This document shows positions 1 to 64,000 of a DNA stretch of 64,000 bases, one piece after another. The notes beneath the pieces were generated by a model. The model was not told where the DNA came from and ran no database searches. It was given only the letters and a program-made list of their open reading frames with translations. The stretch is from Acidocella sp. Its GTDB lineage: Bacteria > Pseudomonadota > Alphaproteobacteria > Acetobacterales > Acetobacteraceae. Made by a program: the position numbers and the translations under genes. The stretch's first letter is position 1; the number at the start of each line of letters is the position of its first letter. Location: positions 988 to 64,987 of the forward strand of contig NZ_DATLPB010000012.1 of the NCBI RefSeq assembly GCF_035535915.1, in the 5' to 3' direction.

Positions 1-1034
<1,034 letters not shown>

Positions 1035-1038
<4 letters not shown>

Positions 1039-2048
1039 AGCGACCCGAACAACGCGGCCGTATCGGACATCCGGCTCGAGAAGCCCCATTCATTGTCATA
1101 CCAGCCCATCACCCGGGCCAGCGCGCCGTCGACCACCGTGGTCTGCGGGGCGTCGAAGCTGCAGGAGAAGGCGACGTGGTTGAAGTCCGCGCTGACCAGC
1201 TTGGCGGTGGAATAATCCAGGATGCCCTTGAGCTCGCCTTCGGAGGCAAGCTTCATCGCCGCGTTGATCTCTTCGGCCGTGGGCTGCTTCTTGAGATTCA
1301 CGTCGAGCGAGACCAGCGACACGTTCGGGGTCGGCACGCGGATGGCGGTGCCGTCCAGCTTGCCCTTGAGCTCAGGCATCACCAGGCCCACGGCCTTCGC
1401 GGCGCCGGTGGTGGTCGGGATCATCGACAAAGCGGCGGCGCGGGCGCGGTGCAGGTCCTTGTGCAGCGTGTCCACGGTCTTCTGGTCGCCGGTATAGGAG
1501 TGGATGGTCACCATATAGCCGCGTTCGATGCCGAAATTCTCGTGCAGCACCTTCGCCATCGGGGCGAGGCAGTTGGTGGTGCAGGAGGCATTGGAAATGA
1601 TCGTCATGTCCTTGGTCAGGATCTTCTGGTTGACGCCGTAGACGATGGTGGCGTCCACCCCTTCCGCCGGCGCGGAAACCAGCACCTTGCGCGCGCCGGC
1701 GATGAGAAGCTGGGCGGCGGCTTCACGCTTGGTGAACAGACCGGTGCATTCCAGCGCCACGTCGACGCCGCCGAGCGGCACTTTCGGCGGGTCGCGCTCG
1801 GCCGTGACCTTGATCGGCGCATAGGTGCGGCCGGCATGGGTAATGATCAGGGAATCGCCCCGCACCTCTACGGTGCCGGGGAAACGGCCATGCACGGAAT
1901 CGTAGCGGAACAAATGCGCGTTGTCTTCGACGCTGCCCAGATCGTTGATCAGCACGGGCTCGACATCGGTACGGCCGCTCTCGATCATGGCGCGAAGCAC
2001 CAGACGGCCGATGCGCCCGAAACCGTTAATCGCGATTTTCACTGCCAC
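1035..2048 (-). CDS. gapA: Type I glyceraldehyde-3-phosphate dehydrogenase
   Basis: [21 protein letters not shown] and WYDNEWGFS motifs. Confidence 0.98.
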
Positions 2049-2051
2049 GTT

Positions 2052-4088
<2,037 letters not shown>

Positions 4089-4165
4089 CTTACGCCTGTT
4101 CCGTCGTGTCTGCGGCGTGCATAAAGCCAGTGCATTGAAGCGGCAACCCGGAGTTTTTCTTTTCC

Positions 4166-5431
4166 ATGACAGTACGAACGAACCAGCGGATTGACGGCAC
4201 CAGGCTGTGGGACAGTTTGATGGAGATCGCCAAGATCGGCGCGACGCCGAAAGGCGGCGTGAAGCGCCTGACGCTCAGCGAGGAGGATCGCCAGGGGCGG
4301 TTGTTGTTCCAGAGCTGGTGCGAGGCGCTGGGGCTGAAGGTCAGGGTCGACAGCATGGGCAATATGTTCGCAAGGCGCGAGGGGCGTGACCCGACGCGGC
4401 CGCCGGTGCTGATGGGTTCGCATCTCGACAGCCAGCCGACGGGCGGAAAGTTCGATGGCGCACTTGGTGTGATCGCCGGCCTGGAGGTGATGCGCACGCT
4501 GCACGACCTGAACATCGTGACGGAAGCGCCGATCGAGCTGGTGAACTGGACCGATGAGGAAGGTTGCCGCTTCGGCCGGGCGATGATGGGCAGCGCCGTG
4601 TGGTCGGGGCTGGAGCGGGAAGAGTCGATGAAGGCGCGGCGCGACGAAGACGGCGTCATCGTCGCCACGGCGTTGCAGGAGATCGGCTTCGCCGGGCCGG
4701 AGCCCTGCGCTTCCTTTCCGGCGGATGCGATGTTCGAGCTGCATATCGAACAGGGTCCGCTGCTGGAGGCGGGAGGGGAAAAAATCGGCATCGTCACCGG
4801 GGCGCAGGCGCAGATCTGGTACGAGGCGGAAGTGACCGGCTTCGATTCCCACGCCGGCACCACACCCCCGGTGGCGCGCCGGGATGCGTTGCTGACGGCG
4901 GCGCGCATCGTCGAGCTGGTGGACGCCATCATGCGCGAAGAGGGCGATACCAAAGTGACCGATCCCGGGCGCGGCACGGTCGGGCGGTTCACTGTTTACC
5001 CGAACTCGCCGAACGTGATCCCCGGCCGGGTGCGCTTCAACGTGGAGTTCCGCAATGTCTCGGAGGCGCGGATTGCCGAGATCGCGGCGACGTTCCCGGC
5101 GCGTGCCCAGGCGCTGGCCGAAGCCAACCGCACAAATCTCACGCTGAACACGGTGTTCCGCGTGCCGGCGCAGCCTTTCGATGCGGACTGCGTGGCGCTG
5201 GTGGAACAGGCCGCGGCGAAGCTCGGCTACCCCGCGCGCCGCATGGTCTCGGGCGCCGGGCACGATGCGGTGCACACCGCCTCATGCATCCCGACCGCGA
5301 TGATCTTCACCCCGTGCAAGGACGGGCTCTCGCATAACGAGGCGGAATCGATCGCGCCCGATGAGGCCGAGGCGGGGGCGCAAGTCCTGTTCGAGGCGGT
5401 GCTGGCGCGGGCGAACCGGGCCATCAAATGA
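4166..5431 (+). CDS. M20 family Zn-dependent amidohydrolase (N-carbamoyl-amino acid/allantoate hydrolase type)
   Basis: GSHLDSQPTGGKFDG, DEEG, ELHIEQGP, HAGTTP and SGAGHDA motifs. Confidence 0.9.
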   Translation: MTVRTNQRIDGTRLWDSLMEIAKIGATPKGGVKRLTLSEEDRQGRLLFQSWCEALGLKVRVDSMGNMFARREGRDPTRPPVLMGSHLDSQPTGGKFDGALGVIAGLEVMRTLHDLNIVTEAPIELVNWTDEEGCRFGRAMMGSAVWSGLEREESMKARRDEDGVIVATALQEIGFAGPEPCASFPADAMFELHIEQGPLLEAGGEKIGIVTGAQAQIWYEAEVTGFDSHAGTTPPVARRDALLTAARIVELVDAIMREEGDTKVTDPGRGTVGRFTVYPNSPNVIPGRVRFNVEFRNVSEARIAEIAATFPARAQALAEANRTNLTLNTVFRVPAQPFDADCVALVEQAAAKLGYPARRMVSGAGHDAVHTASCIPTAMIFTPCKDGLSHNEAESIAPDEAEAGAQVLFEAVLARANRAIK

Positions 5432-5434
5432 GGG

Positions 5435-5569
5435 AAGAAAGGCTACTTTTTGTGAACAAAAAGTAGCAAAAAAACTTTGATTACTCTGGGCCCGTGCGGT
5501 TTCATCGCCTCAGGCCCAGCGTAAACAAAAGTTTTTGCGGCGCTTTTTTCAAAAAGCGCCTGCTTTCTT
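5435..5569. repeat. Composite palindromic intergenic repeat, copy A
   Basis: AAGAAAG...CTTTCTT ends; hairpin GCTACTTTTTG-TGAA-CAAAAAGTAGC; central CTGGGCC...GGCCCAG; GCGCTTTTTTCAAAAAGCGC; near-identical modules at 8991 and 61375. Confidence 0.9.
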
Positions 5570-5618
5570 CCTTTTCCCACGCCGCTTCCCATATGCGAGA
5601 AAAGCGAGGAGATTCGTC

Positions 5619-5858
5619 ATGGCGAAAATCCATTATCGCGTTGTCCGGCATGACGGCGGCTGGGCCTATAAGCTGGGCGACGTGTTTTCCGAGGCATTCA
5701 CCACCCGTGAGCGGGCGATGGCGGCGGCCCGGCGCGTGGCCGCCGAGCAACAGGTACCAGGCGAGAGCGGGTATATCGAATACCAGACCGAGGACGGAAA
5801 ATGGCATATCGAACTCGCCTCCGGGAGCGACCGGCCGGAGGCGGATGTGGTCGAATAA
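5619..5858 (+). CDS. DUF2188-like small protein
   Basis: MAKIHYRVVRHDGGWAYK...AMAAARRVA; GAGGAG RBS upstream; the longer upstream ORF extension is repeat-derived. Confidence 0.75.
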   Translation: MAKIHYRVVRHDGGWAYKLGDVFSEAFTTRERAMAAARRVAAEQQVPGESGYIEYQTEDGKWHIELASGSDRPEADVVE

Positions 5859-5861
5859 GGG

Positions 5862-6707
5862 TTAAGCGCTAGGCGGCGCGGAGAGGTCGACTTCCACGGG
5901 CGGGACGGGGCGGCGGGCCTCGGCTTCGGCGGCGAGGCGGCGGTAGCTGCGCAGGCTGAAGGGCAGCATGATCATATAGGCCAGGCCGAGCAGCGCGCCG
6001 GCGGCATACGGGTCGGCGAAAATAATCGCCGCGAACACCACCACGCCGAGCAGCAGAGGCAGAATGCTTGGCGCCGGGATCTTGAAATTCTTGAAACTCC
6101 AGACCGGCAGCGTCGAGACGCAGAGCAGCGCCACGATGACCAGGACGGCGCCGGTGAAAAGCGGGAAGCCGGCGGCGTCGCTGAGCCAGAAGAGGTGCAT
6201 CTGGTCCGCTTCGAGGCCAAGAAAAAGCGGGAACAAGGCCAGCCCGGCGCCGGCCGGAGCGGGTACGCCGGTGAAGAAATTATACGCGAAGGCGGCCTTG
6301 GGCGCGCTGTCGAGCGCGGCGTTGAAGCGCGCCAGGCGTAGCGCCATGGCCGAGGCATAGATCAGCGGCGGCAGGAAACCGATGGCGCCCCATGGTTGCA
6401 GCGACCAGACATAGATGACGATCGCCGGGGCGATGCCAAAGCAGAGGAAATCGGCCAGGCTGTCGAATTCGGCGCCGAAGCGCGAGGTCGCCTTGAGCAG
6501 GCGCGCCAGCCTTCCGTCCAGCCCGTCGATCACGCCGGAAACGGCGATCGCGATGACGGCATTGCCGAATTTGCCGTCCAGCGCCAGGCGGATGGACGAC
6601 AGGCCGATGCACAGGCCGAGCAACGTCATCAGGTTCGGCAGCATGCGGTTGAAGCTTTGGCCGGAGAACCGGTGTCGGCGCGGCAGCCGCCGGGGCAGCC
6701 GGTTCAT
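5862..6707 (-). CDS. pssA: CDP-diacylglycerol--serine O-phosphatidyltransferase
   Basis: DGLDGRLAR...G AEFDSLAD CDP-alcohol phosphatidyltransferase motif; adjacent to psd. Confidence 0.93.
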   Translation of the reverse strand: MNRLPRRLPRRHRFSGQSFNRMLPNLMTLLGLCIGLSSIRLALDGKFGNAVIAIAVSGVIDGLDGRLARLLKATSRFGAEFDSLADFLCFGIAPAIVIYVWSLQPWGAIGFLPPLIYASAMALRLARFNAALDSAPKAAFAYNFFTGVPAPAGAGLALFPLFLGLEADQMHLFWLSDAAGFPLFTGAVLVIVALLCVSTLPVWSFKNFKIPAPSILPLLLGVVVFAAIIFADPYAAGALLGLAYMIMLPFSLRSYRRLAAEAEARRPVPPVEVDLSAPPSA

Positions 6708-7396
6708 TAGAAGGCGGACGCCGGCACGGGGCGGAGCTCGGCAATGACCGTTTCGCCGCCGATCATGCGCTGACCGGGGGCGACCAGCGGCAGCGTGCCT
6801 TCCGGCAGATACAAATCGGTGCGGCTGCCGAAGCGGATGATGCCGATGCGCTGGCCGGTGACGATGGATTGGCCTTCATGAATGTCGCACAGAATGCGCC
6901 GCGCGATCAGCCCGGCGATTTGCACGACCACGACCTCCTGCCCGGTGGGCAGGCTGAGCAGGATGCTGTTGCGCTCATTGTCGTCGCTCGCTTTTTCGTC
7001 CGCGGCGCTGAGGAATTTGCCGGGGTGGTAGGCGATGCGGCTGACCAGGCCGGAGATCGGCGCGCGGTTGACGTGGACGTCCAGCACCGAGAGAAAAATC
7101 GCGACGCGCATGCGCGGCGTCTCGCCGAGGCCGAGCTCCGCCGGCGGCACGGCGGCTTCCACGCCGACCACGAGCCCGTCCGCCGGGGCGACGAACACGT
7201 TGGGGCGGGGCGGCAGAACGCGCTCAGGATCGCGGAAGAAATACAGGCAGAACAGGGTGAAAAGCAGGCCGAGCCAGGTTAGCGGATGCCACAGCAGCAG
7301 GCCGAGCACGGCCACGGCGATGCCGCCCGCAATGAAGGGGTAGCCAGCCTTATGCGGCGGCGCCAGCACCGATTTGACGCTCTCGACGATGTCCAT
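6707..7396 (-). CDS. psd: Phosphatidylserine decarboxylase proenzyme
   Basis: YFFRDPER, APADG, IFLSVLDVHVNRAP and RFGSRTD motifs. Confidence 0.95.
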   Translation of the reverse strand: MDIVESVKSVLAPPHKAGYPFIAGGIAVAVLGLLLWHPLTWLGLLFTLFCLYFFRDPERVLPPRPNVFVAPADGLVVGVEAAVPPAELGLGETPRMRVAIFLSVLDVHVNRAPISGLVSRIAYHPGKFLSAADEKASDDNERNSILLSLPTGQEVVVVQIAGLIARRILCDIHEGQSIVTGQRIGIIRFGSRTDLYLPEGTLPLVAPGQRMIGGETVIAELRPVPASAF

Positions 7397-7400
7397 GGAT

Positions 7401-8327
7401 TCAGCCTTGCGGTTTCGGCAGGGCAAAGCCCTGGCCGGGGAAAATCAGATTGGGGTCGCGGATCTGCTTGGCGTTGGCATCGTAAATCACCGTGTACAGC
7501 GTGCCGCGACCGTAAACATGGCGGGCGATCAGCCAGAGATTTTCGCCCTTGGTGATGACGATATGGCCGGCGGCGAGCGCATTGGGAAGGGTTTCCAGCG
7601 CGAAGGGTGCGGTGACCGGCGGCAGCATCGCGCCGTTGGCGGCGGTGGCGGAAAGCGCCAAGGTGCCGTTGCCTTCCGGCACGCTGGCCGTGAAGCGCCA
7701 GGTGCCGTTCTGGCCGGCGGTGGCGCGGCCGATCTCTTTGCCATTGAGCGCGAGGTCGATGCGCGCGCCGGCGGGCGCGGTGCCGGAGAAGATCGCATGG
7801 CCGTTGGCGTCATAATCGACGGTGCCGATGCCGAGCGTGCCCGGGTGCGGCCCCTGACCGGAGACGACCGAGCTGCCATTCGGGCCGGACAGCACGGCCA
7901 AAGCTGGCCCCTGGCCCGCGGGCACGTTGACCGAGGCGGTTTCGCCCCCGGCGATCACGGTGCCGTTGGGCAGGGTCTCGGTGAGGGAGAGTTCCTGCGA
8001 ACCCGCCGGGAGCGGCTTCGTGGGCAGGATCGTGAAAGACCCTTGGGCATCCGCCGTCGCCGTGCCCACCACCACATCGCCGCTTTTCGCGGTGATGGTG
8101 GCGCCGGGGGCGGCGCGGCCGGCGAGCACAACATCGCCATTGGGGGCGACACGGACGACGTCGAAGCGGGGCGGGCTGATCACAGGGGCGACGGCGGGCG
8201 GCGGCGGTGCGGGCGGCGTCGGCTGCAATTGCGGCCGCAGGCCGAGATAGCTCAGCCCGGCAATGGCGCAGAGCGCGAGCACGCCGAGCGCAGCCATTCC
8301 ACTATATTTACGCGTCGTTTCAGCCAT
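7401..8327 (-). CDS. LysM peptidoglycan-binding membrane-anchored protein
   Basis: N-terminal TM, Pro linker, FDVVRV repeat region, C-terminal LysM (KGENLWLIARHVYG...NLIFPGQ). Confidence 0.88.
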   Translation of the reverse strand: MAETTRKYSGMAALGVLALCAIAGLSYLGLRPQLQPTPPAPPPPAVAPVISPPRFDVVRVAPNGDVVLAGRAAPGATITAKSGDVVVGTATADAQGSFTILPTKPLPAGSQELSLTETLPNGTVIAGGETASVNVPAGQGPALAVLSGPNGSSVVSGQGPHPGTLGIGTVDYDANGHAIFSGTAPAGARIDLALNGKEIGRATAGQNGTWRFTASVPEGNGTLALSATAANGAMLPPVTAPFALETLPNALAAGHIVITKGENLWLIARHVYGRGTLYTVIYDANAKQIRDPNLIFPGQGFALPKPQG

Positions 8328-8424
8328 TTAGGCGCCCCTGTCGCATTGCCTGACGGTTGCTTGCTATGTGGCGCGTAGCCTGCCACGAACAGGGTTATAC
8401 AGGAAGCGAAGCGAAACCGACACT

Positions 8425-8988
8425 ATGGCACCTTTTTCAGTCACCGTCTTTTGCGGCTCCTCTCCAGGGGGCGATCCGGCCTATGCGGAGGCGGCTTCCG
8501 CTCTCGGGCATGGAATCGCGTCGGCGGGCATGGCGCTGGTCTTCGGCGGCGGCCATGTCGGGCTGATGGGGATCACGGCCGAAGCCGCTTTGGCCGGCGG
8601 CGGACATGTGACCGGGGTCATCCCGGACTTTTTGCGACACCGCGAGGTCGAGTTTCCGGGCCTGTCGGAATTGATCGTCACGGACTCGATGCACACGCGC
8701 AAGCGGCGGCTGTTCGCCCTGGCGGATGCGTTCGTGGTGATGCCGGGCGGGCTCGGCACGTTTGACGAGACGATCGAAATTCTCACCTGGAAGCAACTCG
8801 GCCAGCATAACAAGCCGATCATCCTGGTGGATATTCTCGGCTGGGCGCAGCCCTTTATCACGCTGGTCGAGCAGGCGATCGCCCGCGGCTTTGCCCATCA
8901 CACGGCCCGCAACCTGTTCGAGGTTCGGCCGTCGGTCGAGGGGGCGCTGGCGCGGTTGGAAGAGCTGCGTCAGGCAGAAGGCAAGTAA
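8425..8988 (+). CDS. LOG family Rossmann-fold protein (TIGR00730 type)
   Basis: VFCGSS, FGGGHVGLMG, MHTRK and PGGLGTFDE motifs. Confidence 0.93.
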   Translation: MAPFSVTVFCGSSPGGDPAYAEAASALGHGIASAGMALVFGGGHVGLMGITAEAALAGGGHVTGVIPDFLRHREVEFPGLSELIVTDSMHTRKRRLFALADAFVVMPGGLGTFDETIEILTWKQLGQHNKPIILVDILGWAQPFITLVEQAIARGFAHHTARNLFEVRPSVEGALARLEELRQAEGK

Positions 8989-8990
8989 AA

Positions 8991-9130
8991 AAGAAAGGCT
9001 ACTTTTTGTGAACAAAAAGTAGCAAAAAAACTTTATGAATCTAGGCCTTGGGCGTTGTCGCCGACACAGCCCATGGCCCAGCGTAACAAAAGTTTTTGCG
9101 GCGCTTTTTTCAAAAAGCGCCTGCTTTCTT
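8991..9130. repeat. Composite palindromic intergenic repeat, copy B
   Basis: Same terminal AAGAAAG/CTTTCTT and both hairpins as copy A; lies between convergent LOG and yacG stops. Confidence 0.9.
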
Positions 9131-9132
9131 AC

Positions 9133-9285
9133 TTAACTTTCCTCGTCGTCCTCGGATGCGGGGCGCGCAGGGACGACATAGCTTTCCGTCAGCCAGCGGC
9201 CGAGATCGATATCGGCGCAGCGTTTCGAGCAGAACGGGCGGTGCTGCGGATCGGTGGGTTTCTTGCAGATCGGGCAGACATTCAT
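9133..9285 (-). CDS. yacG: DNA gyrase inhibitor YacG (not in the ORF track)
   Basis: Manual translation MNVCPICKK...RPFCSKRCADIDLGRWL; Zn-finger signature; overlaps the rng stop. Confidence 0.95.
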   Translation of the reverse strand: MNVCPICKKPTDPQHRPFCSKRCADIDLGRWLTESYVVPARPASEDDEES

Positions 9286-10133
9286 CGGGGGAGAACCTCG
9301 TGCAAGGGCGGGCGGATGCGCCGGCGCGTGAGTTCCGCGAAGCCAAGATGGGAAAAACCCAGAAGTTCGGGTTTCAGCGGGTCGGCTGCAAGGGCGGTGC
9401 GCAACGGGGCGGCCAGTTTGGCGCGGGCGGAGGATTTCATGCCGGCGAAATCGATCAGAATGCCGCCGGAGAGGTTGCGCAGCACGATCTGCCGGGCGAT
9501 TTCCGGCAGGATCGTGGTGTTCAGCGCCAGTGCCGAGACCCCGCTGGCGGCTTTGGCGTCGAGGTCGATCAAGGTTGCCGCCGGCGCCGGGGTGATGTGC
9601 ATGACCGCGCCCAGAGGCAGGGGGGCGGAAAGCTCGGAAAGGCCGGCCACCTCGTCTTCCAGCACCGCGTCGAACGCGGCGGCGTCGAAGCGCATGCGGC
9701 CTTCCAGGGCCGGGCGGAGTTCCGCGATCAGCGCGTAATCGTCGAGCAGGACCGGTTCGGCCGGGTGGCGGGCGCAGAGATCGAGCAGCGGGCCGGGGCC
9801 GCGGCGCAACAGGCCCGGGCGGTCGGCGGGCGTGCCCCCGGCGGCCGCGAGGCGCGGGCCTTTGTCGCCTTGCGCGGCGCGGGTGACAATGAAGGTGGCG
9901 AAGCTGCCTTCGGGGAGGGTTTTGCCGCCGGCGCTGTCGGGGAGAAAGCCGCTCACGCCGCCCAGCTCCACGAAACGCCCGGCCAGAGCCGGCATCACCG
10001 CCTCGACGCGGCCGGTATAGACATCGCCGACGCCGTCGGGACGGGCCCGGTCCCAGATCCAGAACTCACGCAGCACATCGCCGGCCAGCAAGGCGATGCG
10101 GACCTGTTCGGCGCGGCGGGAAACGGCAATCAT
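9282..10133 (-). CDS. Ribonuclease E/G family protein (short)
   Basis: GDVYTGRV (S1 domain), IARQIVLRNLSGGILIDF and ELTRRR motifs; maf-rng-yacG order. Confidence 0.85.
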   Translation of the reverse strand: MIAVSRRAEQVRIALLAGDVLREFWIWDRARPDGVGDVYTGRVEAVMPALAGRFVELGGVSGFLPDSAGGKTLPEGSFATFIVTRAAQGDKGPRLAAAGGTPADRPGLLRRGPGPLLDLCARHPAEPVLLDDYALIAELRPALEGRMRFDAAAFDAVLEDEVAGLSELSAPLPLGAVMHITPAPAATLIDLDAKAASGVSALALNTTILPEIARQIVLRNLSGGILIDFAGMKSSARAKLAAPLRTALAADPLKPELLGFSHLGFAELTRRRIRPPLHEVLPR

Positions 10134-10699
10134 GCTCTATGGTAGCCGAGGCCGCGCAGCAGGCGGGAGGTCTCACAAAGCGGCAGGCCGACCACCGCGG
10201 AATAGGAGCCGGAGAGGAAATCGATGAAGGCGGCGGCCCGGCCCTGGATGGCATAGCCGCCGGCCTTGCCCTGCCATTCGCCGCTGGCGAGATAGGCCTC
10301 GATCTCGGCATTATCGAGAGGGGCGAAACCGACCACGGACGCCACGACCCGGGAGGCGACACGGCCATCCGGCGCGCGGATGGCGAGGCCGGTAAAGACG
10401 CGGTGCCGGCGGCCGGACAGCAGTTTCAGGCATCGTTCCGCCTGCGCCGGCGTTTCCGCCTTGGGGAGAATGCGCCGCCCGGCGGCGACCACCGTGTCGG
10501 CGGCGATGGTGAAGCCATCGGCGGGGCGGAGTTTCGCGGCTGCCATGCGCGCCGCGTAGGGGCGGGGGAGTTCGGCGGGAAGGGGCGTTTCGTCGATGTC
10601 GGGCGCGAAAATCTGCGCGGGCTCGATGCCGATCTGGCGTAACAACGCCAGCCGCCGCGGACTTGCGGAGGCCAGGATCACATTCGCGGAATTCGTCAT
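10130..10699 (-). CDS. maf: Maf family nucleotide pyrophosphatase
   Basis: ILASASPRRLALL, AADTVV and GKAGGYAIQG motifs. Confidence 0.93.
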   Translation of the reverse strand: MTNSANVILASASPRRLALLRQIGIEPAQIFAPDIDETPLPAELPRPYAARMAAAKLRPADGFTIAADTVVAAGRRILPKAETPAQAERCLKLLSGRRHRVFTGLAIRAPDGRVASRVVASVVGFAPLDNAEIEAYLASGEWQGKAGGYAIQGRAAAFIDFLSGSYSAVVGLPLCETSRLLRGLGYHRA

Positions 10700-10736
10700 G
10701 TCGCCCTGTCGTGCCCGGCGCCGGCGTGAGGGCGCG

Positions 10737-10955
10737 TTATTTGAAGCGGAATGTGATCCGGCCCTTGGTCAGGTCATAGGGGGTCATCTCGACATTGACG
10801 CGGTCGCCGGCCAGGACGCGGATGCGGTTCTTGCGCATCTTGCCGCTGGTATGGGCCAGAATCACATGCTCATTGTCGAGCTTCACGCGGAACATTGCGT
10901 TGGGCAGCAGCTCGGTGACCATGCCGCTGAACTCGATCATATCTTCCTTGGACAA
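10737..10955 (-). CDS. infA: Translation initiation factor IF-1
   Basis: 72 aa from a TTG start: [11 protein letters not shown]...[19 protein letters not shown]...GRITFRFK. Confidence 0.97.
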
Positions 10956-11014
10956 ACAAACCTCATGAAAAGGGGGAATCAACGCCGCTCACATGGGCCG
11001 TGGCGCGGTTTTGG

Positions 11015-12307
11015 TCAAGTTTTACGCAAGCGGGCGGACACAGAGCGGGCATGCGCGGTGAGGCTTTCCGCCTCGGCCAACGCCACGGCGGCCGGCCCGA
11101 TGGCGGCCAAAGCGCGCGGCTCGAGCGCGACCCAGCTGGTGCGCTTGAGAAAATCATACACCGCGAGTCCGGAGGCGAAGCGCGCCGTGCCGGAGGTGGG
11201 GAGCACATGGTTGGGGCCGGCGACATAATCGCCGATGGCCTCGGGGCAGTTATTGCCCAGGAACACCGCGCCGGCATGGCGGATCTTGGCGAAGAGCGAT
11301 TTTGGCGCGGCGGTCATGATCTGCAGATGTTCCGGCGCGATGCTGTTGGCCAGCGCGGCCGCTTCGTCCCAGTCGCGGACCACGATGATGCCGCCATGGC
11401 GGCGCCAGCTCTCGCCGGCGATCGCCGCGCGGGGCAGGGTTTTGAGCGCCTCCGCCACCGCCTGGGCGACGGACTCGGCCAGAGCCGGGCTGTCGGTGAT
11501 GAGCAGGGCCTGGGCATCCTCGTCATGTTCGGCCTGGGCCAGCAGGTCGAGGGCCAGATGCGCCGGGTCGTTCGGCGCGTCGGCGATGATCAGCACCTCC
11601 GAAGGGCCGGCGATGGAATCGATGCCGACCCGGCCGAACACCTGGCGCTTGGCCTCCGCGACATAGGCGTTGCCGGGGCCGACGATCTTGTCGACATTCG
11701 GGATCAAGGCGGTGCCATAGGCCAGGGCGGCCACGGCCTGGGCGCCGCCGATGCGGTAGATTTCGGTGACGCCGGCCAGCGCGGCGGCGGCCAGAACCAG
11801 CGGGTTCAGCACGCCGTCGGGGGAAGGAACGCACATGGCGATGCGTGACACGCCGGCGACCCTGGCCGGGATCGCGTTCATCAGCACCGAGGACGGGTAG
11901 GAGGCTTTGCCGCCGGGAACATAGATGCCGACCGCATCCAATGCGGTCCAGCGCAGGCCGAGCTCGGCGCCGGCGGAATCGGTGAACGCCAGGTCCTGCG
12001 GCAGTTGCGCGCGGTGAAAGGCTTCGATGCGGGCGGCGGCGAGCGCCAGCGCGTCACGCAACGCGGCCGGCGTGGCGGCGGTGGCGGCTTCGATTTCCGC
12101 CGCGCTCACGCGCAGATCGGCCAGACCGCAATTCACGCGGTCGAACCGGTTGGTGAGGTCGAGCACGGCCGCATCCCCCTCGTCCTGCACGCGGCGGAGA
12201 ATGTCACGCACCGCGTCGGCCAGTTGTGGGGCCGTGACGGAACGCGAGAGCAGGCGCGAAAATTCCGCCTCGAATTGCGCGTCGGCGGTGGAGAGGCGAC
12301 GGCTCAT
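11015..12307 (-). CDS. hisD: Histidinol dehydrogenase
   Basis: [28 protein letters not shown] and AGPNHVLPT motifs. Confidence 0.97.
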
Positions 12308-12951
12308 GCGGCCAGCGCCTTACGGAAACTCTCGATCCAGCCAGCGATTTCGTCCGGCCGGGTCTTCAGCGCGATGCGGTTGACGATCAGGCGCGAGGAG
12401 ACATTGGCGATGATGTCGGTTTCCACCAGCCCATTGGCCTTCAGGGTGCTGCCGGTCTGCACCAGGTCGACGATCAGCCGAGAGAGGCCGAGGCCGGGCG
12501 CCAGTTCCATGGAGCCGTTAAGCGCGACGATCTCCGCCTGCACGCCGCGGGCGGCGAAATGCTTGCGCGCCACGTTGGGGTATTTGCTGGCGACGCGGAT
12601 GCGCGACTGGGCGTTGAGGTCGGTCTGGCCGACCTCGTCGCGCGGTTCGGCGACGGAGATGCGGCAACGGCCGATATCGAGGTCGAGCGGCGCGTAGATT
12701 TCCGGATAGTCGAATTCCATCATCACGTCGCCGCCGCAAATGCCGATCTGCGCCGCCCCGAAGGCGACAAAGGTGGCGACGTCGAAGGAGCGGACGCGGA
12801 TCACGTCGAGGCCCGGATGATTGGTGGGAAAGCGCAGGCGCCGGCTGGATTCGTCGGCATAGTCGGCGGCCGGCTCGATGCCGGCACGGCTGAGAAGAGG
12901 GCCGCATTCCTCGAGAATGCGGCCTTTGGGGAGCGCGAGAACGATCGACAT
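12304..12951 (-). CDS. hisG: ATP phosphoribosyltransferase, short form
   Basis: LALPKGR, DLDIGRCR, ELAPGLGL and DLVQTGSTL motifs; 215 aa. Confidence 0.96.
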   Translation of the reverse strand: MSIVLALPKGRILEECGPLLSRAGIEPAADYADESSRRLRFPTNHPGLDVIRVRSFDVATFVAFGAAQIGICGGDVMMEFDYPEIYAPLDLDIGRCRISVAEPRDEVGQTDLNAQSRIRVASKYPNVARKHFAARGVQAEIVALNGSMELAPGLGLSRLIVDLVQTGSTLKANGLVETDIIANVSSRLIVNRIALKTRPDEIAGWIESFRKALAA

Positions 12952-13056
12952 GGCCGGGGCTTACCATCCGGGGGATATGGCGGCTAGAGCCATATTTGGC
13001 CGGGCTGGAAGTGCCCGAAACCGCCCCCATATGTCTGAGCCGAGGGAGATGAACCC

Positions 13057-13380
13057 ATGTCCAGATACGTGATGTTCGCCTTCGGGATGGTTTTGCTGGG
13101 GGCCGTTCAGGCGCACGCGCAGGCCAGCCCCTATGGCGCGATGCCGCCGGCGCAAACCGGGCAGCCGGCGCAGACGCCCTATATGGCGGCGCCGGTGCCG
13201 GCGGCGCCGAGCGTCCAGGCGCCGGTGAATTTGCCCCCGCCGGTGGCGACGCCGAATGCCGTGCCCCTGAATCTACCGCAAATCCCTGGCTATACGGCGC
13301 CCGGCATGCCGGTCCAGCAAGGCGGGCTGAATGCACCGGCGGGCGGCGGGATGACCAGCCCAGGCACGGCGCGGCCATAA
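13057..13380 (+). CDS. Hypothetical secreted Pro/Ala/Gln-rich protein
   Basis: Signal-peptide-like N-terminus (…VQAHA|QA), GGGAG RBS, low-complexity body. Confidence 0.6.
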   Translation: MSRYVMFAFGMVLLGAVQAHAQASPYGAMPPAQTGQPAQTPYMAAPVPAAPSVQAPVNLPPPVATPNAVPLNLPQIPGYTAPGMPVQQGGLNAPAGGGMTSPGTARP

Positions 13381-13384
13381 GGCA

Positions 13385-13487
13385 GGCGACTTTTTGTAAA
13401 CAATCTGGGCCGTGCTGGTTTCACGGCCGCAGGCCCAGATTCGCGAAAATTTTTGCGCCGCTTTTTTTAAAAAAGCGGCTTCTTTCT
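13385..13487. repeat. Composite palindromic repeat, degenerate copy C
   Basis: CTGGGCC...GGCCCAG hairpin and GCCGCTTTTTTTAAAAAAGCGGC hairpin; left hairpin truncated; between convergent genes. Confidence 0.75.
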
Positions 13488-13491
13488 AGCC

Positions 13492-14742
13492 TTAAGCGAC
13501 CCGTTCGATCCGCGCGCCGCAGGCGGCGAGTTTCTGTTCCACCGCCTCGTAGCCGCGGTCCAGATGATACACCCGGTTGATGGTGGTTTCGCTTTCGGCG
13601 GCGAGGCCGGCGAGGACCAGCGAGACCGAGGCGCGCAGGTCGGTGGCCATGACCGGGGCGCCCGAGAGTTTCGGCACGCCGCGGATGATGGCCGAGGAGT
13701 TATGTGCGTTGATACGCGCTCCCATGCGGTTGAGTTCGGGCACATGCATAAAGCGGTTCTCGAAAATGGTCTCGGTGATCATGGAGGCGCCTTCCGCGAC
13801 CGCCATGAGGGCCATGAACTGCGCCTGCATGTCGGTGGGGAAGCCCGGAAAGGGCTCAGTCATCACGTCGACGCCGTTCAGCCGGCCGGTACGGGTGACG
13901 CGGAAACCGTTGGCTTCCGGGGTGATGACCACGCCGGCCTCCTGGAGTGAGGCGAGCACGGCGCCGAGATCTTCGGCGCGCGCGTTCTCAAGCAGCACGT
14001 CGCCGCCGGTGATGGCGGCGGCGCAGGCATAGGTGCCGGTTTCGATGCGGTCGGGGAGAATCGCGTGGTTGGCGCCGTGCAGCGCTTTGACGCCTTCGAT
14101 GACCAGCGTGTCGGTGCCGATGCCCTCGATTTTCGCGCCCATCGAAGTGAGGCAGCGGGCGAGATCGGAGATTTCCGGCTCACGCGCGGCATTTTTGAGG
14201 GTGGTAACGCCGTCCGCGAGGGTGGCGGCCATCAGCAGGTTCTCCGTGGCGCCGACCGAGACGAAGGGAAACACGATGGACGCGCCGCGCAGCCCTTGCG
14301 GCGCGGCGGCGTCGACATAGCCGCCATCGAGCTTGATGGCGGCGCCCATGGCTTCCAGCCCCTTGAGGTGCAGGTCGACCGGGCGGGTGCCGATGGCGCA
14401 GCCGCCGGGCAGGGACACCCGGGCTTCGCGGCACCGGGCCAGCAGCGGGCCGAGCACGAGAATCGAGGCGCGCATCTTGCGGACGATGTCGTAGGGCGCC
14501 TCGGTGTTGGTGATGCGGCCGCCGAGGGACAGGCTGCGGCCGTCCGGCTCCACGGCCAGGCCGTGTTGTGCCAGCAGTTCGGCCATGGTGGCGAGGTCGG
14601 CCAGTTTCGCGACATTGGAGAGCACCAGACGCTCGTCGGTGAGCAGGCCACAGGTCATCAGCGGCAGGGCGGCGTTCTTGGCGCCGGAAATGCGGATGGT
14701 ACCGGAGAGCGGCACGCCGCCGACGATGCGAATCGAATCCAT
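13492..14742 (-). CDS. murA: UDP-N-acetylglucosamine 1-carboxyvinyltransferase
   Basis: [34 protein letters not shown] and DLRASVSL motifs. Confidence 0.97.
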
Positions 14743-14744
14743 GG

Positions 14745-15299
14745 CTACATCCTCGGCAGGGCGACGCCGCGCTGGCCCATATATTTGCCGGCTTTGTCGG
14801 CGTAGGAGATCTCGCACGGCGTATCGCCACGCAGGAACAGGAACTGGCAAATGCCCTCGCCGGCGTAGATTTTGGCCGGCAGCGGCGTGGTGTTGGAAAT
14901 CTCGATGGTCACCTGGCCTTCCCATTCCGGCTCCAGCGGCGTCACGTTCACGATGATGCCGCAGCGCGCGTAGGTGGACTTGCCGAGGCAGATCACCAGC
15001 ACGTCGCGCGGGATGCGGAAATATTCGACCGTGTGGGTGAGGGCGAAGCTGTTCGGCGGGATGATGCAGACCGGACCGGTGCGGTCGACAAAGCTCGCCG
15101 GGTTGAATGATTTCGGGTCGACAATGGCGCTGTCGACATTAGTGAAGACCTTGAAATGATCGGCGCAGCGGGCGTCATAGCCGTAAGATGACAGGCCGTA
15201 AGAAATCACGCCGTCACGCTTCTGCGTTTCGACGAAGGGCTCGATCATCCCCGCTTCGGTGGCCTGCTGGCGGATCCAGTGGTCGGGCATCACTGGCAT
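14745..15299 (-). CDS. dcd: dCTP deaminase
   Basis: [19 protein letters not shown] and TPLEPEWEG motifs. Confidence 0.96.
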
Positions 15300-15466
15300 G
15301 AGTCGGGGGTCTCCTGTTTCTCGGCCGGGCGTTCGGCGGCGGCGCGGGCTTGCTGTTTACGGCGCAGCAGATTGGCGCGCAAAGCCGCGGCCTCGCGGGC
15401 GGCGCGTTGCGCCTGACGGGCAGCGGCCGCGAGTTGGGCCTTGGTGGGGATCTGCTGGTCTTTCAT
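15290..15466 (-). CDS. Small Ala/Arg-rich hypothetical protein
   Basis: 58-aa helical ORF overlapping the dcd start. Confidence 0.5.
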
Positions 15467-15555
15467 GGGAAACCACTTGAAGCCGGGGCAAGGGCGCGGC
15501 GTCAAGGCCTGTAATGTCAAGGGCGCGAATTATGCGGGGGGAGGCACGTTACCTG

Positions 15556-15584
15556 TTGCACATGTCGCGCAGCGGCGATATAGG
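15556..15584 (+). promoter_or_regulatory. Putative native sigma70 promoter of tRNA-Thr, now upstream of attL
   Basis: TTGCAC-N17-TATAGG, 17 nt before the tRNA-derived repeat. Confidence 0.6.
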
Positions 15585-15601
15585 GCCGACAGCCACGCGG
15601 C

Positions 15602-15643
15602 GCTGTCATAGCTCAGGGGTAGAGCACTTCATTGGTAATGAAG
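15602..15643 (+). repeat. attL core: 42-bp copy of the 5' half of tRNA-Thr(GGT)
   Basis: GCTGTCATAGCTCAGGGGTAGAGCACTTCATTGGTAATGAAG identical to 58566-58607; identity ends exactly after the anticodon stem. Confidence 0.95.
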
Positions 15644-15701
15644 TTCCAGCCCCTTAAATTTTCCCGACAATTCAATCTGTTAGACGATTTTCGCCCGGAT
15701 C

Positions 15702-15722
15702 CTGCACGCATGGTGCACGGAT
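15702..15722. repeat. Putative integrase arm-type site (left)
   Basis: CTGCACGCATGGTGCACGGAT identical to 58446-58466; internal TGCACGSA tandem. Confidence 0.7.
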
Positions 15723-15861
15723 GCGATTTTCGTTGGTCTGCCCCCGCGCCAAAGCGCGGGGGCTAAGCTGCGTCAACAGCTTGAGCCGCGAGCTCGCACT
15801 CGCACGGATGAACCGCCCCGCACCTCCGGCCGGAGGCGGGGTCACAAGACTGGAAACTCTG

Positions 15862-16674
15862 ATGGAGTCAATTCGCGCCACCACGCCCGTCGCCCCGTAT
15901 CTGGGCGGCAAACGCAAGCTCGCCGCCCGTGTCATCCAGCGTCTCTCGGAGATCCGCCACGAATGCTATGTCGAGCCCTTCATCGGCATGGGTGGCATTT
16001 TTCTGCGCCGGCCGTGGCGCGCGGACATCGAGGTGATCAACGATATCAGCACCGACGTCGTGACCCTGTTTCGCATCCTGCAGCGCCATTACGTCGCCTT
16101 CCTCGACATGCTGAAATGGCAGCTAACGAGCCGAGCGGAGTTCGAGCGGCTGCGCCTGGCGGCGCCCGACACGCTGACGGATCTGGAGCGCGCTGCGCGC
16201 TTTCTCTATCTGCAGCGCACCGCCTTCGGGGGAAAGATCGCCGGCCGCACTTTTGGCGTCACCTTGAGCGGCGGGGCGCGGTTTGACATCACCCGGCTCG
16301 CCGCAGTGCTGGAAGACGTTCATGAGCGCCTCGCCGGCGTCGTCATCGAGCGCCTGCCCTATCACGAGCTGATCGCGACCTATGACCGGCCCGCGACCCT
16401 GTTCTATCTGGATCCCCCGTATTGGGGCTGCGAGACCGATTATGGCGAAGGGGTGTTCGCGCCAGCGGATTTCCAGCGCCTGGCCGAGATCCTCGCGGGC
16501 ATCAAAGGCCGTTTCTTGCTCTCCCTCAACGATACGCCGGAGATTCGGGCGATCTTTGCCGCCTTCACGATCGACGCGGTAGAGGTGGGCTATTCGGTCA
16601 ACGGCAAAGCCCAGAGCGTGGCAGGTGAGGTCTTGATCAGCAATCAGGGTGCCGGCGGCTCGTTATTTGGGTGA
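15862..16674 (+). CDS. DNA adenine methyltransferase (Dam/D12 class)
   Basis: PYLGGKRKLA, YVEPFIGMGGIF, NDIS and FYLDPPYW motifs. Confidence 0.93.
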   Translation: MESIRATTPVAPYLGGKRKLAARVIQRLSEIRHECYVEPFIGMGGIFLRRPWRADIEVINDISTDVVTLFRILQRHYVAFLDMLKWQLTSRAEFERLRLAAPDTLTDLERAARFLYLQRTAFGGKIAGRTFGVTLSGGARFDITRLAAVLEDVHERLAGVVIERLPYHELIATYDRPATLFYLDPPYWGCETDYGEGVFAPADFQRLAEILAGIKGRFLLSLNDTPEIRAIFAAFTIDAVEVGYSVNGKAQSVAGEVLISNQGAGGSLFG

Positions 16675-16714
16675 GTGCGTCCCCTTGGGTGGTTGTTGCA
16701 GATTCTGCAACAAC

Positions 16715-17122
16715 TCATTTGGCGACCATCTCCCACTGGTCCGCATCAATGTCCGGCTTCTTCCATCCGATCACCAACCCATCGCCGCCGATCTTCATGA
16801 TGATATAGTCGCCGTACCCGTTATCGTTGACGCACAGAATGGAGTTAGGGACATAATATCCCTTCCACTTAGCCAGACCTGCGCCAGAGGCATCAAGCAA
16901 CCAATACCGGCCGTCGTCGCAGACCTTATAGTGAATATCCGCCGTGGTTCCGGGCGGCCAGTCGATAACGCGCCCCGTTTCCAATTCGATGACCGGGCAC
17001 CATGCATCTCTCTTGCGGCGAGGTATGTTGCCATCCTCGTCAACTTCACCGTTTAGAGTGGAGCCCTCCCAGTAGCGCACGCCAGCCTCTACCTCGATAT
17101 AGCGGGCTCTCTCGATGCTCAT
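16715..17122 (-). CDS. Phage hypothetical protein
   Basis: 135-aa ORF, coupled by ATGA overlap to the upstream gene. Confidence 0.75.
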   Translation of the reverse strand: MSIERARYIEVEAGVRYWEGSTLNGEVDEDGNIPRRKRDAWCPVIELETGRVIDWPPGTTADIHYKVCDDGRYWLLDASGAGLAKWKGYYVPNSILCVNDNGYGDYIIMKIGGDGLVIGWKKPDIDADQWEMVAK

Positions 17123-17319
17123 GGTGTGGACTGCCTCTCCTTGATAGCCTCGTTCAGCAGATCGCGTATCTGGACAAGATCATCTCCCGTCACGATCACA
17201 GAAGCATCCTCATTGTAGGCGAAGGTCACGCCGAAGCGGCCTATGCGAGAGACGACGAGAGTTTCGCGCTCTCCGCTCATGTTGCACGGGAAACTGAGTT
17301 TCGTTGATGTTTCGCTCAT
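17119..17319 (-). CDS. Phage hypothetical protein
   Basis: 66 aa, flanked on both sides by the 23-bp junction repeat. Confidence 0.7.
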   Translation of the reverse strand: MSETSTKLSFPCNMSGERETLVVSRIGRFGVTFAYNEDASVIVTGDDLVQIRDLLNEAIKERQSTP

Positions 17320-17618
17320 GGTATGGACTGCCTTTCATCGAGCATGACTATCTTGCAACCTTCCCTCTGCGGTGCGCGGGCGACCCAGCTCTGCTCGAAC
17401 TCGGCGATCTCCTCCGGCGTCAGCCGGCGCGCCATTACGACCGCCATCTGTGGCGGAAGCACCGTACCATATAGCGCTTTCGTATAGGCGGCGATGGCAT
17501 TGGCTATACGCTCTGATTTGGTCGGTTCGCTGTAGCGCTCCAGATCAAAATCGCAATCGAAGGCTTCCTCTGCCAGGCGCAGCGCCTCGGTATGCATTTC
17601 CTCGGGCGTCATGCTCAA
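17316..17618 (-). CDS. Phage hypothetical protein
   Basis: TTG start with GAGG RBS; ends ERQSIP; 4-bp overlaps. Confidence 0.7.
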   Translation of the reverse strand: MSMTPEEMHTEALRLAEEAFDCDFDLERYSEPTKSERIANAIAAYTKALYGTVLPPQMAVVMARRLTPEEIAEFEQSWVARAPQREGCKIVMLDERQSIP

Positions 17619-17887
17619 TTCTGGACCTCATTTGTCACCTGGCGCTCGATGATACGAGCGAAGTAATAGGGCACCTGTTCGATTGCGATCGTCGAGGTAA
17701 CTATGGTTCCACCCCCATCCCGGCCGACCACGGGATCTGCGTCGATTATCTTGGTCGCCTCGACGGCTTCTTGCAGTGAAACGTCGCTCAGGTCAGGCAT
17801 CGTGAAGCAGCCGAGCCCGTTGATAACGAAATAGCCGGCGCACAGGCGCCGATTGATATCTAGGGCACGCTTGCGGGTCATGCTCAT
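17615..17887 (-). CDS. Phage hypothetical protein
   Basis: 90 aa; 4-bp overlaps at both ends. Confidence 0.65.
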   Translation of the reverse strand: MSMTRKRALDINRRLCAGYFVINGLGCFTMPDLSDVSLQEAVEATKIIDADPVVGRDGGGTIVTSTIAIEQVPYYFARIIERQVTNEVQN

Positions 17888-18063
17888 GTGATGTCCTTTG
17901 TGTCAGGGATAATCGCATCAACCCAAGTCACAAAGCGCGCTATGCATTCATCGCGATCTTTGCGCCATTCGTCGGCAGTGAAGCCGGTAAACCATTTCTT
18001 GGTTCCATCCGGGCTTTCGGCCTGGACGGAGATGGATTTTGGGCGCTTGTCGCTTTCACTCAT
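17884..18063 (-). CDS. Phage hypothetical protein (59 aa, not in the ORF track)
   Basis: Manual translation MSESDKRPKSISVQAESPDGTKKWFTG...DTKDIT; ATGA overlaps at both ends. Confidence 0.7.
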   Translation of the reverse strand: MSESDKRPKSISVQAESPDGTKKWFTGFTADEWRKDRDECIARFVTWVDAIIPDTKDIT

Positions 18064-18434
18064 GATACGGACTGCCTCTCATGTTTTTGGGCCTCAAGCC
18101 CGGTCGCGAATAGAAGGCCGACATCCAGCTTCCCGGTTGCTTCGAGCATGCATTGCGCCATGACTTTCATGGACTCGTACACTCGCTCTCCGGGCTGCGG
18201 GACTTTGATTTCTTCCTCTGGTGCCGCCCACCCCATCAACTTGTGCTTAAAGAAGTCGCCCATCCTGGCCGCTACGGAACAGTTGGCCTTATCCTTGCCG
18301 TAGGTTGTCACATGCTCGCCGTGCGGCTCATGAGCTTCGCCAACCCGGCGAGCGATCACTACCACCTGGTCATAGCCGTATTCGTCAGCAATAATCTTCG
18401 CGGCTTTGATCGGTATGCGCTTCATTCGGCTCAA
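18060..18434 (-). CDS. Phage hypothetical protein
   Basis: 124 aa (YGYDQVVVIARR...HVTTYG); ends ERQSVS. Confidence 0.75.
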   Translation of the reverse strand: MSRMKRIPIKAAKIIADEYGYDQVVVIARRVGEAHEPHGEHVTTYGKDKANCSVAARMGDFFKHKLMGWAAPEEEIKVPQPGERVYESMKVMAQCMLEATGKLDVGLLFATGLEAQKHERQSVS

Positions 18435-18784
18435 TTGTTTTCTCCGTCTGTCAGGGCGCGCCGGTCAATCTCCGCGACAAGCGCGGCCTTGGCCAGGCGT
18501 ATGGACACCTCATCAAGTCCTGTGATCTTTGCTGCGCGCTTATAGGCCGCATCATCCAACTCCCTTGGCATCAGCACGCTGTCAGACGCGGCGAGGTAGG
18601 CATCGATGGCGGCGCGGATGACCTTTCGAAGATTAAGGCGACCGTCGATAACGACCTCGGTTAGGTCATCGTCAGGCGTAAGGCTGTCGCCAGTCGGGCC
18701 TGCAATGAAGCAGTCCCCGTCGCGTTCGATCTCGGCAACCGCAGCCCGCGCCGCGCGCTCGATTATGGTCGGGATGCCGCTCAT
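18431..18784 (-). CDS. Phage hypothetical protein
   Basis: MSGIPTIIERAAR...; start lies in junction repeat 4. Confidence 0.7.
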   Translation of the reverse strand: MSGIPTIIERAARAAVAEIERDGDCFIAGPTGDSLTPDDDLTEVVIDGRLNLRKVIRAAIDAYLAASDSVLMPRELDDAAYKRAAKITGLDEVSIRLAKAALVAEIDRRALTDGENN

Positions 18785-18990
18785 GGTGTGGACTGCCTTC
18801 CTTTTTTCATCGCCTGCCCTTCGGCCCAAACCTGCTTGAAGTGATCAAGCAGGCCGGCGCCGGCAAGATAGGTTTCCATATGATCGACATACTCAAGCAC
18901 GGCAGTGATGTCGCGCTTTAGGGATCGGCTAATATCGTTTTCCTCGTCGGTCATGACAGTCTCGCGCAAACCATCTAGAATTTCGCTCAT
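18781..18990 (-). CDS. Phage hypothetical protein
   Basis: 69 aa; ends GRQSTP; coupled to the resolvase-like gene. Confidence 0.7.
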   Translation of the reverse strand: MSEILDGLRETVMTDEENDISRSLKRDITAVLEYVDHMETYLAGAGLLDHFKQVWAEGQAMKKGRQSTP

Positions 18991-19595
18991 GATTTTGCCT
19001 TTCTACCAAAAATAGGTTGATCGCGCGGCCCGAGCTTCCGATAGGCCGTGGACGGGCTGATCCCGATCTTCGCCGCGGCGGCATTGCCGGTCAGCGCCGG
19101 GTCCAGCCAGATCGCCAGCGCGGCCTCCTTGGCCTTCCCCGTGAGCTTCGTAGGCGTGCCGCCCAGGCGGCCGGTTTCAGCCCGCCGGACGCGCGCCTTG
19201 GCCAGCGCAAAGCTGCGGGTCAGTGTCTCGGCCCGGTTGCAGAAATCCACCACAGCCAGCGCCTCAGGGCTCCACGGTATGGCCTGCCCTGTGCTGGCAT
19301 CGAACACCGCGCCCTCGCGCCTGCCGATGGCCTGCAGCACCTCGAAGACCGCACCACGCGAACCGCCCAGGACTGCCGGCGATGCCACGGCAAGCTCATC
19401 GCCCGGTCGCATGGCGCGCAACGCCTCGGCCAGATCGGGCCGAGGTTCGGCGCCAGACTTTCGCCGCTTCTGGGCACGGTCACACCACACGGGGCCTTCG
19501 TCGCTAAAGTCATCGATGCCCGCGCCGCGCAGCGCCTCCTTCTGCTCTTTGAGGCTTGGCAAACCCGGCGCTTCGTTCATGTATCCTAGTCGCAC
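18987..19595 (-). CDS. Serine resolvase-like protein with C-terminal HTH; canonical catalytic residues absent
   Basis: GTG start MRLGYMNEAPGLPSLKEQKEALRGAG; RPDLAEALRAMRPGDELAV; GGTPTKL; C-terminal AAAKIGISPSTAYRKL. Confidence 0.8.
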   Translation of the reverse strand: MRLGYMNEAPGLPSLKEQKEALRGAGIDDFSDEGPVWCDRAQKRRKSGAEPRPDLAEALRAMRPGDELAVASPAVLGGSRGAVFEVLQAIGRREGAVFDASTGQAIPWSPEALAVVDFCNRAETLTRSFALAKARVRRAETGRLGGTPTKLTGKAKEAALAIWLDPALTGNAAAAKIGISPSTAYRKLGPRDQPIFGRKAKS

Positions 19596-19652
19596 TATCT
19601 CGCACCTGTTGTCATGTTGACAGAATGACATAACAGATGATAGATTGCAATC

Positions 19653-19895
19653 ATGATCAAGCTCACCACCCATGCCGAAGAAATGATTGCCGACCGGGGC
19701 ATCGCCCTGGCATGGGTTGTGAGCGCGATCGAGGCCCCGGACTCCCGCGCCGTTGACCCGCGCGACCCGAGCCTGACCCGTTCTTATCGGAAGATTTCTG
19801 AGGCTGATGGGCGTATTCTCCGGGTTGTTCATCGCCCGGATGGTGCCGATATTCTGGTGATCACGGCGTTTTTTGATAGAGGAATGAAGCTATGA
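19653..19895 (+). CDS. DUF4258-like putative toxin (RelE-like)
   Basis: LTTHAEEMIADRGI...LRVV...LVITAFFDR; ATGA overlap with the next gene. Confidence 0.8.
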   Translation: MIKLTTHAEEMIADRGIALAWVVSAIEAPDSRAVDPRDPSLTRSYRKISEADGRILRVVHRPDGADILVITAFFDRGMKL

Positions 19896-20086
19896 TCTCG
19901 ACCAACTACGACCCCGAAGCGGACGCCCTCTATGTGCAGATCGCGCCAAAGGGAACGCCGGTTGCAGAGACCCGCGAGATTGAACCGGGCGTGATCCTGG
20001 ACGTTGACGCTAAGGGCTCCGTCATCGGTATCGAGGTGTTGGGCGTGCGCGCTCGGTCCGCTGGTACGCCGGCTGCCGCTGCCTGA
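19892..20086 (+). CDS. DUF2283-like putative antitoxin
   Basis: YDPEADALYV...GVILDVDAKGSVIGIEVLG. Confidence 0.85.
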   Translation: MISTNYDPEADALYVQIAPKGTPVAETREIEPGVILDVDAKGSVIGIEVLGVRARSAGTPAAAA

Positions 20087-20261
20087 TTCCGCTAAGTGAG
20101 GCGACGGAAGCCGGTAGGAGATAATCCGGCCCTGCTCACCGAATCGAGGGGTGGCTACGCACAGCAAGCCGAAAGGTTGTCCCGCTGCCAACGTCACAAT
20201 GCCACAGCGATAGTCCATGACTGCAGCCGCACTATCTGCCGTCGCCTCGCTTAGCTGAATC
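20085..20261 (+). other. 177-nt element closed by a 23-bp imperfect inverted repeat (candidate structured RNA or MITE)
   Basis: GATTCCGCTAAGTGAGGCGACGG (20085-20107) pairs with CCGTCGCCTCGCTTAGCTGAATC (20239-20261); internal hairpins. Confidence 0.6.
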
Positions 20262-20287
20262 GAGTCCCACAACTGCCCGGAGCCGAC

Positions 20288-20599
20288 ATGGTAACTCTTA
20301 CGGACGTCAGGAACATGACCCTCTGCCAGCCGGGCGTAATCGGCGCGCGAGTTTCTGACGAGACGGCCAGGTGCATCACGGTCGAAGTATGGCTTGAAGA
20401 GGAAGCCGCAATCGAGCGCTTGCGGCAGACCTACTACAACAATTTACCTCTCGGCATTTCGCCAACTGTCCGCATTATGGATGGCCCCGTGCCTGCCGAT
20501 GCGCTGCCGTCTCGGCGCGATCTTCCGGCGCCTTACATCGATGTGGCTGCTGAACCCGGGCACCAGATCGCGATCAGCGGCCCTCCTGAATCCTCCTAA
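20288..20599 (+). CDS. Hypothetical protein
   Basis: 103 aa; GGAG RBS; no recognised motif. Confidence 0.55.
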   Translation: MVTLTDVRNMTLCQPGVIGARVSDETARCITVEVWLEEEAAIERLRQTYYNNLPLGISPTVRIMDGPVPADALPSRRDLPAPYIDVAAEPGHQIAISGPPESS

Positions 20600-20606
20600 T
20601 CCCCGA

Positions 20607-20657
20607 GCTACTTTTTGTGAGCAAAAAGTAGCAAAAAACTTTTTAAAACTTTTCTTT
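20607..20657. repeat. Partial host palindromic repeat (copy D) inside the prophage
   Basis: GCTACTTTTTG-TGAG-CAAAAAGTAGC-AAAAAACTTT matches the left module of copies A, B and E. Confidence 0.85.
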
Positions 20658-20709
20658 CACATTGCGTCTCTGCACGCGAATCCCACGAACAAAAAGACTA
20701 CCCGGGCGT

Positions 20710-21843
20710 CTATGCCTCTTTCCGAACCGGCCCGGCCGGCGTGCCGGCGAGGAACGCTTCGATCTGTGGCCGGTAGGCATCCGGCATTTTGTGCGCGTAG
20801 ATCTCGACCTGGTCGACGCTCTGCCAGCCGCCTTCGTTGCGCAGCAGCAGCAGGTCCTTGTGCAGGCAATAATGCCAGGTGGCCCAGGTGTGGCGCATGT
20901 CGTGCGGGGTGAATTCAGAGGTCCAGCGGCGCTTCGGTTTTCCTGTGACGCGGTGCTTGTACTCAACCCACTGGCCGGGCAGGCCGGCATGGCGGCAGGC
21001 GATCGCCCAGCCGGTCTTGATCTGCCCGCCGGCCTGGCGGTCATTGTTGTGATAGGCAGCGGCCTTGATCACTACCCTGCCAGCCTTGTTGCGGACTTCT
21101 CGGGTCAAAAACACATTGCCGCAGCGGTGCGGAATCGCGCTCAAGCTGGCGATCGCCGCCGGCGGCAGGTCGTAATGGCGTTCACGGCCGTTCTTGGTAT
21201 CGCGGAACACAACGCGGCCAGCGAATAGATCAACGTCCTCCCACTGCAGCTCGAGCGCCTCGGAAAGGCGTGCCCCGGTGAATAGGCAGAAGGCCAGCAG
21301 CGGGCGCAGATGCGGCGCCGCATGCTGGATCAGCGACGTCGCCTGGTCGGGGCGTAGGAAGGCCACACGAGAAGGCGGCTGGACGGGGATGTCGAATTTC
21401 GGGACGTCGCACCATTTGCGCTTGGCGGCATGGTTGAGCACGGCGCGCAGCGGGGCGAGCACGGTGCGCAATTTGTTGGCGTTGGACGCGTTCGCCGGCA
21501 GCAGTACCTGGTAGGCACGGTCGAGCGCTTCCTGGTCGATCTTGTCGAGTGTCGTGGTCTTGAAATGCAGCAGCAATGCCTTGAGGCGCTTCTGATCGGG
21601 TTCGGACGGCTGATGCGCCTGAATGAAGGCGGTTACGGCGCGTGGGAAGGGGACCGCAGCCTTGGTGCCAAAGACACTACTTTGCCAGAGCTCGGCCTCG
21701 CGGAGCGCGCAATAGGCTTTGGCTTGCTCGGGGTCAGCAGTGCCAGTGCTTTCGTAAACTCGCTGTCCGCGGACGGTGCCGCGGGCATAGAAGACGGACG
21801 TGCCAGGGCGCTTGACGGCTTTGATGCCTGTTGATCCGGGCAT
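20710..21843 (-). CDS. int: Tyrosine recombinase (phage integrase)
   Basis: FTGARLSEAL (R), DTKNG (K), HDMRHTWAT (HxxR), GGWQS...VEIYAH (Y); GGAGAG RBS. Confidence 0.95.
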   Translation of the reverse strand: MPGSTGIKAVKRPGTSVFYARGTVRGQRVYESTGTADPEQAKAYCALREAELWQSSVFGTKAAVPFPRAVTAFIQAHQPSEPDQKRLKALLLHFKTTTLDKIDQEALDRAYQVLLPANASNANKLRTVLAPLRAVLNHAAKRKWCDVPKFDIPVQPPSRVAFLRPDQATSLIQHAAPHLRPLLAFCLFTGARLSEALELQWEDVDLFAGRVVFRDTKNGRERHYDLPPAAIASLSAIPHRCGNVFLTREVRNKAGRVVIKAAAYHNNDRQAGGQIKTGWAIACRHAGLPGQWVEYKHRVTGKPKRRWTSEFTPHDMRHTWATWHYCLHKDLLLLRNEGGWQSVDQVEIYAHKMPDAYRPQIEAFLAGTPAGPVRKEA

Positions 21844-22028
21844 GCGAGACTCTCCACGATCCGGGCGATATCAGCCTCGGTGAACAGATATTTGGCGCCA
21901 ATCCTGCGGTATGTCGGACCGCCGGCGAAACGTGGCACAGCCTTGATGTGGGCGACAAGCTTTGTCTTGCCGATCTTGCCTTTCAGCCGCTCGCACACCT
22001 GGGCAAGGGTGAGCAGTTCGTCGGTCAT
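21633..22028 (-). CDS. Excisionase-like HTH protein with C-terminal tail overlapping int
   Basis: MTDELLTLAQVCERL...RRIGAKYLFTEADIARIVESL resembles the MerR/Xis-type winged HTH; directly upstream of int. Confidence 0.7.
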   Translation of the reverse strand: MTDELLTLAQVCERLKGKIGKTKLVAHIKAVPRFAGGPTYRRIGAKYLFTEADIARIVESLACPDQQASKPSSALARPSSMPAAPSADSEFTKALALLTPSKPKPIARSARPSSGKVVSLAPRLRSPSHAP

Positions 22029-22201
22029 GAGCTGAGCGCCGTGAGGACCATGGAGACCGCAACTGCGACCAGGGTGGCGATGGCCAGGGCGCCCAGAATC
22101 ATCTCGCTGGTTCCCCCGAACATCGGGCTGTCAGAAGGCGTGTGAGGTTCCTTGTCGATCATGCCAAAGCCTTCTGCGCTTCCGTAATCAAAGTTCAACA
22201 T
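22025..22201 (-). CDS. Small membrane protein (alternative start 22162)
   Basis: Manual translation with hydrophobic MILGALAIATLVAVAVSMVLTALSS; ATGA overlap with xis. Confidence 0.55.
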   Translation of the reverse strand: MLNFDYGSAEGFGMIDKEPHTPSDSPMFGGTSEMILGALAIATLVAVAVSMVLTALSS

Positions 22202-22213
22202 TGGCTGGCATCA

Positions 22214-23059
22214 TCAAGAGACTTTCCTAAGAAGGCTTCGCGCTCTGTGTGGCGGCGGATAATTGCTGATGGCGACCTCGGTCTGGAGACTATTGGTCAG
22301 GCTGCGCACACTATAATTGGCGTGGTGCCAGTCGCGCAGGATGTCGGAATAGACAGTACCTCGTGCCATTGTGATCAGGACGCGACACCGCACATCTCTG
22401 AGGGCCCTGGCGAGTTCCTGATGCTCCTCATCGGTCATATTGACCGCATACATAGTCTCGTGGCCGTTCAGCGTATGACGCGGATAGGGGGGGTCGAGGA
22501 ACAGCAGAGCCTCGGCTTGATCGGCGAAGGCGGCGACCAGATTGATGATGTGTCGCCGATGGATATGGCAGCGGCGAAGCCGTTGCGCGACGGACACCAA
22601 CCGATCTGGAATGCCGATCCAAGTGGTGCTGAGCGACGAGCGTCCTTTATCAAGTCGCCAGCTGGCACGCCGATGTTGCTTGCCGCCGAAGCTCATCCAG
22701 GACGCGACCAGAAATTGCCATGCACGAAGAGTGGGATCTGGCGCCTGATCGGCGTCGCTGGACCAGACGAGGTCTCTGCATGTGATGAACTCTTCCTGCG
22801 CGTATGGGGTCATCTCGACCATGCGACATAATTTTGCCAATTCATCATCATCGCGCAAAACACGGAAGAGATTGACCACGTCGCCGTTCGCATCGTTTAG
22901 ATGTTCGGCTGGATGCGGAGGCTTTGCCAGTGTCATGGCCGCTGTTCCAGCAAAACCCTCCACCCACACGGCCGCGTCCATGGGAAGAAAAGGCAGAAGT
23001 TCTTCAGCAACGCGTGCCTTACTGCCGAATTGCCTATGAGCTGTCGACACGCCCATCAC
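22214..23059 (-). CDS. Second DNA adenine methyltransferase (Dam/D12 class)
   Basis: FGSK, VEGFAGTAA, LNDANGDVVNLFRVLRD and FLDPPY motifs. Confidence 0.9.
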   Translation of the reverse strand: MMGVSTAHRQFGSKARVAEELLPFLPMDAAVWVEGFAGTAAMTLAKPPHPAEHLNDANGDVVNLFRVLRDDDELAKLCRMVEMTPYAQEEFITCRDLVWSSDADQAPDPTLRAWQFLVASWMSFGGKQHRRASWRLDKGRSSLSTTWIGIPDRLVSVAQRLRRCHIHRRHIINLVAAFADQAEALLFLDPPYPRHTLNGHETMYAVNMTDEEHQELARALRDVRCRVLITMARGTVYSDILRDWHHANYSVRSLTNSLQTEVAISNYPPPHRARSLLRKVS

Positions 23060-24474
23060 GACACCTCGAAGCAGCCATTGCCGCCCTGCTCTTCATGCGT
23101 GAGCATGGCTGCGCGCGGCGAGTTGGGGTTTGTGCACACATGGAACTCGGCCGGCGCCGAGTAGTTGAGGAGCTGACGGAATTTGCAGCCGTCGAAGCAA
23201 AATTTCTGCCCTTCCTGGCGCTCTTCGTTAGGGGGATAGTCGGTCGGCAGTTTGGGGGTCAGCGCGTGGAAACGTGCAATCTCGGCGTTGGCCCTCTCCG
23301 CGCGTTCAAGCTGCGCTGCTTTCTGCTTGGCCTTATAGTCGGAAGTGTCGAATCTTTTTGGATCTTCCTTGGGCTTCGTCAGAAGCCCCTCATGGATCGT
23401 GACGTCATAAGACGACTTGTTGATGACGATGAACGCGCCAGCGCCATTCGCTTTGGTCTGGCCCGTCAGATACTCCCATGAGTTGAAGCGCTCGCCAGGC
23501 TCCAACACCGTCACGAAAGCCCACTTTTTTTTCAAGGCTTTGGCTTTGGCCTGTACTGCTTCCATCTGCAGCGCGATCGCCGCCTTGCGGTCGGCAAAGT
23601 ATCTGCTGCCCTCAATCTCGACCAGCTCGAGGGCAGACGCCTCGACATCGAACAGCGCGTCTTCTACGTCGATCAGCGTGCCGCGCAGTTCGTACGTGAT
23701 ATCCTCGACAGAGATCTTTCCCGACTCATCATAATCGTCCGTCGCGCGGTCGAGGATATCGACCTGGATGTCAGCAGGCGCGGTGGTCAGCAGCCGCGCC
23801 GCCTCAATGGTTATCTTGCCAGAGGTCAGAGCCTCGCGTGCGGCCGGCGCGAGCTTGTTAGCCAATGCCAGGCGCTGGTACACATAGCGCGGCGTGCGGC
23901 CGATCTTCATGGCGATCGCCTGGGCGGTCCAGGTTTTGGGGTCGATCCGCTGCAGCTGCACGAAGGCATCGGCTTCCTCGAGCGGCGCCACGTCCTGTCG
24001 CTGCAGGTTTTCCAGCAAAGCCAGTGCAAGGTGCGTGCCGTCATCTGCCTCGATCACGCGGCAGGGAAGGGGCTGGCCCCAACGGGCTTGGTCTATTAGC
24101 AGGCCGATTGCGCGATACCGGCGCTCGCCCGCCACAAGGATATAGCGGCCCTCTGGCCCAGCGCGAACCACGAGATTCTGCAACAGGCCGTTCACGGCGA
24201 TGCTCTCGGCCAGCTCCTCGAGTTCGGTCTGGTCGAACGTCTTGCGCGGGTTCAGGCTGGAACGGTCGATCAGATCATAATCGACCAGGCTTATGCCGGT
24301 GTCATTGGCAGCAGCGACGGCGGGGACATTCAGCATGACGAGCGCTTTCTTGATGCTGGTGCGGTTCAGGTTGAATTCCGCCGCCAGCATGTCTTGTGTG
24401 ATGGCTGGATCTGCGCGCTTGCGCGCGCAGATCGCCTGGATCACCTCTTCGGTCAGCTTGGGAACAGCAGCCAT
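23056..24474 (-). CDS. ParB/Spo0J-like protein with extra N-terminal HTH
   Basis: LNPRKTFD, GLLQNLVVR, LVAGERRYRA, ENLQRQDV and central HTH. Confidence 0.9.
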   Translation of the reverse strand: MAAVPKLTEEVIQAICARKRADPAITQDMLAAEFNLNRTSIKKALVMLNVPAVAAANDTGISLVDYDLIDRSSLNPRKTFDQTELEELAESIAVNGLLQNLVVRAGPEGRYILVAGERRYRAIGLLIDQARWGQPLPCRVIEADDGTHLALALLENLQRQDVAPLEEADAFVQLQRIDPKTWTAQAIAMKIGRTPRYVYQRLALANKLAPAAREALTSGKITIEAARLLTTAPADIQVDILDRATDDYDESGKISVEDITYELRGTLIDVEDALFDVEASALELVEIEGSRYFADRKAAIALQMEAVQAKAKALKKKWAFVTVLEPGERFNSWEYLTGQTKANGAGAFIVINKSSYDVTIHEGLLTKPKEDPKRFDTSDYKAKQKAAQLERAERANAEIARFHALTPKLPTDYPPNEERQEGQKFCFDGCKFRQLLNYSAPAEFHVCTNPNSPRAAMLTHEEQGGNGCFEVS

Positions 24475-24487
24475 GAGGGTGGTCCTT

Positions 24488-25360
24488 TCAGGCTTGATTG
24501 GCGTGGGGGAACGGCCAGCCGTCGATCACATTGACGGTGCCGGTCGGAAGGTCGGACGCAGGATCGCCGCCGCGGACGATGTCCGCCACCGCCTTATCCA
24601 GGATTTCCGTCATTACATCCTCGATGCGTAGCAGCTTGAAGCCGAGCTTCAGTTTGCCGTCGGTTAGGCGGTAGCGGAAACGCGCCGGGATTTTGAAACG
24701 GGGCGAGCCCTGGATCGGCGCGATCTGCAGCGTGAACTCCGTGGGAATCGCGATCTGGCCGGGGCCGACTTTGGCATCAACGCTCTCGATGTTCGTGAAC
24801 TGAACCTGTCCGCTCGACAGGTTCAGCGCCGACTTGAAATCGACGGCGCGCGTCGCCTGCAGATAGGTGACGATCTCAAGCATCTCGGCGCCCGGGGGAT
24901 TGTAAATATCCTGCAGATTTTCTTCGATGAATTCGGCGAAGGCGTCCTGCGGCAACATGGTGCCGTCGATCTTGTGCCACTTGGTCCATTCAGGGGTTTC
25001 GCGAAACTCAACATAGACCTTGAAGTCACGGTGGCCTGGCCCGGCATCGCCATTGTCGTTGAGGATCGCCACCATCCGTGGCTTCAGGATATTGGCGTCA
25101 AGATAGACGTTGGTGTTGCCGGCATCCTTGTTGTGGTAGATGAAGCTGTTCAGGGATTCGATGTTGAATACCGTGATGCTGCCGGCCTTGCGGCGCGGTG
25201 TCGCGGGCGGCCGGACGAGATCGAGATTTATGATCTCGGGTTTGCGGTTTTCCGTGCCGGGAATGAACAGCAGGTTGGCATCTGTCACCTCAACCTGGAT
25301 CGGTTTCAGGGCATCCTGGGCGACCTCAATAATCGCCTGTACGTCTTGCTTGTCGGTCAT
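24488..25360 (-). CDS. DUF2303 (YfdQ-like) phage protein
   Basis: W...DG..LPQDAFAEFIEENL, F.L.IAPIQG...ARFRYR pattern. Confidence 0.8.
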   Translation of the reverse strand: MTDKQDVQAIIEVAQDALKPIQVEVTDANLLFIPGTENRKPEIINLDLVRPPATPRRKAGSITVFNIESLNSFIYHNKDAGNTNVYLDANILKPRMVAILNDNGDAGPGHRDFKVYVEFRETPEWTKWHKIDGTMLPQDAFAEFIEENLQDIYNPPGAEMLEIVTYLQATRAVDFKSALNLSSGQVQFTNIESVDAKVGPGQIAIPTEFTLQIAPIQGSPRFKIPARFRYRLTDGKLKLGFKLLRIEDVMTEILDKAVADIVRGGDPASDLPTGTVNVIDGWPFPHANQA

Positions 25361-25403
25361 AAAAATCCTCGGCTGTTAATGTGGAAGAAGGGATGAATGC
25401 CGG

Positions 25404-25749
25404 TCAGGCGTTGCCGACGTCGCGCAGCTCGCGGCGTTGCGAGATTTCGCTGAGCGGAAGCTTGTGCTGCTTCGGGTCTTCGCGGATCAGGTTGTTCTCC
25501 GGGCTCGCGAAGAAGATGCTGCCGCCGATCTTCGGCTTGGGCAGCTTCGTTTTCAGCTCGTCCGTAACCATCAATGCGCCAGCGCCGGCGTTGGCGTTTT
25601 TAACAGTGATGGTGAGGGTTAGTGTTGATACCCCCCCCCTCAGTCATCACGGCAGCCACGCACTCCTGTAGGGCGTCGCTCAGTTCGTCATGCAGCACGC
25701 CATTGCGCTGCTCACGTAGAAAATCCAGAAACGGGCGGGAATTCGCCAT
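25404..25749 (-). pseudogene. YfdP-like partner of DUF2303, split by a +1 frameshift in a G9 tract
   Basis: MANSRPFLDFLREQRNGVLHDELSDAL...TEGG then, in another frame, VSTLTLTITVK...SIFFASPENNLIREDPKQ; span 346 nt = 3n+1; C9 at 25631-25639. Confidence 0.8.
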
Positions 25750-25818
25750 TCTTCGTCACATCCTTTGCTAATTTGGCCGTGCGTGGCCGGTGAAGAAAAA
25801 GCTCGCTGTGAACGCCGT

Positions 25819-26064
25819 TCACTGAGGCCGATCATCTGGCGATTGTTCCATTTCTGCCGCTGTGCGCAGGATCGAGCCTGGCGCGGACAGCGCGGCATAA
25901 AGCGTTCGTCCATCCGGGGTTTTCCACCAGCCATCGAGGCGCAGCGTTTGATGGGTGCGCGGGTCGCGGATAAGGGAACAGGGCGCGGCGGGGTGAAAGA
26001 TCAGTTCGCCGGCGATGGTTGGGGGAAAAGCTCGGATGGCCGGACGGGGCAGCACATGGTTCAT
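25819..26064 (-). CDS. Phage hypothetical protein
   Basis: 81 aa from ATG at 26064; ATGA coupling to the upstream gene. Confidence 0.5.
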   Translation of the reverse strand: MNHVLPRPAIRAFPPTIAGELIFHPAAPCSLIRDPRTHQTLRLDGWWKTPDGRTLYAALSAPGSILRTAAEMEQSPDDRPQ

Positions 26065-26216
26065 AGCCGCACCAGTATGATGGCGAGGATGATGACCGGC
26101 GCCCAGGTAACGAGCGCAATGGAAAGGATGACGAGCAGTCCCCATTTCGAGTGCTCGATGCGCTCTTCGGTCTCCCGCGCGACCGCTCGCTCCAGGCACA
26201 GCGACATCTCGTTCAT
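26061..26216 (-). CDS. Small membrane protein (51 aa, not in the ORF track)
   Basis: Manual translation MNEMSLCLERAVARETEERIEHSKWGLLVILSIALVTWAPVIILAIILVRL; 4-bp overlaps. Confidence 0.6.
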   Translation of the reverse strand: MNEMSLCLERAVARETEERIEHSKWGLLVILSIALVTWAPVIILAIILVRL

Positions 26217-26398
26217 TGGCCACCTGTCAGGAGCCAGAGAACGAGCAATGCAGCGGCGATATACTTGGCAGAAAAGGCAATGATCGCACCCCCGGCGACG
26301 GAGGCCGCGGCTTGATGCTTATGGCGCCGGATGGTCTGCCAGGGTGTCTCAGCTGTATGGGCTGACGGGAGAAAACTGGAACGCATGAACGCCTCCAT
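26213..26398 (-). CDS. Small membrane protein, first gene after PL
   Basis: 61 aa with C-terminal hydrophobic stretch. Confidence 0.55.
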   Translation of the reverse strand: MEAFMRSSFLPSAHTAETPWQTIRRHKHQAAASVAGGAIIAFSAKYIAAALLVLWLLTGGQ

Positions 26399-26416
26399 CG
26401 TGCGGAACGATGGTGA

Positions 26417-26480
26417 GCGTTAATCCATTATGGATTAGTTTGCAATCCATAATGGCGAAAAACTGAATCCAAAATGGATT
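26417..26480 (-). promoter_or_regulatory. PL/OL: three 15-bp operators and leftward promoter
   Basis: AATCCATTATGGATT (26422), AATCCATAATGGCGA (26444), AATCCAAAATGGATT (26466), 22-bp period; minus-strand TTGCAA-N17-TAACGC. Confidence 0.8.
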
Positions 26481-26636
26481 CCATCTAGGCAAAAAAACGC
26501 CTTGTCGATGCCTAAAGTTGGGTTACATCTAGGTAACACTCTCTGACATTGCGGAGGTCTAGGGCTAATGAAATGAGGATTCGGCACTATAGGAATGGGG
26601 AGCAAAACCCCGGATCGCTACACTACAAGCCGTGCG

Positions 26637-26993
26637 TTAAAGCCGATTGTTGTCCGTGTTCACAGCCGTGTATTGCAGCTCTTCGCTCAATTCCGGGTGC
26701 TGAACCAATAGGGCCGCCGCCAAAGCCCGGTGGCATCCCGAAACGTCGGCTCTGAAAATATAATCCATCGTCACATGAAACCGGCGGCAGAAAGCCACAA
26801 GAATATAGGGGTCGGGCGACCTGTCGCCGGCTTCCCATTTTTGCCACGCCGCCTGATTTAGGCCGAACAACTTCGCCGTCTCAGTTTGGCCTAGATTGGC
26901 GTATTCGCGCACCCAGCGGATGCGGTTTCCGACGCCTTCCATATATGCGCGAGGGGTCTTTCGGGCGGTTTTCGGCATGGGGTTCTGTAACAT
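26637..26993 (-). CDS. CI-like XRE HTH repressor (short, no peptidase domain; alternative start 26978)
   Basis: VGNRIRWVREYANLGQTETAKLFGLNQAAWQKWEAGDRSPD; divergent from cro; flanked by operators. Confidence 0.85.
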   Translation of the reverse strand: MLQNPMPKTARKTPRAYMEGVGNRIRWVREYANLGQTETAKLFGLNQAAWQKWEAGDRSPDPYILVAFCRRFHVTMDYIFRADVSGCHRALAAALLVQHPELSEELQYTAVNTDNNRL

Positions 26994-27013
26994 TACGGCC
27001 TCTGCAACGTCGA

Positions 27014-27055
27014 ACTCCAAAATGGATTGCGAAATAATCCAATCTGGATTATTTG
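27014..27055 (+). promoter_or_regulatory. PR/OR: two 15-bp operators and rightward promoter
   Basis: ACTCCAAAATGGATT (27014), AATCCAATCTGGATT (27036); TTGCGA-N17-TATTTG ending 7 nt before the cro ATG. Confidence 0.75.
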
Positions 27056-27062
27056 GCGTGTC

Positions 27063-27314
27063 ATGGGCCATGCTGAAATCATCAAACGACTCGGTACAGA
27101 AAACGTGAGAAAATGGACGGGCGCCACGGCCGCCAACATCTCGCACTGGCGCGCGCGGGGTATTCCTTCGCGGTTTTGGGCCATAATTGTCGAAAAATCG
27201 GCGATGCTCGGCGTCGATCTGGCGGTATCCGCGTCCGATCTTCAGGACGGTTACGCTGGTAAGCGCAAACTTCCCGGAGCCGAGTCGGATGCGATTCGCC
27301 GACGCGCAGCATGA
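27063..27314 (+). CDS. Cro-like HTH regulator
   Basis: IIKRLG...ANISHWRARGIPSRFWAII; divergent from cI. Confidence 0.75.
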   Translation: MGHAEIIKRLGTENVRKWTGATAANISHWRARGIPSRFWAIIVEKSAMLGVDLAVSASDLQDGYAGKRKLPGAESDAIRRRAA

Positions 27315-27420
27315 GCAACCTTTCGATGGAATCAACCGTTCGCATGGAGATGCTTGTCCTCCTTTGCGCCGCAACAGTCACCCGGATTTAGTCCGGAGGT
27401 CAAACGATTTGGAGGATTAT

Positions 27421-27882
27421 ATGACGGAGCGACAGTTCGCACCTGCCGACTACAATGCCATGAAAACGGCGATGAAGCTGGTGATCGCCGATCTCGGCGG
27501 GATCGATGCGGCGGCGAGCTGCACGCGTGTCGGGCGTAGTCAAATCGCTGATTACGGTGTGTCCGGAAAAGACACATTCGCTCCGGCTGACGTGGTCATG
27601 GACCTCGAGCGAGTGGGCGGCACGCCGCATGTCACTGCGGCACTGGCGCGCGCTCAAGGCTATATGCTTGTCCCGATAGACATGCCGCGTGAGCGCGGGG
27701 TGCTGGCATCGCTGATGGCCGAGATCGGCCGGGATGTCGGCGAGTTGTTCGCCACAGCCGCCACAGCGCTGGCCCATGACAAGCTGACCGATCAGGAACG
27801 GCAGGATCTGCTGCGTGAGCTGGACACTTTGCGCCGCGTCAGCAGCGAGGCGTTCGCATTTCTGATGTGTGTTCCGGCGTAG
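27421..27882 (+). CDS. CII-like phage regulatory protein
   Basis: GGAGG RBS; GGIDAAA...VGRSQIADY...VVMDLERVGG; position after cro. Confidence 0.7.
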   Translation: MTERQFAPADYNAMKTAMKLVIADLGGIDAAASCTRVGRSQIADYGVSGKDTFAPADVVMDLERVGGTPHVTAALARAQGYMLVPIDMPRERGVLASLMAEIGRDVGELFATAATALAHDKLTDQERQDLLRELDTLRRVSSEAFAFLMCVPA

Positions 27883-27908
27883 CGTTAATGGACTGCAGCA
27901 CTGAGATC

Positions 27909-28403
27909 ATGACGAACACTGGCACCAGGCGCCGCGGCGCCATGACTGAGGATCGCCTGAGTCTCATGGTGTTGTTGCGTGCCCGTAAAACGCCGCCGGT
28001 GTGGCTTGAGATTTTGCGCCGGCTGAATGCTCTGCCGGGCGAGAGACTGAACAGTGTAAAGCATTTGATGAACACTTATGGGCGTCTGAAACGAACCGGT
28101 CAGATCGCCCACTACCATTCGCAAGCGCTCGCGTCTGCGAATACCGCGCCTGCGGCTGCCGGATCATCTCCGGCGGCGGGTGCGCTGACTAAGGACGTTT
28201 CCTCCCTGAACTCGCCTCCGGTTCCTAAAGAGCCGGAGGCACTTTTTCTGGATGGTATGATCCTTGTCAGCTATGAACATGCCCGCAAATGGGCGTGGCG
28301 GCAGGGACTTTGCCGAAAAGGCCATGGCCTCAACCTTATCGCTGTGAATGCGGCGCGGGTGAAGATGGGGCTAATAAAATTCTCCATCATTGGTGCGCTA
28401 TGA
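27909..28403 (+). CDS. Hypothetical protein (N-terminus weakly GcrA/Myb-like)
   Basis: MTEDRLSLMVLLR...; ATGA overlap with gcrA; start uncertain (27888-27942). Confidence 0.55.
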   Translation: MTNTGTRRRGAMTEDRLSLMVLLRARKTPPVWLEILRRLNALPGERLNSVKHLMNTYGRLKRTGQIAHYHSQALASANTAPAAAGSSPAAGALTKDVSSLNSPPVPKEPEALFLDGMILVSYEHARKWAWRQGLCRKGHGLNLIAVNAARVKMGLIKFSIIGAL

Positions 28404-28864
28404 ACGATGACAGTTGGCCAGATCATCTGGTGCTGAAGCTGCGCGCGTTGTGGGCAGAGGGACTTTCTTCGTCCGAAATCGGAAGCCGGCTCAATAAGTC
28501 GAAGAATTCAGTGGTGGGTAAGGCGCACCGCCTCCATTTGCCGTCCCGACCCAGTCCGATCCGGCGTTCTGGTGAAGCGCGAGCAGTAAAGCCTGTAAAA
28601 CTGGTCACACCGGGTCAATCTGCGAAGAATTGTGCCGCTGCGGTGCCGCCGTCCCTGATTGTGCCGGCCGTGCCCGTCGTTGCGCTTGCGCCGGGCCTAG
28701 TGCTGAGCGGACGCGCGGTGTCGTGCCAGTTTCCAATCGGCACACCGCGACAGCCCGATTTTCGGTTCTGCGAAGCCCCGAGCGAAGCCGGCAAGCCTTA
28801 CTGCCAAGACCATTGCGCCATCGCCTATGTGCGAGCACCTGAGTCAGAAAGGGACGCGGCATAA
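28400..28864 (+). CDS. gcrA: GcrA family cell-cycle regulator homolog
   Basis: W....LRALWAEGLSSSEIG...SKNSVVGKAHRL and CQFPIGTP...FRFC...KPYCQDHCAIAY. Confidence 0.9.
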   Translation: MNDDSWPDHLVLKLRALWAEGLSSSEIGSRLNKSKNSVVGKAHRLHLPSRPSPIRRSGEARAVKPVKLVTPGQSAKNCAAAVPPSLIVPAVPVVALAPGLVLSGRAVSCQFPIGTPRQPDFRFCEAPSEAGKPYCQDHCAIAYVRAPESERDAA

Positions 28865-29136
28865 TGAACGATAAACTCCAAGAGGATGTCGCTAAACTCT
28901 CTGCCGCCGCGCAGAGGATTGTCGCGGGTGTCAGGGCTGCTTCGCCTGGGGTTGCGGATATTTACCTCTACCAGGCTTTAGCCGTCGCCGCCGGAATCAT
29001 CCTGGCTGACGCGCTGTATCCGGAAATGCCGACGGTCGCGGGGTCAAATGCTGCGGTGTTTCTCGTGGCTGGCGTGCAGTTCGGCAGGGAACGCCGCACC
29101 GAAGCAGAAAAAGCAAGTTGCCACGGTGTTGCATGA
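28864..29136 (+). CDS. Phage hypothetical protein
   Basis: 90 aa; overlaps neighbours. Confidence 0.6.
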   Translation: MNDKLQEDVAKLSAAAQRIVAGVRAASPGVADIYLYQALAVAAGIILADALYPEMPTVAGSNAAVFLVAGVQFGRERRTEAEKASCHGVA

Positions 29137-30644
29137 GCGACGTGTTCAATGTGATGCGCATTCCGCCGAGCAACGTCCCGGCGGAGCAGGCGCTGCTGGG
29201 GGCGCTGCTGGCGAATAATAAGGCGTTCGAGAGCGTTGCTGAATTTCTGCTGCCGCATCATTTTGCCGACCCGGCCAACGCCCGGGTCTACGGCGCAATC
29301 GCCAGCAGGATCGCGGCTGGGCAGGTTGCTGATCCGGTCACGCTCAAGGCGGAGTTTGAGCATGCGGCCGAACTGGATGCTGTTGGCGGTCTATCCTATT
29401 TGGGTAAGCTGCTCGCTTCCATGATTGGGATCATCAACGCTGGGGATTATGGCCGTGCGGTGCATGACGCCTGGTTGCGGCGCGAACTGATCGCGGCCTG
29501 CACCGAGGCTATCAATCAGGCTTACGTGCCGACCGGGGTTAGTGGTCAGGAGGTACTTGAGGAACTGGATGGCGCGCTGACACGCGTCGCGGACGGCGCG
29601 GGCGAGGTCAAGCCGCTTTCGACAGCCGGTGATGCTGTGTCGCGGGCAGTAGTACTCTCGACCGAAGCGGGCGAGCGCGACAGTGCGCTGGCCGGTCTCA
29701 CCACGGGGTATGCGGCGCTCGATCGCCTGACGGCCGGACTGATGCCGGGGCAGATGTATCTGCTCGGCGCGCGCCCGGCGATGGGTAAGACCGGGCTTGG
29801 GCTCGGGATCGCTGCGCGCGCCGCCAGTCATGGCGCCAAGGTCCTGATGTGGTCTGGTGAGATGGATGCGCCGCAGCTCGGCACGCGTCTTGCTGCCGCG
29901 CATTCGGGCATAGAGGTTGCTTCGGTGTTTCGTGGCAAGGGCTGGGAAATGCCGCCTGATCATGGTGGCAGACCTGTCTCGCGGAAACTGACGATGGATG
30001 AGGGGAATCGTCTCGTGCGCGCCGGGCGCGATGCGTATCGCCTACCGCTCAATTTCGACGATCGACCTGGTTTGACGGTCGCGGGCTTACGTGCCCGCGC
30101 GCGGCGCATGAAGCGCGGCAAGGGGCTCGATCTGATCGTGGTCGACTATATCGCCTTGATGCGCGCGACCGCCGCGGCGGAAAAGCAGAAGCTTTATGAG
30201 CGGATGACTGAATTGAGCCGGGATCTACGCATCTTGGCGGCGGAACTTCATGTTCCGATCCTGGTTCTTGCGCAGTTGAACCGCGCCAATGAAAGTCGCG
30301 AGAATAAAATGCCGCAGCTCTCCGATCTGCGTGATACCGGCGCGCTGGAACAGGACGCTTATTGCGTGATGTTTCTGCATCGCCCGCATTATTACCTGAT
30401 GCAGGCTGGCGAACCCGTCCGGGCCCAGAAAGAAAGCGCCGAGGCGTTCCAGGAACGCTCGGATCTCTGGCACCATCAGGTCGAGTCAACGCGCGGCCTG
30501 GCGCTCGTCTCGATCGCGAAAAACCGTAATGGGCCGACCGGAATCTGCCGTCTGCGCTTCGACGCGGAGACGATCTGGTTTCGGGATGAGTCTGAGGCTG
30601 ACAATGAAGCTGCCTGGGGCAGCGCTTTTCTGGGGGATGCGTAA
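29133..30644 (+). CDS. DnaB-like replicative helicase
   Basis: AEQALLGALL, GARPAMGKT (Walker A), IVVDY, LAQLNR and SDLRDTGALEQDA motifs. Confidence 0.95.
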   Translation: MSDVFNVMRIPPSNVPAEQALLGALLANNKAFESVAEFLLPHHFADPANARVYGAIASRIAAGQVADPVTLKAEFEHAAELDAVGGLSYLGKLLASMIGIINAGDYGRAVHDAWLRRELIAACTEAINQAYVPTGVSGQEVLEELDGALTRVADGAGEVKPLSTAGDAVSRAVVLSTEAGERDSALAGLTTGYAALDRLTAGLMPGQMYLLGARPAMGKTGLGLGIAARAASHGAKVLMWSGEMDAPQLGTRLAAAHSGIEVASVFRGKGWEMPPDHGGRPVSRKLTMDEGNRLVRAGRDAYRLPLNFDDRPGLTVAGLRARARRMKRGKGLDLIVVDYIALMRATAAAEKQKLYERMTELSRDLRILAAELHVPILVLAQLNRANESRENKMPQLSDLRDTGALEQDAYCVMFLHRPHYYLMQAGEPVRAQKESAEAFQERSDLWHHQVESTRGLALVSIAKNRNGPTGICRLRFDAETIWFRDESEADNEAAWGSAFLGDA

Positions 30645-31495
30645 TGGCGAGAAAATGTGCGAGCGCGGCGATTTTGGACACGCTGCGCGATCCACGGGTC
30701 GTCACTCTGGCGCCAACGGCGCAGCTGGTCTGGATACGTATCGTCACGGCGATGCAGAACAGCGACATTTCGGTTTTGCGGTTTGGTTCTGACATCATGA
30801 ACCAAACCGAGATCGCTTTGTTTATCCAAATCGCTGAAACCGAAATCGAAACCCATTTGAAAACCATCATTGATCGCGGCCTGCTCGCGCGCGAGGGTGA
30901 TGGCGCGATCGGATGTCCGATGCTTCAAAAGGCAAAAACGCGCTCGGAAATCAACAGAATCAACGGCTCAAGCGGTGGTCGGCCACGAAAGGACGGAACC
31001 CCGCCGCAGCGGCAGCAATCCTTGCTGCTGCCTATTCCTGGCGGTGACGGAAAAACCAAAAAAACCGAAAGTGAAACCGAAATGCCAACCGATGCGGCGA
31101 AAACCCCTACTTACTTACTTAAAGAGTCAAGTAATGAGGTAAAAGTAAGTACCGTCTCGCAAGCCGAGTTTGCCGAGGTCGGTTATGCCGTTCTGGACGC
31201 GATGGGCATTGATCAGGCGAAAACCTTCGTGAATTTCGGGATCGTCCGGCAATGGCTGGCAGATGGGGCTGACAAAGCGATGATCCTCGACGTCGTGACT
31301 AGGAAAATGCGGCCCGGTGTCACCACGCCGAACTATTTCAGCAAAGCCATCGCTGAGGCGATCGCCGCCAGGCCGGCGAAAAAGCCTGAATGGGAACGCC
31401 AGTACGACGCGGCCATGGCCGATTGGGAATTGTGCGGCCGTGGCTTCGCGCCAATGCCAAACCTGCGTGATTTCAAGCCGGCGGAGGTCGCATGA
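30644..31495 (+). CDS. Putative replication initiator
   Basis: N-terminal wHTH-like region, NGSSGGRPRK linker, DnaD-like TPNYFSKAI C-terminus; follows the helicase. Confidence 0.6.
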   Translation: MARKCASAAILDTLRDPRVVTLAPTAQLVWIRIVTAMQNSDISVLRFGSDIMNQTEIALFIQIAETEIETHLKTIIDRGLLAREGDGAIGCPMLQKAKTRSEINRINGSSGGRPRKDGTPPQRQQSLLLPIPGGDGKTKKTESETEMPTDAAKTPTYLLKESSNEVKVSTVSQAEFAEVGYAVLDAMGIDQAKTFVNFGIVRQWLADGADKAMILDVVTRKMRPGVTTPNYFSKAIAEAIAARPAKKPEWERQYDAAMADWELCGRGFAPMPNLRDFKPAEVA

Positions 31496-31935
31496 GCGCT
31501 GCACTGAACGTCGTTCACGAAGTTTTCGCAGATGACTGGACTGAGCGGCTGATCATCGAGCGGCTCGAGGATGCTGGCCGGACATTGATTGCGATGAAGG
31601 ACACAGGGTATCGTCCCGGTCTCGCGCAGCGGCAGCATGACGTGGTTCATGACATTTGGGATGCGTATAATTGGACCATTCCTCCAGAGCTGAGGTTGCC
31701 GCGGCCGGGAATTGAAGAGATCAAGCGAATGGACGAAGCCTATGGATGGATGAAATTCATTCCGTCCGGTCAGGTGACGATGCGGCGTATCGTGCAGGCG
31801 AGATCGCTTCGGCATCCGCTATCGGATCGTTATCTGTTTTCATGGCGGCGCTTGGCAGATGTTTTGCGTCTGGACCATAAGGCGGTGCAGCGTGTTCATG
31901 CCAACGGCATCAGGAACATTTTAAAAGGGCTTTAA
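31492..31935 (+). CDS. DUF6362-like protein at the Q-like position (putative late regulator)
   Basis: W....IERLEDAGRTL...EIKRMDEAYGW...SWRRLA pattern; last early gene before the late region. Confidence 0.65.
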   Translation: MSAALNVVHEVFADDWTERLIIERLEDAGRTLIAMKDTGYRPGLAQRQHDVVHDIWDAYNWTIPPELRLPRPGIEEIKRMDEAYGWMKFIPSGQVTMRRIVQARSLRHPLSDRYLFSWRRLADVLRLDHKAVQRVHANGIRNILKGL

Positions 31936-32034
31936 AAATAATTTCAAAGAGGCTTCCGAATCGCCCCAAAATATCCGATAGAAATTTCTAGTGGTTCGGA
32001 GATGCGCCACTCGATGTTGTGAAGCTTGTTGTTC

Positions 32035-32067
32035 AACCCGCCACCGAAAGGTCCGGCGGGTTTTTTA
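32035..32067 (+). terminator. Intrinsic terminator upstream of the late operon
   Basis: ACCCGCC-loop-GGCGGGT followed by a T-run. Confidence 0.75.
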
Positions 32068-32078
32068 TTGGGAAAACC

Positions 32079-32810
32079 TTGGCCGAGTTCATTTCCTTCA
32101 AAGGTGCGACAGATGCACTGGCAGGCGACCTGAAGAAGCAATTCAGGGATGTGCTGCCATTCGCGGCGGTCGTCGCACTGTCTCGTTCCGCCGTCATCGC
32201 GCGTGACGAAGTGAAGGATGACATGCGACGCGTGTTCAAGAACCCAACGCCGTATGCGCTCGGCGCTGCGCGCGCTAAGCCCGCAACCAAGCAAACGATG
32301 GCCAGTGCGGTCCTGCTTCGCGATTTCGGTGGTACGCCGGCGGAGAACTACCTCGGTCCTGAGATCGAAGGTGGTGATCGTCATGTGAAGGCGAGCGAGA
32401 AGGCGCTGCGGATCGTGGGCATTCTCCCGGCTGACAAGTTCATTGCGCCGGGCAAGGGTGCGAAGCTGGATCAGTACGGCAACCAGTCGGCCGGCGAGAT
32501 CGTGCAGATCCTCTCGGCGCTCAAGGCATTTTCGCAGGTTGGCTATGTCGCCAACCGTTCCACACGGCAGAAGCTGGCCAAACGTCCTCGGCCCCAGCGG
32601 CAGTTCTTTGTGGCCAAGAGCCGGATTACCGGTGAACCGCTTGGGGTCTACGAGATAGTCGGGACGCACAAGGTCGCACCTGTCATGGCATTCGTACGGG
32701 CGCCGACCTATCATGAGCGGCTCGACTTTTACGGGCTGGTACAAGCCAAAGCCCAGGCCGCATTCCCCGCGCAACTCGACGCCGCGCTCACACAGTTTGG
32801 TACGAAATGA
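32079..32810 (+). CDS. Conserved phage protein preceding terminase (gpZ-like neck/tail completion type)
   Basis: TTG start; PFAAVVALSRSA...VFKNPTPYAL pattern. Confidence 0.6.
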   Translation: MAEFISFKGATDALAGDLKKQFRDVLPFAAVVALSRSAVIARDEVKDDMRRVFKNPTPYALGAARAKPATKQTMASAVLLRDFGGTPAENYLGPEIEGGDRHVKASEKALRIVGILPADKFIAPGKGAKLDQYGNQSAGEIVQILSALKAFSQVGYVANRSTRQKLAKRPRPQRQFFVAKSRITGEPLGVYEIVGTHKVAPVMAFVRAPTYHERLDFYGLVQAKAQAAFPAQLDAALTQFGTK

Positions 32811-32855
32811 TGCGGCAGTCTCTTCCATCATTGCGCAATAATATTGCGTATTTCC

Positions 32856-32902
32856 ACGGGTCCCTTCTGCATAGGGCGCGCTCCAGGGGTAATTCGCACC
32901 CC
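32856..32902 (+). promoter_or_regulatory. Putative cos region (cosQ-like plus symmetric cosN candidate)
   Basis: ACGGGTCCCTTC resembles lambda cosQ context ACGGGTCCTTTC; GGGGT-N7-ACCCC symmetry; directly upstream of terS. Confidence 0.45.
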
Positions 32903-32972
32903 GGTTGGGGGCGCGCTTTGCTCGGTCAAAATCCCGTTTTTGTTGGGTTTTCAGTTGGCGCTTGAAGTCAAC

Positions 32973-33521
32973 ATGAGAGAGCTGGCGCAGATGCTGCGCT
33001 GCTCGCTGCCGACGGCGCAGCGCCTGGTCGAGCAATACCCGGATCTGCCGGTGCTCGAGCGCGGCGGCCTGGGGAAGTCGTGGCGCTTTGACGGCGAGGC
33101 GGTGATCGAGTTCCTGCAGGCCAAGCGTGCCGAGGAAGAGGCCAAAGATGCCGAGCGCAATGAGGCGCTGGCGCAGCTGACGTTGCCGATCGGTCGCAAG
33201 AGCGAAGCGGGCGCACCGATCTCGCTCGATGATGAGATCAAGGCCGCGAAATTGCGCCAGCTCCAGCGCGACGAATTGCGCGAGATGCGCTTCCTCGTCC
33301 AGACGGCGGAGGTACGGACGGCGCTAGAGCAGGCGCTGCGGCGCTTCGGCCAGATGCAGGCCAGTGCGGTGACGCGGGTTTGCCGGGCGCATAATTTACC
33401 GGAGGCAGTGCAGCGCGCCCTGGAGCGCGAGTTCATGGACGTGCGCAGCGCGTTCGTGCGCGAGACCGAAGCCGCCTTGGAAACGGATGGGGCCGATGAG
33501 CCAGCCAGCCTTTTCGGTTAG
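32973..33521 (+). CDS. Terminase small subunit (Nu1-like; alternative TTG start 32955)
   Basis: N-terminal wHTH NMRELAQML...GKSWRFD, coiled coil; upstream of terL. Confidence 0.8.
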   Translation: MRELAQMLRCSLPTAQRLVEQYPDLPVLERGGLGKSWRFDGEAVIEFLQAKRAEEEAKDAERNEALAQLTLPIGRKSEAGAPISLDDEIKAAKLRQLQRDELREMRFLVQTAEVRTALEQALRRFGQMQASAVTRVCRAHNLPEAVQRALEREFMDVRSAFVRETEAALETDGADEPASLFG

Positions 33522-35637
33522 CGCCGGCTACTACCCGGCGGCCCAGCTGGTCGCCGAGGCGCTCAAGGCATTGCTGCCGCCCGAGCCGGCGAACGTTGCC
33601 GACTACGCGGCCGCCCGTCGCTATCTCAGCAATGAGGGTGGTGGTTATGTTGGGCGCTGGAACCATGACCAGGCGCCCTATCTGATCAAGCCGATGGAAG
33701 AGCTTTCCAACCAGGAGTTCCTGACGGAAGTCATCGTCGGTCCTGGCCAGTGTGGGAAATCGGAGATCGGCCGTAACTGGCTGTTCACCACGGCGCTGTG
33801 CGACCCGGCGGACATGCTGTGGTATTCGGGGAGCGAGCCGCAGGTCTCCACCGAGTCGAAAATCAACATCACCCGGATGATCAACGATCATCCCGAGCTG
33901 CATGCCCTGCTGCGGGATAACAGCCTGTTCTTCAAGCGCTTCGGCTCGATGTCCGTGCAGTTCCTGGCCGGCATCATGAGCAACTTCACCATGAAGTCGG
34001 CGCCGCGGATCCTGGCAGATGAATGGGATCTGATCTGCAAGGGCGTGCCCAACGCGAAACCGCTGCTTGACGTCCGGCGCCAAACCTTCGGCGCGCAGTC
34101 CAAACTGGTCGCGCTGTCCCACCCGGATCTCGCCAACGGCTTGGAGACGAAGGATTGGAATGCCGGTATCATGGAGCTGTACCGCGACAGCGACCAGCGC
34201 AAATGGTTCTGGCAGTGCCCAAGCTGCGGCGCCTATAGCTCGCCGAATCCGACCGCGTCGCGCGTCATGACCATCGACTATGATGCCGCCGCACCGGATG
34301 ACGAGATCCGCGACATGGCGCGGCTGTGCTGCCCGGTGAATGGCTGCATCATCGAGGACAGCCAGCGCTACGCGATGAACCTCACCGGCAAATGGGTCGG
34401 CAAGGGCCAGGACATCGATGAGGATGGCACCGTCACCGGGGCACTCGTGCAGCGCGACACCGCCGGCTTCTGGATCGTCGGCGCGATGTCCCCGTTCATC
34501 CTTGGGGGGATCGGCGGGCTCGCGGTGGCGCGCGCCCGGGCAGAACGGAAGTTTGCACGCGACAATGATCGCAAGGCGCTGGCCGAGGTGCTCTCCAAGC
34601 AATGGGGCATTCCACTCGCGCGCTCGCGGAGCAGCGAGACGATCGATGCGACAGTCATCGCCGAGCGGGCCGAGCCGGATCTGACCTTGGGCATCGTCGC
34701 GAACGGCGTTCGCTTCATCACGGTGATGATCGACGTCCAGATCAACCGCTTCGAGCTGCTCGCGCGCGGCTGGTGCGAGGGCGGCGGCAGTGTCGTCATC
34801 GACTTCCAAACGATCCCGGCCACGCCCGGCACCAGCGCCGCCGATTGGGATCGGGTGCTGACGATCGCCACCGAGACGGCCTGGCCGCTCGAGGATGACA
34901 TGAGGCGTGGCATGAAGGCGGTCGCCGTGGGATTTGACTCCGCCGGCGCCGCCGGTGTGACGCTGCAATCCTATGAGGCGTGGAAACGGCTGAAGGCGCG
35001 GCGGGGTGCGCGGCTGCATGGCCGGATCGACGGCCGCCCCGCCTGGTCGGTACTGCCGATGAAGGGTGCGTCCACCCTACAGGCGCCGCGGCTGCAGGTG
35101 GTGTATCCGAATGCCCAGCGCACCGATCGCTTTGCCCAGGCGCGAGGCGAGGTCCCGCTCGGAATCTTCAACCCGAACAGCTTCAAGGATGACCTGGCCG
35201 CGCAGCTGATCCTCGGCGACGGCGCAAACTGGTCGGTCCGATTCCCCAAGGCGCTGGCGGCGGACGCGCCGCCCCATCCCTGGTTCGAGCAGCTGGTGGC
35301 CGAGGAGCGGGACGCGAACGGCAGGTGGAAACCACGCCAGGACGGCACGCGCAACGAAGCGACCGACCTGATGGTGGGCACGCATGTGCTGGCCTTCATG
35401 ATGGGAATCAACCGCATCAAATGGGAGGCTCCGCCTGTCTGGGCGCGCGACTGGAAGAGCAACTCGCACGTGATCGCTGTGGCCGCGGCCGCCAGCGGCG
35501 AGCAACGCGCGGCGGCGGCGGCGACCACGGCAGCGTCGCCGCCGCGAGAGGCGACGCCGGCGACGGCTTCGGCGGTTAAGAGCCGCTTTAAGATGCCACC
35601 GCTGAAAATCATCAACTCCGTGCCGCTGAAGCGCTGA
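33496..35637 (+). CDS. Terminase large subunit (lambda gpA family)
   Basis: GPGQCGKSE Walker A, ADEWD, CPSCG zinc motif, MIDVQ nuclease motif, RNEATDL. Confidence 0.93.
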   Translation: MSQPAFSVSAGYYPAAQLVAEALKALLPPEPANVADYAAARRYLSNEGGGYVGRWNHDQAPYLIKPMEELSNQEFLTEVIVGPGQCGKSEIGRNWLFTTALCDPADMLWYSGSEPQVSTESKINITRMINDHPELHALLRDNSLFFKRFGSMSVQFLAGIMSNFTMKSAPRILADEWDLICKGVPNAKPLLDVRRQTFGAQSKLVALSHPDLANGLETKDWNAGIMELYRDSDQRKWFWQCPSCGAYSSPNPTASRVMTIDYDAAAPDDEIRDMARLCCPVNGCIIEDSQRYAMNLTGKWVGKGQDIDEDGTVTGALVQRDTAGFWIVGAMSPFILGGIGGLAVARARAERKFARDNDRKALAEVLSKQWGIPLARSRSSETIDATVIAERAEPDLTLGIVANGVRFITVMIDVQINRFELLARGWCEGGGSVVIDFQTIPATPGTSAADWDRVLTIATETAWPLEDDMRRGMKAVAVGFDSAGAAGVTLQSYEAWKRLKARRGARLHGRIDGRPAWSVLPMKGASTLQAPRLQVVYPNAQRTDRFAQARGEVPLGIFNPNSFKDDLAAQLILGDGANWSVRFPKALAADAPPHPWFEQLVAEERDANGRWKPRQDGTRNEATDLMVGTHVLAFMMGINRIKWEAPPVWARDWKSNSHVIAVAAAASGEQRAAAAATTAASPPREATPATASAVKSRFKMPPLKIINSVPLKR

Positions 35638-35963
35638 TGTCCGGCATCAATCCTCCCGGCACCTATACGATCACGCTGATCCCGCCGATGCAGAGCATCA
35701 CGCCGGGCATCGGCCGTCGCTATCGCGGGCCCTTCACGGGCTACCCGGTGGCGATGCTGCAGGCCGCGCTGACGCAGGCGCAGGACGCGCTGATCGCGGT
35801 GATGACCGGCAGCAAGCCGGTCAGCGTCAGCTACGCGGAGGGCACGGGACAGCGCCGCGTCGAGTACGGCAAGACGAACGCCACCGACCTGTATCGTCTG
35901 ATCGCCGAACTTGAACGTGCCTTGGGCATCACCCGTCGTCGGCCAATTTCGTTTCGGATCTGA
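35637..35963 (+). CDS. gpW-like head-tail joining protein
   Basis: SVSY.EG...RVEY...L.RLIAELERALG; between terL and portal. Confidence 0.75.
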   Translation: MSGINPPGTYTITLIPPMQSITPGIGRRYRGPFTGYPVAMLQAALTQAQDALIAVMTGSKPVSVSYAEGTGQRRVEYGKTNATDLYRLIAELERALGITRRRPISFRI

Positions 35964-35968
35964 GCCGT

Positions 35969-37639
35969 ATGAAAAAATCGGGCATCATTGATCAATCGGG
36001 CCGGGACATCCCGAGCTCGGTGGTGGCCGCCGTGCGGAAGCAGGCAGGACGCCCGCGCGCCGGCGTGATGGGGCCATCGCGCTCGCCTTGGCCTTACGAT
36101 GCGACGATGCTCTACGGGCAGGAAGTCGGGGATTGGTTCCCCTACAACCAGTCGCCTGACAACGAGATCAACATCGACGCCGATCTTAACCGGGCCCGGC
36201 ACCGCGATCTCGTCCGCAACGATGGTTGGGCCAGCGGCTCGATCGCACGGATTGCCGACGGTATGGTCGGCAGCAACTTCCATGTTGTGCCCGAGCCGAA
36301 CTGGCGGGCGCTGGCATGGCAGTTCGGCCCTGCCTTTGATGCTGCCTGGGCGGCGCAGTTTCGTAGCGCGGTAATGGCAGAGTGGCGTACTTGGGCCGAC
36401 GATCCGCTGTTCTTCTGCGACGTGAAGCGCTCGATGAGCATGACGCAGAATTTCTATCTGCTTGCCCGGCACAAGCTGATGGATGGCGATGCGCTTTGCA
36501 TGCCGCTCTGGATGCCTGAACGTGTCGGCTACGGCGCGGCCCGCTACGCCACAGCGATCCAGGTTATCGACCCGGACCGTCTCTCGAATCCGTATGAGAT
36601 GATGGACACGCACTTCATGCGGGGTGGCGTCGAGGTCGACAATTACGGCGCGCCGATCGCCTACCACATTCGCCGCGCACACCAGAACGATTACTATGAC
36701 ACTGGCCTATCGATGATCTGGGATCGGTTTGAGCGCGAGACGGCATGGGGCCGCCCGCTGGTCATCCATGATTGTGATCGCGATCGCGCTGACCAACACC
36801 GCGGGGTGGGCATCCTGACGCCGGTGCTGGCGCGCTTCAAGGTTCTGGCCAAGTATGACCAGGTTGCCTTGCAGGCGAAGATCATGAAGACCGTCTTAGG
36901 ATTCTTCCTGAAATCGCCATTCGACTCAGAGCAGATCCGTGAGGCGATGCAATCGGGAGACGACGAGACCGAATTGCGCCTCTCTGGCTACCAGAAGATG
37001 CGCTACGCGCTCGGCCAGGAAGGTCTGCAGATCAACGGCATGGACGTGAAGACACTGGCGCCTGGGGAGGATGTGGTAACTACGTCCGTGCTTGGGGATG
37101 CGGACGATTTCGATGTCTTCGAGCATACCGTGCTGCGTAGCATCAGCGCCGCCACGGGGGAGAGTGCTGAGGAGATTTCGAAAGACTACAGCAAGACGAA
37201 TTACAGCTCTGCCCGTGCGGCCATGCTGAGCGTATGGCGTACGATGCTTCGCCGGCGGGCGAACTTCACAACCGGCGTGGCGACGCCGATCTATGTCTGC
37301 CTCCTCGAGGAAATGTTCGATCAGGGCAAGCTTCCGCTGCCCGATGGGGCACCGGACTTCATTGCCATGCGCGCCGCATATGCCCGCTGTTCTTGGATCG
37401 GGCCGGGACGTGGCTGGATCGATCCGGTGAAGGAGCGTGCCGGCGAGCTCATGGGGCTCGATGGCGGGTTCGGCACGCTGAAGCGGACCAGCGCCGAGAT
37501 CAACGGCGCCTGGTGGCAGGACGATGCCGACGAACGAAAGGTCGAGCAGGAATATTTTAAAGACCAGGGCATCAACCAACCCGACTGGCAGCGCGGCGGC
37601 ATCGCCGAGCAGATCGCCCGGACACCGGAGCCGCAGTAG
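35969..37639 (+). CDS. Portal protein (lambda family)
   Basis: RARHRDLVRNDGWA, DYSKTNYSSARAA and GRGWIDPVKE motifs. Confidence 0.95.
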   Translation: MKKSGIIDQSGRDIPSSVVAAVRKQAGRPRAGVMGPSRSPWPYDATMLYGQEVGDWFPYNQSPDNEINIDADLNRARHRDLVRNDGWASGSIARIADGMVGSNFHVVPEPNWRALAWQFGPAFDAAWAAQFRSAVMAEWRTWADDPLFFCDVKRSMSMTQNFYLLARHKLMDGDALCMPLWMPERVGYGAARYATAIQVIDPDRLSNPYEMMDTHFMRGGVEVDNYGAPIAYHIRRAHQNDYYDTGLSMIWDRFERETAWGRPLVIHDCDRDRADQHRGVGILTPVLARFKVLAKYDQVALQAKIMKTVLGFFLKSPFDSEQIREAMQSGDDETELRLSGYQKMRYALGQEGLQINGMDVKTLAPGEDVVTTSVLGDADDFDVFEHTVLRSISAATGESAEEISKDYSKTNYSSARAAMLSVWRTMLRRRANFTTGVATPIYVCLLEEMFDQGKLPLPDGAPDFIAMRAAYARCSWIGPGRGWIDPVKERAGELMGLDGGFGTLKRTSAEINGAWWQDDADERKVEQEYFKDQGINQPDWQRGGIAEQIARTPEPQ

Positions 37640-37642
37640 ACC

Positions 37643-38509
37643 ATGCACCATCGTTTCCCGCATCTGGCCCAGCGCATGTTCAACGTGCCGCTGGCGCTTC
37701 ATCCGGCCAAGGCCGAAATCGTCATGGCGGCGCTCGCCGACCGCCTCGGCATCGCGCATCTGTTCAACGCCGGCGCGCCCGTCGCGCTCGGAAATTTCGA
37801 GATGGACGAGGACGACCGTGCGGAGGATCGGGCGTACCTGGTGCAGAACGGTGTCGCCATTATCCCGGTGGAAGGCTGTCTCGTGCAGAAATTGGGCAGC
37901 CTGCGTCCCTATTCCGGCATGACCGGCTATGACGGAATCCGCTACAATTTCCTTGACGCCTGGAACGATGATGACGTCAAGGCGATCGTCCTCGATATCG
38001 ATTCCCCCGGCGGCGAAGTGGCGGGCTGCTTCGATCTCGCCGACACGATCTTCCGCGCGCGCGGCCGCAAGCCGATCTGGGCGATGCTTAACGAGAATGC
38101 TTTCAGCGCCGCCTACGCGATTGCCTCGGCCTGCGATCAGATCTCGGTGCCGCGCACCGGGGGCACCGGCTCGATCGGCGTCATCTCGATGATCGCGGAC
38201 ATCTCCAAGGCGCTGAGCGAAGGCGGCATCACCGTCAACATCATCCAATTCGGCGCCCGCAAGGCCGACGGCAGTGAGGTGCTGCCACTGAGCACCGAGG
38301 CGCGCGCGCGCTTTCAGGCTGATGTGAACACGATCGGCCAGCTCTTCGTGAACACCGTTGCCCGCAACCGCAAGCTCAAGGCGAGCGCCGTCGCGGCGCA
38401 GCAGGCGACGACATACCTTGGCCAGGACGGCTTGCGCGCGGGCCTGGCTGACATGGTGGCCGCACCGGATGCGGCGTTCCGCGCGCTGCTCAAATCGCTC
38501 AAAACCTGA
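37643..38509 (+). CDS. S49 family capsid maturation protease
   Basis: LDIDSPGGEV, AFSAAYAIASA and GTGSIGV motifs. Confidence 0.92.
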   Translation: MHHRFPHLAQRMFNVPLALHPAKAEIVMAALADRLGIAHLFNAGAPVALGNFEMDEDDRAEDRAYLVQNGVAIIPVEGCLVQKLGSLRPYSGMTGYDGIRYNFLDAWNDDDVKAIVLDIDSPGGEVAGCFDLADTIFRARGRKPIWAMLNENAFSAAYAIASACDQISVPRTGGTGSIGVISMIADISKALSEGGITVNIIQFGARKADGSEVLPLSTEARARFQADVNTIGQLFVNTVARNRKLKASAVAAQQATTYLGQDGLRAGLADMVAAPDAAFRALLKSLKT

Positions 38510-38519
38510 AGGACGAGAC

Positions 38520-39290
38520 ATGGCAACAATGCGAAATAACCTGCTGGGCGGGGCGGCGAGTTTCGCCTCGTTCCTGGGGATCGGCAAAGGCACCGCGCGC
38601 CGGAACACGGCAAGCCGCCCGCGCGCCGATGATGACGATTCCGATATGCGCCGGTCGCGTAGCGCCGATCAGGATGAAACGTTCAAGGACGACGAGAACG
38701 GTGATCCCGGCAATCCGGACTCCGTGCCGGACGATGGCGGCGACGATGCCGAGGGCGATCCGGAAGAGGAGCCGGCGCGCGGCGCCCGCCGCAAGAAAGC
38801 GAAGAAAGCCAAGCGCCGTGCATCGGACCAGACCGACGACGATGACGCCAATCCGAGCGATGACGGCGCGGATGGTCCGGATGATGATGACGACAACGAT
38901 GATGATCCGAACGGCGATCAGTCCGACGATCAAGACGACGATGATGCCGATGATGATGATGCGGATGCCGAGATGCGCGGCCGGGGTCCGGCGGCGGCAG
39001 CGCGGCGTCGTGAGCAGGCGCGTTGCGCCGCGATTTTTGGCTGCAAGGCCGCAGGCCGGAACATCGAATATGCCGCGCATCTGGCGTTCAACACCCGGCT
39101 CGGCCGCCGCGAGGCGATCGGCCTGCTGAAGGCGGCCCCCGCGGCTTCGTCTGGCGGGGGCCTCAGCCGGGCCATGGATCGCTACGCCGGTGCGCGTCCC
39201 GGTCCGGATCGCGTGCCAGCAAGCAATTCGGCCAAGGCGATCGCCGACAGCTGGGACAAGGTCCTCACATCAACGCAGGGCAAGCGCTAA
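38520..39290 (+). CDS. Putative scaffolding protein (Asp-rich)
   Basis: Long acidic tract then REQARCAAIF...AAHLAFNT; between protease and decoration gene. Confidence 0.65.
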   Translation: MATMRNNLLGGAASFASFLGIGKGTARRNTASRPRADDDDSDMRRSRSADQDETFKDDENGDPGNPDSVPDDGGDDAEGDPEEEPARGARRKKAKKAKRRASDQTDDDDANPSDDGADGPDDDDDNDDDPNGDQSDDQDDDDADDDDADAEMRGRGPAAAARRREQARCAAIFGCKAAGRNIEYAAHLAFNTRLGRREAIGLLKAAPAASSGGGLSRAMDRYAGARPGPDRVPASNSAKAIADSWDKVLTSTQGKR

Positions 39291-39317
39291 GCGCGCCGCA
39301 GCAAGAAAGAATCAGAC

Positions 39318-39971
39318 ATGGTTTCCCCCGTGATTTACGAGCAATATTATGACGGCGCCTTTATGGTCTCCGAGGCCAACGGGCACCGCTCCCGTGACCT
39401 CGGCGACCTGAATAACTCCACCGCTTCCGACATTCTGTATGAAGGTGGTCTGGTCGTGGCCCAGCAGGGCGCCGGCATCGTGTCAGCCGCACATGGCACG
39501 AACACCGGCAACGGTACGATCGGCAGCCTCTCGGTGCTGCAGGGCGCCGAGTTCGGCACCTACACGCTGACCGCTACCAGCGCGACGGAATTCAACGTCG
39601 TGGCGCCGAGCGGTGATCTGATCGGCGAGGCGACGGTCGGCACGGCGTTCGCCGACCAGGTTGGCTTCACCCTTACCGCCGGCAGTACCGCTTTCGTGGC
39701 CGGCGATTCCTTCACACTGGACGTCACCCAGCAGATGGACATCTGGGAGAGCTGGACTGGTGGCGCGATCACCGGGGCGATGGGCATTCTCTACAACCGG
39801 GTCTGGGTCGAGGCCGGCACCTCCAAAAAGGTGACGATCGTCACCCGCGCCTGCGAGGTGAACCTGTCCGAACTGCAGTGGGATCCGGCGGTGACGAGTT
39901 CGGCCAGCGTCGCGACGCTGCAGGCTCAGGCGCTCGCCGCCCTCGCCACCATGGGCGTCATCGCCCGCTAA
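39318..39971 (+). CDS. Head decoration protein
   Basis: FMVSEANGHRSRD; GNTGNGT...FVAGDSF internal module; upstream of MCP. Confidence 0.8.
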   Translation: MVSPVIYEQYYDGAFMVSEANGHRSRDLGDLNNSTASDILYEGGLVVAQQGAGIVSAAHGTNTGNGTIGSLSVLQGAEFGTYTLTATSATEFNVVAPSGDLIGEATVGTAFADQVGFTLTAGSTAFVAGDSFTLDVTQQMDIWESWTGGAITGAMGILYNRVWVEAGTSKKVTIVTRACEVNLSELQWDPAVTSSASVATLQAQALAALATMGVIAR

Positions 39972-39997
39972 CCCCGAACCCACCGGAGCATCTTTCC

Positions 39998-41035
39998 ATG
40001 GTATCGTTGAACGTCTTTCGTAACGACGCCTTTTCCACGGTCCAGTTGACCGAGGGCGTTGAGCGCAATCCCTATAACCCGACCGGCATCGGCGAGCTCA
40101 ACCTGTTCGATCCGTTTCCGATCCGCACCAAGGCGGTCGCCGTCGAACAGCGCCAGGGCAAGCTGATCGTTGTCCCGACCAGCGAGCGCGGCACGCCACC
40201 GACCGAGCGCACCACCGAGAAGCGCCAGGCGCGCTATTTCGAGTGTCCACGCATCGCGCATGAGGATACGGTCTACGCGGACGAAATTCAGGACGTCCGC
40301 GAGTTCGGCCAGGAATCGGTCCTGATGCAGGTGCAGAAGGAAGTCGCGCGCCGCCTCAGCGGCCCGACTGGCTTGCTTGCCTCGATGGAGTACACCAAGG
40401 AGCGCATGCGCCTCGGGGCCATCCAAGGGATCTTGCGCGACGCTGACGACACGGTCCTGTTCAACTGGTTTGAAGAGTTCGGCATCACCCCGGAGCCGGA
40501 GGTCGCCTTCAACCTGCTGGCCCAGCAGGAAAACACCCTGCGGCCGATGTGCAATGAGATTGTGCGGACGATCGCCCGTAAATCGCAGGGGGCGTTCACC
40601 TCACAATCGCGCGTGATGGCGCTCTGCGGCGACGAGTTCTGGGACGCACTGACCAACCACGTCGACGTGACCCGGACCTTCTATAACTGGGCCGCCGCCG
40701 CCGAGCTCCGCAAGGGCCAGGCATTCGAGGCGATGTCTTTCGGTGGCATCGACTGGTTCAACTATCGCGGCTCCGACGATGCCAGCACGATCTCGATCGC
40801 CACGAACAAATGCCGGTTCTTCCCGGCCAAGGCGCCGGGCGTGTTCCAGCGCGTGCTGGCGCCGGCGGAGTTCGTGCCTTGGGTCAATACGCTCGGCAAG
40901 GAGCAATATGTGCTGCCGATCTTCGACAGGGATCGCAACAGCTGGTGGAAGAATGAGGTCTATTCCTACCCCCTGTTCATCTGCAATCGCCCCGAGACGC
41001 TGATGTCGGGCACGATGGACGCGGTGCCGGATTAA
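39998..41035 (+). CDS. Major capsid protein (gpE-like)
   Basis: FRNDAFS..QLT, EYTKERMRLGAIQG, YSYPLFICNRPE patterns. Confidence 0.9.
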   Translation: MVSLNVFRNDAFSTVQLTEGVERNPYNPTGIGELNLFDPFPIRTKAVAVEQRQGKLIVVPTSERGTPPTERTTEKRQARYFECPRIAHEDTVYADEIQDVREFGQESVLMQVQKEVARRLSGPTGLLASMEYTKERMRLGAIQGILRDADDTVLFNWFEEFGITPEPEVAFNLLAQQENTLRPMCNEIVRTIARKSQGAFTSQSRVMALCGDEFWDALTNHVDVTRTFYNWAAAAELRKGQAFEAMSFGGIDWFNYRGSDDASTISIATNKCRFFPAKAPGVFQRVLAPAEFVPWVNTLGKEQYVLPIFDRDRNSWWKNEVYSYPLFICNRPETLMSGTMDAVPD

Positions 41036-41062
41036 GCGAACGCCGTTCACTGGAACTGTATA

Positions 41063-41086
41063 AGGCCGCCTCGGGCGGCCTTTTTC
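41063..41086 (+). terminator. Intrinsic terminator after MCP
   Basis: AGGCCGCC-TCG-GGCGGCCT-TTTT. Confidence 0.7.
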
Positions 41087-41101
41087 ATGGGGAAATGACA
41101 G

Positions 41102-41416
41102 ATGGCCACTCAACCTTCGACGACGCCGACAAACTATCAGGCGATGGTCGATATTCACTATGTTCCGGCCGGATCGCCGATGGGCACGCGCCCGCAGGTG
41201 ATCAAGAAAGGGACCGTCATCGCATCCGGCGTCCTGTCGGTCAAAGACGTCAAAGCGATGCTGCAGAACGGGCACCTGCAGGTGACGTCTTCCAGCGCCG
41301 CTGTGGCTGCCAAGCTGACGGCCGAGGCGCCGGTGGAGGCCGCGCGGGTCGATCAGGCCGCCGCGGAAGCTTTGCCCAAGACCACAGCCACGAGCGCGAG
41401 CGAAGCGGCGCAGTAG
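41102..41416 (+). CDS. Hypothetical protein (FI-like position)
   Basis: 104 aa after MCP. Confidence 0.6.
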   Translation: MATQPSTTPTNYQAMVDIHYVPAGSPMGTRPQVIKKGTVIASGVLSVKDVKAMLQNGHLQVTSSSAAVAAKLTAEAPVEAARVDQAAAEALPKTTATSASEAAQ

Positions 41417-41423
41417 CCGGTCG

Positions 41424-41750
41424 ATGATCGATTTCGATCAACTGGTGCTGGGGCCATGCTTCGACGCGTTCGCGCAGCCGGCCACCTATCTGCCGGCGCG
41501 CGGCGCCGCCGTACCGGTGAACGGGATCTTTAATCGCTATTCGACGCTCGAGCAGATCGACAATCAGACGGCGATGATGGTGACGGTGGTGAAGCCGACG
41601 CTCGCCCTGCGGCTGTGCGATCTGCCTGGCGTGAAATTGCAGCTGCATGATCAGGTCAAGGTCGCCGGCGTCCTCTGGGAAGTCGCGGCGCCGCCCGAGT
41701 TTGATGGGCACGGCCAGGCCCTCCTGACGCTGGCGAATACCCGGGCATGA
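41424..41750 (+). CDS. Head-tail joining protein (FII-like)
   Basis: MIDFDQLVLGPCFDAFAQPATY...DGHG..LL.L pattern. Confidence 0.7.
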   Translation: MIDFDQLVLGPCFDAFAQPATYLPARGAAVPVNGIFNRYSTLEQIDNQTAMMVTVVKPTLALRLCDLPGVKLQLHDQVKVAGVLWEVAAPPEFDGHGQALLTLANTRA

Positions 41751-42343
41751 ACAACGCGCCAATCCTCACTATCGATGATTTCCCGCGCGAGCTGCGTCGC
41801 CGGACGGTCGAACTGCTGAAGCAGATCGGTACTCTGGCCGAGGACCGTGTCTTCAACACACGGTCCAACCCTCTGGCGCCGGAAGAATCGCCGGTCATCC
41901 TGGTGTGGATGGATGATGTTCACGGCGAATGGCAGGGCGATGCACCGCGTCAATTCGACAGTGTCGGCAAGCTGATCGTCACGGGCTACGTGTCCGGCGC
42001 GCCAGTTGAGGATGTCGAGGACCAGACCGAGCAGCTCGCAACACAGATTCAATCGCTGCTGAACTATGTCGCCTTTGTGGCGCCGCCGCTGCAGCGCATC
42101 CGCGCCATCGATCGCAAGTTCGTCATGAAGGTCGTTTCCGAGCGCTATGAAGGCTACGTGATCTTCACCTTTGATTTGCAATGGACCGAGGTGTTTGAGC
42201 CGCTCCTTGCGCCCTTTACCGGTGCCGCGCCGTTCGGTGCTTATGGCGCGCCGCTCGCCGAGGTTCAACTCACCGCCCAGACGGCCGCCGGGGAAGATCT
42301 CATCGGCGCCACGATCACGCTTCCCCCCAACCAGGAGTCTTGA
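41747..42343 (+). CDS. Tail terminator-like protein
   Basis: RVFNTR..PL...P.ILV; position before the sheath. Confidence 0.6.
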   Translation: MNNAPILTIDDFPRELRRRTVELLKQIGTLAEDRVFNTRSNPLAPEESPVILVWMDDVHGEWQGDAPRQFDSVGKLIVTGYVSGAPVEDVEDQTEQLATQIQSLLNYVAFVAPPLQRIRAIDRKFVMKVVSERYEGYVIFTFDLQWTEVFEPLLAPFTGAAPFGAYGAPLAEVQLTAQTAAGEDLIGATITLPPNQES

Positions 42344-42346
42344 ACA

Positions 42347-43846
42347 ATGTCCGCAAGTCAGAGTGGCATTGCGTTTTCCAATATCCCGCAGGCCAATCTC
42401 GTCCCGCTCTTTTTCGTCGAATTTTCTAACGTCAATGCTGGCGTCAACCTCACCCAGCAGCCGACGTTGCTGATCGGCCAGAGCGCGAACGCGCAACCGG
42501 CGGTGCCCGTGTTCGTGCCGTCGCTCGGCGTGGCACGAAACCTGTTCGGCGCGCGCTCGATGCTGGGGCGCAAATTCTCAACCTATTCCCAGCAGGATAA
42601 TTCCGGCGCCTGGTGCCTTCCAGCTCCCGATGCCGTAGGTGCCGTCGCCGCGACGGGTTCGATCGTCGTCACGGGCCCAGCGACCTTGCCGGGCGCGATC
42701 GCGCTCTATGTCGCGGGCATGAGCATTCCGGTCGGCGTGAATATCGGCGACTCCGGAACGGTGATCGCGGCGAACATTGCTGCGGCGATCAACGCGACGT
42801 TGGATCTGCCTTTGAACGCCACATCTGCGGCCGGCACGGTTACGCTGACGGCTGTGCACGGCGGTGTTCAGGGGAACAACATCGATATCCGGCTGAACTA
42901 CCGCGGCCTGCAGGCGGGTGAGTCGCTCCCTCAGGGAGCCAGCGTCACCATCACGCCGATGGCGAATGGCGCGATCGATCCGGACATGGGGTTTGTCGCC
43001 AATGCAATCGGCGATGCGCCCTATGACTTCATTGCGCATCCTTATTCTGGCGTGAGCCAACTCGCCATGTTCACCTCGTTGATGAACGACGCGACCGGGC
43101 GCTGGGCATGGAACCGCCAGGATTATGGGCATATCTTCACGATGCAGCCCGGCACGATCAGCAGCCTGCTCACCACCGGCGGCACGATCAACGACCAGCA
43201 CCAGACGATCGTGGGTGTTGATGGCAGCCCCAGCCCACCCTGGGACTGGGCGACTGACTGGACCGGGGCCGTGGCCGTCTCCACCCGGGCGTTGGCCTCG
43301 CGCCCGCTGCAAACGCTCTCCATGCAGACGGTGCTGGCCCCGCAGCAGGAGAATTGGTGGAATTACGCGAGCCAGCAGCAGTTGCTGAGCAACGGCATCG
43401 CGGTGCCGGGCTTCAGTTCCTACAGTAACCCCACGATCGTCCGCTCGGTCACGACGTACCAAAGGAACGCTTTTGGCGTGGCCGACCAGAGCTATCTCGA
43501 CGTGGAGACGATGTTCACGCTCATGGCGATCACGCGTCAGCTCAAAGCGGCGCTCACGCAGAAATATCCGCGCGCAATCTTGGTGCCGAACGGCACGCCT
43601 GCCGGCCCGGGCAGCCCGTTCGTATCGCCGCAGGACATCAAGGCGGAGATCGGTGTGCAGTACAATCTGATGCAGGCAGCCGGCCTCGTTACCAGTGCGG
43701 CCTTTATGCTCGCCAACACCCAGGTGCAGATCAACGCCGCGAACCCGGACCGCTGCGACATCCTGTGGACGCCGGCGCTCGCGCAAGGGCTGCGCATGTT
43801 CGCGGTGAACAACCAGTTCACCCTCAACCCCAGCACCGCCTCGTAA
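42347..43846 (+). CDS. Tail sheath protein (Mu gpL-like)
   Basis: IAFSNIP..VPLFFVEF, FGARSML, TTYQRNAFGVADQSYLD motifs. Confidence 0.92.
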   Translation: MSASQSGIAFSNIPQANLVPLFFVEFSNVNAGVNLTQQPTLLIGQSANAQPAVPVFVPSLGVARNLFGARSMLGRKFSTYSQQDNSGAWCLPAPDAVGAVAATGSIVVTGPATLPGAIALYVAGMSIPVGVNIGDSGTVIAANIAAAINATLDLPLNATSAAGTVTLTAVHGGVQGNNIDIRLNYRGLQAGESLPQGASVTITPMANGAIDPDMGFVANAIGDAPYDFIAHPYSGVSQLAMFTSLMNDATGRWAWNRQDYGHIFTMQPGTISSLLTTGGTINDQHQTIVGVDGSPSPPWDWATDWTGAVAVSTRALASRPLQTLSMQTVLAPQQENWWNYASQQQLLSNGIAVPGFSSYSNPTIVRSVTTYQRNAFGVADQSYLDVETMFTLMAITRQLKAALTQKYPRAILVPNGTPAGPGSPFVSPQDIKAEIGVQYNLMQAAGLVTSAAFMLANTQVQINAANPDRCDILWTPALAQGLRMFAVNNQFTLNPSTAS

Positions 43847-43858
43847 GGGAGCAAAAAC

Positions 43859-44233
43859 ATGGCTGCGATAGTCACTGGTGGCATCGCCACGATCAAGATC
43901 GATGGCGTGCAGTACATGATGCGCGGAAGTGCGAAGGTGAAGCCCGGCACGGTCAAGCGCGCGCCGATCGTCAACCAGGATGGTTCGGTTGTCTTTACCC
44001 AGACGGCGGACGCGCCGAGCATCTCCTGCGATTTCTCCGATTGGGGAGGTCTATCGATCGTGAACATCTCACAGATCGCGGGCAGCACGATCGCGATCAG
44101 CTTGACCAACGGAAAATCCTACACGCTCACGAACGGGACCTATACGGACGCGACGGAACTCAATGCAGAGGACGGATCGTTCCCGGTCGTGTTCGTCGGA
44201 TCATCTTGCAATGAACAATTGGTGGCATCATGA
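43859..44233 (+). CDS. Tail tube protein (Mu gpM-like)
   Basis: GGIATIKIDG...L.NGKSY; follows the sheath. Confidence 0.85.
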   Translation: MAAIVTGGIATIKIDGVQYMMRGSAKVKPGTVKRAPIVNQDGSVVFTQTADAPSISCDFSDWGGLSIVNISQIAGSTIAISLTNGKSYTLTNGTYTDATELNAEDGSFPVVFVGSSCNEQLVAS

Positions 44234-44517
44234 AACTTCGCAAAACCGTTTCCTTTCTCGGCAAGGATTATGCCGAGCTGAACTTCCGCGAGCCCAACGG
44301 TATCGCGCTCGCCGAGTGCGGCGTGCCGTTCAAATCCTCAGGCTCAGACATCGATCGCGAAGGCAAGATCGATGCCAAGGTCATGCGCAAGCTGATCGCC
44401 TGGTGCGCAGACGTGCCGGTCGAGGTGGTCGACATGATAAGCTCCAAGGATTGGCTGAGCGCCATGGAGGAAGTCATGGTTTTTTTCGGCGACACGGCGG
44501 CGGAGAAAGCCTCCTAA
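44230..44517 (+). CDS. Tail assembly chaperone (short form); -1 frameshift extension to 44651
   Basis: L.FREPNG pattern; T TTT TTC at 44481-44487; open -1 frame until the TMP start. Confidence 0.8.
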   Translation: MKLRKTVSFLGKDYAELNFREPNGIALAECGVPFKSSGSDIDREGKIDAKVMRKLIAWCADVPVEVVDMISSKDWLSAMEEVMVFFGDTAAEKAS

Positions 44518-44643
44518 ATCTCTACTTCAACGCAGCCCATAGCTGGGGCGACATTGCCTACATCATGTCGCTCCGCGTGAGCTTGTTGGAACTCCACGTC
44601 GAGCAGCTCCACCGGATCAGAAAAGAGCTAAAATCCAAGCATC

Positions 44644-46341
44644 ATGGCTAAGGTCTACGAATCAGTTCTGGCAGTGGTCGACAAATGGTCGGCGCCGATT
44701 CTCAAGATGGAAGAGAATCTGAAGCACCTTGGCGCCGTCGGGGCGCACACCAACAAGATGATGACGCCGCACGAGAAACTGTTTTCGCACGCTACCGAAG
44801 GCATTCATGAACTGACGGACCGTTTCGGTGAATTCGGAAAGCAGGCTGGCGAAGTCGGCAGCAAGATCGGCGAGATTCTGGGGCCGCTCGCAGCGCTTGG
44901 CGCCGCGGGCTCAGTCGCCGGACTGGTGGAGATGACGCATAGTTTTGCCGAGGCGACCGAGCAGCTCTCGATCGGGGCGCGTATCGCCGGCATTTCTGTC
45001 CAGAGCATGCAAGCACTGAATTATGCGGCATTGCAGACGGGCGTGTCGACGGATGGCATGCAGCGCTCGATGGGTATGCTCAACCGCGTCATGGGTGCGG
45101 CGGCCACGGGGCAGAATAAGCAGGCCCTGGCGCTATTTCAGCACCTGCATATCGCGCTGCGCAACTCGCACGGCCAGATCCTTGGAGCTGCGGATGTGCT
45201 GCCGAAACTGGCCGATGCCTTCGCGAAAACCAGCAGCCCAGCCATGAAGGCCTTGATGGCGCAGCAGCTGTTCGGTCGCGCGGGCCTTGAGCTTCTGCCG
45301 ATGCTGGAGCAGGGCAGTGCTGGCCTCGCGAAATATCAGGACGCCTTCCAAAAATACGGCTACACGCTCAGCGAACAGGACGTTTCCGCGGCAGAGAAGT
45401 TCAACGAGTCGTGGAAGAATATGCAGACCTCGATCTCCGGTCTGACGGACGATATCAGCGCCAAGCTTGCGCCAGTCTTGACGCCGATCATTACTGCCGT
45501 CGCCGACTGGACGGCCGCCAATCGGGATTGGATCGCCACCAACGTCCAGAAGGCCATCGCAAGCCTTTCCGACACGCTCTCCCAGGTTGATTTCAAGGGC
45601 GTTCTCTCCGGTGCCATGCAGTTCGCGGATAGCACGGGAAAACTCGTCGATGACCTGGGGGGGCTGAAGACCGTGATGATCGGTGCAGCCGTGGTGATGG
45701 GCGCGCCTTTTCTGGCACCGCTTGCCAGCCTCGCGACTGGCTTCGCGCGGCTCAGCTTTGCCGTTGCTGGTCCAATCGTGAAGTCCATCGCAATGTTTGG
45801 CTTCGAACTGGTCGAATTGGTGCCGGCGATGACATCGGTCCGCAACGCCATGGCGGCGCTGGATCTGGTGATTTCGGCCAATCCCCTTGGCGCCATCGCC
45901 ATCGCCGCCATCGCGGCAGGTGCCGCGGCCTATGAGCTGTATGAGCACTGGAACACGGTCGCGAAGGAACTTGGCGCGGTCTGGGGTGTGATCGATAGCG
46001 GGTTCCATCGCGTGTTCGACCCGATCGGCAATACGATCGGCGGACTCGAATCGCGGCTAACGTCCTTCACCTCCATGTTGGGGATGGGCGGCGGGCATGG
46101 TGCGGCACACGGCGGCGCCCCGACGAGCACCTCCAATGCCGCCAGCGGCGCGCTGCCGTGGCTGCCGCCCAGCGCGCCTCTGGCTGTGCCCGGCGCAGCC
46201 GGCGACAGCAGCAAGCTCGACGTCACGATCCATATTCCGGCGGCGCCAGCCGGGACGCGCGCGGTGGTGCAGAGCAGTGGTTCGGCACCCAAACCGAAGG
46301 TCAATCTCGGTCACTCCAGCATGGCGACGGGCGTCCTATGA
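44644..46341 (+). CDS. Tape measure protein
   Basis: 565 aa, Ala/Gly/Leu-rich helical; LFGRAG motif; follows the chaperone. Confidence 0.85.
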   Translation: MAKVYESVLAVVDKWSAPILKMEENLKHLGAVGAHTNKMMTPHEKLFSHATEGIHELTDRFGEFGKQAGEVGSKIGEILGPLAALGAAGSVAGLVEMTHSFAEATEQLSIGARIAGISVQSMQALNYAALQTGVSTDGMQRSMGMLNRVMGAAATGQNKQALALFQHLHIALRNSHGQILGAADVLPKLADAFAKTSSPAMKALMAQQLFGRAGLELLPMLEQGSAGLAKYQDAFQKYGYTLSEQDVSAAEKFNESWKNMQTSISGLTDDISAKLAPVLTPIITAVADWTAANRDWIATNVQKAIASLSDTLSQVDFKGVLSGAMQFADSTGKLVDDLGGLKTVMIGAAVVMGAPFLAPLASLATGFARLSFAVAGPIVKSIAMFGFELVELVPAMTSVRNAMAALDLVISANPLGAIAIAAIAAGAAAYELYEHWNTVAKELGAVWGVIDSGFHRVFDPIGNTIGGLESRLTSFTSMLGMGGGHGAAHGGAPTSTSNAASGALPWLPPSAPLAVPGAAGDSSKLDVTIHIPAAPAGTRAVVQSSGSAPKPKVNLGHSSMATGVL

Positions 46342-47561
46342 GCTGGTTCGATGATCTTCTGCCGGCGTCGTTCAACGGCGTCCCGTTCCTGATTGAGGGT
46401 ACGGACCGTGAGTCGGGGCGCCGGCTGGTTGCCCACGAGTTCCCGCTCAGGAACGATCCGAGCCAGGAAGATCTCGGCCGGCTGCCGCGCGTCTTTTCCA
46501 TCAAGGCTTATGTGGCCGGAGATCTGTGGGTCCTCGAGCGCTCCCTGCTCGAGACCGCTCTGGAGAACAGCTCGACGGTCGGGACGCTGATCCATCCGAC
46601 CTATGGCATTCTCAATGTTTGGGTCGGGAAGATCCGCTCGAGTGAGACGCGGACCGTCGGCGGCTATGCGACGATCGATATCGAATTCTCCTTGGATGGT
46701 GGCACAGCCTCACCGCTCTCGATCACCGACGCCGTATCGACCTTGCTCGCTGGGCTCAATAGCCTGGTGCCCTTTCTGGAAGATGCCTACATCGCCAGCG
46801 TCGGTCTTGAGATCCTGTCTGGCGTTGTCGCCACTTTGGTCGGCAACCAGCTCAGCAACGCCGATGCGCAGTTTAACGCGATGGCGCAATCGACGGTCTC
46901 GGGCATCACGTCGGGCTTTGCGGCCAATCCGACCGACAGCACGACGACGGCCTCGGCGGTGACAGCTGCCTTTGCTGCAGCCGCCAACAATGTGATCGCC
47001 GCGCAGCCGGTGCAACCGGCCTTGGAAGATCCGGTTGCGGGCGTGACCTCGACACAGCCGCTTTCCGCCGACCCCTCCGGCGGCCTGCTCGCGCTGGCGA
47101 GTTTCGGATCAACGCTGCCGACGCAGCCCTCCACCGCCGTGCCGGCGCTGGGTGTGGCACAGGCCGCCTTGATCTCATTGATCCAGGGCGCGGCGCTGGT
47201 CGCCGTGTTAACGGTCTACGCGCAGATTGACTGGCAATCGGCGAACCAGGCGCAGGCCGCCGCCGAGCAGCTGCAGTGCCTGCTCGATGTGCAGGTGGCG
47301 GCCGCGGCAGACGCCGGCAATTTCGATCTGTTCCGCGCCTGGCGCGCGATTTCTGCGCAAGCAAGGGCGCAGATGGCGCAGGACGCGCAGAACCTGCCGA
47401 GCCTGGCAACCTATTCGGTTGCAGGTGTGATGCCAGCGCTGGCGCTGGCGCAACGCCTCTATCAGGACGGCACCCAGGCGCCCGGCCTGGTGGCGCTCAA
47501 TGACGTGCCCCACCCGATCTTCATGCCGCCAACCGGCAGCTGGTTGCGGCCCGCAGCATGA
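46338..47561 (+). CDS. DNA circularization protein (Mu gpN-like)
   Basis: ASFNGVPF, GRRLVAHEFP, GTLIHPTYG, HPIFMP motifs. Confidence 0.9.
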   Translation: MSWFDDLLPASFNGVPFLIEGTDRESGRRLVAHEFPLRNDPSQEDLGRLPRVFSIKAYVAGDLWVLERSLLETALENSSTVGTLIHPTYGILNVWVGKIRSSETRTVGGYATIDIEFSLDGGTASPLSITDAVSTLLAGLNSLVPFLEDAYIASVGLEILSGVVATLVGNQLSNADAQFNAMAQSTVSGITSGFAANPTDSTTTASAVTAAFAAAANNVIAAQPVQPALEDPVAGVTSTQPLSADPSGGLLALASFGSTLPTQPSTAVPALGVAQAALISLIQGAALVAVLTVYAQIDWQSANQAQAAAEQLQCLLDVQVAAAADAGNFDLFRAWRAISAQARAQMAQDAQNLPSLATYSVAGVMPALALAQRLYQDGTQAPGLVALNDVPHPIFMPPTGSWLRPAA

Positions 47562-48673
47562 CCGACATTCCGGTTTTGACCGTGAATGGCCAGAATTACT
47601 CTGGCTGGACGGCCGTGTCGTGGGGGCGCGGGCTCGATCGCTGCGTCAGCGATTTCGACCTCGAGGTCACAGAGCGGTGGCCGGACAGCACGAGGCCGAT
47701 CCTGCCCCTCGCGCCAGCGACGATCAGCGTCGGCGGTGAGCAGGTGTTCGCAGGCTATGTCGACAGCTATCTGCCAAGCCTGCAGGCCGACGAACACTCG
47801 GTGCGGATCACCGGCCGCGGCAAGACGCAGGACCTGGTGGATTGCTCGCCGAATGTCGCGGCGGGGCAGTTCTCCGGCTACACGGTTGCGGCTGTAGCGC
47901 GTGCACTCTGCCAGATGTTCGGGATCGGCTGCGACGTGCAAACGGATCTCGCCAACGTCGTCATCCCGGACGTGACGATCCAGCCCGCTGAATCCGCCTT
48001 CAATTTCCTCGACCGGCTGTGCGTCGTCGCCGGCGTGATCGCGATCGACGATGCAAACGGCAATTTGCTCCTGGTGACAGCCGGCACCACCAAGTCGAGC
48101 ACGGTGCTGATGCAGGGCGTGAATCTCAAGGCTGTCTCGGCGGAGATCACCTCCACAGACCGCTTCAGTGAGTACATCGTCAAAGGCCAGGCCGGCTTGA
48201 GTGCCCAACTTGGGGCATCAGGCCAGACGACACCAGCCGGTGCACAAGTGCAGACGGCGCAGGTCGCCAGCGTCACGGATAGCTCGGTAACGCGGTTCCG
48301 GCCGAAGGTGTTTATGGCCGAATCCGCCACCGGGCAGGCGTCCCTGCTGACACAGGCGCAATGGCATCTGAATTACGCGCTGGGCCGCTCCACCAAGGCC
48401 ACGGCGACCGTGGTGGGGTGGCGCCAGGATGATGGCACGTTCTGGGCGCCAAACCTGATGGTGACGATCATCGCGCCGGTTATCGGCGTCAATGAGGATC
48501 TGCTGATCTATTCGGTGTTGTTCCGCCTCACGGCGAATGGCGGTCACGAGACAGTGCTGACACTGACGCCGGTGCAAGCCGCGCAGCCGAATCCGCGCGA
48601 ACTTCGCCAGAAGAAAGGCAAGAAAGGTCGCAAGGGCTCGGGCATAGATTGGACGGGCGCCGGTGGATTTTAA
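47558..48673 (+). CDS. Baseplate hub (Mu gpP-like)
   Basis: YSGWTAV, GRGKTQDLVDCS, DRFSEYIVKGQ motifs. Confidence 0.88.
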   Translation: MTDIPVLTVNGQNYSGWTAVSWGRGLDRCVSDFDLEVTERWPDSTRPILPLAPATISVGGEQVFAGYVDSYLPSLQADEHSVRITGRGKTQDLVDCSPNVAAGQFSGYTVAAVARALCQMFGIGCDVQTDLANVVIPDVTIQPAESAFNFLDRLCVVAGVIAIDDANGNLLLVTAGTTKSSTVLMQGVNLKAVSAEITSTDRFSEYIVKGQAGLSAQLGASGQTTPAGAQVQTAQVASVTDSSVTRFRPKVFMAESATGQASLLTQAQWHLNYALGRSTKATATVVGWRQDDGTFWAPNLMVTIIAPVIGVNEDLLIYSVLFRLTANGGHETVLTLTPVQAAQPNPRELRQKKGKKGRKGSGIDWTGAGGF

Positions 48674-49157
48674 CCGTTTTGCGAACGCCGTTCGCATGAT
48701 GCTCACCCGTGCGAAGGTCGCCGGTGCCGTGATCTCAGGCCGGACCTTGATGCAGGTGACGCGCTACGACACCGAAGTTTTCAATTCGGTCGAGCTGCTG
48801 CTACCGCCTGGCTATGTTGCCAACCCGTCGATCGACTCGGACGTACTGGTGATCCAGGTCGGTTCGCTCGCCGACCACAAGGTAGCTTTGGGCGGAGATA
48901 ATACCGCGGACGCGGTCGCCGATCTGCAGCCGGGCGAGGGTGGCATGTCCCGCCAGCAAGGGCAGCGCCAGCTGATCCAACGCCTGGGCTGGACAGAGAT
49001 CATCGATCCCGCCGAGGTGCGCATCATCGCGCCGGCGATGCTGTGGAGCCCTGACGGCGGCAAGACCTTCCTCCGTCTGGCCACGGAACAGCACACGCAC
49101 GGCGGCGTCCAGACCGGCGATTTCCAGACCGAAACACCAAGCGAGGGACTCACATGA
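48663..49157 (+). CDS. Baseplate spike (Mu gp45-like)
   Basis: LQPGEGG; C-terminal HTHGGV metal-binding tip. Confidence 0.82.
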   Translation: MDFNRFANAVRMMLTRAKVAGAVISGRTLMQVTRYDTEVFNSVELLLPPGYVANPSIDSDVLVIQVGSLADHKVALGGDNTADAVADLQPGEGGMSRQQGQRQLIQRLGWTEIIDPAEVRIIAPAMLWSPDGGKTFLRLATEQHTHGGVQTGDFQTETPSEGLT

Positions 49158-49609
49158 CCGATCTCGCACTGATCTGGAATGGCGCGATCTCCGGCTACGA
49201 CGTGGCGATGAACGCGCCGGATCTGCTGGTTGATCAGGGGCTGAAAACCGCGGTCATTTTGAGTCTGCTGCTCGATGCCGCGGCGCAGCCGGGTGACGCG
49301 CTTCCGGATCCGAATTCGACGGATCACCGCGGCTGGTGGGGCGATGCGTTCCTGCCGCCGGTCAATGGCAAGCCCGACCGGATCGGCTCGCGGCTCTGGC
49401 TGCTGAAGCGCTCGGTGCAGAACAATGCCACGCTGATCGCAGCGCAGAATTACGCCACGGAAGCGCTCGGCTGGCTGCTGGCGGACGGTGTGGTCGGCAG
49501 CCTGAGCGTCACCTGCACCTACCCTGCGATCGGGCAGATCAACATCAGTCCGAACTTTGGCCAGAAGGGCGGCTCGCCCCTTTACGATGTTCTCTGGAGC
49601 TTTTCCTGA
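49154..49609 (+). CDS. Mu gp46-like baseplate wedge protein
   Basis: GLKTAVILSL, RGWWGD, GSRLWLLKR, EALGWL motifs. Confidence 0.9.
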   Translation: MTDLALIWNGAISGYDVAMNAPDLLVDQGLKTAVILSLLLDAAAQPGDALPDPNSTDHRGWWGDAFLPPVNGKPDRIGSRLWLLKRSVQNNATLIAAQNYATEALGWLLADGVVGSLSVTCTYPAIGQINISPNFGQKGGSPLYDVLWSFS

Positions 49610-50745
49610 TGCCGTTCCCGCGTCCGTCCTTCCAGGACCTGATCAACTCGGCACAGGCAGATCTCGCGCGCCTGCCGAACGCGGATCCAACGCTGCGGCG
49701 TAGCCTGCTGCTCGTGCTGGCCTACATGTCAGCGGCGCTCGCGAGTGGAGAATACGATTACCTCGATTGGATGGTGATCAACGTTTTGCTGCCTGACACA
49801 GCAACGGGTGAATATCTCGATCGCTGGGCGAACATGCTTAAGCTGCAGCGCGAAGGTGCAACGTCGTCAGCGGGTAACATTATTTTCACTGGGACGGTCG
49901 GTAGATCGATTCCGGTCCGCACGCAGGTCCAGTCGAGCAATGCTGCCGTTATTTTGACGACAACGGCGGAGGGAACCATCGGGCCCAGCGGGACGGTAAC
50001 GATCCCGGTGATCGCCACCGTGCCGGTCACGGGCGGCAATCCGCTCCCCAGCGGTTCGGCCGGAAATCTTTTGCCGAACTCGCCGGTGACATTGATGGTC
50101 GCGATCGCCGGTGTCCTTGGCACGGCCGTTGTGGACAGCAACGGTCTAAGCGGCGGCGAGGATGAGGAGACGGACGCGGCGCTCCGCGTTCGCGTGCTGC
50201 AGCGCCTTTCAAGTCCGCCACAAGGCGGTGCGGCATTTGATTATGTCACCTGGGCCGAGGAAGTCGCCGGCGTCACGCGTGTCTGGGTGTATCCGCTACT
50301 CTTTGGCGCCGGGACTGTCGGCGTCACCTTTGTGATGGATGGTCGAGCGGATATTGTCCCGCTCTCGCCCGATATCACGAACGTGCAAAACTCGATCGAT
50401 GCCTCGTGCCCGGTCACAGCGGCGCCAACGGCATTCGCGCCGACGCAGTCGCCTGTCGCGATTACCATCAATAACCTTGTGCCTGCACCGGGTTTCACAG
50501 AGGCAACAGCGCAAGCGAACATCATGACAGCGCTGGCGCAACTCTTTGCGACGACGACACCAGGCGGCACAGGCTGGGACAGCACACAGCGCGCATTTGT
50601 GGCCGGCGGTTCGCTCAGCCTGAGCCAGATCTATGGCGCGATCACTGGGGCGCCGGGCGTGTTCTCGTTCGATCTCGCGGCGCCGACGGCGGATCAGATC
50701 GCCGGCTTTGGCATCATGCTCAGCCTCGGCCAGGTGACCTCGTGA
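49609..50745 (+). CDS. Baseplate J / Mu gp47-like protein
   Basis: PDTATGEYLDRWA, ETDAALRVR, GGAAFDYVTWA motifs. Confidence 0.9.
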   Translation: MPFPRPSFQDLINSAQADLARLPNADPTLRRSLLLVLAYMSAALASGEYDYLDWMVINVLLPDTATGEYLDRWANMLKLQREGATSSAGNIIFTGTVGRSIPVRTQVQSSNAAVILTTTAEGTIGPSGTVTIPVIATVPVTGGNPLPSGSAGNLLPNSPVTLMVAIAGVLGTAVVDSNGLSGGEDEETDAALRVRVLQRLSSPPQGGAAFDYVTWAEEVAGVTRVWVYPLLFGAGTVGVTFVMDGRADIVPLSPDITNVQNSIDASCPVTAAPTAFAPTQSPVAITINNLVPAPGFTEATAQANIMTALAQLFATTTPGGTGWDSTQRAFVAGGSLSLSQIYGAITGAPGVFSFDLAAPTADQIAGFGIMLSLGQVTS

Positions 50746-51350
50746 CAAACACCATCGCCGGTCTCGGCGCGGCCGATTTTCTGAGTGGTGGGCAAGGATT
50801 GCTGCCGCCAGGTGATGCGCTGCCCCGAGATGTTGAGGCGTTGCTGACGACGCTGCTGTCCGGTCTCACCGGTCGCATGGTCGACGTGCATGCTCAGGCA
50901 TCCTTGCTCAGTGAGATCGAGAGCGACCCACGTGAGACGACGCTGCTGCTGCCAGATTGGGAAGCGAGCTTTGGTCTACCGGATCCGTGCCTGGGCGCGA
51001 GTCCGTCTTACGCGCAGCGCCGTCAGCAGCTGGTGTCGCGTATCGCCGCTCGGGGTGGCCAGAGCCCGGACTATATGATCAGCGTCGCGGCGACGCTGGG
51101 CTATCCGATTACCATTACGCAATTTCGGCCGTTCACATTCGGTCAGCCCTTCGGTTCGCTGATGTACGGACAGCCTTGGGCCTACGTCTGGCAGGTCAAC
51201 GCACCGACTTTCACGGTCGATTTCTTCGAATTTGGCCAGAACAATTTCGGCGATTCTTTCTCGAGCTTCGGCAACACGGCTCTGCAGTGTGAACTGCAGC
51301 GCATTTGCCCGGCCCATACCCAGCTTCTCTTCTCCTTCTCCCAGGGGTAA
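50742..51350 (+). CDS. Mu gp48/YmfQ-like baseplate protein
   Basis: LLPPGDA, LLPDWE, GGQSPDY, PAHT motifs. Confidence 0.88.
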   Translation: MTNTIAGLGAADFLSGGQGLLPPGDALPRDVEALLTTLLSGLTGRMVDVHAQASLLSEIESDPRETTLLLPDWEASFGLPDPCLGASPSYAQRRQQLVSRIAARGGQSPDYMISVAATLGYPITITQFRPFTFGQPFGSLMYGQPWAYVWQVNAPTFTVDFFEFGQNNFGDSFSSFGNTALQCELQRICPAHTQLLFSFSQG

Positions 51351-51352
51351 CC

Positions 51353-52513
51353 ATGGACGCGATCATTGCACCAAACACCGTTCCGCTTTCTGAGGCAGAT
51401 GGACCTCCCGCCACGGGCACACCGCAATATGCGGTAAACGGAGTGCCTGGGTCGACGGTGCCGACGCAGTTCCCGGCGTACCATTACAATGGGATTGTCC
51501 AGGAAATTTTAGCCCTGCAGGGGGGTGCCGGCCTTACGAATAATCGGCAGGCTCTGAACCAGGTATTGCAGGCGGTTAAAAGATTTGCCGGAGGAAATGT
51601 CACCACGGTCACCGCCAGCGCCACACTCACGGCCGATAATGCCGGCCTGGTGCTGGTGAACGCGGCGGACAGCAACATCACGATCACGATGCCGGCCGCC
51701 GCTAGTGCGAATGGAATTCCGCTCTCCTTCAAGATCATCCGTACCGACACGAGCGCAAACACGGTCACCTATGCGCTGGCAGAAAATGATACCATCCTTC
51801 CTACGGGGTCGACCGGTGGATCGATTGGCAATGGCTTGGGGGCCGACCTGATCGGCGATGGCATCTCGCATTGGTGGCAGCCGGGCTCTGGGCGGCTCAT
51901 TAGCGTGGAAACGTTCAATGCTTCGGGCGTTTACAATGCCCCTCCTGGAACGAAATTCGTCATAGTCAATGCCAAAGGCGGGGGTAGCGCGGGGGGTGGT
52001 GCGCCGGCGTGCTCCACGGGTGCCACGTCAATCGGATCGGGCGGTACGGAAGGCACTTATGCGAGCGGGATCTATGCCGAAGGTTTTAACGGCGTTGCAG
52101 TTACTGTAGGCGCCGGCGGCACGCCAGTGGCTGGGGGGACTGGCAGCCCTGGCGGGGCGTCATCGTTCGGTGCCCTGCTTACGGCGCCGGGTGGTCCAGC
52201 AGCGCAGATCGCTGGCCCAAGCTCCGCGAGCTTTACCACCGGCGGGATCAATGGGACGCTGGCAAGTGGAGCTAATCTCCTGAACATTGCAGGAGCACCT
52301 GGCGGTGTGTCGCTATCGTTTGGCGGTAGTAACCTCGTATCTTCCTCCGGAGGGGGATCTGGTGCCGGTGCGGCGATATCCGCAGGACAGAATGGCTTCT
52401 CAGCGTCTTCTAACGGAGCCGGCGGCGGTGGCACCGCGCAAATCTCCGGAGGTCCGGCGCTGACCGGAGGCCGTGGCGGAAACGGTTACGTGCAGATTTA
52501 TGCATTCGCGTAA
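51353..52513 (+). CDS. Tail fibre with Gly-rich C-terminal domain
   Basis: Mu-type N-terminal anchor (YNGIVQEI); GGGGAGG-rich C-terminus. Confidence 0.8.
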   Translation: MDAIIAPNTVPLSEADGPPATGTPQYAVNGVPGSTVPTQFPAYHYNGIVQEILALQGGAGLTNNRQALNQVLQAVKRFAGGNVTTVTASATLTADNAGLVLVNAADSNITITMPAAASANGIPLSFKIIRTDTSANTVTYALAENDTILPTGSTGGSIGNGLGADLIGDGISHWWQPGSGRLISVETFNASGVYNAPPGTKFVIVNAKGGGSAGGGAPACSTGATSIGSGGTEGTYASGIYAEGFNGVAVTVGAGGTPVAGGTGSPGGASSFGALLTAPGGPAAQIAGPSSASFTTGGINGTLASGANLLNIAGAPGGVSLSFGGSNLVSSSGGGSGAGAAISAGQNGFSASSNGAGGGGTAQISGGPALTGGRGGNGYVQIYAFA

Positions 52514-52527
52514 GGAGCAACGCAAAA

Positions 52528-53085
52528 ATGGAAAATTACGCATATGTGCTCAATGGCGTTGTCGTTGTGTACCCTGTGCCGATTCAGACGGGATTCACGC
52601 TGGCGCAGTGCTATCACGCCGATTATGTCGCGAATTGCGTCGCTGTTCCGGCCGGCGTCACGCCTCAGCCGGGATGGGTTGCCACCGAAACTGGTGGCGT
52701 GTGGTCGTTCGCCGCACCTTCTTCTTCGCCTGCGCCGACGCTTGCGCAAATGCAGGCCACGCAATCAGCCCTGATGCAGACGGCATGTAAGGCTGCGATC
52801 GAGGGGGGCTTCACGAGTTCCGCGCTTGGGACGTCGAACGGCTATCCGAGCGACCAGGAGACCCAGATGAACATCGCCCTTGTGGCGGTTTCTGGTGGGT
52901 CGCTCTGGTGTCAGCCGAGCAGCGGCGGGTGGGTGTTTACGGCGCACACGGCAGCCCAGGCACAACAGGTTCAGAAGGACTTGAACACGCACATCCAGAC
53001 CCAGCAGACAACCTATGCCGGCTTGCTAAGCCAAGTCAGTGAAGCCACGACAGTAGGCGCTGTGCAGGCGATCTCGTGGCCTTAA
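52528..53085 (+). CDS. Tail fibre assembly protein (DUF4376-like C-terminus)
   Basis: PQPGW...GGVWSFAAP; AIEGGFTSSALG...YPSD pattern. Confidence 0.75.
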   Translation: MENYAYVLNGVVVVYPVPIQTGFTLAQCYHADYVANCVAVPAGVTPQPGWVATETGGVWSFAAPSSSPAPTLAQMQATQSALMQTACKAAIEGGFTSSALGTSNGYPSDQETQMNIALVAVSGGSLWCQPSSGGWVFTAHTAAQAQQVQKDLNTHIQTQQTTYAGLLSQVSEATTVGAVQAISWP

Positions 53086-53115
53086 TTCGAGGCGAAGACA
53101 TACAGCGCGGGTGAG

Positions 53116-54273
53116 CTAATCGGCCGCGCTTGAGATCTGAAGCGCCGAAACATTAGGAGCCGTCTGCTTCATCGCGAAGAATCGAACAGCCCTTTGGCGA
53201 CAGGGTTTCTCGATAAACTCCCAAAGAAGGTATGAGACCAATAGCGTTAAGGCCCAGAACGCCACATACTGAGCCTTTTTCCCGCCGAACGCCGCGAGGC
53301 TGTCATTTTCGGCGAAGACGCGAAGAAAAATCTGATGGCACATGTAGATGGAGAAGCTGATCTCCCCAAGTCGCACGGGAAGCTGCAAAGACAGGAACCG
53401 CGATGGAAGACCGCGCCCGCTCGCCATGAGGATGATCAGAACAACCATGGCTGGAGCATATCCGCATTCGTCGAACCACCAGAACGCGGCGTAGCCGATG
53501 TGCTTGTGCGCGAAAAGGACGGACAAGAATGGGGTCATCCCATACAGCACGAGACCGACGATTACGAATGCTGCCAGCTCGAGCATGGTAGCGCTCCAAA
53601 CTGGCAGACGAGCAAGTTTCGCGCTATGCTGCAACCAGATCGAGCAGCCGGCAATCCCGAGCGCAAATTCCAGCAAGCGAACGGGCGGGAAGATAAAAGC
53701 CGTGGGATCGACGGGCATTCCTTCCAACATCCACTTGCCAGGCGTGAATCTCGCATACTCGAGTATCGCTATGATGGCTGCCACGCAAAGCGCAAGCTTC
53801 CACATCCACGTTTTGCTCCAGCGGCATATCAGGACCGGAAACAGCAGATAGAAGAATGCCTCGACAGACAGGCTCCACGATACGGCGTTAAACGAGAAGA
53901 AATAGTTGAACTGCGGTGACCACGCTTGCAACAGGAGGAGATTGGTTATGGCCTCGCGAGCGGCGTTTCCTGGCGGTCCCCATGGTGCAGGAAGAAACGC
54001 AAGGACAATGAGAAACGTGGCGAAATGGAGCGGCCAAATTCGAGCTAACCGTGCGACATAGAAATTGTACACATCGCGGGGCGTCTCGAATTCCCGATAC
54101 GAATAGTAGAGAATGAAGCCCGATAGGACATAAAAAAAATCCACGCCGGCATCGAGGCTAAAACGTGTTCCGAGCCAGTTTCCGTAGCCAAAATAGGCCC
54201 GGCTATGGTGAATGACGATCATTACGGCTGCGAGGAAGCGCAGCGAGGTTAGTGGCCTTAGGCTCCTTTTCAT
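53116..54273 (-). CDS. Acyltransferase-3 family membrane protein (moron; alternative start 54285)
   Basis: LTSLRFLAAVMIVIHH, VDFFYVLSGFIL, RLARIWP, WSLSVEAFFYLLFP, LGEISFSIYMCH, IEKP; antisense to the late operon. Confidence 0.92.
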   Translation of the reverse strand: MKRSLRPLTSLRFLAAVMIVIHHSRAYFGYGNWLGTRFSLDAGVDFFYVLSGFILYYSYREFETPRDVYNFYVARLARIWPLHFATFLIVLAFLPAPWGPPGNAAREAITNLLLLQAWSPQFNYFFSFNAVSWSLSVEAFFYLLFPVLICRWSKTWMWKLALCVAAIIAILEYARFTPGKWMLEGMPVDPTAFIFPPVRLLEFALGIAGCSIWLQHSAKLARLPVWSATMLELAAFVIVGLVLYGMTPFLSVLFAHKHIGYAAFWWFDECGYAPAMVVLIILMASGRGLPSRFLSLQLPVRLGEISFSIYMCHQIFLRVFAENDSLAAFGGKKAQYVAFWALTLLVSYLLWEFIEKPCRQRAVRFFAMKQTAPNVSALQISSAAD

Positions 54274-54408
54274 TGCCAATGCCATACAGACCGCTTGCTC
54301 CTTGGGCAACCCCAGGCCTCTCAGGCGCCTGAATCGTGCTCCTGAGCCCTTAGGCACAACCATCCGTGCGCGGCGGTCCCGCGTATTATTTTTTTGAAAG
54401 AAATCGAC

Positions 54409-55023
54409 ATGTTTTTCCTGATGCTCACCCTGGGCATGCTGGCGCTTGCTCTTACGTTCACGCCGGCTACCCGGCGGCTGGTCTCCACCGTCGCCATTTT
54501 CCGCCCCGGCCGGGTCGGGCTCGCAAGCTTGGCGTTCGGGGCCGTGCTGGGTGCCATCCTGTTCAGTCCGCGCCTGGCGCTGGCCGCCACCGGCGCGCCG
54601 GCGCAGGTCGTGGACCTCACACAGCTCTGGGGCTGGGTGCTCTCCGTTGCCATCGCGGTCATCACCTTCTATGGGCGCCGTGCCTTGGTCGCGATCGAGA
54701 GTCGCCTGAGCATTCAGAGCGGCAGCGCGGCGGCGGACGACCTCGACCAGGCGCTGGTGCATGGCGAGGCATTTCTCATGAACGGCCTGAAGGCGCTCGC
54801 CGCCAGCACGTCGACCGTGACCATTGCGGCCGGACCGCTGGCGAACGCCGTGAGCCTCGTCCAGAAGCTCGCTCCGGCCGCCGAGGACGCGCTCGGCGTC
54901 ACGCCGGCCGACATCGAGGCCATGCTGCTCGCGCGCATCGGTGTGCCTGCGGCCACCATCCCGGCTGCTCAGCCAACCCCGCCCGCCGCGTCCCCGGCAA
55001 CGCCCGCACCGGCCGCCGCTTAA
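54409..55023 (+). CDS. Multi-TM membrane protein, holin-like candidate
   Basis: Two to three hydrophobic segments then a soluble helical tail; first gene of the lysis-type region. Confidence 0.55.
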   Translation: MFFLMLTLGMLALALTFTPATRRLVSTVAIFRPGRVGLASLAFGAVLGAILFSPRLALAATGAPAQVVDLTQLWGWVLSVAIAVITFYGRRALVAIESRLSIQSGSAAADDLDQALVHGEAFLMNGLKALAASTSTVTIAAGPLANAVSLVQKLAPAAEDALGVTPADIEAMLLARIGVPAATIPAAQPTPPAASPATPAPAAA

Positions 55024-55106
55024 GCCCGGCCACTCATCGAGGCGGCCCGGCATGCGCCTGGCCGCCATCCCGGTTGCTCCATCCCCCTCATCCAAAGGAA
55101 TCCATC

Positions 55107-55604
55107 ATGAACATGACCCGCCGGGCCTTGCTGGGCTCGACTGCCGCCGCCTGCATGCTCACTGGCTGCACCGCTTCCGAGATCGCGACAATTTCCGCCG
55201 AGGCTGCGGCCGAACTGAGCGACGTTGCAACGGCGCTGGTTGCGCTAACACCGGTACTGCCGACGCTCACTGGAATTCCGGCCGCCACGCTGACCACGAT
55301 CGAGAGCGACATCGGGCAGGCCAGCACATTCGCGCAGAGCATCAATAGTGCCGCCACGGCGATAGCCGGCGAGTCTGCCGCGGGCAAGGTCGTTACCTTG
55401 GCTGGCGATGGTCTGAAGCTGCTTGCTGGCTTCGCCTTACCGGCGAAAGTGTCGCAGGTGGTAACGGCGCTGCAGCTGGTCCTGCCGGTACTTGGCGCGG
55501 CAGCCGGCCTGTCGAGCGCCACTGTCAGCGCACCGGCGCCGGAAGCGCTCGCTGCGGCACGCGCCACGCTGCGCAACGCCCGCACACTGCTGGCGGCCGG
55601 CTGA
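55107..55604 (+). CDS. Putative Tat-exported lipoprotein
   Basis: MNMTRRALLGSTAAACMLTGC: twin-Arg motif plus lipobox; AAGGA RBS. Confidence 0.7.
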   Translation: MNMTRRALLGSTAAACMLTGCTASEIATISAEAAAELSDVATALVALTPVLPTLTGIPAATLTTIESDIGQASTFAQSINSAATAIAGESAAGKVVTLAGDGLKLLAGFALPAKVSQVVTALQLVLPVLGAAAGLSSATVSAPAPEALAAARATLRNARTLLAAG

Positions 55605-56392
55605 TGCGCTGGCCGCTCGGGAAGCTGCCGCGCCCGGCGGGCGTGGATGTTCCTGCGCTGCTGCATGTCCGTGGCGTCGCGCCGCTACCGCCGCCGCCTG
55701 CCTCGGCTGATTGGTCGAAGCCGGTGCACGCGTGGCTGATGCTGGGCAATGACGTCTATGGCGACTGCGCCTGGGCGGCGATGCTGCACGCGGTCCAACT
55801 CTGGACGGCCAATGCGGGCGCCGAGGTCATGCCAGACACCGCCTGCGCGCTGGCCGATTACTCGGCCGAGACCGACTTCACGGCCGGGCCGCCGGTGGCG
55901 AACGACAATGGCACCGTGCTGCTCGATGCGCTGCGGTATTGGATGCTGACAGGCATCGCGATCGACACCGACGGTGCGCTCGATCGGTTGGACGGCTTTG
56001 CCGATATCGAGCCCGGCGACATCGACGGCATCAAGCGGTCGATCGAAGAGTTCGGCTGTGTGCTGCTCGGCGTCGAACTGCCAGAGAGCGCGGAGACGCA
56101 ATTCGATGCCGGCGAGCCGTGGTTCGTCCTCGATATGCCAGACGCGCCGGCTGGCGGCCACGCGGTGCTGGCCGTGGCCTATGATGCCAACGGCATGTGG
56201 GTCGTGACATGGGGCGAGCGGCAATACGTCGAATGGCCATGGTGGAAACGCTACGGCTCGGAAGCTTATGCCCTGCTGCGGCGCGAATGGATTGGCCCGA
56301 ACGGCACCGCCCCCAGCGGCCTGACGTTGGGCCGCCTCGATGAGATGATCCAGCGCATGCATGGCGTCCTCAGCCCTGGCGCCTACGCGTGA
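55604..56392 (+). CDS. Papain-like (C1-related) cysteine peptidase
   Basis: MLGND.YGDCAWAA (Cys), GGHAVLAVAY (His), VVTWG (NSWG-like). Confidence 0.7.
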   Translation: MRWPLGKLPRPAGVDVPALLHVRGVAPLPPPPASADWSKPVHAWLMLGNDVYGDCAWAAMLHAVQLWTANAGAEVMPDTACALADYSAETDFTAGPPVANDNGTVLLDALRYWMLTGIAIDTDGALDRLDGFADIEPGDIDGIKRSIEEFGCVLLGVELPESAETQFDAGEPWFVLDMPDAPAGGHAVLAVAYDANGMWVVTWGERQYVEWPWWKRYGSEAYALLRREWIGPNGTAPSGLTLGRLDEMIQRMHGVLSPGAYA

Positions 56393-56484
56393 TCGAGCTC
56401 TGGCTCCGCTGGTGGGGCTGGCATCCCGTTAGTGTCATGCAGCCAGACTGGTCTTGGCGCCGCGAATGGCAGTGGCGCGGATAA
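56389..56484 (+). CDS. 31-aa Trp-rich peptide (not in the ORF track)
   Basis: GTGA overlap with the upstream stop; MIELWLRWWGWHPVSVMQPDWSWRREWQWRG. Confidence 0.45.
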   Translation: MIELWLRWWGWHPVSVMQPDWSWRREWQWRG

Positions 56485-56557
56485 CAGCTGCCCCTTCAAG
56501 TCATGCGCAGCCTCGGCGGCCTAACTTTCCCCTCACTTATCAAATCAGGAATACGAG

Positions 56558-56824
56558 ATGACCAAAGGGCTCCCCCATGTCGACGTGCCGCCCGAGATGA
56601 TTCCCCGCGACTTGGCCGAAGCGCTCGTTGCGATCGGTCGTCTGCAGGTGATCTGCAAGAATCAGGAGACAAAGCTCACCGAACACGACGCCGAAGTGAG
56701 CAAGCTTAACTCGGTCATCCAGACCGCGAACGGCGTGAAAATCGCGCTGTTCTGGGTGGCAGCCGCCATCCTCGGTGCCACCACGATCTGGTTCAATGTC
56801 GTCAATGGAAAGCCTTGGAAATGA
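56558..56824 (+). CDS. Coiled-coil protein with C-terminal TM
   Basis: 88 aa; hydrophobic IALFWVAAAILGATTIWF. Confidence 0.6.
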   Translation: MTKGLPHVDVPPEMIPRDLAEALVAIGRLQVICKNQETKLTEHDAEVSKLNSVIQTANGVKIALFWVAAAILGATTIWFNVVNGKPWK

Positions 56825-57285
56825 CGGCGGCGCATGAGCAGCGCGAGACGCTGCATGAGGACGTACTCTACCCTGAGCACGTCCAGCGCACGGAATCCGA
56901 GGAGTTCCGGCGCAACAAGCGGGTGCTGATTCGCAAGCTGGACCTCCCGTGCTGGGTATCGGGCTCACGCGAAAAACGCGAGGTCCACCACATTTTCGAG
57001 TGGAGCCTTTGGCCCTCGCTCGATCCCGAAAGGGTGCTCGATGCGCTGCATGCCTTTGATCCCTATGGCTTCACTGCGCGCGATCCCGAGACGCCAATCA
57101 CGAGCCCGGACGACATCAGGAACCTTCTGGTCCTGTCAGAAAAATTTCATCGTGGCATCGGCACCGGCGTGCATAAAATCTCGTTTCCGATCTGGCTGCC
57201 GCAGCGTGCGGTGAAGCCGGGTGTCGAGATCACCTGTGACCCGGGAGGTCACACAGCCAAGGCCGCGCCCAAGAAGGCCGCCTGA
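56821..57285 (+). CDS. HNH-like protein
   Basis: CWVSG...EVHH...NLLVLSEKFHRG..GVH. Confidence 0.55.
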   Translation: MTAAHEQRETLHEDVLYPEHVQRTESEEFRRNKRVLIRKLDLPCWVSGSREKREVHHIFEWSLWPSLDPERVLDALHAFDPYGFTARDPETPITSPDDIRNLLVLSEKFHRGIGTGVHKISFPIWLPQRAVKPGVEITCDPGGHTAKAAPKKAA

Positions 57286-57287
57286 TC

Positions 57288-57767
57288 GTGTGCGATCCGG
57301 AAAACATCGCCCTGTTTCTGCCTGACATCACGACAGCGGAATTTCCACCTGACGAAACGGTGGCCGTGTTTGCACCTGATGTCACCGTTGCCCTTTTCCT
57401 CCAGCAATCGGATGCGTCGATGAGCATATTCAATGAGACTCCTGAGATGGTGCTTCTTACCGGCAAAGCACCCTTCACCTCGCGTCAGTACGAACATGAT
57501 TTCTCAAACCAGCTGAAGGCCGGGGATACGATCGCCGCCATCGATTCGGTGATCTCGACGCCGATCGGCGCGCTGCAGCCAGGCCAGGTCAATCTGACGA
57601 TCGGCACCCAGGCGGTGATCGCAGGCAAGAAAGGTGCCGCTCTTGCCGTGGGAACGGTGATTTCCGGCGGCTCCATCGGCGCCAAATACCAGGTCACGGC
57701 CGACATCGTCTCGGCCAACGGCGACCAGGTCAGCCTATCCTTCATCCTGCCCGTGGAGAATCGTTAG
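57288..57767 (+). CDS. Putative fibre-tail adaptor-like beta-sandwich protein
   Basis: YEHDFSNQL..GDTI...ISGGSIGAKYQVT...NGD..SLSFILPV pattern. Confidence 0.5.
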   Translation: MCDPENIALFLPDITTAEFPPDETVAVFAPDVTVALFLQQSDASMSIFNETPEMVLLTGKAPFTSRQYEHDFSNQLKAGDTIAAIDSVISTPIGALQPGQVNLTIGTQAVIAGKKGAALAVGTVISGGSIGAKYQVTADIVSANGDQVSLSFILPVENR

Positions 57768-58295
57768 ATGCTCAGCAATTTCGATGCCTGTTGCGGCTTT
57801 TCGCTGCGTCAGGAGGGTGGTTTTTGTGACGTCAAGGGTGATCCTGGGGGAGCCACGAATCACGGCATCACCATGGCTGAGCTGTCGGCTGTCCTCGGAC
57901 GGCCCGCGACCGTGGACGATGTGCGCAACCTGACCGCGGCTCAGTCCGAGGCTATTTACAAGCCGCGTTATTGGGTCGCGGTGAGTGGTGATGCGCTGCC
58001 GGCCGGCGTGGACCTTGTCGCATTCGATTTCGGGCTCAACGCGGGGCCACGCACCAGTGCGATGCAGCTGCAGGCGCTTATAAAAGTGGAACAGGACGGC
58101 GTCATCGGCCCCGCTACGCTGGCTGCGCTCGCGACGCACGACAGGTCCTGGGTCATCGCGGCGCTGACGCTCAGCCACCAGGCTTACTACCGGCGGCTTC
58201 CGGGCTATGGCGAATTTGGCCCGGGATGGATCGCGCGAACGGTACGATGCCAGGCAGCGGCCGGGGCGATGGTTCCGCATGGAGTGGCGGCATAG
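57768..58295 (+). CDS. Endolysin, glycoside hydrolase family 108 with PG-binding domain
   Basis: EGGF..DPGGATNHGIT, FDFGLNAG, QDGVIGPATLAA and FGPGW motifs. Confidence 0.92.
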   Translation: MLSNFDACCGFSLRQEGGFCDVKGDPGGATNHGITMAELSAVLGRPATVDDVRNLTAAQSEAIYKPRYWVAVSGDALPAGVDLVAFDFGLNAGPRTSAMQLQALIKVEQDGVIGPATLAALATHDRSWVIAALTLSHQAYYRRLPGYGEFGPGWIARTVRCQAAAGAMVPHGVAA

Positions 58296-58445
58296 GATCA
58301 GGCCGCGAGTCGAGCGGCGCGACATTGAAGAATGGGCAGCGGCGAATCGGTGACGTCCCCGGGATGGGACGGGGGTATGCTGGCTCACGAAAGGGTGATG
58401 AACGGCGTTCACAAACGCCGTTCATCGGAACATCCCGAGAACAGA

Positions 58446-58466
58446 CTGCACGCATGGTGCACGGAT
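58446..58466. repeat. Putative integrase arm-type site (right)
   Basis: Identical 21-mer to 15702-15722. Confidence 0.7.
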
Positions 58467-58514
58467 AGGCATGTGAAGTTGCAGTTTTGTACGCAAATTC
58501 GTGATGACGGGCAC

Positions 58515-58543
58515 TTGCGGTCCTACCCCTAAAAGGCTAGGAA
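58515..58543 (+). promoter_or_regulatory. Phage-side promoter candidate for the reconstituted tRNA-Thr
   Basis: TTGCGG-N17-TAGGAA (GCTA extended), 22 nt before the tRNA. Confidence 0.5.
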
Positions 58544-58565
58544 CCGGGCCATCAACCGCGGTTTT

Positions 58566-58640
58566 GCTGTCATAGCTCAGGGGTAGAGCACTTCATTGGT
58601 AATGAAGAGGTCCTGGGTTCAATTCCCAGTGACAGCACCA
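58566..58640 (+). tRNA. tRNA-Thr(GGT), intact; 58566-58607 is the attR core
   Basis: Cloverleaf: acceptor GCTGTCA/TGACAGC, anticodon loop TTGGTAA, TTCAATT T-loop, CCA end. Confidence 0.97.
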
Positions 58641-58686
58641 GCGGGGTTGAAACGGAAGGCCGCTTGGTTTAGGCGTTCCCCGGCGT

Positions 58687-58762
58687 GCCCAGGTAGCTCA
58701 GTTGGTAGAGCATGCGACTGAAAATCGCAGTGTCGATGGTTCGATTCCGTCCCTGGGCACCA
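58687..58762 (+). tRNA. tRNA-Phe(GAA)
   Basis: GCCCAGG acceptor, CTGAAAA loop, GGTTCGATTCC, CCA; 76 nt. Confidence 0.97.
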
Positions 58763-58944
58763 TTTATTCCCCTCCATTCATTTTTTTGCATGTTCCACTA
58801 TGCCAGCCTCTGGTGTTTTTCCGAGGTGAGGGCTAGATGTTTGCTCGCGCTCGGGCATTCCGTTGGCGGAGCCTGAAGCGTTTATTATAAGATGGCTTGG
58901 CGAAAAGCCTGGTCAGGATTTGCAACAGGAAAAGAGGCTAAGAC

Positions 58945-59214
58945 ATGTCGAAAGCATTCATTGCTGAGGTTATTCAGAATTCCGCAGAGATTACCGGCGT
59001 GTCCGCGAATCGCGCTGCAACCGATCTGATCGAGGCGATCGTCAAGGAAATGAAGAAGAACGGCAAGTTCACGCTGCCGAGCTTCGGCACCTTCACCGTG
59101 CGCAAGACCAAGGCCCGCAAAGGCGTGAATCCGCGCACCGGCGAAGAGATCAAGGTGAAGGCCGGCAAGACCGTGCGCTTCAAGGCCTCGCCGTCGCTGA
59201 AGAAGATGGTCTAA
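58945..59214 (+). CDS. HU family DNA-binding protein
   Basis: FGTFTV...ARKGVNPRTGEEI...VRFKAS. Confidence 0.92.
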   Translation: MSKAFIAEVIQNSAEITGVSANRAATDLIEAIVKEMKKNGKFTLPSFGTFTVRKTKARKGVNPRTGEEIKVKAGKTVRFKASPSLKKMV

Positions 59215-59241
59215 ACGCAGCAGGTTTTTTTGCGCTAAAAA

Positions 59242-59272
59242 AAACAGCCCGGTCGCCCCGGGCTGTTTTTTT
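59242..59272. terminator. Bidirectional intrinsic terminator between HU and parE
   Basis: A-run, CAGCCCGG-loop-CCGGGCTG, T-run. Confidence 0.8.
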
Positions 59273-59301
59273 ATGAGCGAGGCGCCGGGAACGGGCCGGC
59301 G

Positions 59302-61275
59302 TCAGATATCCAGTTCGGTCACGTTGCCGGCGTTTTCCTGGATGAACTGGAAGCGCAGTTCCGGCCGCTTGCCCATCAGGTTTTCCACGATCGTCGAGGT
59401 TTCCGCGCGGTCTTCGGGCGGTGCGACGATTCGCAGCAGCACCCGCTTGGCCGGGTCCATGGTGGTATCCTTGAGGATCGCAGGCGGCATCTCGCCCAGC
59501 CCCTTGAAGCGGCTGACCTCGATCTTGGCGCCGGGCTTGAAGGTTTTGACGAGTCGCTCGCGCTCGGCATCGTCCATCGCATAGACGCTCTTGGCGCCCT
59601 GGACGATGCGGTAGAGCGGCGGCTGCGCCAGGTAGACATGGCCGTGGCGGATCAGCTCCGGCAGTTCGCGGTAGAAGAACGTCATCAGCAGCGAGGCGAT
59701 GTGCGCGCCGTCGACATCCGCGTCGGTCATGATGATGACGCGCTCATAGCGCAGATTGGCACGGTTGAATTGCGGGCCGACGCCGCAGCCCAGCGCCTCG
59801 ATGAGGTCCTTCAATTCCTGGTTCTGGCGCAGCTTTTCCACCGAGGCGGAAGCGACGTTGAGGATTTTGCCGCGCAGCGGCAGAATCGCCTGGCTGTTGC
59901 GGTTGCGGGCCTGCTTGGCGGAGCCGCCGGCGGAGTCGCCCTCGACCAGGAAAATCTCCGTGCCGTCGGCGCTTTCGGCGCTGCAATCGGCGAGCTTGCC
60001 GGGCAGGCGCAGCCGGCGCGTCGCCGATTTGCGCGGCGTGTCCTTGAGCTCCTTGCGGCGCAGCCGCTCCTCGGCGCGGTCGATGACGAAGGCGAGCAGA
60101 TTGTCGGCGTTGTTCGGGTCGCCGGCGAGGAAATGGTCGAAGCGGTCGCGCAGCGACGCCTCGGTCAGCTTCGCGGCTTCCGGGCTGGTGAGCTTTTCCT
60201 TGGTCTGGCCCTGGAATTGCGGTTCGCGGATGAACAGCGACAATTTGGCGGCGAGGCCGCCGGCGACGTCCTCGCCGATAATGGCGGCGCCGCGCTTGTT
60301 GCCGCGGGACTCGGCCCAGGCGCGCAGCCCTTTGAGCAGGGCGGCGCGGAAGCCGCTTTCGTGCGTGCCGCCCTGCGGGGTGGGGATGGTATTGCAGTAA
60401 GTGTCGAGCTTGGAGTCGCCGCGCTCGAGCCAGGCGCAGGCCCATTCCAGCTTGCCCTGGCTGGTGCCGTCCGGCAGGTCGGGGAGCTTGGCTTCGCCGG
60501 CCCAGATCTCCTGCAGCACGCGGGGCGCGTCGCCGAGTTCGGCTTCCAGCGAATCGCGCAGGCCGCCGGGAAAATGCAGCTCGGCGGTGGCGGGTGTTTC
60601 CGAATCGGCCTTCAGCAGGCTGGGGTCGGCCGCCCATTTGATGCGCATGCCGCGGAACAGATAGGCTTTCGAGCGGCACAGCCGGTAGAGCCGGGCCGGC
60701 GAGAAGAGCTTATCGCCGAAAATTTCGCTGTCCGGCACGAAGCGGATGCTGGTGCCACGGCGGTTCTGGATCGGCCCGAGGTCCTGCAGCCCGCCTTGGG
60801 GAACGCCGCGGGCGAAGTCCTGGCGGTAGAGTCGCTTCTCGCGCGCCACTTCGGCGGTGAGGCTGGAGGAGAGGGCGTTGACCACGGAGGAGCCGACGCC
60901 ATGCAGGCCGCCGGAGGTGGCGTAAGCCTTGCCCGAGAACTTTCCGCCCGAATGCAAGGTGGTGAGAATGACCTCGAGCGCGGATTTGTCCTTGAATTTC
61001 GGGTGCGGGTCGACCGGGATGCCGCGGCCATTGTCGCGGATGGTCAGCCGGTTGCCGGCTTCCAGCGTCATTTCGATGAAGGTGGCGTGGCCGGCGACGG
61101 CCTCGTCCATGGCATTGTCGAGGATTTCCGCGGCGAGATGGTGCAAGGCGGTCTCGTCGGTGCCGCCGATATACATGCCTGGCCGGCGCCGAACGGGCTC
61201 CAGCCCTTCGAGAACCTCAATATCCTTGGCCGAGTATTTCGGCTCGGCGCCGCTCGTCTCGAATAGATCGCTCAA
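59302..61275 (-). CDS. parE: DNA topoisomerase IV subunit B
   Basis: GLEPVRRRPGMYIG, LHSGGKF, VEGDSAGGSAK, MTDADVDGAHI and RFKGLGEM; 657 aa without the GyrB insertion. Confidence 0.93.
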   Translation of the reverse strand: MSDLFETSGAEPKYSAKDIEVLEGLEPVRRRPGMYIGGTDETALHHLAAEILDNAMDEAVAGHATFIEMTLEAGNRLTIRDNGRGIPVDPHPKFKDKSALEVILTTLHSGGKFSGKAYATSGGLHGVGSSVVNALSSSLTAEVAREKRLYRQDFARGVPQGGLQDLGPIQNRRGTSIRFVPDSEIFGDKLFSPARLYRLCRSKAYLFRGMRIKWAADPSLLKADSETPATAELHFPGGLRDSLEAELGDAPRVLQEIWAGEAKLPDLPDGTSQGKLEWACAWLERGDSKLDTYCNTIPTPQGGTHESGFRAALLKGLRAWAESRGNKRGAAIIGEDVAGGLAAKLSLFIREPQFQGQTKEKLTSPEAAKLTEASLRDRFDHFLAGDPNNADNLLAFVIDRAEERLRRKELKDTPRKSATRRLRLPGKLADCSAESADGTEIFLVEGDSAGGSAKQARNRNSQAILPLRGKILNVASASVEKLRQNQELKDLIEALGCGVGPQFNRANLRYERVIIMTDADVDGAHIASLLMTFFYRELPELIRHGHVYLAQPPLYRIVQGAKSVYAMDDAERERLVKTFKPGAKIEVSRFKGLGEMPPAILKDTTMDPAKRVLLRIVAPPEDRAETSTIVENLMGKRPELRFQFIQENAGNVTELDI

Positions 61276-61374
61276 ATCGTCCGACTCCGGGTTGGTCCGC
61301 CATTGAGTAGCCAGTTTTGCCTGGTGAGGCCAAGAGCCGGGTGAGCGATCCGCGCGGGCTGATAAGAATAAGGA

Positions 61375-61569
61375 AAGAAAGCGCTACTTTTTGTGAACAA
61401 AAAGTAGCAAAAAAACTTTGTTATGCTGGGCCGTGGGCGTTGTCGCTGACACAGCCCATGCCCTCCGGGGCTATTCCAACGGTGCTGCGCACCGCCGGAA
61501 CCTTCAGCCCCTCCGCCCGGCGTAACAAAAGTTTTTGCGCCGCTTTTTTCAAAAAGCGGCCGCTTTCTT
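61375..61569. repeat. Composite palindromic intergenic repeat, copy E (expanded centre)
   Basis: Both terminal hairpins and AAGAAAG/CTTTCTT ends; centre shares TGGGCGTTGTCGC.GACACAGCCCATG with copy B; abuts the patatin stop. Confidence 0.9.
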
Positions 61570-62744
61570 TATTCGCCGTGGCGGTGGATGTCATGGGTGG
61601 TAATGGCGCTGTCGCTGTCTTTCACGGTGAGCCAGTCCTTGTGCGCAAGCGTGTTGCGCGTGTCGTAATAGCCGGTGCGCCAATGTTCCTTCATCGAGAT
61701 GCGGCTGAACTCGTAATCCTTGGCGTCGCCCTCATAGGCCTTCTGGTGGTAGATCAGCTGCATGATGTTGATTTCCGGCAGGCGCTCGAGTTCGGCCTTG
61801 GCGTGACGCTGCTCTTCGGAAAGCTCCTCGTCCGGGATCATGTTCAGGGCGTCGCGCAGATCTTGTTTAAGCTGATGGGTCTCCTGGAAATAGTCGGTGA
61901 CGATACGGGTGCGGGACGAATATTGGATGTCTTTCTGGCGGGAGAGGACATCGGCCATGTCGCGCGGTATGCTGCCCTGGGCGGAGAAGAGATCGACCTG
62001 AAAGACCAGCACATTCTCCCCGCTTGTATTGCGGAGCAGGTGATATAGCGGCGTGTTGGAGACCAGCCCGCCATCCCAGAAATAATCGCGGCCAATGCGG
62101 ACCATGGGCAAAGCCGGGGGGAGAGCGCCGCTGGCCATGATGTGCTCGGGCGCGATCTCTACATTCTTGTTGTCGAAATAGATGAAATTGGCCGAGGCGA
62201 CGTTGACGGCGCCGACCGCGAAGCGGATCTCGCCATTGTTGATCCGGTTGAAATCGACCAGCTTGCCGAGGGTCGCGTATAAAGGCGACGTGTCATAGAG
62301 CGAGGTGGCCGCGTGCGAGCCGCGCGGGGCGAGCCAGCCATGGCTTAATGTCGGCCGGAAGAAGCCAGGCTGGCCGAAGAGCGTGGCATTGACGGCGGAG
62401 AGCATGTTGCGGAGGCGCCGTGGCGTGTCGCCTGCCGGCCAGGCCGTGAACGGATCCCGGGCGGTGATGTCGAGCCAGAAGCGTTCGAGCTTCCGCAAGC
62501 GCTCTTCCGGTGGGTTGCCGGCGATGATCGCGGAATTAATGGCGCCGATGGAGACGCCGACCACCCAGTCCGGCTCCAGCCCGGCCTCGTGCAGCGCCTG
62601 ATACACGCCGGCCTGATAGGCGCCGAGCGCGCCGCCGCCTTGCAGGACGAGGCCGATCCGGTCGACGCCTTCGGGGCGGGGGAGCGGCTCGATGGGCAAT
62701 AGGGGTTTGCGATGCGGGGCGTGGGGGTCGGTTAGCACATCCAT
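61569..62744 (-). CDS. Patatin-like phospholipase (DUF3734-type)
   Basis: GGGALG, GVSIG and WDGG motifs. Confidence 0.9.
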   Translation of the reverse strand: MDVLTDPHAPHRKPLLPIEPLPRPEGVDRIGLVLQGGGALGAYQAGVYQALHEAGLEPDWVVGVSIGAINSAIIAGNPPEERLRKLERFWLDITARDPFTAWPAGDTPRRLRNMLSAVNATLFGQPGFFRPTLSHGWLAPRGSHAATSLYDTSPLYATLGKLVDFNRINNGEIRFAVGAVNVASANFIYFDNKNVEIAPEHIMASGALPPALPMVRIGRDYFWDGGLVSNTPLYHLLRNTSGENVLVFQVDLFSAQGSIPRDMADVLSRQKDIQYSSRTRIVTDYFQETHQLKQDLRDALNMIPDEELSEEQRHAKAELERLPEINIMQLIYHQKAYEGDAKDYEFSRISMKEHWRTGYYDTRNTLAHKDWLTVKDSDSAITTHDIHRHGE

Positions 62745-62959
62745 GAAGATCGATCTCCGGAAAGCTATGCAGATTCAACTAGCGCCTTTTGTACGCATAT
62801 GGAAATATAGTGTGGGGAAAAATGGGCGGAAGGCAAACACGGGCGCAACAGCGTTTTGCCGCCGGCTGATCGTGATGTGTGGAAAATGGTGACATAAACG
62901 TCACATGAATTTTCCGTTCCCTCTGCCTAAATTATCGCAACGCACAAGGGAGTTCGCAA

Positions 62960-63703
62960 ATGACCCGTGAAGAAATCCTGAACGCGGCATCGATGCCGCT
63001 TGCCTCCCCCAGCTATCCGAAAGGCCCTTACCGCTTCATTCACCGTGAATATTTGCTCATTCATTACGAAACGGATCCGGAGGCGTTGCGCGCATTTTTG
63101 CCCGAACCGCTCGTGCCTGACGGCAACGATGTTTACTTTGAGTGGATGAAAATGCCGGATTCTTCGGGATTTGGCGATTACGAGGAAAGCGGGTGCGGGA
63201 TCGCGGCGTTGTTTAATGGTACGAAATGTAACTACAGCGTCATGATGTATCTCGACGACGAGCCGCCGACCACCGGCGGGCGCGAGATCTGGGGATTTCC
63301 AAAGAAATATGGCGTGCCGCGTTTGCGGACGATTCACGACACGTTGACGGGCACGCTGCATTACGACGAGGAGCGCGTGGCGCTCGGCACCATGGTGTAC
63401 AAGCAGAAGCCGATGGATCACGCCAAGCTGGTCGAGGGCATGAAGAAGCTTAACGTGAATCTCAAATTCATTCCCGATATCGATGGTTCGCCGAAAGTGG
63501 CGCAGCTTGTCGGGTATCATCTGGAAAACATCGATTTGAAATTCGGGTTTACAGGCGAGGCTCGGTTGCATCTGATCCCACACGCCAATTGCCGCTTGGC
63601 GGATTTGCCGGTACGGAAAATTCTTTATGGGCAGCATTTTTGTGCCGACCTGACATTGCCGTATGGCGAGGTTCTGCACGACTATCTGACCGAAACAAAA
63701 TAA
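62960..63703 (+). CDS. adc: Acetoacetate decarboxylase
   Basis: MPLASPSYPKGPYRF, GREIWGFPKK (Schiff-base Lys) and DLTLPYGEV motifs. Confidence 0.9.
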   Translation: MTREEILNAASMPLASPSYPKGPYRFIHREYLLIHYETDPEALRAFLPEPLVPDGNDVYFEWMKMPDSSGFGDYEESGCGIAALFNGTKCNYSVMMYLDDEPPTTGGREIWGFPKKYGVPRLRTIHDTLTGTLHYDEERVALGTMVYKQKPMDHAKLVEGMKKLNVNLKFIPDIDGSPKVAQLVGYHLENIDLKFGFTGEARLHLIPHANCRLADLPVRKILYGQHFCADLTLPYGEVLHDYLTETK

Positions 63704-63716
63704 AGGAGAACGCGAC

Positions 63717-64000
63717 ATGGCGTTAACACTAAAAGGGAAGGTTGCGTTGGTAACCGGTTCGACCAGCGGGATCGGGTACGGCATTGCGCGGGCTCTGGCC
63801 GCGGAAGGTGCGGCGATCATGCTGAACGGGTTCGGCGACGCCGCCGAGATCGAGAAGATCCGCAGCGGCCTGGCGCAGGAGTTCTCCGTGAAGGTGGACT
63901 ATGACGGCGCGGACCTGAGCAAGCCGGATCAGGTGGCGGCGATCGTGCAGAAGACGCATGACCGGCTGGGCAGCCTGGATATTCTGGTGAACAATGCCGG
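63717..64000 (+). CDS. 3-hydroxybutyrate dehydrogenase (SDR), partial
   Basis: LVTGSTSGIG, LNGFGD, DILVNNAG; follows adc. Confidence 0.85.
   Translation, partial: MALTLKGKVALVTGSTSGIGYGIARALAAEGAAIMLNGFGDAAEIEKIRSGLAQEFSVKVDYDGADLSKPDQVAAIVQKTHDRLGSLDILVNNA

Follow-up and report, generated by a model that had tools for sequence, protein, structure and literature searches.

We describe here a myovirus-like prophage of approximately 43 kb (15644-58565) that occupies the only tRNA-Thr(GGT) gene of a draft Acidocella genome in reversed orientation, with an exact 42-bp direct repeat as its integration scar. Coordinates refer to the window, the whole 64,000-nucleotide stretch of DNA that was analysed. 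In the model that we favor, and to which we assign a probability of about 0.8 as a whole, a phage with a tyrosine integrase used a reversed target within the single tRNA-Thr(GGT) gene, and the tRNA would now be driven by a phage promoter. The geometry of the junctions, the synteny of empty sites in relatives, the attP of a related phage, and the match and conservation of the promoter were all computed here, and we infer that the prophage is still able to excise.

An integration scar in tRNA-Thr(GGT)

A repeat search of the window identifies the 42-bp repeat at 15602-15643 and 58566-58607, with identity breaking off exactly at both ends of the block. The repeat corresponds to positions 1-42 of tRNA-Thr(GGT), from the acceptor 5' strand to the 3' arm of the anticodon stem, and the preliminary description, which had read it as the tRNA 5' end through the anticodon stem, is borne out by both the repeat search and ARAGORN. 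The left copy is the attL core, a stub with no T-arm or acceptor 3' strand downstream of it; the right copy is the attR core and begins the complete tRNA-Thr(GGT) gene (58566-58640; ARAGORN), the remainder of which is host DNA. With the stub and the intact tRNA both on the forward strand and the integrase gene between them, the layout is that of the reversed orientation, and the block, whose last position coincides with the end of the 3' stem arm, has the anticodon-loop sublocation (Islander site A). The host flank continues with tRNA-Phe(GAA) (58687-58762, forward strand; ARAGORN), preceded by a promoter-like element of its own, TTGAAA-N17-TAGGCG (58647-58675, forward strand; 4.9 bits), that is conserved in the relatives L001, L002, and L005.

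These three relatives have empty sites with the order dcd, about 270–300 bp, tRNA-Thr, and tRNA-Phe, and in L001 and L002 the tRNA-Thr sequence is identical to that of the window. The promoter upstream of the empty sites resembles the left flank of the window, where TTGCAC-N17-TATAGG is situated on the forward strand at 15556-15584 (12.5 bits with the host tRNA-promoter matrix described below), and in L001 and L002, the closest prophage-free relatives, TTGCGT-N17-TATAGG occupies the corresponding position, after dcd and ahead of tRNA-Thr. The shared order of dcd, promoter, tRNA-Thr, and tRNA-Phe identifies 15556-15584 as the native promoter, orphaned at attL and stranded before the stub, and the flank on the fragment side as the native upstream region. 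Upstream of the tRNA in L001 and L002 there is sequence like that at 15556-15601 and none like that at 58480-58565, in agreement with the preliminary description, which had taken the DNA preceding the complete tRNA to be phage-derived.

One might suppose instead that the repeat arose when part of the tRNA was duplicated locally, or that phage and host contigs were wrongly joined in assembly, and the draft state of the genome, in 127 contigs, would accommodate this. We regard it as highly improbable, given that the repeat is exact and precisely brackets a phage block of low G+C content (0.56–0.66, mostly below the 0.64–0.68 of the left host flank), that joining the flanks recovers the order of genes seen in the relatives, and that an independent viral contig, L081, shares the core and the arm repeats in an attP of the form predicted.

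The prophage and its predicted attP

The repeats enclose a complete prophage, as seen from Pfam and PHROG profile matches. Nearest to attL is a gene for a D12-class N6-adenine DNA methyltransferase (15721-16674, forward; PF02086, E 7e-23), for which the match begins at residue 60 of the open reading frame and the start is likely the ATG at 15862. Three genes on the reverse strand encode the tyrosine integrase (20710-21843; PF00589, E 4e-17, 62.8 bits against a cutoff of 27.1), a ParB-like protein (23056-24474; PF02195, PF17762), and a helix-turn-helix protein that is a repressor candidate (26637-27374; Pfam HTH_31, HTH_3). Forward-strand genes then encode a DnaB-type replicative helicase (29118-30644; PF03796, E 8e-69), a gpA-type terminase large subunit (33487-35637; PF20454, PF05876), a lambda-family portal protein (35969-37639; PF05136, E 1e-83), major capsid protein E (39878-41035; PF03864, E 2e-79), a tail sheath (42347-43846; 29.8 bits with PF17482, cutoff 26.9, and 30.8 bits with PF04984, just below the cutoff of 31.4), a tape measure protein (44644-46341; phrog_2276, E 2e-46), and a GH108 endolysin (57768-58295; PF05838, PF09374), which is the last phage gene before attR. 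The integrase gene does not adjoin attL, being 5 kb away from it, and is transcribed towards it. Its product has the C-terminal catalytic domain and R...HxxR...Y signature of a tyrosine recombinase, with TGAR, HxxR, and Y motifs and with R192, H314, R317, and Y349 invariant in an eight-sequence alignment.

A second direct repeat, CTGCACGCATGGTGCACGGAT, which was absent from the preliminary description, is present on the forward strand at 15702-15722 and 58446-58466, and these are its only two copies in the window; about 0.02 matches to its 18-nt core are expected there by chance. It contains a TGCAC-N5-GTGCA dyad, and the two copies would occupy the expected positions of arm-type integrase sites, with a putative P' site on the left and a putative P site on the right.

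The viral contig L081, whose integrase is approximately 64–67% identical to that of the window, presents in contiguous order a lysin gene, the P arm, the promoter candidate, tRNA positions 1-44, the P' arm, and int; judged by its sequence, this is an attP that is intact and built as predicted. Both arm repeats are conserved, the P' copy at the same offset, and the endolysin homologue adjoins attP. A search of the viral contigs for the exact attL junction gave no match, and 13 front-half stubs of tRNA-Thr(GGT) were found among them.

In the sequence of events that we propose, a temperate, myovirus-like phage with a genome of some 43 kb would integrate by means of its tyrosine integrase into an Acidocella-like bacterium of the Acetobacteraceae, with an attP ordered as P arm site, tRNA-type promoter, tRNA positions 1-42, and P' arm site. 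Crossover would most likely fall in the anticodon stem-loop, its exact position being inferred. After integration, attL would consist of the native promoter, the 42-nt stub, and phage DNA, and attR of the phage promoter, phage-derived positions 1-42, and host-derived positions 43-75, so that an intact tRNA is reconstituted. We also considered whether integration provides the methyltransferase gene with a promoter that the free phage lacks, and rejected this because, in attP, the phage-borne promoter candidate of tRNA type is likewise situated ahead of the stub and the methyltransferase gene. Folding of the region between the stub and this gene reveals a 10-bp G+C hairpin with no U-tract (15740-15763, forward strand).

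Transcription of the tRNA in the lysogen

The preliminary description had pointed to two promoter-like sequences, and both were located as claimed: the native one at attL and, in phage DNA before the complete tRNA, TTGCGG-N17-TAGGAA (58515-58543, forward strand). The latter scores 9.7 bits with a matrix built from the tRNA upstream regions of this genome and restricted to the -35 and -10 columns, an earlier matrix spanning all 38 columns having been too noisy. The score is within the host range and in the top 7e-5 of genome positions; between the end of the -10 hexamer, which is without the usual final T, and the 5' end of the mature tRNA there are 22 nt. The candidate also carries the host signature TTG-N20-TA, which is correctly placed in 17 of 37 host tRNA upstream regions as against 0.3% of random windows. 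A scan with E. coli-style promoter and terminator consensus sequences found neither a promoter nor a terminator at either junction, so the promoter call rests on the host-specific pattern.

Comparison with relatives points the same way. Between the candidate and L081, 11 of the 12 hexamer positions are identical, as against five of 17 in the spacer, and the native tRNA-Thr promoters of four members of other Acetobacteraceae genera (L003, L021, L029, and L043) have the form TTGC-N17-TAGGAA, as the candidate does. These four might have been lysogens themselves, but this was rejected because the genes upstream are host genes (TetR-like, FeoB-like, and dcd). The in silico case is strong: judged by its sequence, the phage-borne element seems to have been copied from a genuine tRNA-Thr promoter of the Acetobacteraceae, and it is the most likely origin of tRNA-Thr transcripts in the lysogen.

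It is quite unlikely, in our estimation, that 58515-58543 is not a working promoter and that the tRNA at attR is instead made by read-through from the phage lysis and late genes, or from a promoter further upstream. The endolysin gene and its neighbors are on the same strand and directed at the tRNA, and an E. coli-type terminator scan finds no U-tract terminator between the lysis genes and the tRNA. However, a lysogen does not normally express its phage late genes, whereas this tRNA, which decodes 59% of threonine codons, has to be produced at all times. Furthermore, a strong 14-bp hairpin without a U-tract (58396-58427, forward strand), a possible insulator or terminator, lies 3' of the lysis gene and before the promoter (folding of 58380-58445 gives -28.1 kcal/mol, z -4.6), and read-through accounts neither for the conservation of the hexamers relative to their diverged spacer nor for the match to host tRNA promoters and native tRNA-Thr promoters.

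If the phage-borne promoter is the working one, the one tRNA with which the host reads its commonest threonine codon can come under phage-borne transcription signals. The copy count, which the preliminary description had proposed, gives one tRNA-Thr(GGT) gene in the 127-contig draft, so that a second copy is not strictly excluded, and the description was right that the tRNA reads a frequent codon, ACC making up 56% of threonine codons. Together these suggest that loss of the roughly 60 bp at attR would probably be lethal. The penalty on partial deletion of the prophage that had been proposed is a logical consequence rather than an observation, and speculative.

These same features, together with the recurrence of the reversed arrangement in several integrase lineages, could be taken to mean that, besides keeping the host alive, it is an adaptive device for stabilisation or control: the essential tRNA would depend on phage DNA, right-end deletions would be lethal, and the phage could modulate the tRNA supply. 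We consider this unlikely. The promoter candidate resembles the ordinary housekeeping promoters of native tRNA-Thr genes, and it overlaps with no site for an operator or regulator, the P arm site being approximately 50 nt upstream of the -35 hexamer; phage control over the tRNA, as envisaged in the preliminary description, is not supported. Since the native gene is regained on precise excision, the prophage as a whole is not 'addictive'. The 5' tDNA fragment is found in 159 of 3,919 Islander islands, or about 4% (PMC4383910), which argues against a strong general advantage.

Target orientation and known systems

The rarity implied by the preliminary description was overstated, both because of this Islander count and because the same tRNA has been hit repeatedly in this way among the viral contigs. 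Within the integrase family, blocks of identity to the tRNA either start at positions 24-32 (3' type) or end at positions 42-44 (5' type), and the two types overlap in the anticodon stem-loop only. The closest cultured relative, Acetobacter phage phiAX1 (LC644973; 50% integrase identity), belongs with the canonical anticodon-loop integrases, which share with the window phage the tyrosine integrase family and a block bounded by the anticodon stem; in most family members the block starts about 70–100 nt after the int stop codon. However, in phiAX1 and 40 surveyed relatives the int strand bears the 3' half of the tRNA, whereas in the window phage it is the 5' half that is carried, on the strand opposite to int. 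The 7-nt loop consequently reads TTACCAA rather than TTGGTAA relative to int, which amounts to a flip about the dyad of the stem.

A broader proposal, which we offer tentatively and think possible though on balance doubtful, is that members of a single alphaproteobacterial integrase family have reversed their target orientation on more than one occasion, each time by a flip about the anticodon stem-loop dyad that required capture of a host tRNA-Thr promoter and the 5' half of the gene. The host's single, much-used tRNA-Thr(GGT) would then rely on a guild of such phages for its transcription, the phage DNA proximal to attR would be undeletable, and it may persist as a 'native' promoter after the prophage decays.

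Canonical anticodon-loop tRNA integrases are said to be the class A of Williams (2002), and reversed-orientation tDNA islands were reportedly described by Zhao and Williams (2002). As in those islands, the window prophage brings with it the 5' part of the tRNA gene, the displaced 5' fragment keeps the native promoter at the far end, and the regenerated gene stands behind element DNA, which would have to supply the transcription signals. It differs in its host family (Acetobacteraceae), in its tRNA (Thr-GGT), and in being a complete myovirus-like prophage, and also in that a candidate for the element-supplied promoter, of native tRNA-Thr type, can be identified in the sequence. A second likeness is to the pTN3-like integrases of Thermococcales, archaeal 'suicidal' integrases whose gene spans attP; according to the passage of PMC8371274 that draws on Cossu et al. 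2017, they target the 5' half of a tRNA gene as attB, and expression of the recombinant tRNA is said to come from element DNA, namely from the integrase promoter. Compared with that account, the window phage has an intact int at the other junction and carries a dedicated tRNA-type promoter candidate. The arrangement is not new, and knowledge of integration itself is unchanged by this case, which is a well-documented one of a known type: a clean, fully bracketed example of a minority mode of tRNA integration in a little-studied host family. The empty site, a relative's attP, the arm repeats, and a candidate for the element-supplied promoter are all plain from the sequence itself, and the phage-borne signals look like a borrowed native tRNA promoter. 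The example should be of use to programs that call prophage boundaries and in considering how att sites change.

Integration within tRNA-Thr(GGT)

ARAGORN identifies two tRNA genes in the window, both on the + strand, tRNA-Thr(GGT) at 58566-58640 and tRNA-Phe(GAA) at 58687-58762. A repeat search of the window returns an exact 42-nt direct repeat (15602-15643 and 58566-58607) that, as the preliminary description had proposed, corresponds to the 5' end of tRNA-Thr through the anticodon stem (positions 1-42; the acceptor 5' strand, the D arm, and the entire anticodon stem-loop), and identity ends at either edge of the block. The two promoter-like motifs that it had quoted are also in place, with TTGCAC-N17-TATAGG at 15556-15584 ahead of the stub at the left prophage end (attL), and TTGCGG-N17-TAGGAA at 58515-58543 ahead of the complete gene at the right end (attR).

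Among prophage-free relatives, the closest (L001, L002, and L005) have dcd followed by a divergent tRNA-Thr(GGT) 270-300 bp away and then by tRNA-Phe, and the tRNA-Thr(GGT) genes of L001 and L002 are identical to that of the window. The sequence upstream of this gene in prophage-free relatives had been named as the comparison that could refute the proposal; in L001 and L002 it is TTGCGT-N17-TATAGG-GGC, which matches the left flank of the window and does not resemble 58480-58565, an outcome in favour of the proposal. The native promoter and its gene are therefore now 43 kb apart, and all that the promoter faces is the 42-nt stub. We also note that the orientation of tRNA-Thr(GGT) with respect to dcd is inverted, the tRNA lying upstream and pointing the same way instead of diverging, at L014, L020, L021, L029, L034, L036, L038, and L043, and since these represent several Acetobacteraceae genera, gene order around the tRNA is unstable across the family.

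The region bounded by the two repeats is a complete temperate phage. On the - strand it encodes a tyrosine integrase (20710-21843), a ParB-like protein (23056-24474), and an HTH regulator (26637-27374), and on the + strand a DnaB helicase (29118-30644), gpA-type terminase (33487-35637), lambda-type portal (35969-37639), capsid protein E (39878-41035), tail sheath (42347-43846), tape measure (44644-46341), tail fibre protein (51305-52513), and GH108 endolysin (57768-58295). Its G+C content (0.56-0.66) is mostly below that of the left host flank (0.64-0.68), which contains hisD-hisG-murA-dcd; tRNA-Phe and then HU lie to the right. Judged by its dcd protein, the host belongs to the Acetobacteraceae and is nearest to Acidocella-like MAGs.

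About 5 kb of cargo (15644-20700) lies between the P' arm of the attachment site and int, and includes a methyltransferase, small minus-strand ORFs with a 20-nt junction repeated at 17117, 17314, 18058, and 18779, and an ORF weakly matching the DNA-invertase family phrog_125. The same interval is 1.2 kb in the attP of the viral contig L081 and less than 100 nt in the related loci L088 and L114, so the cargo looks like an insertion beside attP. The methyltransferase gene is Dam-like (ending at 16674, with a likely start at 15862) and is on the same strand as the orphaned native promoter, which is aimed at it through the stub with only G+C hairpins lacking U-tracts (15740-15763 and about 15816-15841) between stub and gene. 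Because the attP of the free phage has a phage-borne tRNA-type promoter at the same upstream place, the methyltransferase would have a tRNA-Thr promoter upstream of it in the free phage as well as in the lysogen.

A candidate phage-borne promoter

An E. coli-type promoter scan found no promoter at the attL or attR junction, and the pattern was therefore taken from the host genome's own tRNA upstream regions. TTG-N20-TA, so placed that 9-22 nt separate the end of the -10 hexamer from the mature 5' end, is present in 17 of the 37 usable regions and in only 0.3% of random genomic windows, and a matrix was trained on those 17 with tRNA-Thr(GGT) and tRNA-Phe left out. The native site on the attL side scores 12.5 bits, and the phage-side site 9.7 bits, which falls inside the leave-one-out range (5.6-15.9) and among the top 7e-5 of genome positions. 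The core of the preliminary description is upheld, in that the host tRNA is preceded by phage DNA in which a credible promoter is present.

The viral contig L081 (IMGVR_UViG_3300047178_000060), with an integrase about 64-67% identical to that of the window, contains in contiguous order an endolysin homologue, a stretch that matches 58414-58609 at 79% identity, positions 1-44 of the tRNA, a P' arm, and int, an arrangement that is the attP predicted from joining the window's two prophage ends. Relative to L081, the hexamers of the promoter candidate are identical at 11 of 12 positions and the 17-nt spacer at 5 of 17, as would be expected if selection acted on a promoter here. A 21-nt repeat, CTGCACGCATGGTGCACGGAT, at 15702-15722 and 58446-58466 recurs in L081 on either side of the core with offsets unchanged; chance alone would give about 0.02 matches to the 18-nt core of the repeat, and the copies fit as candidate arm-type integrase sites.

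In other Acetobacteraceae, the native tRNA-Thr(GGT) promoter also has the form TTGC-N17-TAGGAA, as in L003, L021, L029, and L043, and a TAGGTA form in L028, L034, and L069; among those checked (L003, L014, L021, L029, L034, and L043), host genes such as TetR-like, FeoB-like, and dcd adjoin the tRNA. On the simplest reading of these sequences, the phage brings along a genuine, presumably active tRNA-Thr promoter as well as the gene's first 42 nt, probably acquired from an earlier host. At L114, three tandem copies of CCCGCCTTGCGTTG, each with a TTGCGT -35-like word, lie about 77 nt upstream of the tRNA-Thr stub, with a TATATC -10-like hexamer between them and the stub.

Transcription could also reach the tRNA by read-through from the lysis genes, which are oriented towards it, and this is possible during lytic growth, although it could not supply a lysogen, and a 14-bp hairpin (58396-58427; -28 kcal/mol, z -4.6) separates the lysin gene from the promoter candidate. 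Dependence on the phage need not extend to tRNA-Phe, since this has its own promoter-like element (TTGAAA-N17-TAGGCG, 58647-58675) within the 46-nt spacer, conserved in L001, L002, and L005, and the two tRNA genes may be separate transcription units. The copy number of tRNA-Thr(GGT), which the preliminary description had left to be counted, is one among 41 tRNA genes in the draft assembly (3.66 Mb, 127 contigs), and as 56% of the threonine codons of long ORFs are ACC and 3% are ACT, this tRNA is almost certainly essential, with the draft state of the assembly as a caveat. That the phage might control the tRNA, or that deletion might carry a penalty, as the preliminary description suggested, is speculative.

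Orientation within the integrase family and among known systems

The window integrase was aligned with eight relatives, metagenome contigs were scanned, and the tRNA piece beside each int was catalogued. The canonical 3' half is on the int strand at 40 loci, and 14 have a full tRNA or 3' half on the opposite strand; four loci (the window, L081, L088, and L114) have the reversed configuration with a 5' half, all of tRNA-Thr(GGT). Where the 3' half is carried, and also at L088 and L114 among the 5'-half loci, the block starts about 70-100 nt past the int stop codon, at the anticodon-stem end. The int-strand loop is TTGGTAA in canonical Thr users (e.g. L103) and TTACCAA in reversed ones, which indicates that the core is flipped about the dyad of the stem, such that the other half of the gene has to be carried. 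On the tree, the window and L081 group together (100/100) among canonical Gly, Thr, and Val users, and L088 and L114 belong to another clade, likewise well supported, in which there are canonical members too. Two changes of orientation are most parsimonious, although the well-supported branches alone force only one. In four relatives on metagenome contigs (L150, L153, L165, and L171) a complete tRNA lies 17-47 nt after the int stop codon on the same strand, reflecting either a whole tRNA copy in attP or reversed-type attR junctions with the promoter inside int.

When IMG/VR was scanned for the 5' half of tRNA-Thr(GGT), 80 loci were obtained, of which 13 were judged to be genuine stubs that end at about positions 36-44. 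In 11 of the 13, the stub is followed on the opposite strand by a tyrosine integrase gene (25-64% identical); at L253 int is upstream on the same strand, and at L237 the contig stops before any int is visible. One contig holds both a stub (L193) and a full gene (L250), and the region upstream of L250 matches that of attP-type stubs (L182 and L243). A MAG contig from another Acetobacteraceae genome (L031, CAXSHI010000345.1) has two tRNA-Thr(GGT) 5' stubs in series upstream of dcd, on the minus strand with starts at 778 and 585, 193 bp apart and each with a promoter-like element, and the pair resembles a stack of scars left by one reversed integration after another.

Among cultured phages the closest is Acetobacter phage phiAX1, which has an integrase 50% identical to that of the window and carries a canonical tRNA-Val(GAC) 3' half after int, whereas the window phage carries the tRNA-Thr(GGT) 5' half. 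Islander lists 159 islands whose tDNA fragment is the 5' part versus 3,760 in which it is the 3' part (PMC4383910), pTN3-like archaeal integrases use the tRNA 5' half (PMC8371274), and 5'-distal recombination is described as considerably less frequent (PMC6563490, citing Zhao & Williams 2002). The arrangement belongs to a known minority class, of which the window prophage is a well-resolved new case.

Follow-up and report, generated by a model that had tools for sequence, protein, structure and literature searches.

Our results identify a short sequence that joins neighboring genes again and again in a prophage array of small genes. Within the window (the whole 64,000-nucleotide stretch of Acidocella sp. 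DNA that was analyzed), four minus-strand junctions, at 17117, 17314, 18058 and 18779, match AGGCAGTCC-RYAY-CATGAG. We call this linker type A. We favor, with moderate confidence, the view that it is a Shine-Dalgarno/stop/start unit that couples the translation of adjacent genes and that also provides a short homology for general recombination.

All four near-identical 23-mers proposed in an earlier note on this DNA are present: J4 at 18779..18801 (GGAAGGCAGTCCACACCATGAGC), J3 at 18058..18080 (GAGAGGCAGTCCGTATCATGAGT), J2 at 17314..17336 (GAAAGGCAGTCCATACCATGAGC) and J1 at 17117..17139 (GAGAGGCAGTCCACACCATGAGC), each on the minus strand. The core, AGGCAGTCCNNNNCATGAG, is found four times where 0.11 matches are expected, a count reached in 0 of 100 shuffles. 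If up to three mismatches to the 23-mer are allowed, there are three matches (0.00 expected). A search of the whole 3.66-Mb assembly showed the core to be confined to the four array sites. The full conserved block, ATGAR-AGGCAGTCC-RYAYC-ATGAG-C, has sharp edges and is slightly longer than the 23-mer first described. The four copies are not uniform in their spacer (ACACC, ATACC, GTATC), and J2 is part of a 40-nt match to contig L034 at 90% identity. As had been claimed, the upstream ORFs end in ERQSTP, ERQSIP, ERQSVS and GRQSTP, each stop overlaps the next start as ATGA, and each junction packs a Shine-Dalgarno sequence, a stop and a start into the same few nucleotides.

A second recurrent linker had been missed. 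This type B linker (17613..17637, minus strand; TGACAAATGAGGTCCAGAATTGAGC) is shared with L052, L070 and L117 with one to three changes. The junction between the head gene and the gene that follows it (18985..19007, minus strand; GGTAGAAAGGCAAAATCATGAGC) consists of a GAAAGG Shine-Dalgarno sequence, a 7-nt spacer and an ATGA overlap, and is kept in L116 and L118 behind homologues of the head gene. It has GAAAGGCA...ATGAGC in common with the type A linker.

The array comprises nine ORFs, a head gene and eight small genes rather than the seven originally counted. All eight are encoded on the minus strand. They are g2 (18781..18990), a 69-aa orphan that ends in GRQSTP and has no family match; g3 (18431..18784), a 117-aa orphan; g4 (18060..18434), which encodes 124 aa, or 121 aa from the ATG at 18425, and ends in ERQSVS; g5 (17884..18063), a 59-aa orphan; g6 (17615..17887), a 90-aa orphan ending in NEVQN; g7 (17316..17618), which encodes 100 aa, or 98 aa from its ATG, and ends in ERQSIP, with homologues in L122 and L127 that carry other tails; g8 (17119..17319), a 66-aa orphan; and g9 (16715..17122), the last gene, which encodes 135 aa and at the DNA level weakly resembles hypothetical genes in Pseudomonas phages. 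The claim that all small genes start with Met-Ser applies to six of them, which begin with ATGAG[C/T], but the remaining two (at 18434 and 17618) begin with TTGAGC and have an in-frame ATG 6–9 nt later, which relatives and other gene callers choose. Pfam, PHROGs, PADLOC and NCBIfam assigned no family to the cassettes except for phrog_38816, a domain that covers residues 4–73 of g4 (E = 1.1e-32) and is followed by a C-terminal extension of about 45 residues with the ERQSVS end. Homologues of g4 in nine viral contigs match only query residues 3–89, mostly stopping by residue 70–83, and carry junctions other than that of g4. An all-against-all BLASTP comparison of the nine ORFs returned nothing but the shared tail (best E = 0.48, 7 residues). 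Hence, the ORFs are not paralogues, and local duplication, which had been named as a finding that would undermine the idea of an exchangeable array, was rejected as their origin.

A 43-kb myovirus-like prophage inserted in tRNA-Thr contains the array in its attL-proximal arm. The attL site (15602..15643, plus strand) reproduces 42 bp from the 5' portion of tRNA-Thr and has its partner at 58566-58607, and a 21-bp arm-like direct repeat is found at 15702 and 58446. The sole tyrosine integrase (20710-21843) lies 1.1 kb from the array and serves the prophage att site in tRNA-Thr; a recombinase of the Erf, RecT or Red-beta type was not identified in this prophage. Six consecutive ATGAG[C/T] overlap junctions distinguish the array from the rest of the prophage. 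The array looks like one operon, because its coding strand contains no promoter-like sites; there is also no terminator at the linkers. The operon probably ends at a perfect hairpin read from the sequence, GTTGTTGCAG-AAT-CTGCAACAAC (16692..16714), between the array and a convergent D12 methyltransferase gene. The hairpin went unscored in the terminator scan because it has no T run. A divergent control region (19596..19652) with the dyad CTGTTATGTCAT..ATGACAACAG lies between the head gene and a DUF4258/DUF2283 pair, and a CTGTCA-N6-7-TAACAG dyad upstream of head-gene homologues is kept in L116 and L117 and degenerate in L118. Three soil metagenome runs hold 0.99, 0.25 and 0.13 of the array's sampled words.

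Coupling of translation by termination-reinitiation at ATGA stop/start overlaps is a known phenomenon (PMC6728339, PMC10666635). Like the known pairs, the genes of the array are co-directed, overlap by 4 nt and have a Shine-Dalgarno sequence inside the upstream gene. GAAAGG exactly complements CCUUUC of the 16S 3' tail ...CACCUCCUUUCA; this 16S sequence was taken from a genome of the same genus, and a search for rRNA in the array's own assembly found none. Known ATGA coupling, however, involves neither a repeated, horizontally shared spacer nor a role in gene shuffling. Translation explains the Shine-Dalgarno sequence and the ATGA of the linker, but it does not explain the spacer. Elsewhere in the operon, genes are joined through quite different spacers and with a 7-nt spacing, so the type A spacer would not be needed for coupling. 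Pairing of the linker with 16S outside the anti-Shine-Dalgarno was rejected, as the same-genus 16S offers 7-mer complements only; RNAduplex energies between the two were no better than for shuffled motifs. A conserved RNA fold that hides the start codon was also rejected: weak AUG/CAU pairing is not general, the folds of ten instances are inconsistent (z-scores from -1.5 to +2.2), and neither dyad symmetry nor a hairpin was found in the linker. In the last two codons before the linker stop the third positions are fixed and the first and second positions vary, which points to a constraint on the nucleotides and not on the peptide.

The type A linker is also found in other phages. We gathered 16 instances, which join 14 distinct gene pairs, from the window and 11 viral or soil contigs (L034, L035, L050-L053, L068-L070, L097 and L116) that span GC contents of 0.39-0.68. 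The conserved part covers only about 25 nt and has sharp edges, and the proteins that flank the linker in different contigs are unrelated. L034 and L035 hold one copy each and no head gene nearby. The invariance of the core is partly due to ascertainment, because the instances were found by searching for this core. Judging from the sequences, the identity of the spacer between unrelated gene pairs across this GC range is best explained by copying rather than by convergence. An exact-pattern scan of 596 Gb from 185,579 species yielded only 13 singletons, which are not gene junctions and none of which lies between two small ORFs; this shows that the motif does not serve as a signal in bacteria at large. 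A signal of the host family was rejected as well: 301 genomes (the window's own genome and 300 of the same family) contained only one-mismatch singletons, at about twice the level of a reversed-pattern control.

Part of the linker sharing could be convergence, since exact 17-mers of the form SD-spacer-ATGAGC recur in viral contigs without any relationship; a permuted-spacer control gave six such matches compared to 22 for a further linker type, type C. After this control we took types B and C into account solely within related arrays, where identity reaches about 25 nt, and no longer treated their matches in distant viral contigs as proof of spread. A loosened type A pattern matched mostly one unrelated conserved gene family in viral contigs and was set aside. 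The search for the 23-mer consensus in related prophages, which had been suggested as a check, thus recovers the same linker between unrelated genes, but breakpoints at the linker only in some cases.

The breakpoints that do coincide with the linker are exact to the nucleotide. The g8 cassette has 95% nucleotide identity to soil contig L069 over exactly 17117-17319, and the neighboring genes differ on both sides. From its ATG as far as the linker, a second cassette has 91% nucleotide identity between L068 and L097, and here too the neighbors differ. In both cases the shared tract begins and stops exactly at ATGAGC...linker-ATGAGC. The 5' boundary in both pairs is the 6-nt ATGAGC only, where the linker types of the partners differ, and on the 3' side both cassette-level comparisons (2/2; n=2 only) end at a type A linker. 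Homologues of g7 have three different 3' junctions, and a homologous gene pair in L052 and L069 is joined by different junctions. A fixed gene order in related phages, which would have spoken against exchange at the junctions, was not found: related arrays vary in order. The only other copies of this array, in L115 and a JGI contig, have the same gene order as the window, and no deletion, circle or duplication that joins two linkers was observed. L115 is 100% identical in DNA, the JGI contig was compared by gene order, and the copies may come from the same sample.

Between close relatives, the breakpoints that are resolved best lie away from the linkers, namely at 20270 and within the head gene. 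A prophage with 99.8% identity exchanges the whole arm at 20270, and its array arm is entirely different. Homologous recombination does operate in the array region, as L126 shows: this contig is recombinant inside the head gene. Hence, the idea that recombination at the junctions swaps genes fits two cassettes that end exactly at junctions, but it does not account for several resolved breakpoints elsewhere.

The array had also been described as a chain headed by a resolvase-like gene. Such a homologue is indeed present, but the catalytic serine, arginines and aspartate are absent across its family. The head gene (18987..19595, minus strand; start at GTG 19595 or ATG 19580) is a degenerate homologue of serine recombinases (resolvase/invertase) with a C-terminal helix-turn-helix (HTH). 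The DNA invertase family phrog_125 matches only residues 127-181 (E = 2.8e-7), and the Gin invertase structure 4m6f in the PDB aligns to residues 37-186 (E = 0.005), with DRLGRS opposite AVLGGS; both matches include the C-terminal HTH. Pfam Resolvase gave no match at E <= 0.1. Catalysis by serine recombinases depends on Ser10 together with Arg8, Asp67, Arg68 and Arg71 (gamma-delta numbering). The 32 homologues of the head gene have the motifs REAPGLP and PAVLGGS (family consensus Y-x-R-E-A-P-G-L-P and PAVLGGS) and lack the Ser nucleophile, Arg8, Asp67, Arg68 and Arg71 throughout. The head-gene product is a catalytically dead homologue of serine recombinases that probably acts as an HTH regulator. 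Homologues with 53-95% identity stand at the head of small-gene arrays that are wholly different, and the phage backbones around them also differ; Erf or RecT is encoded by some of these backbones.

These properties make it very improbable that the array is a dedicated integron-like system, in which a specific recombinase recognizes the linker and excises and integrates cassettes. The resemblance that had suggested such a system is real: the cassettes are promoterless, point in the same direction, vary in number and order and appear to share a single upstream promoter; direct repeats flank them downstream of a gene from a recombinase family; and array content varies greatly between relatives. 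However, the head-gene family lacks its catalytic residues, and the only integrase belongs to the prophage and has its own att site and arm repeats. There is no adjacent IntI-type tyrosine recombinase with attI and no folded attC hairpin; the repeats are direct, 23-25 nt long, situated within coding sequence and without dyad symmetry. Single linker copies occur where no head gene is nearby (L034, L035), and some breakpoints fall away from the linkers. One could also argue that the repeats are insertion scars. Genes would have entered as circular or linear units with one junction copy, and a single crossover or template switch would have duplicated the junction, so that the repeats record past insertions instead of an active exchange site. 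Under this explanation it makes sense that g8 lies between two type A copies 197 nt apart and that its relative in L069 has type A at the 3' end only, which means that the gene and its 3' linker travel together, as they do in L068/L097. The GAAAGGCA...ATGAGC held by both type A and the head-gene junction could be a trace of such an event, and the mini-circles of promoter-early stem-loop (PeSL) cassettes provide a precedent (PMC2839356). Yet the four copies differ in their spacer, none copies the head-gene junction, and the units between linkers contain one, two or three genes. We regard insertion scars as quite unlikely, and the explanation overlaps heavily with the one we prefer.

A purely functional explanation is unlikely too, if somewhat less so. 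According to this explanation the 23–25-nt block, including the spacer, is an optimized reinitiation or ribosome-binding module, or the site of an RNA-binding regulator, that is kept by selection alone. Recombination at the block would be irrelevant, and the mosaic borders would arise because illegitimate recombination strikes at random and selection then retains the intact genes. GAAAGGCAGTC is indeed a plain ribosome-binding site without an overlapping upstream gene in L120/L121 (GAAAGGCAGTCCA-ATG) and L123 (GAAAGGCAGTCACAAA-ATG), and it precedes a start behind short or absent upstream ORFs in L053. The retention of the linker from GC 0.39 to 0.68 and the fixed third codon positions agree with a functional constraint, and the permuted control shows that convergence on short SD-ATGAGC strings happens. 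What speaks against selection alone is the spacer, which has no 16S complementarity beyond chance and no consistent RNA fold, and which the other junctions of the same operon do without. Independent convergence of four junctions in a single operon, and of more than 10 others elsewhere, on one 11-nt spacer has a negligible probability. Finally, nucleotide-exact cassette boundaries on both sides, seen twice, are not what this explanation would lead us to expect.

In the explanation we prefer, the array is one polycistronic operon of small accessory genes in a hypervariable attL-proximal arm. At the four junctions a Shine-Dalgarno sequence, an 11-nt spacer and the ATGAGC start are fused into one fixed linker of 23-25 nt. 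The GARAGG Shine-Dalgarno inside each upstream gene and the 4-nt ATGA overlap would couple translation by termination-reinitiation. The length of the linker would be about the minimum usable by homologous recombination, and host RecA or phage single-strand annealing proteins could recombine linker copies, whether these lie in the same genome or in co-resident phages. Phage recombinases have been described to carry out relaxed homologous recombination (PMC3945230). Exchange from linker to linker would delete, insert or swap whole genes and preserve frame, stop and restart; larger swaps would draw on homology elsewhere, for example in the head gene, which is conserved, or in the backbone. We infer the crossovers inside the linker and the enzymes acting there, and cassettes are probably exchanged by general homologous recombination. 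A much bolder reading is that the linker is a true capture site common to a guild of soil phages, the translational counterpart of an integron attachment site. A gene together with its linker would leave as a circle, or would be copied through template switching, and could then enter any linker already resident in a phage. This would be far more frequent than ordinary recombination at short homologies, possibly aided by the HTH protein of the dead-resolvase family or by a phage annealing protein. We think this very improbable. If it were true, accessory genes ready for expression would be traded between phages whose hosts and GC contents differ.

Phage genomes are mosaics with joints at gene borders. 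Whether the joints are guided by linkers or are random and filtered by selection has been debated since the modular theory of phage evolution, and clear cases of linkers are few. Conserved boundary ("linker") sequences of lambdoid phages reportedly go back to this theory (Susskind and Botstein), and Clark et al. 2001 are said to have described them for HK620. Like the array linker, these sequences are short, conserved and situated between unrelated modules; they have been proposed as homologous crossover points, and mosaic joints fall at gene borders. The type A linker is likewise kept between non-homologous genes of different phages. In contrast to the lambdoid sequences, it is a complete coupling unit (Shine-Dalgarno in the upstream gene, overlapping stop and start, fixed second codon). 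A single operon of orphan genes has four copies of it, the prophage belongs to a soil metagenome-assembled genome, and through the linker unrelated proteins come to share a C-terminal peptide. Around the small ORFans in hyperplastic regions of T4-type phages lie copies of a mobile regulatory cassette, the PeSL, and recombination between these copies explains insertions, deletions and replacements between close relatives, with the incoming gene staying expressed (PMC2839356, PMC4122927). Our array also has a repeated motif that flanks ORFans in a hypervariable region. PeSLs, however, are intergenic and act on transcription through a promoter and a terminator, and their mini-circles have been physically shown (PMC2839356, PMC4122927), whereas the array linker is 23-25 nt long, lies inside coding sequence, has neither a sigma-70 promoter nor a stem-loop terminator and would act on translation. 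The lambdoid boundary sequences and PeSL cassettes are the closest known systems, and since they embody the same idea with other motifs, the earlier note's suggestion of an undescribed system does not hold.

One 23–25-nt sequence supplies the ribosome site, the stop and the restart, so that any exchange within it would deliver a new gene in frame and expressed. The array is a compact and testable example of possible linker-guided mosaicism that can be traced across metagenomes. Annotators should bear in mind that small phage proteins without any relationship can end in the same peptide because of a nucleotide-level signal. If exchange is frequent, the linker could become a tool for building or diversifying arrays of coupled genes and for following the flow of accessory, possibly anti-defense, genes among soil phages.

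Nine open reading frames form a chain on the minus strand from 19595 to 16715, a head gene (18987..19595) and eight small genes, g2 to g9, not seven as the earlier note had counted. Four of its junctions (J1 to J4) carry the same block, the type A linker, which combines a Shine-Dalgarno (SD) sequence, a stop and a start. The linker core, AGGCAGTCC-NNNN-CATGAG, lies on the minus strand at 17118-17136, 17315-17333, 18059-18077 and 18780-18798. These four matches compare with 0.11 expected, and none of 100 dinucleotide-preserving shuffles contained four; when as many as three mismatches are allowed, the 23-mer matches three times (0.00 expected). In the entire 3.66-Mb assembly the core is confined to these junctions. 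At each of them stop and next start overlap as ATGA, and the upstream ORFs end in ERQSTP, ERQSIP, ERQSVS and GRQSTP, so the near-identical junctions reported initially are indeed present. One could argue that the flanking genes are paralogues from simple duplication. This argument fails, because an all-against-all BLASTP of the nine products finds no paralogy beyond the shared tail (best E = 0.48).

That all small genes begin Met-Ser is true of the six that start ATGAG[C/T]. The other two, g4 (18060..18434) and g7 (17316..17618), have TTGAGC there, and homologues as well as other gene callers start at an in-frame ATG shortly downstream. Within the prophage, a run of six consecutive ATGAG[C/T] overlap junctions is peculiar to these genes. 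Since there is no coding-strand promoter-like site inside the array and a perfect hairpin (16692-16714) stands just beyond g9, its final gene, the array looks like a single operon. None of the eight small proteins has a match in Pfam, PADLOC or NCBIfam, and only g4 has a PHROG domain (phrog_38816), whose function is unknown. In g4 the domain is followed by an extension of about 45 residues that ends in the linker and is absent from nine viral homologues (domain about 70 aa). This fusion may be the product of out-of-register junction recombination.

The array belongs to a 43-kb prophage bounded by two direct copies (15602-15643 and 58566-58607) of a 42-bp stretch from the 5′ portion of tRNA-Thr; such repeats usually come from the 3′ portion. 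Further in, at 59 nt from the left end (15702-15722) and 120 nt from the right end (58446-58466), stand direct copies of a 21-bp sequence, CTGCACGCATGGTGCACGGAT, which resemble paired arm-type sites of an integrase. The prophage encodes a tyrosine integrase, a ParB-like protein, two D12 methyltransferases, a CI-like repressor, a CII-like activator and a DnaB-like helicase, together with terminase, portal, tail sheath, tape measure and baseplate proteins and an O-acetyltransferase moron. The arm from attL to int holds the array, on which a methyltransferase gene converges from one side, while on the other side a DUF4258/DUF2283 pair diverges from it. A hairpin-forming repeat of about 32 bp (GCTACTTTTTGTGA..CAAAAAGTAGCAAAAAA) occurs downstream of int (20607-20638) and in host DNA outside the prophage (61383-61414). 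The 127-contig assembly (G000) has no 16S/23S rRNA signature, as expected for a metagenome-assembled genome, and one run search located the array in soil metagenomes and in no other runs.

Part of the linker has an ordinary function. GAAAGG complements, base for base, the CCUUUC that a same-genus genome has in its 16S 3′ tail (...CACCUCCUUUCA), and the remaining operon junctions have the same SD with a 7-nt spacer; SD, stop and start would thus be explained by termination-reinitiation coupling (PMC6728339). The 11-nt type A spacer has no consistent fold, and its complementarity to the same-genus 16S rRNA is no better than chance. Block variants in three contigs (L120, L121 and L123) are plain ribosome sites. 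Convergence seems unable to have produced one and the same spacer in four junctions of this operon and in over ten others, and the block's distribution is therefore probably best explained by spread through copying.

Where else does the linker occur? The window genome and 300 others of its family (301 in all) have one-mismatch singletons only. Exact scans of one genome per species (185,579 species) gave 13 singletons, none of the 13 between two small ORFs. Among viral and soil contigs, the exact pattern sits where adjacent small ORFs genuinely overlap as ATGA in L034, L035, L052, L068 (twice), L069, L070, L097 and L116, and ahead of genes in L050, L051 and L053. In 16 aligned instances (14 distinct gene pairs, locus GC 0.39-0.68) conservation is limited to ATGAR-AGGCAGTCC-RYAYC-ATGAG-C and the flanks are unrelated; the core was the search key, so its invariance is partly ascertainment, which is not true of the two-sided extension and the sharp edges. 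In the last two codons the third base never changes but the other two do (T/I/V/A/E, P/S), and the Arg codon is always the rare AGG, which suggests a constraint on nucleotides rather than on the peptide.

A second linker, TGACANATGAGGTCCAGAA[A/T]TGAGC, is common to the window (17613-17637), L052, L070 and L117, and a third, GGAGCCGACAAATGAGC, to L034 and L069. Short cores of these two had 8 and 22 matches in unrelated viral contigs, and a permuted-spacer control still had 6. SD-spacer-ATGAGC strings therefore recur through function and chance, and we base our case on type A alone. Other phage arrays have linkers of their own. One found via the g4 domain (L079) has the junction GATGGAGAGGTGAAGCC-[G/A]TGA, giving DGEVKP tails, in three copies of the form GATGGAGAGGTGAAGCC-GTGAG (4640, 4777 and 4962), and the junction also occurs once in L081 (4216); L077 repeats GGGAGACAGCCATGAGTGACCCCCT. 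In L120 (6787-6812) and L121 (5243-5268) the core GGCAGTC stands twice in tandem around the start codon (GAAAGGCAGTCCAATGAGGCAGTCTGAA), and the genes start MRQS, in the frame that gives RQS in type A tails. In L124 (5664) a single GGCAGTC comes after the start of a gene whose product likewise opens with MRQS. The ancestor of type A might be an MRQS gene start that was truncated.

Genes are probably exchanged at linkers. The soil contig L069 is 95% identical to the window over exactly 17117-17319, from the ATGAGC of g8 (17119..17319) to the ATGAGC after J1, while the genes on both sides differ and GGAGCCGACAAATGAGC replaces type A upstream of g8. L068 and L097 have one cassette in common (91% identity), from the ATG to the type A variant AGGCAGTCCGARTCATGAGC, between unrelated neighbours. 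In L097, a low-GC (0.48) viral contig, that cassette follows just the last 60 nt or so of a head-gene homologue (3545-3612, ending ...RDQPIFGRKPKK and a stop), which resembles a scar left when the cassette was acquired illegitimately from an array with a head gene. Homologues of g7 (55% identity in L122, 66% in L127) end in PEKSRIWTAFNS and ALLDRL instead of DERQSIP, and a homologous gene pair of L052 and L069 has different junctions. Head-gene homologues (53-95% identity) lead wholly different arrays in phages whose backbones differ, some of these backbones encoding Erf/YqaJ or RecT. Gene order is thus not fixed among related phages.

Not all breakpoints coincide with the linker. The JGI soil contig L117 (1-4900) has the same backbone as window positions 25169-20270 (99.8% identity). 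Beyond 20270 it is without the DUF4258/DUF2283 toxin-antitoxin pair and the folded region 20085-20261; its head gene is 78% identical, and its att-proximal arm is wholly different, with three small genes and an SRAP gene. This arm appears to be a swap hot spot with a breakpoint near 20270. L126 (1068 bp) is a natural recombinant with its crossover near nt 880-920: it resembles the window in the toxin gene and most of the head gene (97-100%), and L117 in the last 100 nt or so of the head gene and in the first cassette (95-100%). These breakpoints suggest that exchange uses any available homology, of which the linker would be one tract. In the contigs compared we found no linker-to-linker deletion, duplication or circle. 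The only other array copies, in L115 (DNA 100% identical) and a JGI contig (compared by gene order), keep the same gene order, and these two may stem from the same sample.

It is unlikely that the head gene drives the exchange, as its resolvase-like character might have suggested. It matches DNA invertases in the HTH only (phrog_125, residues 127-181), Gin (4m6f) weakly (residues 37-186, E = 0.005) and Pfam Resolvase not at all. The Gin alignment places DRLGRS opposite AVLGGS, and across 32 aligned homologues the N-terminal Y-x-R-V-S-T motif is Y-x-R-E-A-P-G-L-P and the second motif PAVLGGS, which argues that catalytic residues are missing throughout the family. The head-gene protein most likely acts as a regulator that binds DNA. 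Upstream of the gene, the relatives L116 and L117 keep a CTGTCA-N6-7-TAACAG dyad, which is degenerate in L118.

The simplest spreading route would be homologous recombination between linker copies, which would also explain why the linker is uncoupled from its flanking genes. With its 23-25 nt, the linker is close to the shortest length at which homologous recombination is efficient in E. coli. Relaxed recombination is documented for phage annealing proteins (PMC3945230). The outcome is integron-like, as the earlier note had proposed, but IntI, attI and folded attC sites, an integron's defining parts, are absent and some breakpoints lie off the linkers. Nor is the idea undescribed: its closest precedents are the boundary sequences (linkers) of lambdoid phages and the PeSL cassettes of T4-type phages, in which ORFan genes owe both their expression and their shuffling to a repeated regulatory motif (PMC2839356, PMC4122927). 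Unlike the PeSL motif, the linker operates at the level of translation and is embedded in coding sequence. We lean slightly towards a coupling linker that doubles as short homology for general recombination.

Follow-up and report, generated by a model that had tools for sequence, protein, structure and literature searches.

The sequence analysed here, which we call the window, is a 64-kb stretch of an Acidocella sp. contig (NZ_DATLPB010000012.1), and all coordinates given below are positions in it. On its minus strand lies a gene of 202 uninterrupted codons (18987..19595), read from a GTG at 19595 to a TGA at 18989-18987. Its 202-aa product, here termed the pseudo-resolvase, comprises a resolvase-like N-terminal domain (residues 1-109), an E-helix (110-140), an arm (GRLGGTPTKL), an HTH (154-188) and a conserved basic tail at the C-terminus, PIFGRKAKS. 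A Shine-Dalgarno sequence, AGGTG (19607-19603), is found 7 nt before the GTG, and homologues start at this same position (MRLGYMRE...). The in-frame ATG at 19631 was rejected as the start because homologues begin at the GTG position, and the 281-aa frame from the ATG at 19832 was rejected because it overlaps the divergent DUF4258 gene. The upstream extension used by some gene callers was also discarded, as it contains an in-frame stop in one related locus (L048) and lacks a start in another (L003). Judged from the sequences, the apparent conservation of this extension is conservation of promoter/operator DNA.

Downstream of the pseudo-resolvase gene, eight small orphan genes (16715..18990, minus strand) are chained to one another by overlapping stop/start junctions; none of the eight matched Pfam. 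The first ATG of this array (18990) overlaps the TGA of the pseudo-resolvase gene as ATGA, and the sequence encoding the protein's tail (...FGRKAKS*) doubles as the ribosome site for the gene that follows (GAAAGGCAAAATCATGA). The translational coupling to a cassette array that had been proposed in a first-pass annotation of this DNA is borne out by the ATGA overlap, which is conserved in relatives. On the other side, a 57-bp intergenic control region (19596..19652) separates the gene from a divergent, toxin-antitoxin-like pair, DUF4258 and DUF2283 (19653..20086, plus strand). Apart from the window, only L028, a relative with 95% identity, has the pair in this place.

These genes belong to a prophage of ∼43 kb, bounded by two att copies. 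The left one is a 42-bp repeat of the 5' part of tRNA-Thr, seen as a sequence repeat (15602..15643, plus strand), and the right one (58566-58607) lies inside the intact tRNA-Thr (58566-58640). The prophage's recombinase is a tyrosine integrase (PF00589; 20710..21843, minus strand), accompanied by an Xis-like HTH gene. A CI-like repressor (26640..27374, minus strand) faces a CII-like gene (27187-27879, plus strand), and this pair, at 26.6-27.9 kb, adjoins replication genes. Methyltransferases, ParB, DUF2303, DnaB, terminase and portal genes are also carried. Beyond int, the accessory stretch that extends to attL contains the pseudo-resolvase gene. Given that the prophage has its own tyrosine integrase and CI-like repressor, the pseudo-resolvase is neither the integrase nor the immunity repressor; a CI-type identity was rejected on account of the separate CI-like/CII-like pair.

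Predicted fold and former active site

An AF2 model of the pseudo-resolvase, built on an alignment of 36 family sequences, has a pLDDT of 84.4. It begins in the order beta1-alphaA-beta2-alphaB-beta3 and continues to a long E-helix at residues 110-140 and a three-helix HTH at 154-188. When this model was compared with the PDB using Foldseek, the best 39 matches were serine recombinases without exception (39/39), led by gamma-delta resolvase on DNA (1gdt, E=1.8e-8), and matches among the BFVD viral predicted structures were likewise serine recombinases. The family was also aligned by hhalign to five canonical resolvases/invertases, taken from loci fetched in the same analysis; the alignment runs from residue 1 to the HTH, with a probability of 98.9% and E=1.9e-17. 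Among solved structures, the best sequence match by phmmer is Gin invertase (4m6f, E=0.0055, residues 38-187). PHROG_125, 'DNA invertase', matches over residues 134-188 only, and scans of the 202-aa and 281-aa frames against Pfam and NCBIfam at E<=1 returned no family, PF00239 included. Identity to canonical enzymes is ∼18-29%.

phmmer, AF2 with Foldseek, and hhalign thus agree that a resolvase-like fold with a C-terminal HTH has been retained, as the first-pass annotation had supposed from motifs. The protein is predicted to have the complete small serine-recombinase fold of the resolvase/invertase type, with a catalytic-type domain, E-helix and C-terminal HTH. Of the two comparisons with resolvases suggested in that annotation, structure prediction returned a resolvase-like fold, whereas the HMM comparison was divided, with the family profile aligning to resolvases in hhalign and the Pfam and NCBIfam models remaining silent.

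In gamma-delta numbering, hhalign equates N7 with R8, A9 with S10, A74 with D67, V75 with R68 and G78 with R71. HMMER, run against Gin, pairs SPAVLGGS with KLDRLGRS in the same manner. The substitutions previously read by eye (R8 to Asn, S10 to Ala and loss of D67, R68 and R71) were reproduced by both methods. R119, E124 and R125 of the E-helix are also substituted, based on an ungapped count from the GG motif in the hhalign alignment. Retained in the pseudo-resolvase are Y5 (=Y6), Q18 (=Q19) and D39. The last of these, at the end of predicted beta2, probably corresponds to D36, in a region where the sequence aligners disagree owing to a 10-residue basic insertion. Hence, the earlier statement that every canonical catalytic residue is replaced holds for R8, S10, D67, R68 and R71, but not for Y5, Q18 and probably D39.

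The family considered here consists of the window copy and 35 full-length relatives (48-95% identity) found among 5.8 billion proteins (n = 36). In the family alignment, R71 is replaced by G, R68 by V or I, and D67 by A, E or S in 36/36 sequences. The S10 position is occupied by A in 29, M in 4 and S in 2, and the full catalytic pentad is seen in 0/36. The R8 equivalent is kept in 33/36, and Asn appears only in the window copy and its 95% relative (P0002/L028); the reported loss of Arg8 is therefore true of the window copy but private to these two sequences. The first-pass annotation had also allowed for another Ser taking over the active site. No other Ser/Thr is conserved in the former active-site loop, and Ser14, which lies in the loop of the window copy, varies (S, T, P, A, G or D). 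Conservation is strong in the former active-site loop REAPGLP (R7-E8-A9-P10-G11-L12-P13) and in the GGS loop. REAPGLP is more conserved than a dimerisation scaffold needs, which hints at an additional function and is a point against the autoregulator reading set out below.

In Tn3 resolvase, mutation of Y6, R8, S10, D36, R68 or R71 nearly abolishes cleavage, and none of these mutations strongly inhibits binding to site I (Olorunniji and Stark, PMC2794168). With four of these six essential residues missing, catalysis would not be expected of the pseudo-resolvase, and DNA binding is plausible. We consider it very improbable that the protein is a cryptic recombinase or nuclease with a non-canonical nucleophile or active site. 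Such an enzyme might draw on Y5, Q18, probably D39, and R7, which is kept in most of the family, and serines are available as Ser14 in the loop of the window copy and at the S10 position in two family members. Ser14 is not conserved, however, the S10 position is A or M in 33/36 members, and R68, R71 and D67 are lost throughout the family. The candidate site discussed below is single-copy in 64 kb, and single mutations of R8, S10, R68 or R71 suffice to abolish catalysis by Tn3 resolvase (PMC2794168).

Selection and distribution of the family

The relatives come from uncultured phages, represented by phage-sized metagenome contigs and IMG/VR entries (L001-L005, L027-L029, L030-L037 and L048-L054) and by one prophage on a 589-kb scaffold (L056/57). 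Not one of the 35 has a Pfam domain, and nearly all are labelled 'hypothetical'. Codon alignments were prepared from the loci, and dN/dS was calculated by the Nei-Gojobori method. Values were 0.13-0.21 over the full gene, 0.11-0.19 when only the N-terminal domain was taken, and 0.16 for the window copy versus its 95% relative, L028. Invariant columns (R127, K133, A134, R135, G142, G146, W163, T169, A173, A174, G178, S180, Y185 and R186) concentrate in the C-terminal half of the E-helix, the arm and the HTH, i.e. the DNA-binding parts.

On the strength of these sequence comparisons, the pseudo-resolvase is a selected, non-catalytic protein and not a pseudogene. That the gene might be a decaying, functionless resolvase relic seems barely credible. 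The residues of the catalytic pentad are all gone in the window copy, Pfam and NCBIfam give no match, and one relative (L031) is truncated at 105 codons, as a relic might be; but all 202 codons are uninterrupted, dN/dS is 0.13-0.21, and 36 full-length members with identities as low as 48% have motifs, length, promoter and position in common. Identities spanning 48-95% further indicate that these are homologues rather than assembly copies of one sequence. The idea of a targeted loss with the scaffold kept, as opposed to random decay, is consistent with the dead site seen in 36/36 members and with the dN/dS values. The opposite pattern, in which close homologues would all keep the catalytic residues and the window copy would be under relaxed selection, was not observed: the pentad is kept in 0/36, and dN/dS against the closest of these relatives is 0.16.

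When 1.84 billion cluster representatives were searched exhaustively with a profile, 659 matched at E<=1e-3, 184 of them at E<=1e-10. Among the best 128 of at least 659 clusters (50% identity), which were aligned, the R8 equivalent is kept in 104 representatives, S10 in 42, R68 in 46 and R71 in 11, and all five residues in 2/128. In a maximum-likelihood tree, the tight family forms one clade (SH-aLRT 100) nested inside this wider degenerate radiation, which is itself split from the canonical resolvase outgroup with a support of 99. PF00239 recognises 48/60 wider-clade representatives as 'Resolvase', and such members would consequently be annotated as recombinases.

No match to the pseudo-resolvase was obtained by tblastn against 50,697 deposited phage genomes, a set of 185,579 species-representative genomes gave only distant canonical resolvases (<=35% identity), and the gene was found in 0/60 relatives of the host genome. 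A literature search returned no description of this family, nor of any small serine recombinase that is inactive in nature and serves as a phage regulator. Serine recombinases are standard textbook examples and serve as tools of genome engineering, and in genome annotation any protein with this fold is labelled a 'resolvase' or 'recombinase'. In a whole phage family, and apparently in a much larger surrounding clade, the fold has been kept under purifying selection together with the oligomerisation helix and the parts that read DNA, while the chemistry has been discarded.

Control region and proposed role

Wherever its locus was examined, the gene comes first after a divergent gap, and its end shares 4 bp with the small gene that follows. 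P0037/L058, a more remote relative still recognised by PF00239, has this first-gene layout too. The divergent genes differ by locus (RyR, DUF5131, toxin-antitoxin-like and others), and BLASTP at E<=1e-3 revealed no link between the arrays of the window, L001, L003, L004 and L027. A conserved downstream partner gene was rejected, as the arrays are unrelated between loci. Between the window and L028, dS is 0.06 for the N-terminal domain and 0.69 for the HTH part, indicating that the pseudo-resolvase gene is a mosaic.

Within the 57-bp control region, two overlapping, face-to-face promoters are predicted. The one serving the pseudo-resolvase operon (19622..19650, minus strand) combines a -35 element, TTGCAA (19650-19645), with a 17-nt spacer and a -10-like hexamer, CATTCT (19627-19622). 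The opposing promoter-like site, TTGACA-18-TAGATT (19617..19646, plus strand), reads into DUF4258/DUF2283. In most loci examined, TTG[CT]AA-N17 and the -10-like hexamer after it keep a constant distance to the start codon, despite protein identities of only 55-60%.

A candidate operator, CTGTT-N21-AACAG (19606..19636), encloses TGTCAT-N9-ATGACA (19610-19630). Its left arm falls in the promoter spacer, its right arm overlaps the Shine-Dalgarno sequence, and its centre coincides with the opposing -35, TTGACA. The motif occurs once in 64 kb, against 0.14 occurrences expected, but as a palindrome it is weak, with perfect outer arms of 5 bp and a P value near 0.5 for any such repeat in 70 nt. No second copy of any candidate binding motif was found in the 64-kb window, and the synapsis of several sites envisaged in the first-pass annotation is not supported. 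Palindromes of 31-37 bp overall are found at -44 to -10 in 8/13 related loci. In L028, L027, L031 and L048, these have CCTGTT-type arms of 6-8 bp and a 21-nt spacer, while L001 (CCTGTTAT), L034 (CATCTAT) and the distant L058 (GTTCTTT) have 7-8-bp arms of differing sequence and a 17-nt spacer. A clear palindrome is absent in 5/13 loci (L003, L004, L029, L032 and L033).

The recognition helix, SPSTAYRKL, is invariant among members whose palindrome arms differ. This invariance would be unexpected if the differing arms were the bases read by the HTH, and it counts against the operator model. For TCTGTCAA or TTGCAATCT, contact with the HTH is indistinguishable from a role as -35 hexamers of back-to-back/face-to-face promoters, and much of the conserved upstream sequence (TTGCAA/TGTCAA) may simply represent the -35 hexamers of two strong, paired promoters instead of an operator. 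An RNA hairpin was considered as another explanation for the palindrome and is weakly supported at best, with z scores relative to shuffled sequences of -0.9 for the window, -0.1 for L001, -1.7 for L034 and -2.25 for L058.

We lean toward the view that the pseudo-recombinase is a non-catalytic, TnpR-like autoregulator of its own operon and of the divergent promoter. On this model, a small serine recombinase would have lost cleavage long ago and been retained by selection as a sequence-specific DNA binder. The protein would dimerise via its E-helix, as resolvases do, and its arm and HTH would bind the wide, ∼31-bp palindrome at 19606-19636 as a putative operator. The bound site would span the spacer and -10 of the gene's own promoter, its own ribosome-binding site and the opposing TTGACA -35. 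Binding would autoregulate, and most likely repress, the operon headed by the gene, an accessory array lying between int and attL whose small phage genes are swapped rapidly, and the divergent DUF4258/DUF2283 pair would be regulated as well. Such a protein would correspond to Tn3/gamma-delta TnpR acting as a repressor at res, stripped of its recombinase function.

It is possible, though we think it less probable, that the pseudo-resolvase is a non-catalytic DNA binder other than a repressor. It could be an activator, an anti-terminator or an architectural protein near int/att, or its degenerate pocket (R7-E8-A9-P10-G11-L12-P13, D39, D66, G77-G78-S79 and Q88) could sense a ligand or partner and thereby gate binding. 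In favour are the strong conservation of the former active-site and GGS loops despite the loss of catalysis, the conserved motifs that adjoin or overlap the TTGCAA -35, an arrangement that activators use as well, and the position of the gene near int and att in both the window and L057. On the other hand, neither a ligand nor a partner could be identified, the gene is next to an integrase only inconsistently across loci, and a palindrome over the -10 and the ribosome site suits repression better. A broader and more speculative proposal, which we rate as rather unlikely, is that the window protein is one tip of a large, unrecognised radiation of phage pseudo-recombinases, most of which carry the automatic annotation 'resolvase'. 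Its members would act as head regulators, each part of a portable promoter-operator-HTH module placed before a hypervariable array, and the ex-active-site pocket (R-E-A-P-G-L-P, D39, D66 and GGS) would be a sensor of a ligand, of DNA-backbone geometry or of a partner that times expression of the array.

The first-pass annotation had raised the alternative of a dominant-negative recombinase inhibitor. More generally, the protein might be a regulatory subunit that enters mixed dimers/tetramers with an active phage or host serine recombinase and blocks or steers it. We view this as improbable. The E-helix and catalytic-domain scaffold, i.e. the dimer/tetramer interfaces, are retained, and potential partners exist in the host genome, whose five resolvase matches lie on other contigs, and in L001/L002, where a canonical PF00239 resolvase is encoded 2 kb downstream in the same operon. 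However, L001/L002 is the only such case, there is no PF00239 gene on the window's contig, and most related loci are without an active serine recombinase within 10 kb (none in L003, L004, L029 and L056/57). An identity of ∼18-29% to canonical enzymes also makes mixed oligomers unlikely.

Comparison with known systems

Subsites of res span 25-34 bp, and the candidate site described above, with a span of 31-33 bp, falls within this range; its spacing is much wider than that of a Cro/CI operator. The likeness to Tn3/gamma-delta TnpR includes the fold and the domain order (catalytic-type domain, E-helix, arm and HTH), the placement of the gene beside a short divergent control region where promoters overlap a wide palindrome (a candidate in the present case), and the toxin-antitoxin-like pair on the other side. 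TnpR represses promoters inside res, and toxin-antitoxin genes are present in many Tn3-family transposons (PMC7157771). In contrast to TnpR, the pseudo-resolvase lacks S10, R68, R71 and D67 (as well as R8 in the window copy) and is on that basis predicted to be unable to resolve. It has one candidate site in 57 bp rather than a three-site, 114-bp res, is unaccompanied by a transposase and resides in phages with a tyrosine integrase. Furthermore, it heads an operon of small orphan genes, and PF00239 does not detect the protein.

If the pseudo-resolvase is indeed a regulator, it would exemplify a natural separation of the two jobs of TnpR, repressor and recombinase, and a conserved control module placed before the fast-evolving accessory arrays of soil phages. 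It would also serve as a warning that, on mobile elements, many proteins annotated as 'resolvases' are unable to recombine DNA. Catalytically silent DNA-binding scaffolds with wide half-site spacing could moreover be drawn from the family.

A serine-recombinase dimer that occupies widely spaced half-sites without cutting has a counterpart in Sin at regulatory site II (PDB 2r0q; PMC2428073), and 2r0q is among the best Foldseek matches of the pseudo-resolvase model. Sin represses a promoter when its binding site overlaps that promoter, and its dimers can bind repeats in either orientation, direct or inverted (PMC2428073). Sin differs in being fully active at site I, such that its non-catalytic role is site-dependent, whereas the pseudo-resolvase appears to be permanently inactive. 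With Gin/Hin (PDB 4m6f, 3uj3), the pseudo-resolvase shares the arm motif GRxGG(R/T)P and the recognition helix STxYR(K/H)L. These invertases, however, are active enzymes that flank an invertible segment and require an enhancer in addition to two inverted sites; neither a second site nor an invertible segment of this kind was found in the window.

T5orf172/MUG113-HTH proteins of related phage contigs (L040, L042, P0040 and P0041) resemble the pseudo-resolvase in the C-terminal part and in gene context. Their C-terminal 40 residues, comprising the HTH and tail, are 78-90% identical to those of the pseudo-resolvase, and they share the CTTGCAATCT promoter and the ATGA junction into arrays of small genes starting with 'MS'. 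Judged from this sharing and from the mosaic gene, the promoter-HTH-junction unit behaves as a portable head for variable arrays. They differ at the N-terminus, where a GIY-YIG-like T5orf172 domain is followed by a remnant of a resolvase-like domain. In L042, an extra small ribbon-helix-helix-like gene precedes the T5orf172/MUG113-HTH gene.

The mosaic pseudo-resolvase gene, and its homologues

Comparison of the pseudo-resolvase gene (18987-19595, minus strand) with its 95% relative at locus L028 gave a dS of 0.06 for the N-terminal domain and E-helix, versus 0.69 for the HTH part. The gene is thus a mosaic, and the difference implies that recombination had a breakpoint within it.

Homologues were also seen in other related loci. 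One (L031:1137-), 80% identical to the pseudo-resolvase, is cut short after 105 codons, by truncation or a frameshift, and is the sole broken homologue seen. Loci L056 and L057 lie on one 588,767-bp scaffold with 61 kb between them, and each holds the homologue among the same neighbours in an identical gene map; chromosomal genes adjoin one copy and a phage integrase precedes the other. Either this is a double lysogen with the prophages in tandem, or the duplication comes from the assembly. On one related phage contig, a canonical resolvase with the full set of catalytic residues (L001:12019-12624) lies 2 kb downstream of the dead one, within the same array. In the region preceding P0037, a distant relative, the arms of the palindrome (L058:3148-3178) reach 15 bp, TTTCTCACGTTCTTT-N17-AAAGAACATGAGAAA, for a total span of 47 bp.

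GIY-YIG-like proteins with the same type of HTH

T5orf172/MUG113 (GIY-YIG-like) proteins carrying the pseudo-resolvase-type HTH are found at L040:1197-1925, in the L042:4451-5113 region and at L055, with 78-90% identity to the pseudo-resolvase over the C-terminal HTH and tail. Their middle part (GYLTPF...IKALRPGDVLLV) looks like what is left of the resolvase-like domain. These genes share the CTTGCAATCT promoter with the pseudo-resolvase gene, and they too head arrays of small genes starting with MS.

Array junctions and prophage ends

All eight array genes (16715-18990) have a Met-Ser start at an ATGA(GC) stop/start overlap, and so does the gene that opens the array at each of four other loci. 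The junction GCTCATGGTGTGGACTGCCT is repeated, at 17117 and 18779. For the ORF at 18431-18829, the annotated TTG start is probably wrong; the ATG at 18785 comes after the ribosome site of the junction.

The att repeat (15602-15643 and 58566-58607) corresponds to the first 42 nt of tRNA-Thr, at its 5' and not its 3' end. Some 100 bp inward from each prophage end (15702 and 58446) there is another direct repeat, CTGCACGCATGGTGCACGGAT, of 21 bp, a possible arm site for the integrase. Finally, a hairpin-like repeat pair, GCTACTTTTTGTGA / CAAAAAGTAGCAAAAAA, has one copy downstream of the tyrosine integrase gene int (20607-20640) and the other beyond the prophage (61383-61414).

Follow-up and report, generated by a model that had tools for sequence, protein, structure and literature searches.

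Immediately downstream of a DUF4258/DUF2283 toxin-antitoxin (TA) pair in a prophage of Acidocella sp. lies a short segment whose two ends can pair into a long stem. This raises the question of whether the segment is a structured RNA that belongs to the TA module or a piece of DNA that was inserted beside it. The first-pass annotation of the locus, made from the sequence alone, offered two readings, a 3'-UTR-derived structured RNA tied to the module or a MITE; an Rfam scan, a search for empty sites and a search for other copies were suggested as ways to decide. The window, by which we mean the whole 64-kb stretch of DNA that was analyzed, contains prophage genes for terminase, portal, tail sheath, tape measure and methyltransferases.

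Position and anatomy of the element

The element sits in a plus-strand unit whose order is promoter-like site, DUF4258, DUF2283, element, linker and ORF103, with a hairpin after ORF103. Features of the locus are as follows.

19617-19646, plus-strand unit: promoter-like site
19653-19895, plus strand: DUF4258 gene (Pfam E = 1e-9)
19892-20086, plus strand: DUF2283 gene (Pfam E = 2.1e-18)
20085-20261, no strand assigned: inserted element, 177 nt if inserted without target duplication
20087-20261: 175-nt core, the alternative bounds, flanked by GA direct repeats at 20085-20086 and 20262-20263
20085-20110: left terminal inverted repeat with a 23-bp core (26 bp when extended), whose first two bases are the last two of the DUF2283 stop codon
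20111-20235: interior, 125 nt
20236-20261: right terminal inverted repeat
20096-20254, plus strand: 52-aa GTG ORF within the element, no family match
20262-20290, plus strand: stop-to-start linker, G TCCCACAACTGCCCGGAG CCGAC ATG, carrying the ribosome-binding site (RBS) of the 103-aa ORF
20288-20599, plus strand: ORF103, a 103-aa orphan ORF downstream of the element
20710-21843, minus strand: tyrosine integrase, a generic Phage_integrase match about 450 bp downstream of the element

The DUF4258 and DUF2283 genes overlap by 4 nt, lie upstream of the insertion and were both left intact. The linker between the element and ORF103 reads GTCCCACAACTGCCCGGAGCCGAC, and ORF103 is presumably cotranscribed with the TA pair.

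Direct reading of the arms gave GATTCCGCTAAGTGAGGCGACGG for 20085-20107 and CCGTCGCCTCGCTTAGCTGAATC for 20239-20261. The 23-bp closing stem described in the first-pass annotation was recovered exactly, with 21 Watson-Crick pairs, one T-G pair (20097/20249; G-U as RNA) and one C-T mismatch (20090/20256), and the left arm does begin in the DUF2283 stop codon, at the second base of TGA (20084-20086). A repeat search extended the inverted repeat to 26 nt at 88% complementarity; the terminal repeat sequence is GATTCMGCTAAGYGAGGCGACGG. Each arm also holds a weak internal dyad, TTCCG..CGGAA, which on direct reading spans only 5 bp. The GC content of the element, 59%, is the same as that of its surroundings.

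By direct count, this is the sole inverted repeat in the 64-kb window with at least 20/23 matches and a loop of at most 300 nt, and from base composition 0.003 inverted repeats with at least 21/23 matches are expected by chance per window and 0.15 per genome. Across the 3.66-Mb host genome, 52 inverted-repeat clusters reach 20/23, most of them members of AT-rich palindromic repeat families of the host that have no relation to the element. Several such families are present in multiple copies of about 80 nt (for example, C56:10916-10993, C108:66109-66188 and C91:50630-50708 in host genome G000), and their arms read GCGTATTTTCCCTGTTCCGTCAA.., GCAAAAAAACTTTATTATGCTGG.. and GCTACTTTTTGTGAACAAAAAGTAGC. 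A near-identical copy of the third type (GCTACTTTTTGTGAGCAAAAAGTAGC) is found directly past ORF103 in the prophage, at window positions 20607-20650.

Related loci lack the element

The window was compared with seven related metagenome loci (L014, L015, L159, L160, L161, L162 and L164), among which three variants of the DUF2283 gene are represented. An eighth locus, L163, ends 15 nt past the stop, within the linker. The empty sites proposed as a search target were found in all seven loci: the element is absent, and the stop codon passes straight into the conserved RBS linker. The closest relatives are L014 and L015, two JGI metagenome contigs that carry the sole homologue of ORF103; their identity to the window is 96.9% across DUF2283 and 96.2% across ORF103. 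Their junction reads GCCTGA followed by TCCAACAATTCCCCGGAGCCGACATG, with nothing between, and when a single gap is placed against L014, the best fit is a gap of 178 nt that starts at 20087 or 20088.

The remaining loci carry DUF2283 relatives of two kinds, namely, P0003 (96% identical over 83% of the query; L159 and L160) and P0004 (86% identical; L161-L164). In L159, L160, L161, L162 and L164 the stop codon is TAA, followed by one base and then the same linker (ATCCCACAAATCCCCGGAG or ATTCAACAACTGCCCGGAG), after which the downstream gene differs in each. L160 has the full DUF4258-DUF2283 pair and still lacks the element. Removing the 177 nt at 20085-20261 from the window restores GCCTGAGTCCCACAAC, and the resulting junction, GCCTGAGTCCCACAACTGCCCG, is almost identical to GCCTGAGTCCACCAACTGCCCG in L161; the exact empty-site sequence is GCCTGAGTCC. 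The bounds of the indel fall within 3 nt of the ends of the inverted repeat. The linker that adjoins the DUF2283 stop in relatives is displaced 177 nt downstream in the window. A search of viral contigs for related loci with DUF2283 and with ORF103 returned none.

Because the empty arrangement spans three DUF2283 variants with different downstream genes, parsimony identifies the filled state as derived, a lineage-specific insertion. Two events fit the alignments equally well: 177 nt inserted with no duplication of the target, or 175 nt inserted together with a duplication of 2 bp, GA (20085-86 and 20262-63). No target duplication longer than this GA fits the sequence, and the GA itself could be coincidence. 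Neither the DUF2283 frame with its stop codon nor the RBS linker is disrupted by the insertion. As a lineage-specific insertion that the related loci lack, the element is taken to be no part of the TA module.

Three further observations were made in these loci. The linker sequence TCCMACAANTSCCCGGAG (window 20265-20282) is conserved after the DUF2283 stop in L014, L159, L160 and L161, whatever gene follows, and is present only once in the window. In L014 (1640-1690, compared with window 19637-19895), the promoter and DUF2283 are kept and the DUF4258 toxin has been lost by a clean in-frame deletion that joins ATGAT to AATGAAGCTATGA; a 5-codon stub, MIMKL, remains and overlaps the antitoxin start, so that this locus reads as an orphan antitoxin. 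Lastly, a 152-nt noncoding stretch separates the DUF2283 stop from the next gene in L161 (3202-3353) and L162 (416-567). It contains two linker-like sequences, and its last letters, ...GCCTGA, directly precede the second linker, so that the stretch resembles what is left of a decayed cassette.

A search of 5.8 billion proteins found a single further homologue of ORF103, the gene displaced by the insertion, at 89% identity; ORF103 has no match in Pfam or PHROG. Comparison of window 20288-20599 with L014:1898-2209 revealed 12 nucleotide differences, of which 11 are nonsynonymous and 1 is synonymous, with 8 of the 12 at codon position 1; in the neighboring DUF2283 gene, the same comparison gave 5 synonymous changes versus 1 nonsynonymous change. 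By these counts, either ORF103 evolves under relaxed or diversifying selection or it is no conventional protein gene. A minus-strand gene beneath ORF103 was considered and rejected, because its frame contains a stop and its composition is antisense-like.

The folding signal resides in the terminal stem

Folding of the whole element gave −72.9 kcal/mol on the plus strand (z = −3.84; none of 200 shuffles did as well) and −81.1 kcal/mol on the minus strand (z = −4.35), which folds better than the plus strand. The interior (20111-20235) showed no significant fold on either strand relative to shuffled sequence, with z = +1.00 for plus and +0.61 for minus. The entire folding signal therefore resides in the terminal stem. 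The first-pass annotation had also listed several inner helices and a GAAA-loop hairpin. The complementary strings do exist, but jointly they are not above chance, because the interior folds no better than its shuffles. Its argument that tolerance of G-U pairing marks the element as a plus-strand RNA does not hold either, because the one wobble pair on which it drew carries no weight and the minus strand folds better.

A scan of 19000-21500 against Rfam 15, at E values up to 10, gave nothing overlapping 20085-20261, so the suggested search did not place the element in an RNA family. A conserved structured RNA would be expected to have homologues whose base pairs covary and to outfold its shuffles in more than one stem; here, no homologues were found to align, and nothing beyond the single stem beats shuffled sequence. 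With the element missing from seven of seven related DUF2283 loci, its interior at chance and no Rfam match, the proposal of a structured 3'-UTR RNA tied to the TA module is not supported.

More specific RNA identities were also rejected. A 6S-like or Y-RNA-like RNA was ruled out by the lack of an Rfam match and the unstructured interior. An intrinsic terminator was ruled out since the stem is followed by GAGTCCCACAAC, with no U-tract, and a terminator scan was blank here. In retrons, the a1/a2 inverted repeats flank a noncoding RNA (msr-msd) directly upstream of a reverse transcriptase gene. Inverted repeats are present at this locus, but neither ORF103 nor the other neighbors have a reverse transcriptase domain, and none of the retron families in Rfam matched the element.

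Searches for copies, a parent IS and coding capacity

The element was searched for in the host genome, about 725 related genomes, 185,579 species genomes, metagenome contigs, viral contigs, phages and plasmids. It proved to be a singleton in every collection, and the other copies that the first-pass annotation had asked for were not found. In the 3.66-Mb host genome, the element is present in a single copy and neither arm occurs a second time. Whole-element DNA searches of the host genome, 200 family genomes, 400 order genomes, plasmids and phages returned only chance matches of 29 to 46 nt. One of these falls within an unremarkable ORF of 293 aa, and the rest are in no shared gene. No source sequence emerged when the element was compared by BLAST with the remainder of the prophage and with the related loci.

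Searches based on the termini gave a similar picture. A 17-mer from the terminal repeat matched 58 loci in the 185,579 species genomes and 85 loci in metagenome contigs, counts that are about the chance rate for a 17-mer. BLAST of the element against all 58 and 85 loci showed single-arm matches only, with no second arm and no interior similarity. Terminal-repeat pattern scans of viral contigs gave 0 matches. When 3 mismatches were tolerated, the terminal repeat yielded 2 single matches in 62 further species of the genus, versus 3 for a reversed control. A covariance model of the terminal stem, run on the host genome and 60 relatives, found unrelated palindromes only. One palindrome picked up by this stem-only model, in another species of the same genus (L173, G360:C1:2659333-2659401), is a near-perfect 69-nt palindrome, ATTCCCGCGCAAGCGGGAATC...GATTCCCGCTTGCGCGGGAAT, that is unrelated in sequence to the element. 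No autonomous IS with matching ends was found in any collection searched, and the genome and metagenome scans gave no paired-arm matches.

The interior (20111-20235) has no homologue in any collection searched and contains no convincing gene. The phmmer matches of the 52-aa ORF were spurious, as the two "proteins" are translated tandem repeats of which a single unit scores 22 bits. A protein-level search with the minus-strand open frame gave no candidate.

Alternative explanations

The history of the locus can be read in the opposite direction, with an ancestral element that the relatives lost by precise, hairpin-mediated deletion. Long palindromes are unstable, and deletion at the base of a hairpin is a known process; L014, with its in-frame loss of the toxin gene, shows another clean deletion. 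However, deletions of equal precision would need to have arisen independently at least three times, and the lineages differ in stop codons (TGA and TAA) and in downstream genes yet keep the same spacing between stop and linker. We consider ancestral presence highly improbable and retain lineage-specific insertion. An inserted element could still be a functional cis-acting RNA acquired by the phage, that is, an intercistronic RNase III processing or stability site that sets the ratio of TA to ORF103. The element lies inside a plus-strand operon, between the promoter-like site (19617-19646) and the hairpin after ORF103; its stem is long enough for RNase III; one stem mismatch is a G-U pair on the plus strand; and the insertion probably affects the transcript in this way whatever its origin. 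On the other hand, the element is not conserved, being absent in every relative, its interior is unstructured, the better fold is on the minus strand, Rfam offers no match, the single G-U pair carries no weight, and no sign of selection was seen. We therefore regard an acquired functional RNA as unlikely, though it is the strongest of the alternatives.

Recombination offers a further reading, in which the element is an inverton or another substrate of site-specific recombination, with inverted recombinase sites of 23 to 26 bp flanking a 125-bp switch. The geometry resembles that of known invertons (inverted repeats of 20 to 30 bp around 100 to 300 bp), a tyrosine integrase is encoded about 450 bp downstream, and each arm has the weak dyad TTCCG..CGGAA. 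No promoter-like site lies within the segment on either strand, however, the relatives are without the whole segment rather than carrying an inverted version, and the dyad is just 5 bp, so that this reading ranks slightly below ancestral presence in our estimation. Comparable in probability to ancestral presence, and thus also highly doubtful, is the broader idea that a mobile or recombination system not yet described has been sighted here for the first time, the element being either an excisable or invertible phage switch or the founder of a MITE family. As a switch, its 23- to 26-bp arms would be recognized by one of the neighboring recombinase-like proteins, which would toggle the coupling of TA and ORF103; as a MITE founder, it would have an autonomous partner not yet sequenced. 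Although the absence of relatives in all collections is mildly curious, on present evidence we do not see a new kind of system. Least probable by our reckoning, and barely credible, is that the element encodes a small protein. The 52-aa GTG frame at 20096-20254 does fit within it, but the frame has no Shine-Dalgarno sequence, no Pfam match and only spurious phmmer matches, and frames of such length are common at 59% GC.

A probable orphan MITE-like insertion and its likely consequences

MITEs are noncoding elements of less than 500 bp with terminal repeats of about 4 to 30 bp (PMC10969869). The element is 177 nt long, carries no transposase gene and has terminal repeats of 23 bp, extendable to 26 bp; seven of seven related loci are empty, and the indel ends at the terminal repeats. 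In these respects, the MITE alternative of the first-pass annotation fits both the anatomy and the empty-site polymorphism. What does not fit is the absence of a family: multiple related copies were found neither in the host genome nor in any other collection, and a parent IS was found neither in the host genome nor in the genome and metagenome scans. The composition differs as well, since prokaryotic MITEs are typically AT-rich and the element has 59% GC. We use the label "orphan MITE-like" because MITE anatomy is present and a copy family and parent IS are not. On balance, and with slightly better than even confidence, we conclude that the element is an orphan MITE-like, lineage-specific insertion that landed exactly where the DUF2283 stop meets the ribosome-site linker of the following gene.

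On this orphan MITE-like reading, a transposase acting in trans on the inverted repeats would have placed the element, probably in another host or strain, and the element would have been stranded since. It is probably neutral and without a dedicated function of its own. Its place within a plus-strand operon makes transcription probable, and the main consequence of the insertion would most likely be felt at the RNA level. The terminal repeats of Correia elements are cut by RNase III in mRNA (PMC10969869). By analogy, the 23-bp stem, if transcribed, would form a long RNase III-type duplex that could separate or destabilize the TA and ORF103 parts of the message. In addition, the shift of the ORF103 RBS to 177 nt from the DUF2283 stop would break the tight coupling of the relatives.

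These results bear on how the locus should be used. The stem that follows the antitoxin gene does not look like a concealed RNA partner of the DUF4258/DUF2283 module, and inferences about how this poorly known TA pair is regulated should not draw on it. Instead, the locus offers a natural example of a compact phage operon that tolerates a foldback insertion, at a position that spares the antitoxin frame, its stop codon and the RBS linker. If the stem is processed in vivo, filled and empty variants of the prophage would constitute a natural pair for measuring how operon expression is rewired.

Comparison with known systems

Integron attC sites resemble the element in being imperfect inverted repeats directly after the stop of a small cassette-like gene. 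The arms of the element, in contrast, are without the R''/R' core motifs (RYYYAAC / GTTRRRY), its 177 nt exceed the typical attC length, and it is a single site. An attC identity was rejected, as direct reading found the core motifs absent and no IntI-type integrase was evident, only the generic Phage_integrase match nearby. Invertons of the hix, gix and fimS type share with the element a short segment bracketed by 20- to 30-bp inverted repeats with recombinase genes nearby; the difference is that the element showed neither a promoter nor any other switchable signal within it. The phage RNase III sites T7 R1-R5 and lambda sib likewise place a long duplex between cistrons of a polycistronic message. 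They are conserved phage parts whose processing has been demonstrated, whereas the element is absent from relatives and its processing is putative.

The closest comparison is with the Correia/NEMIS elements of Neisseria, the ERIC/IRU elements of enterobacteria and QMITE2 of Coxiella. These elements are multicopy, usually AT-rich, and have a recognizable consensus and clear target duplications (TA for Correia), whereas the present element is a singleton with local GC, a GA duplication of at most 2 bp and no identifiable parent IS. Like them, it is small and noncoding, in the range of about 100 to 200 bp, with terminal inverted repeats (23 to 29 bp in the known families) that fold the transcript into a long stem, and like them it occupies an intergenic position beside a stop codon and is polymorphic, filled or empty, among relatives (PMC10969869).
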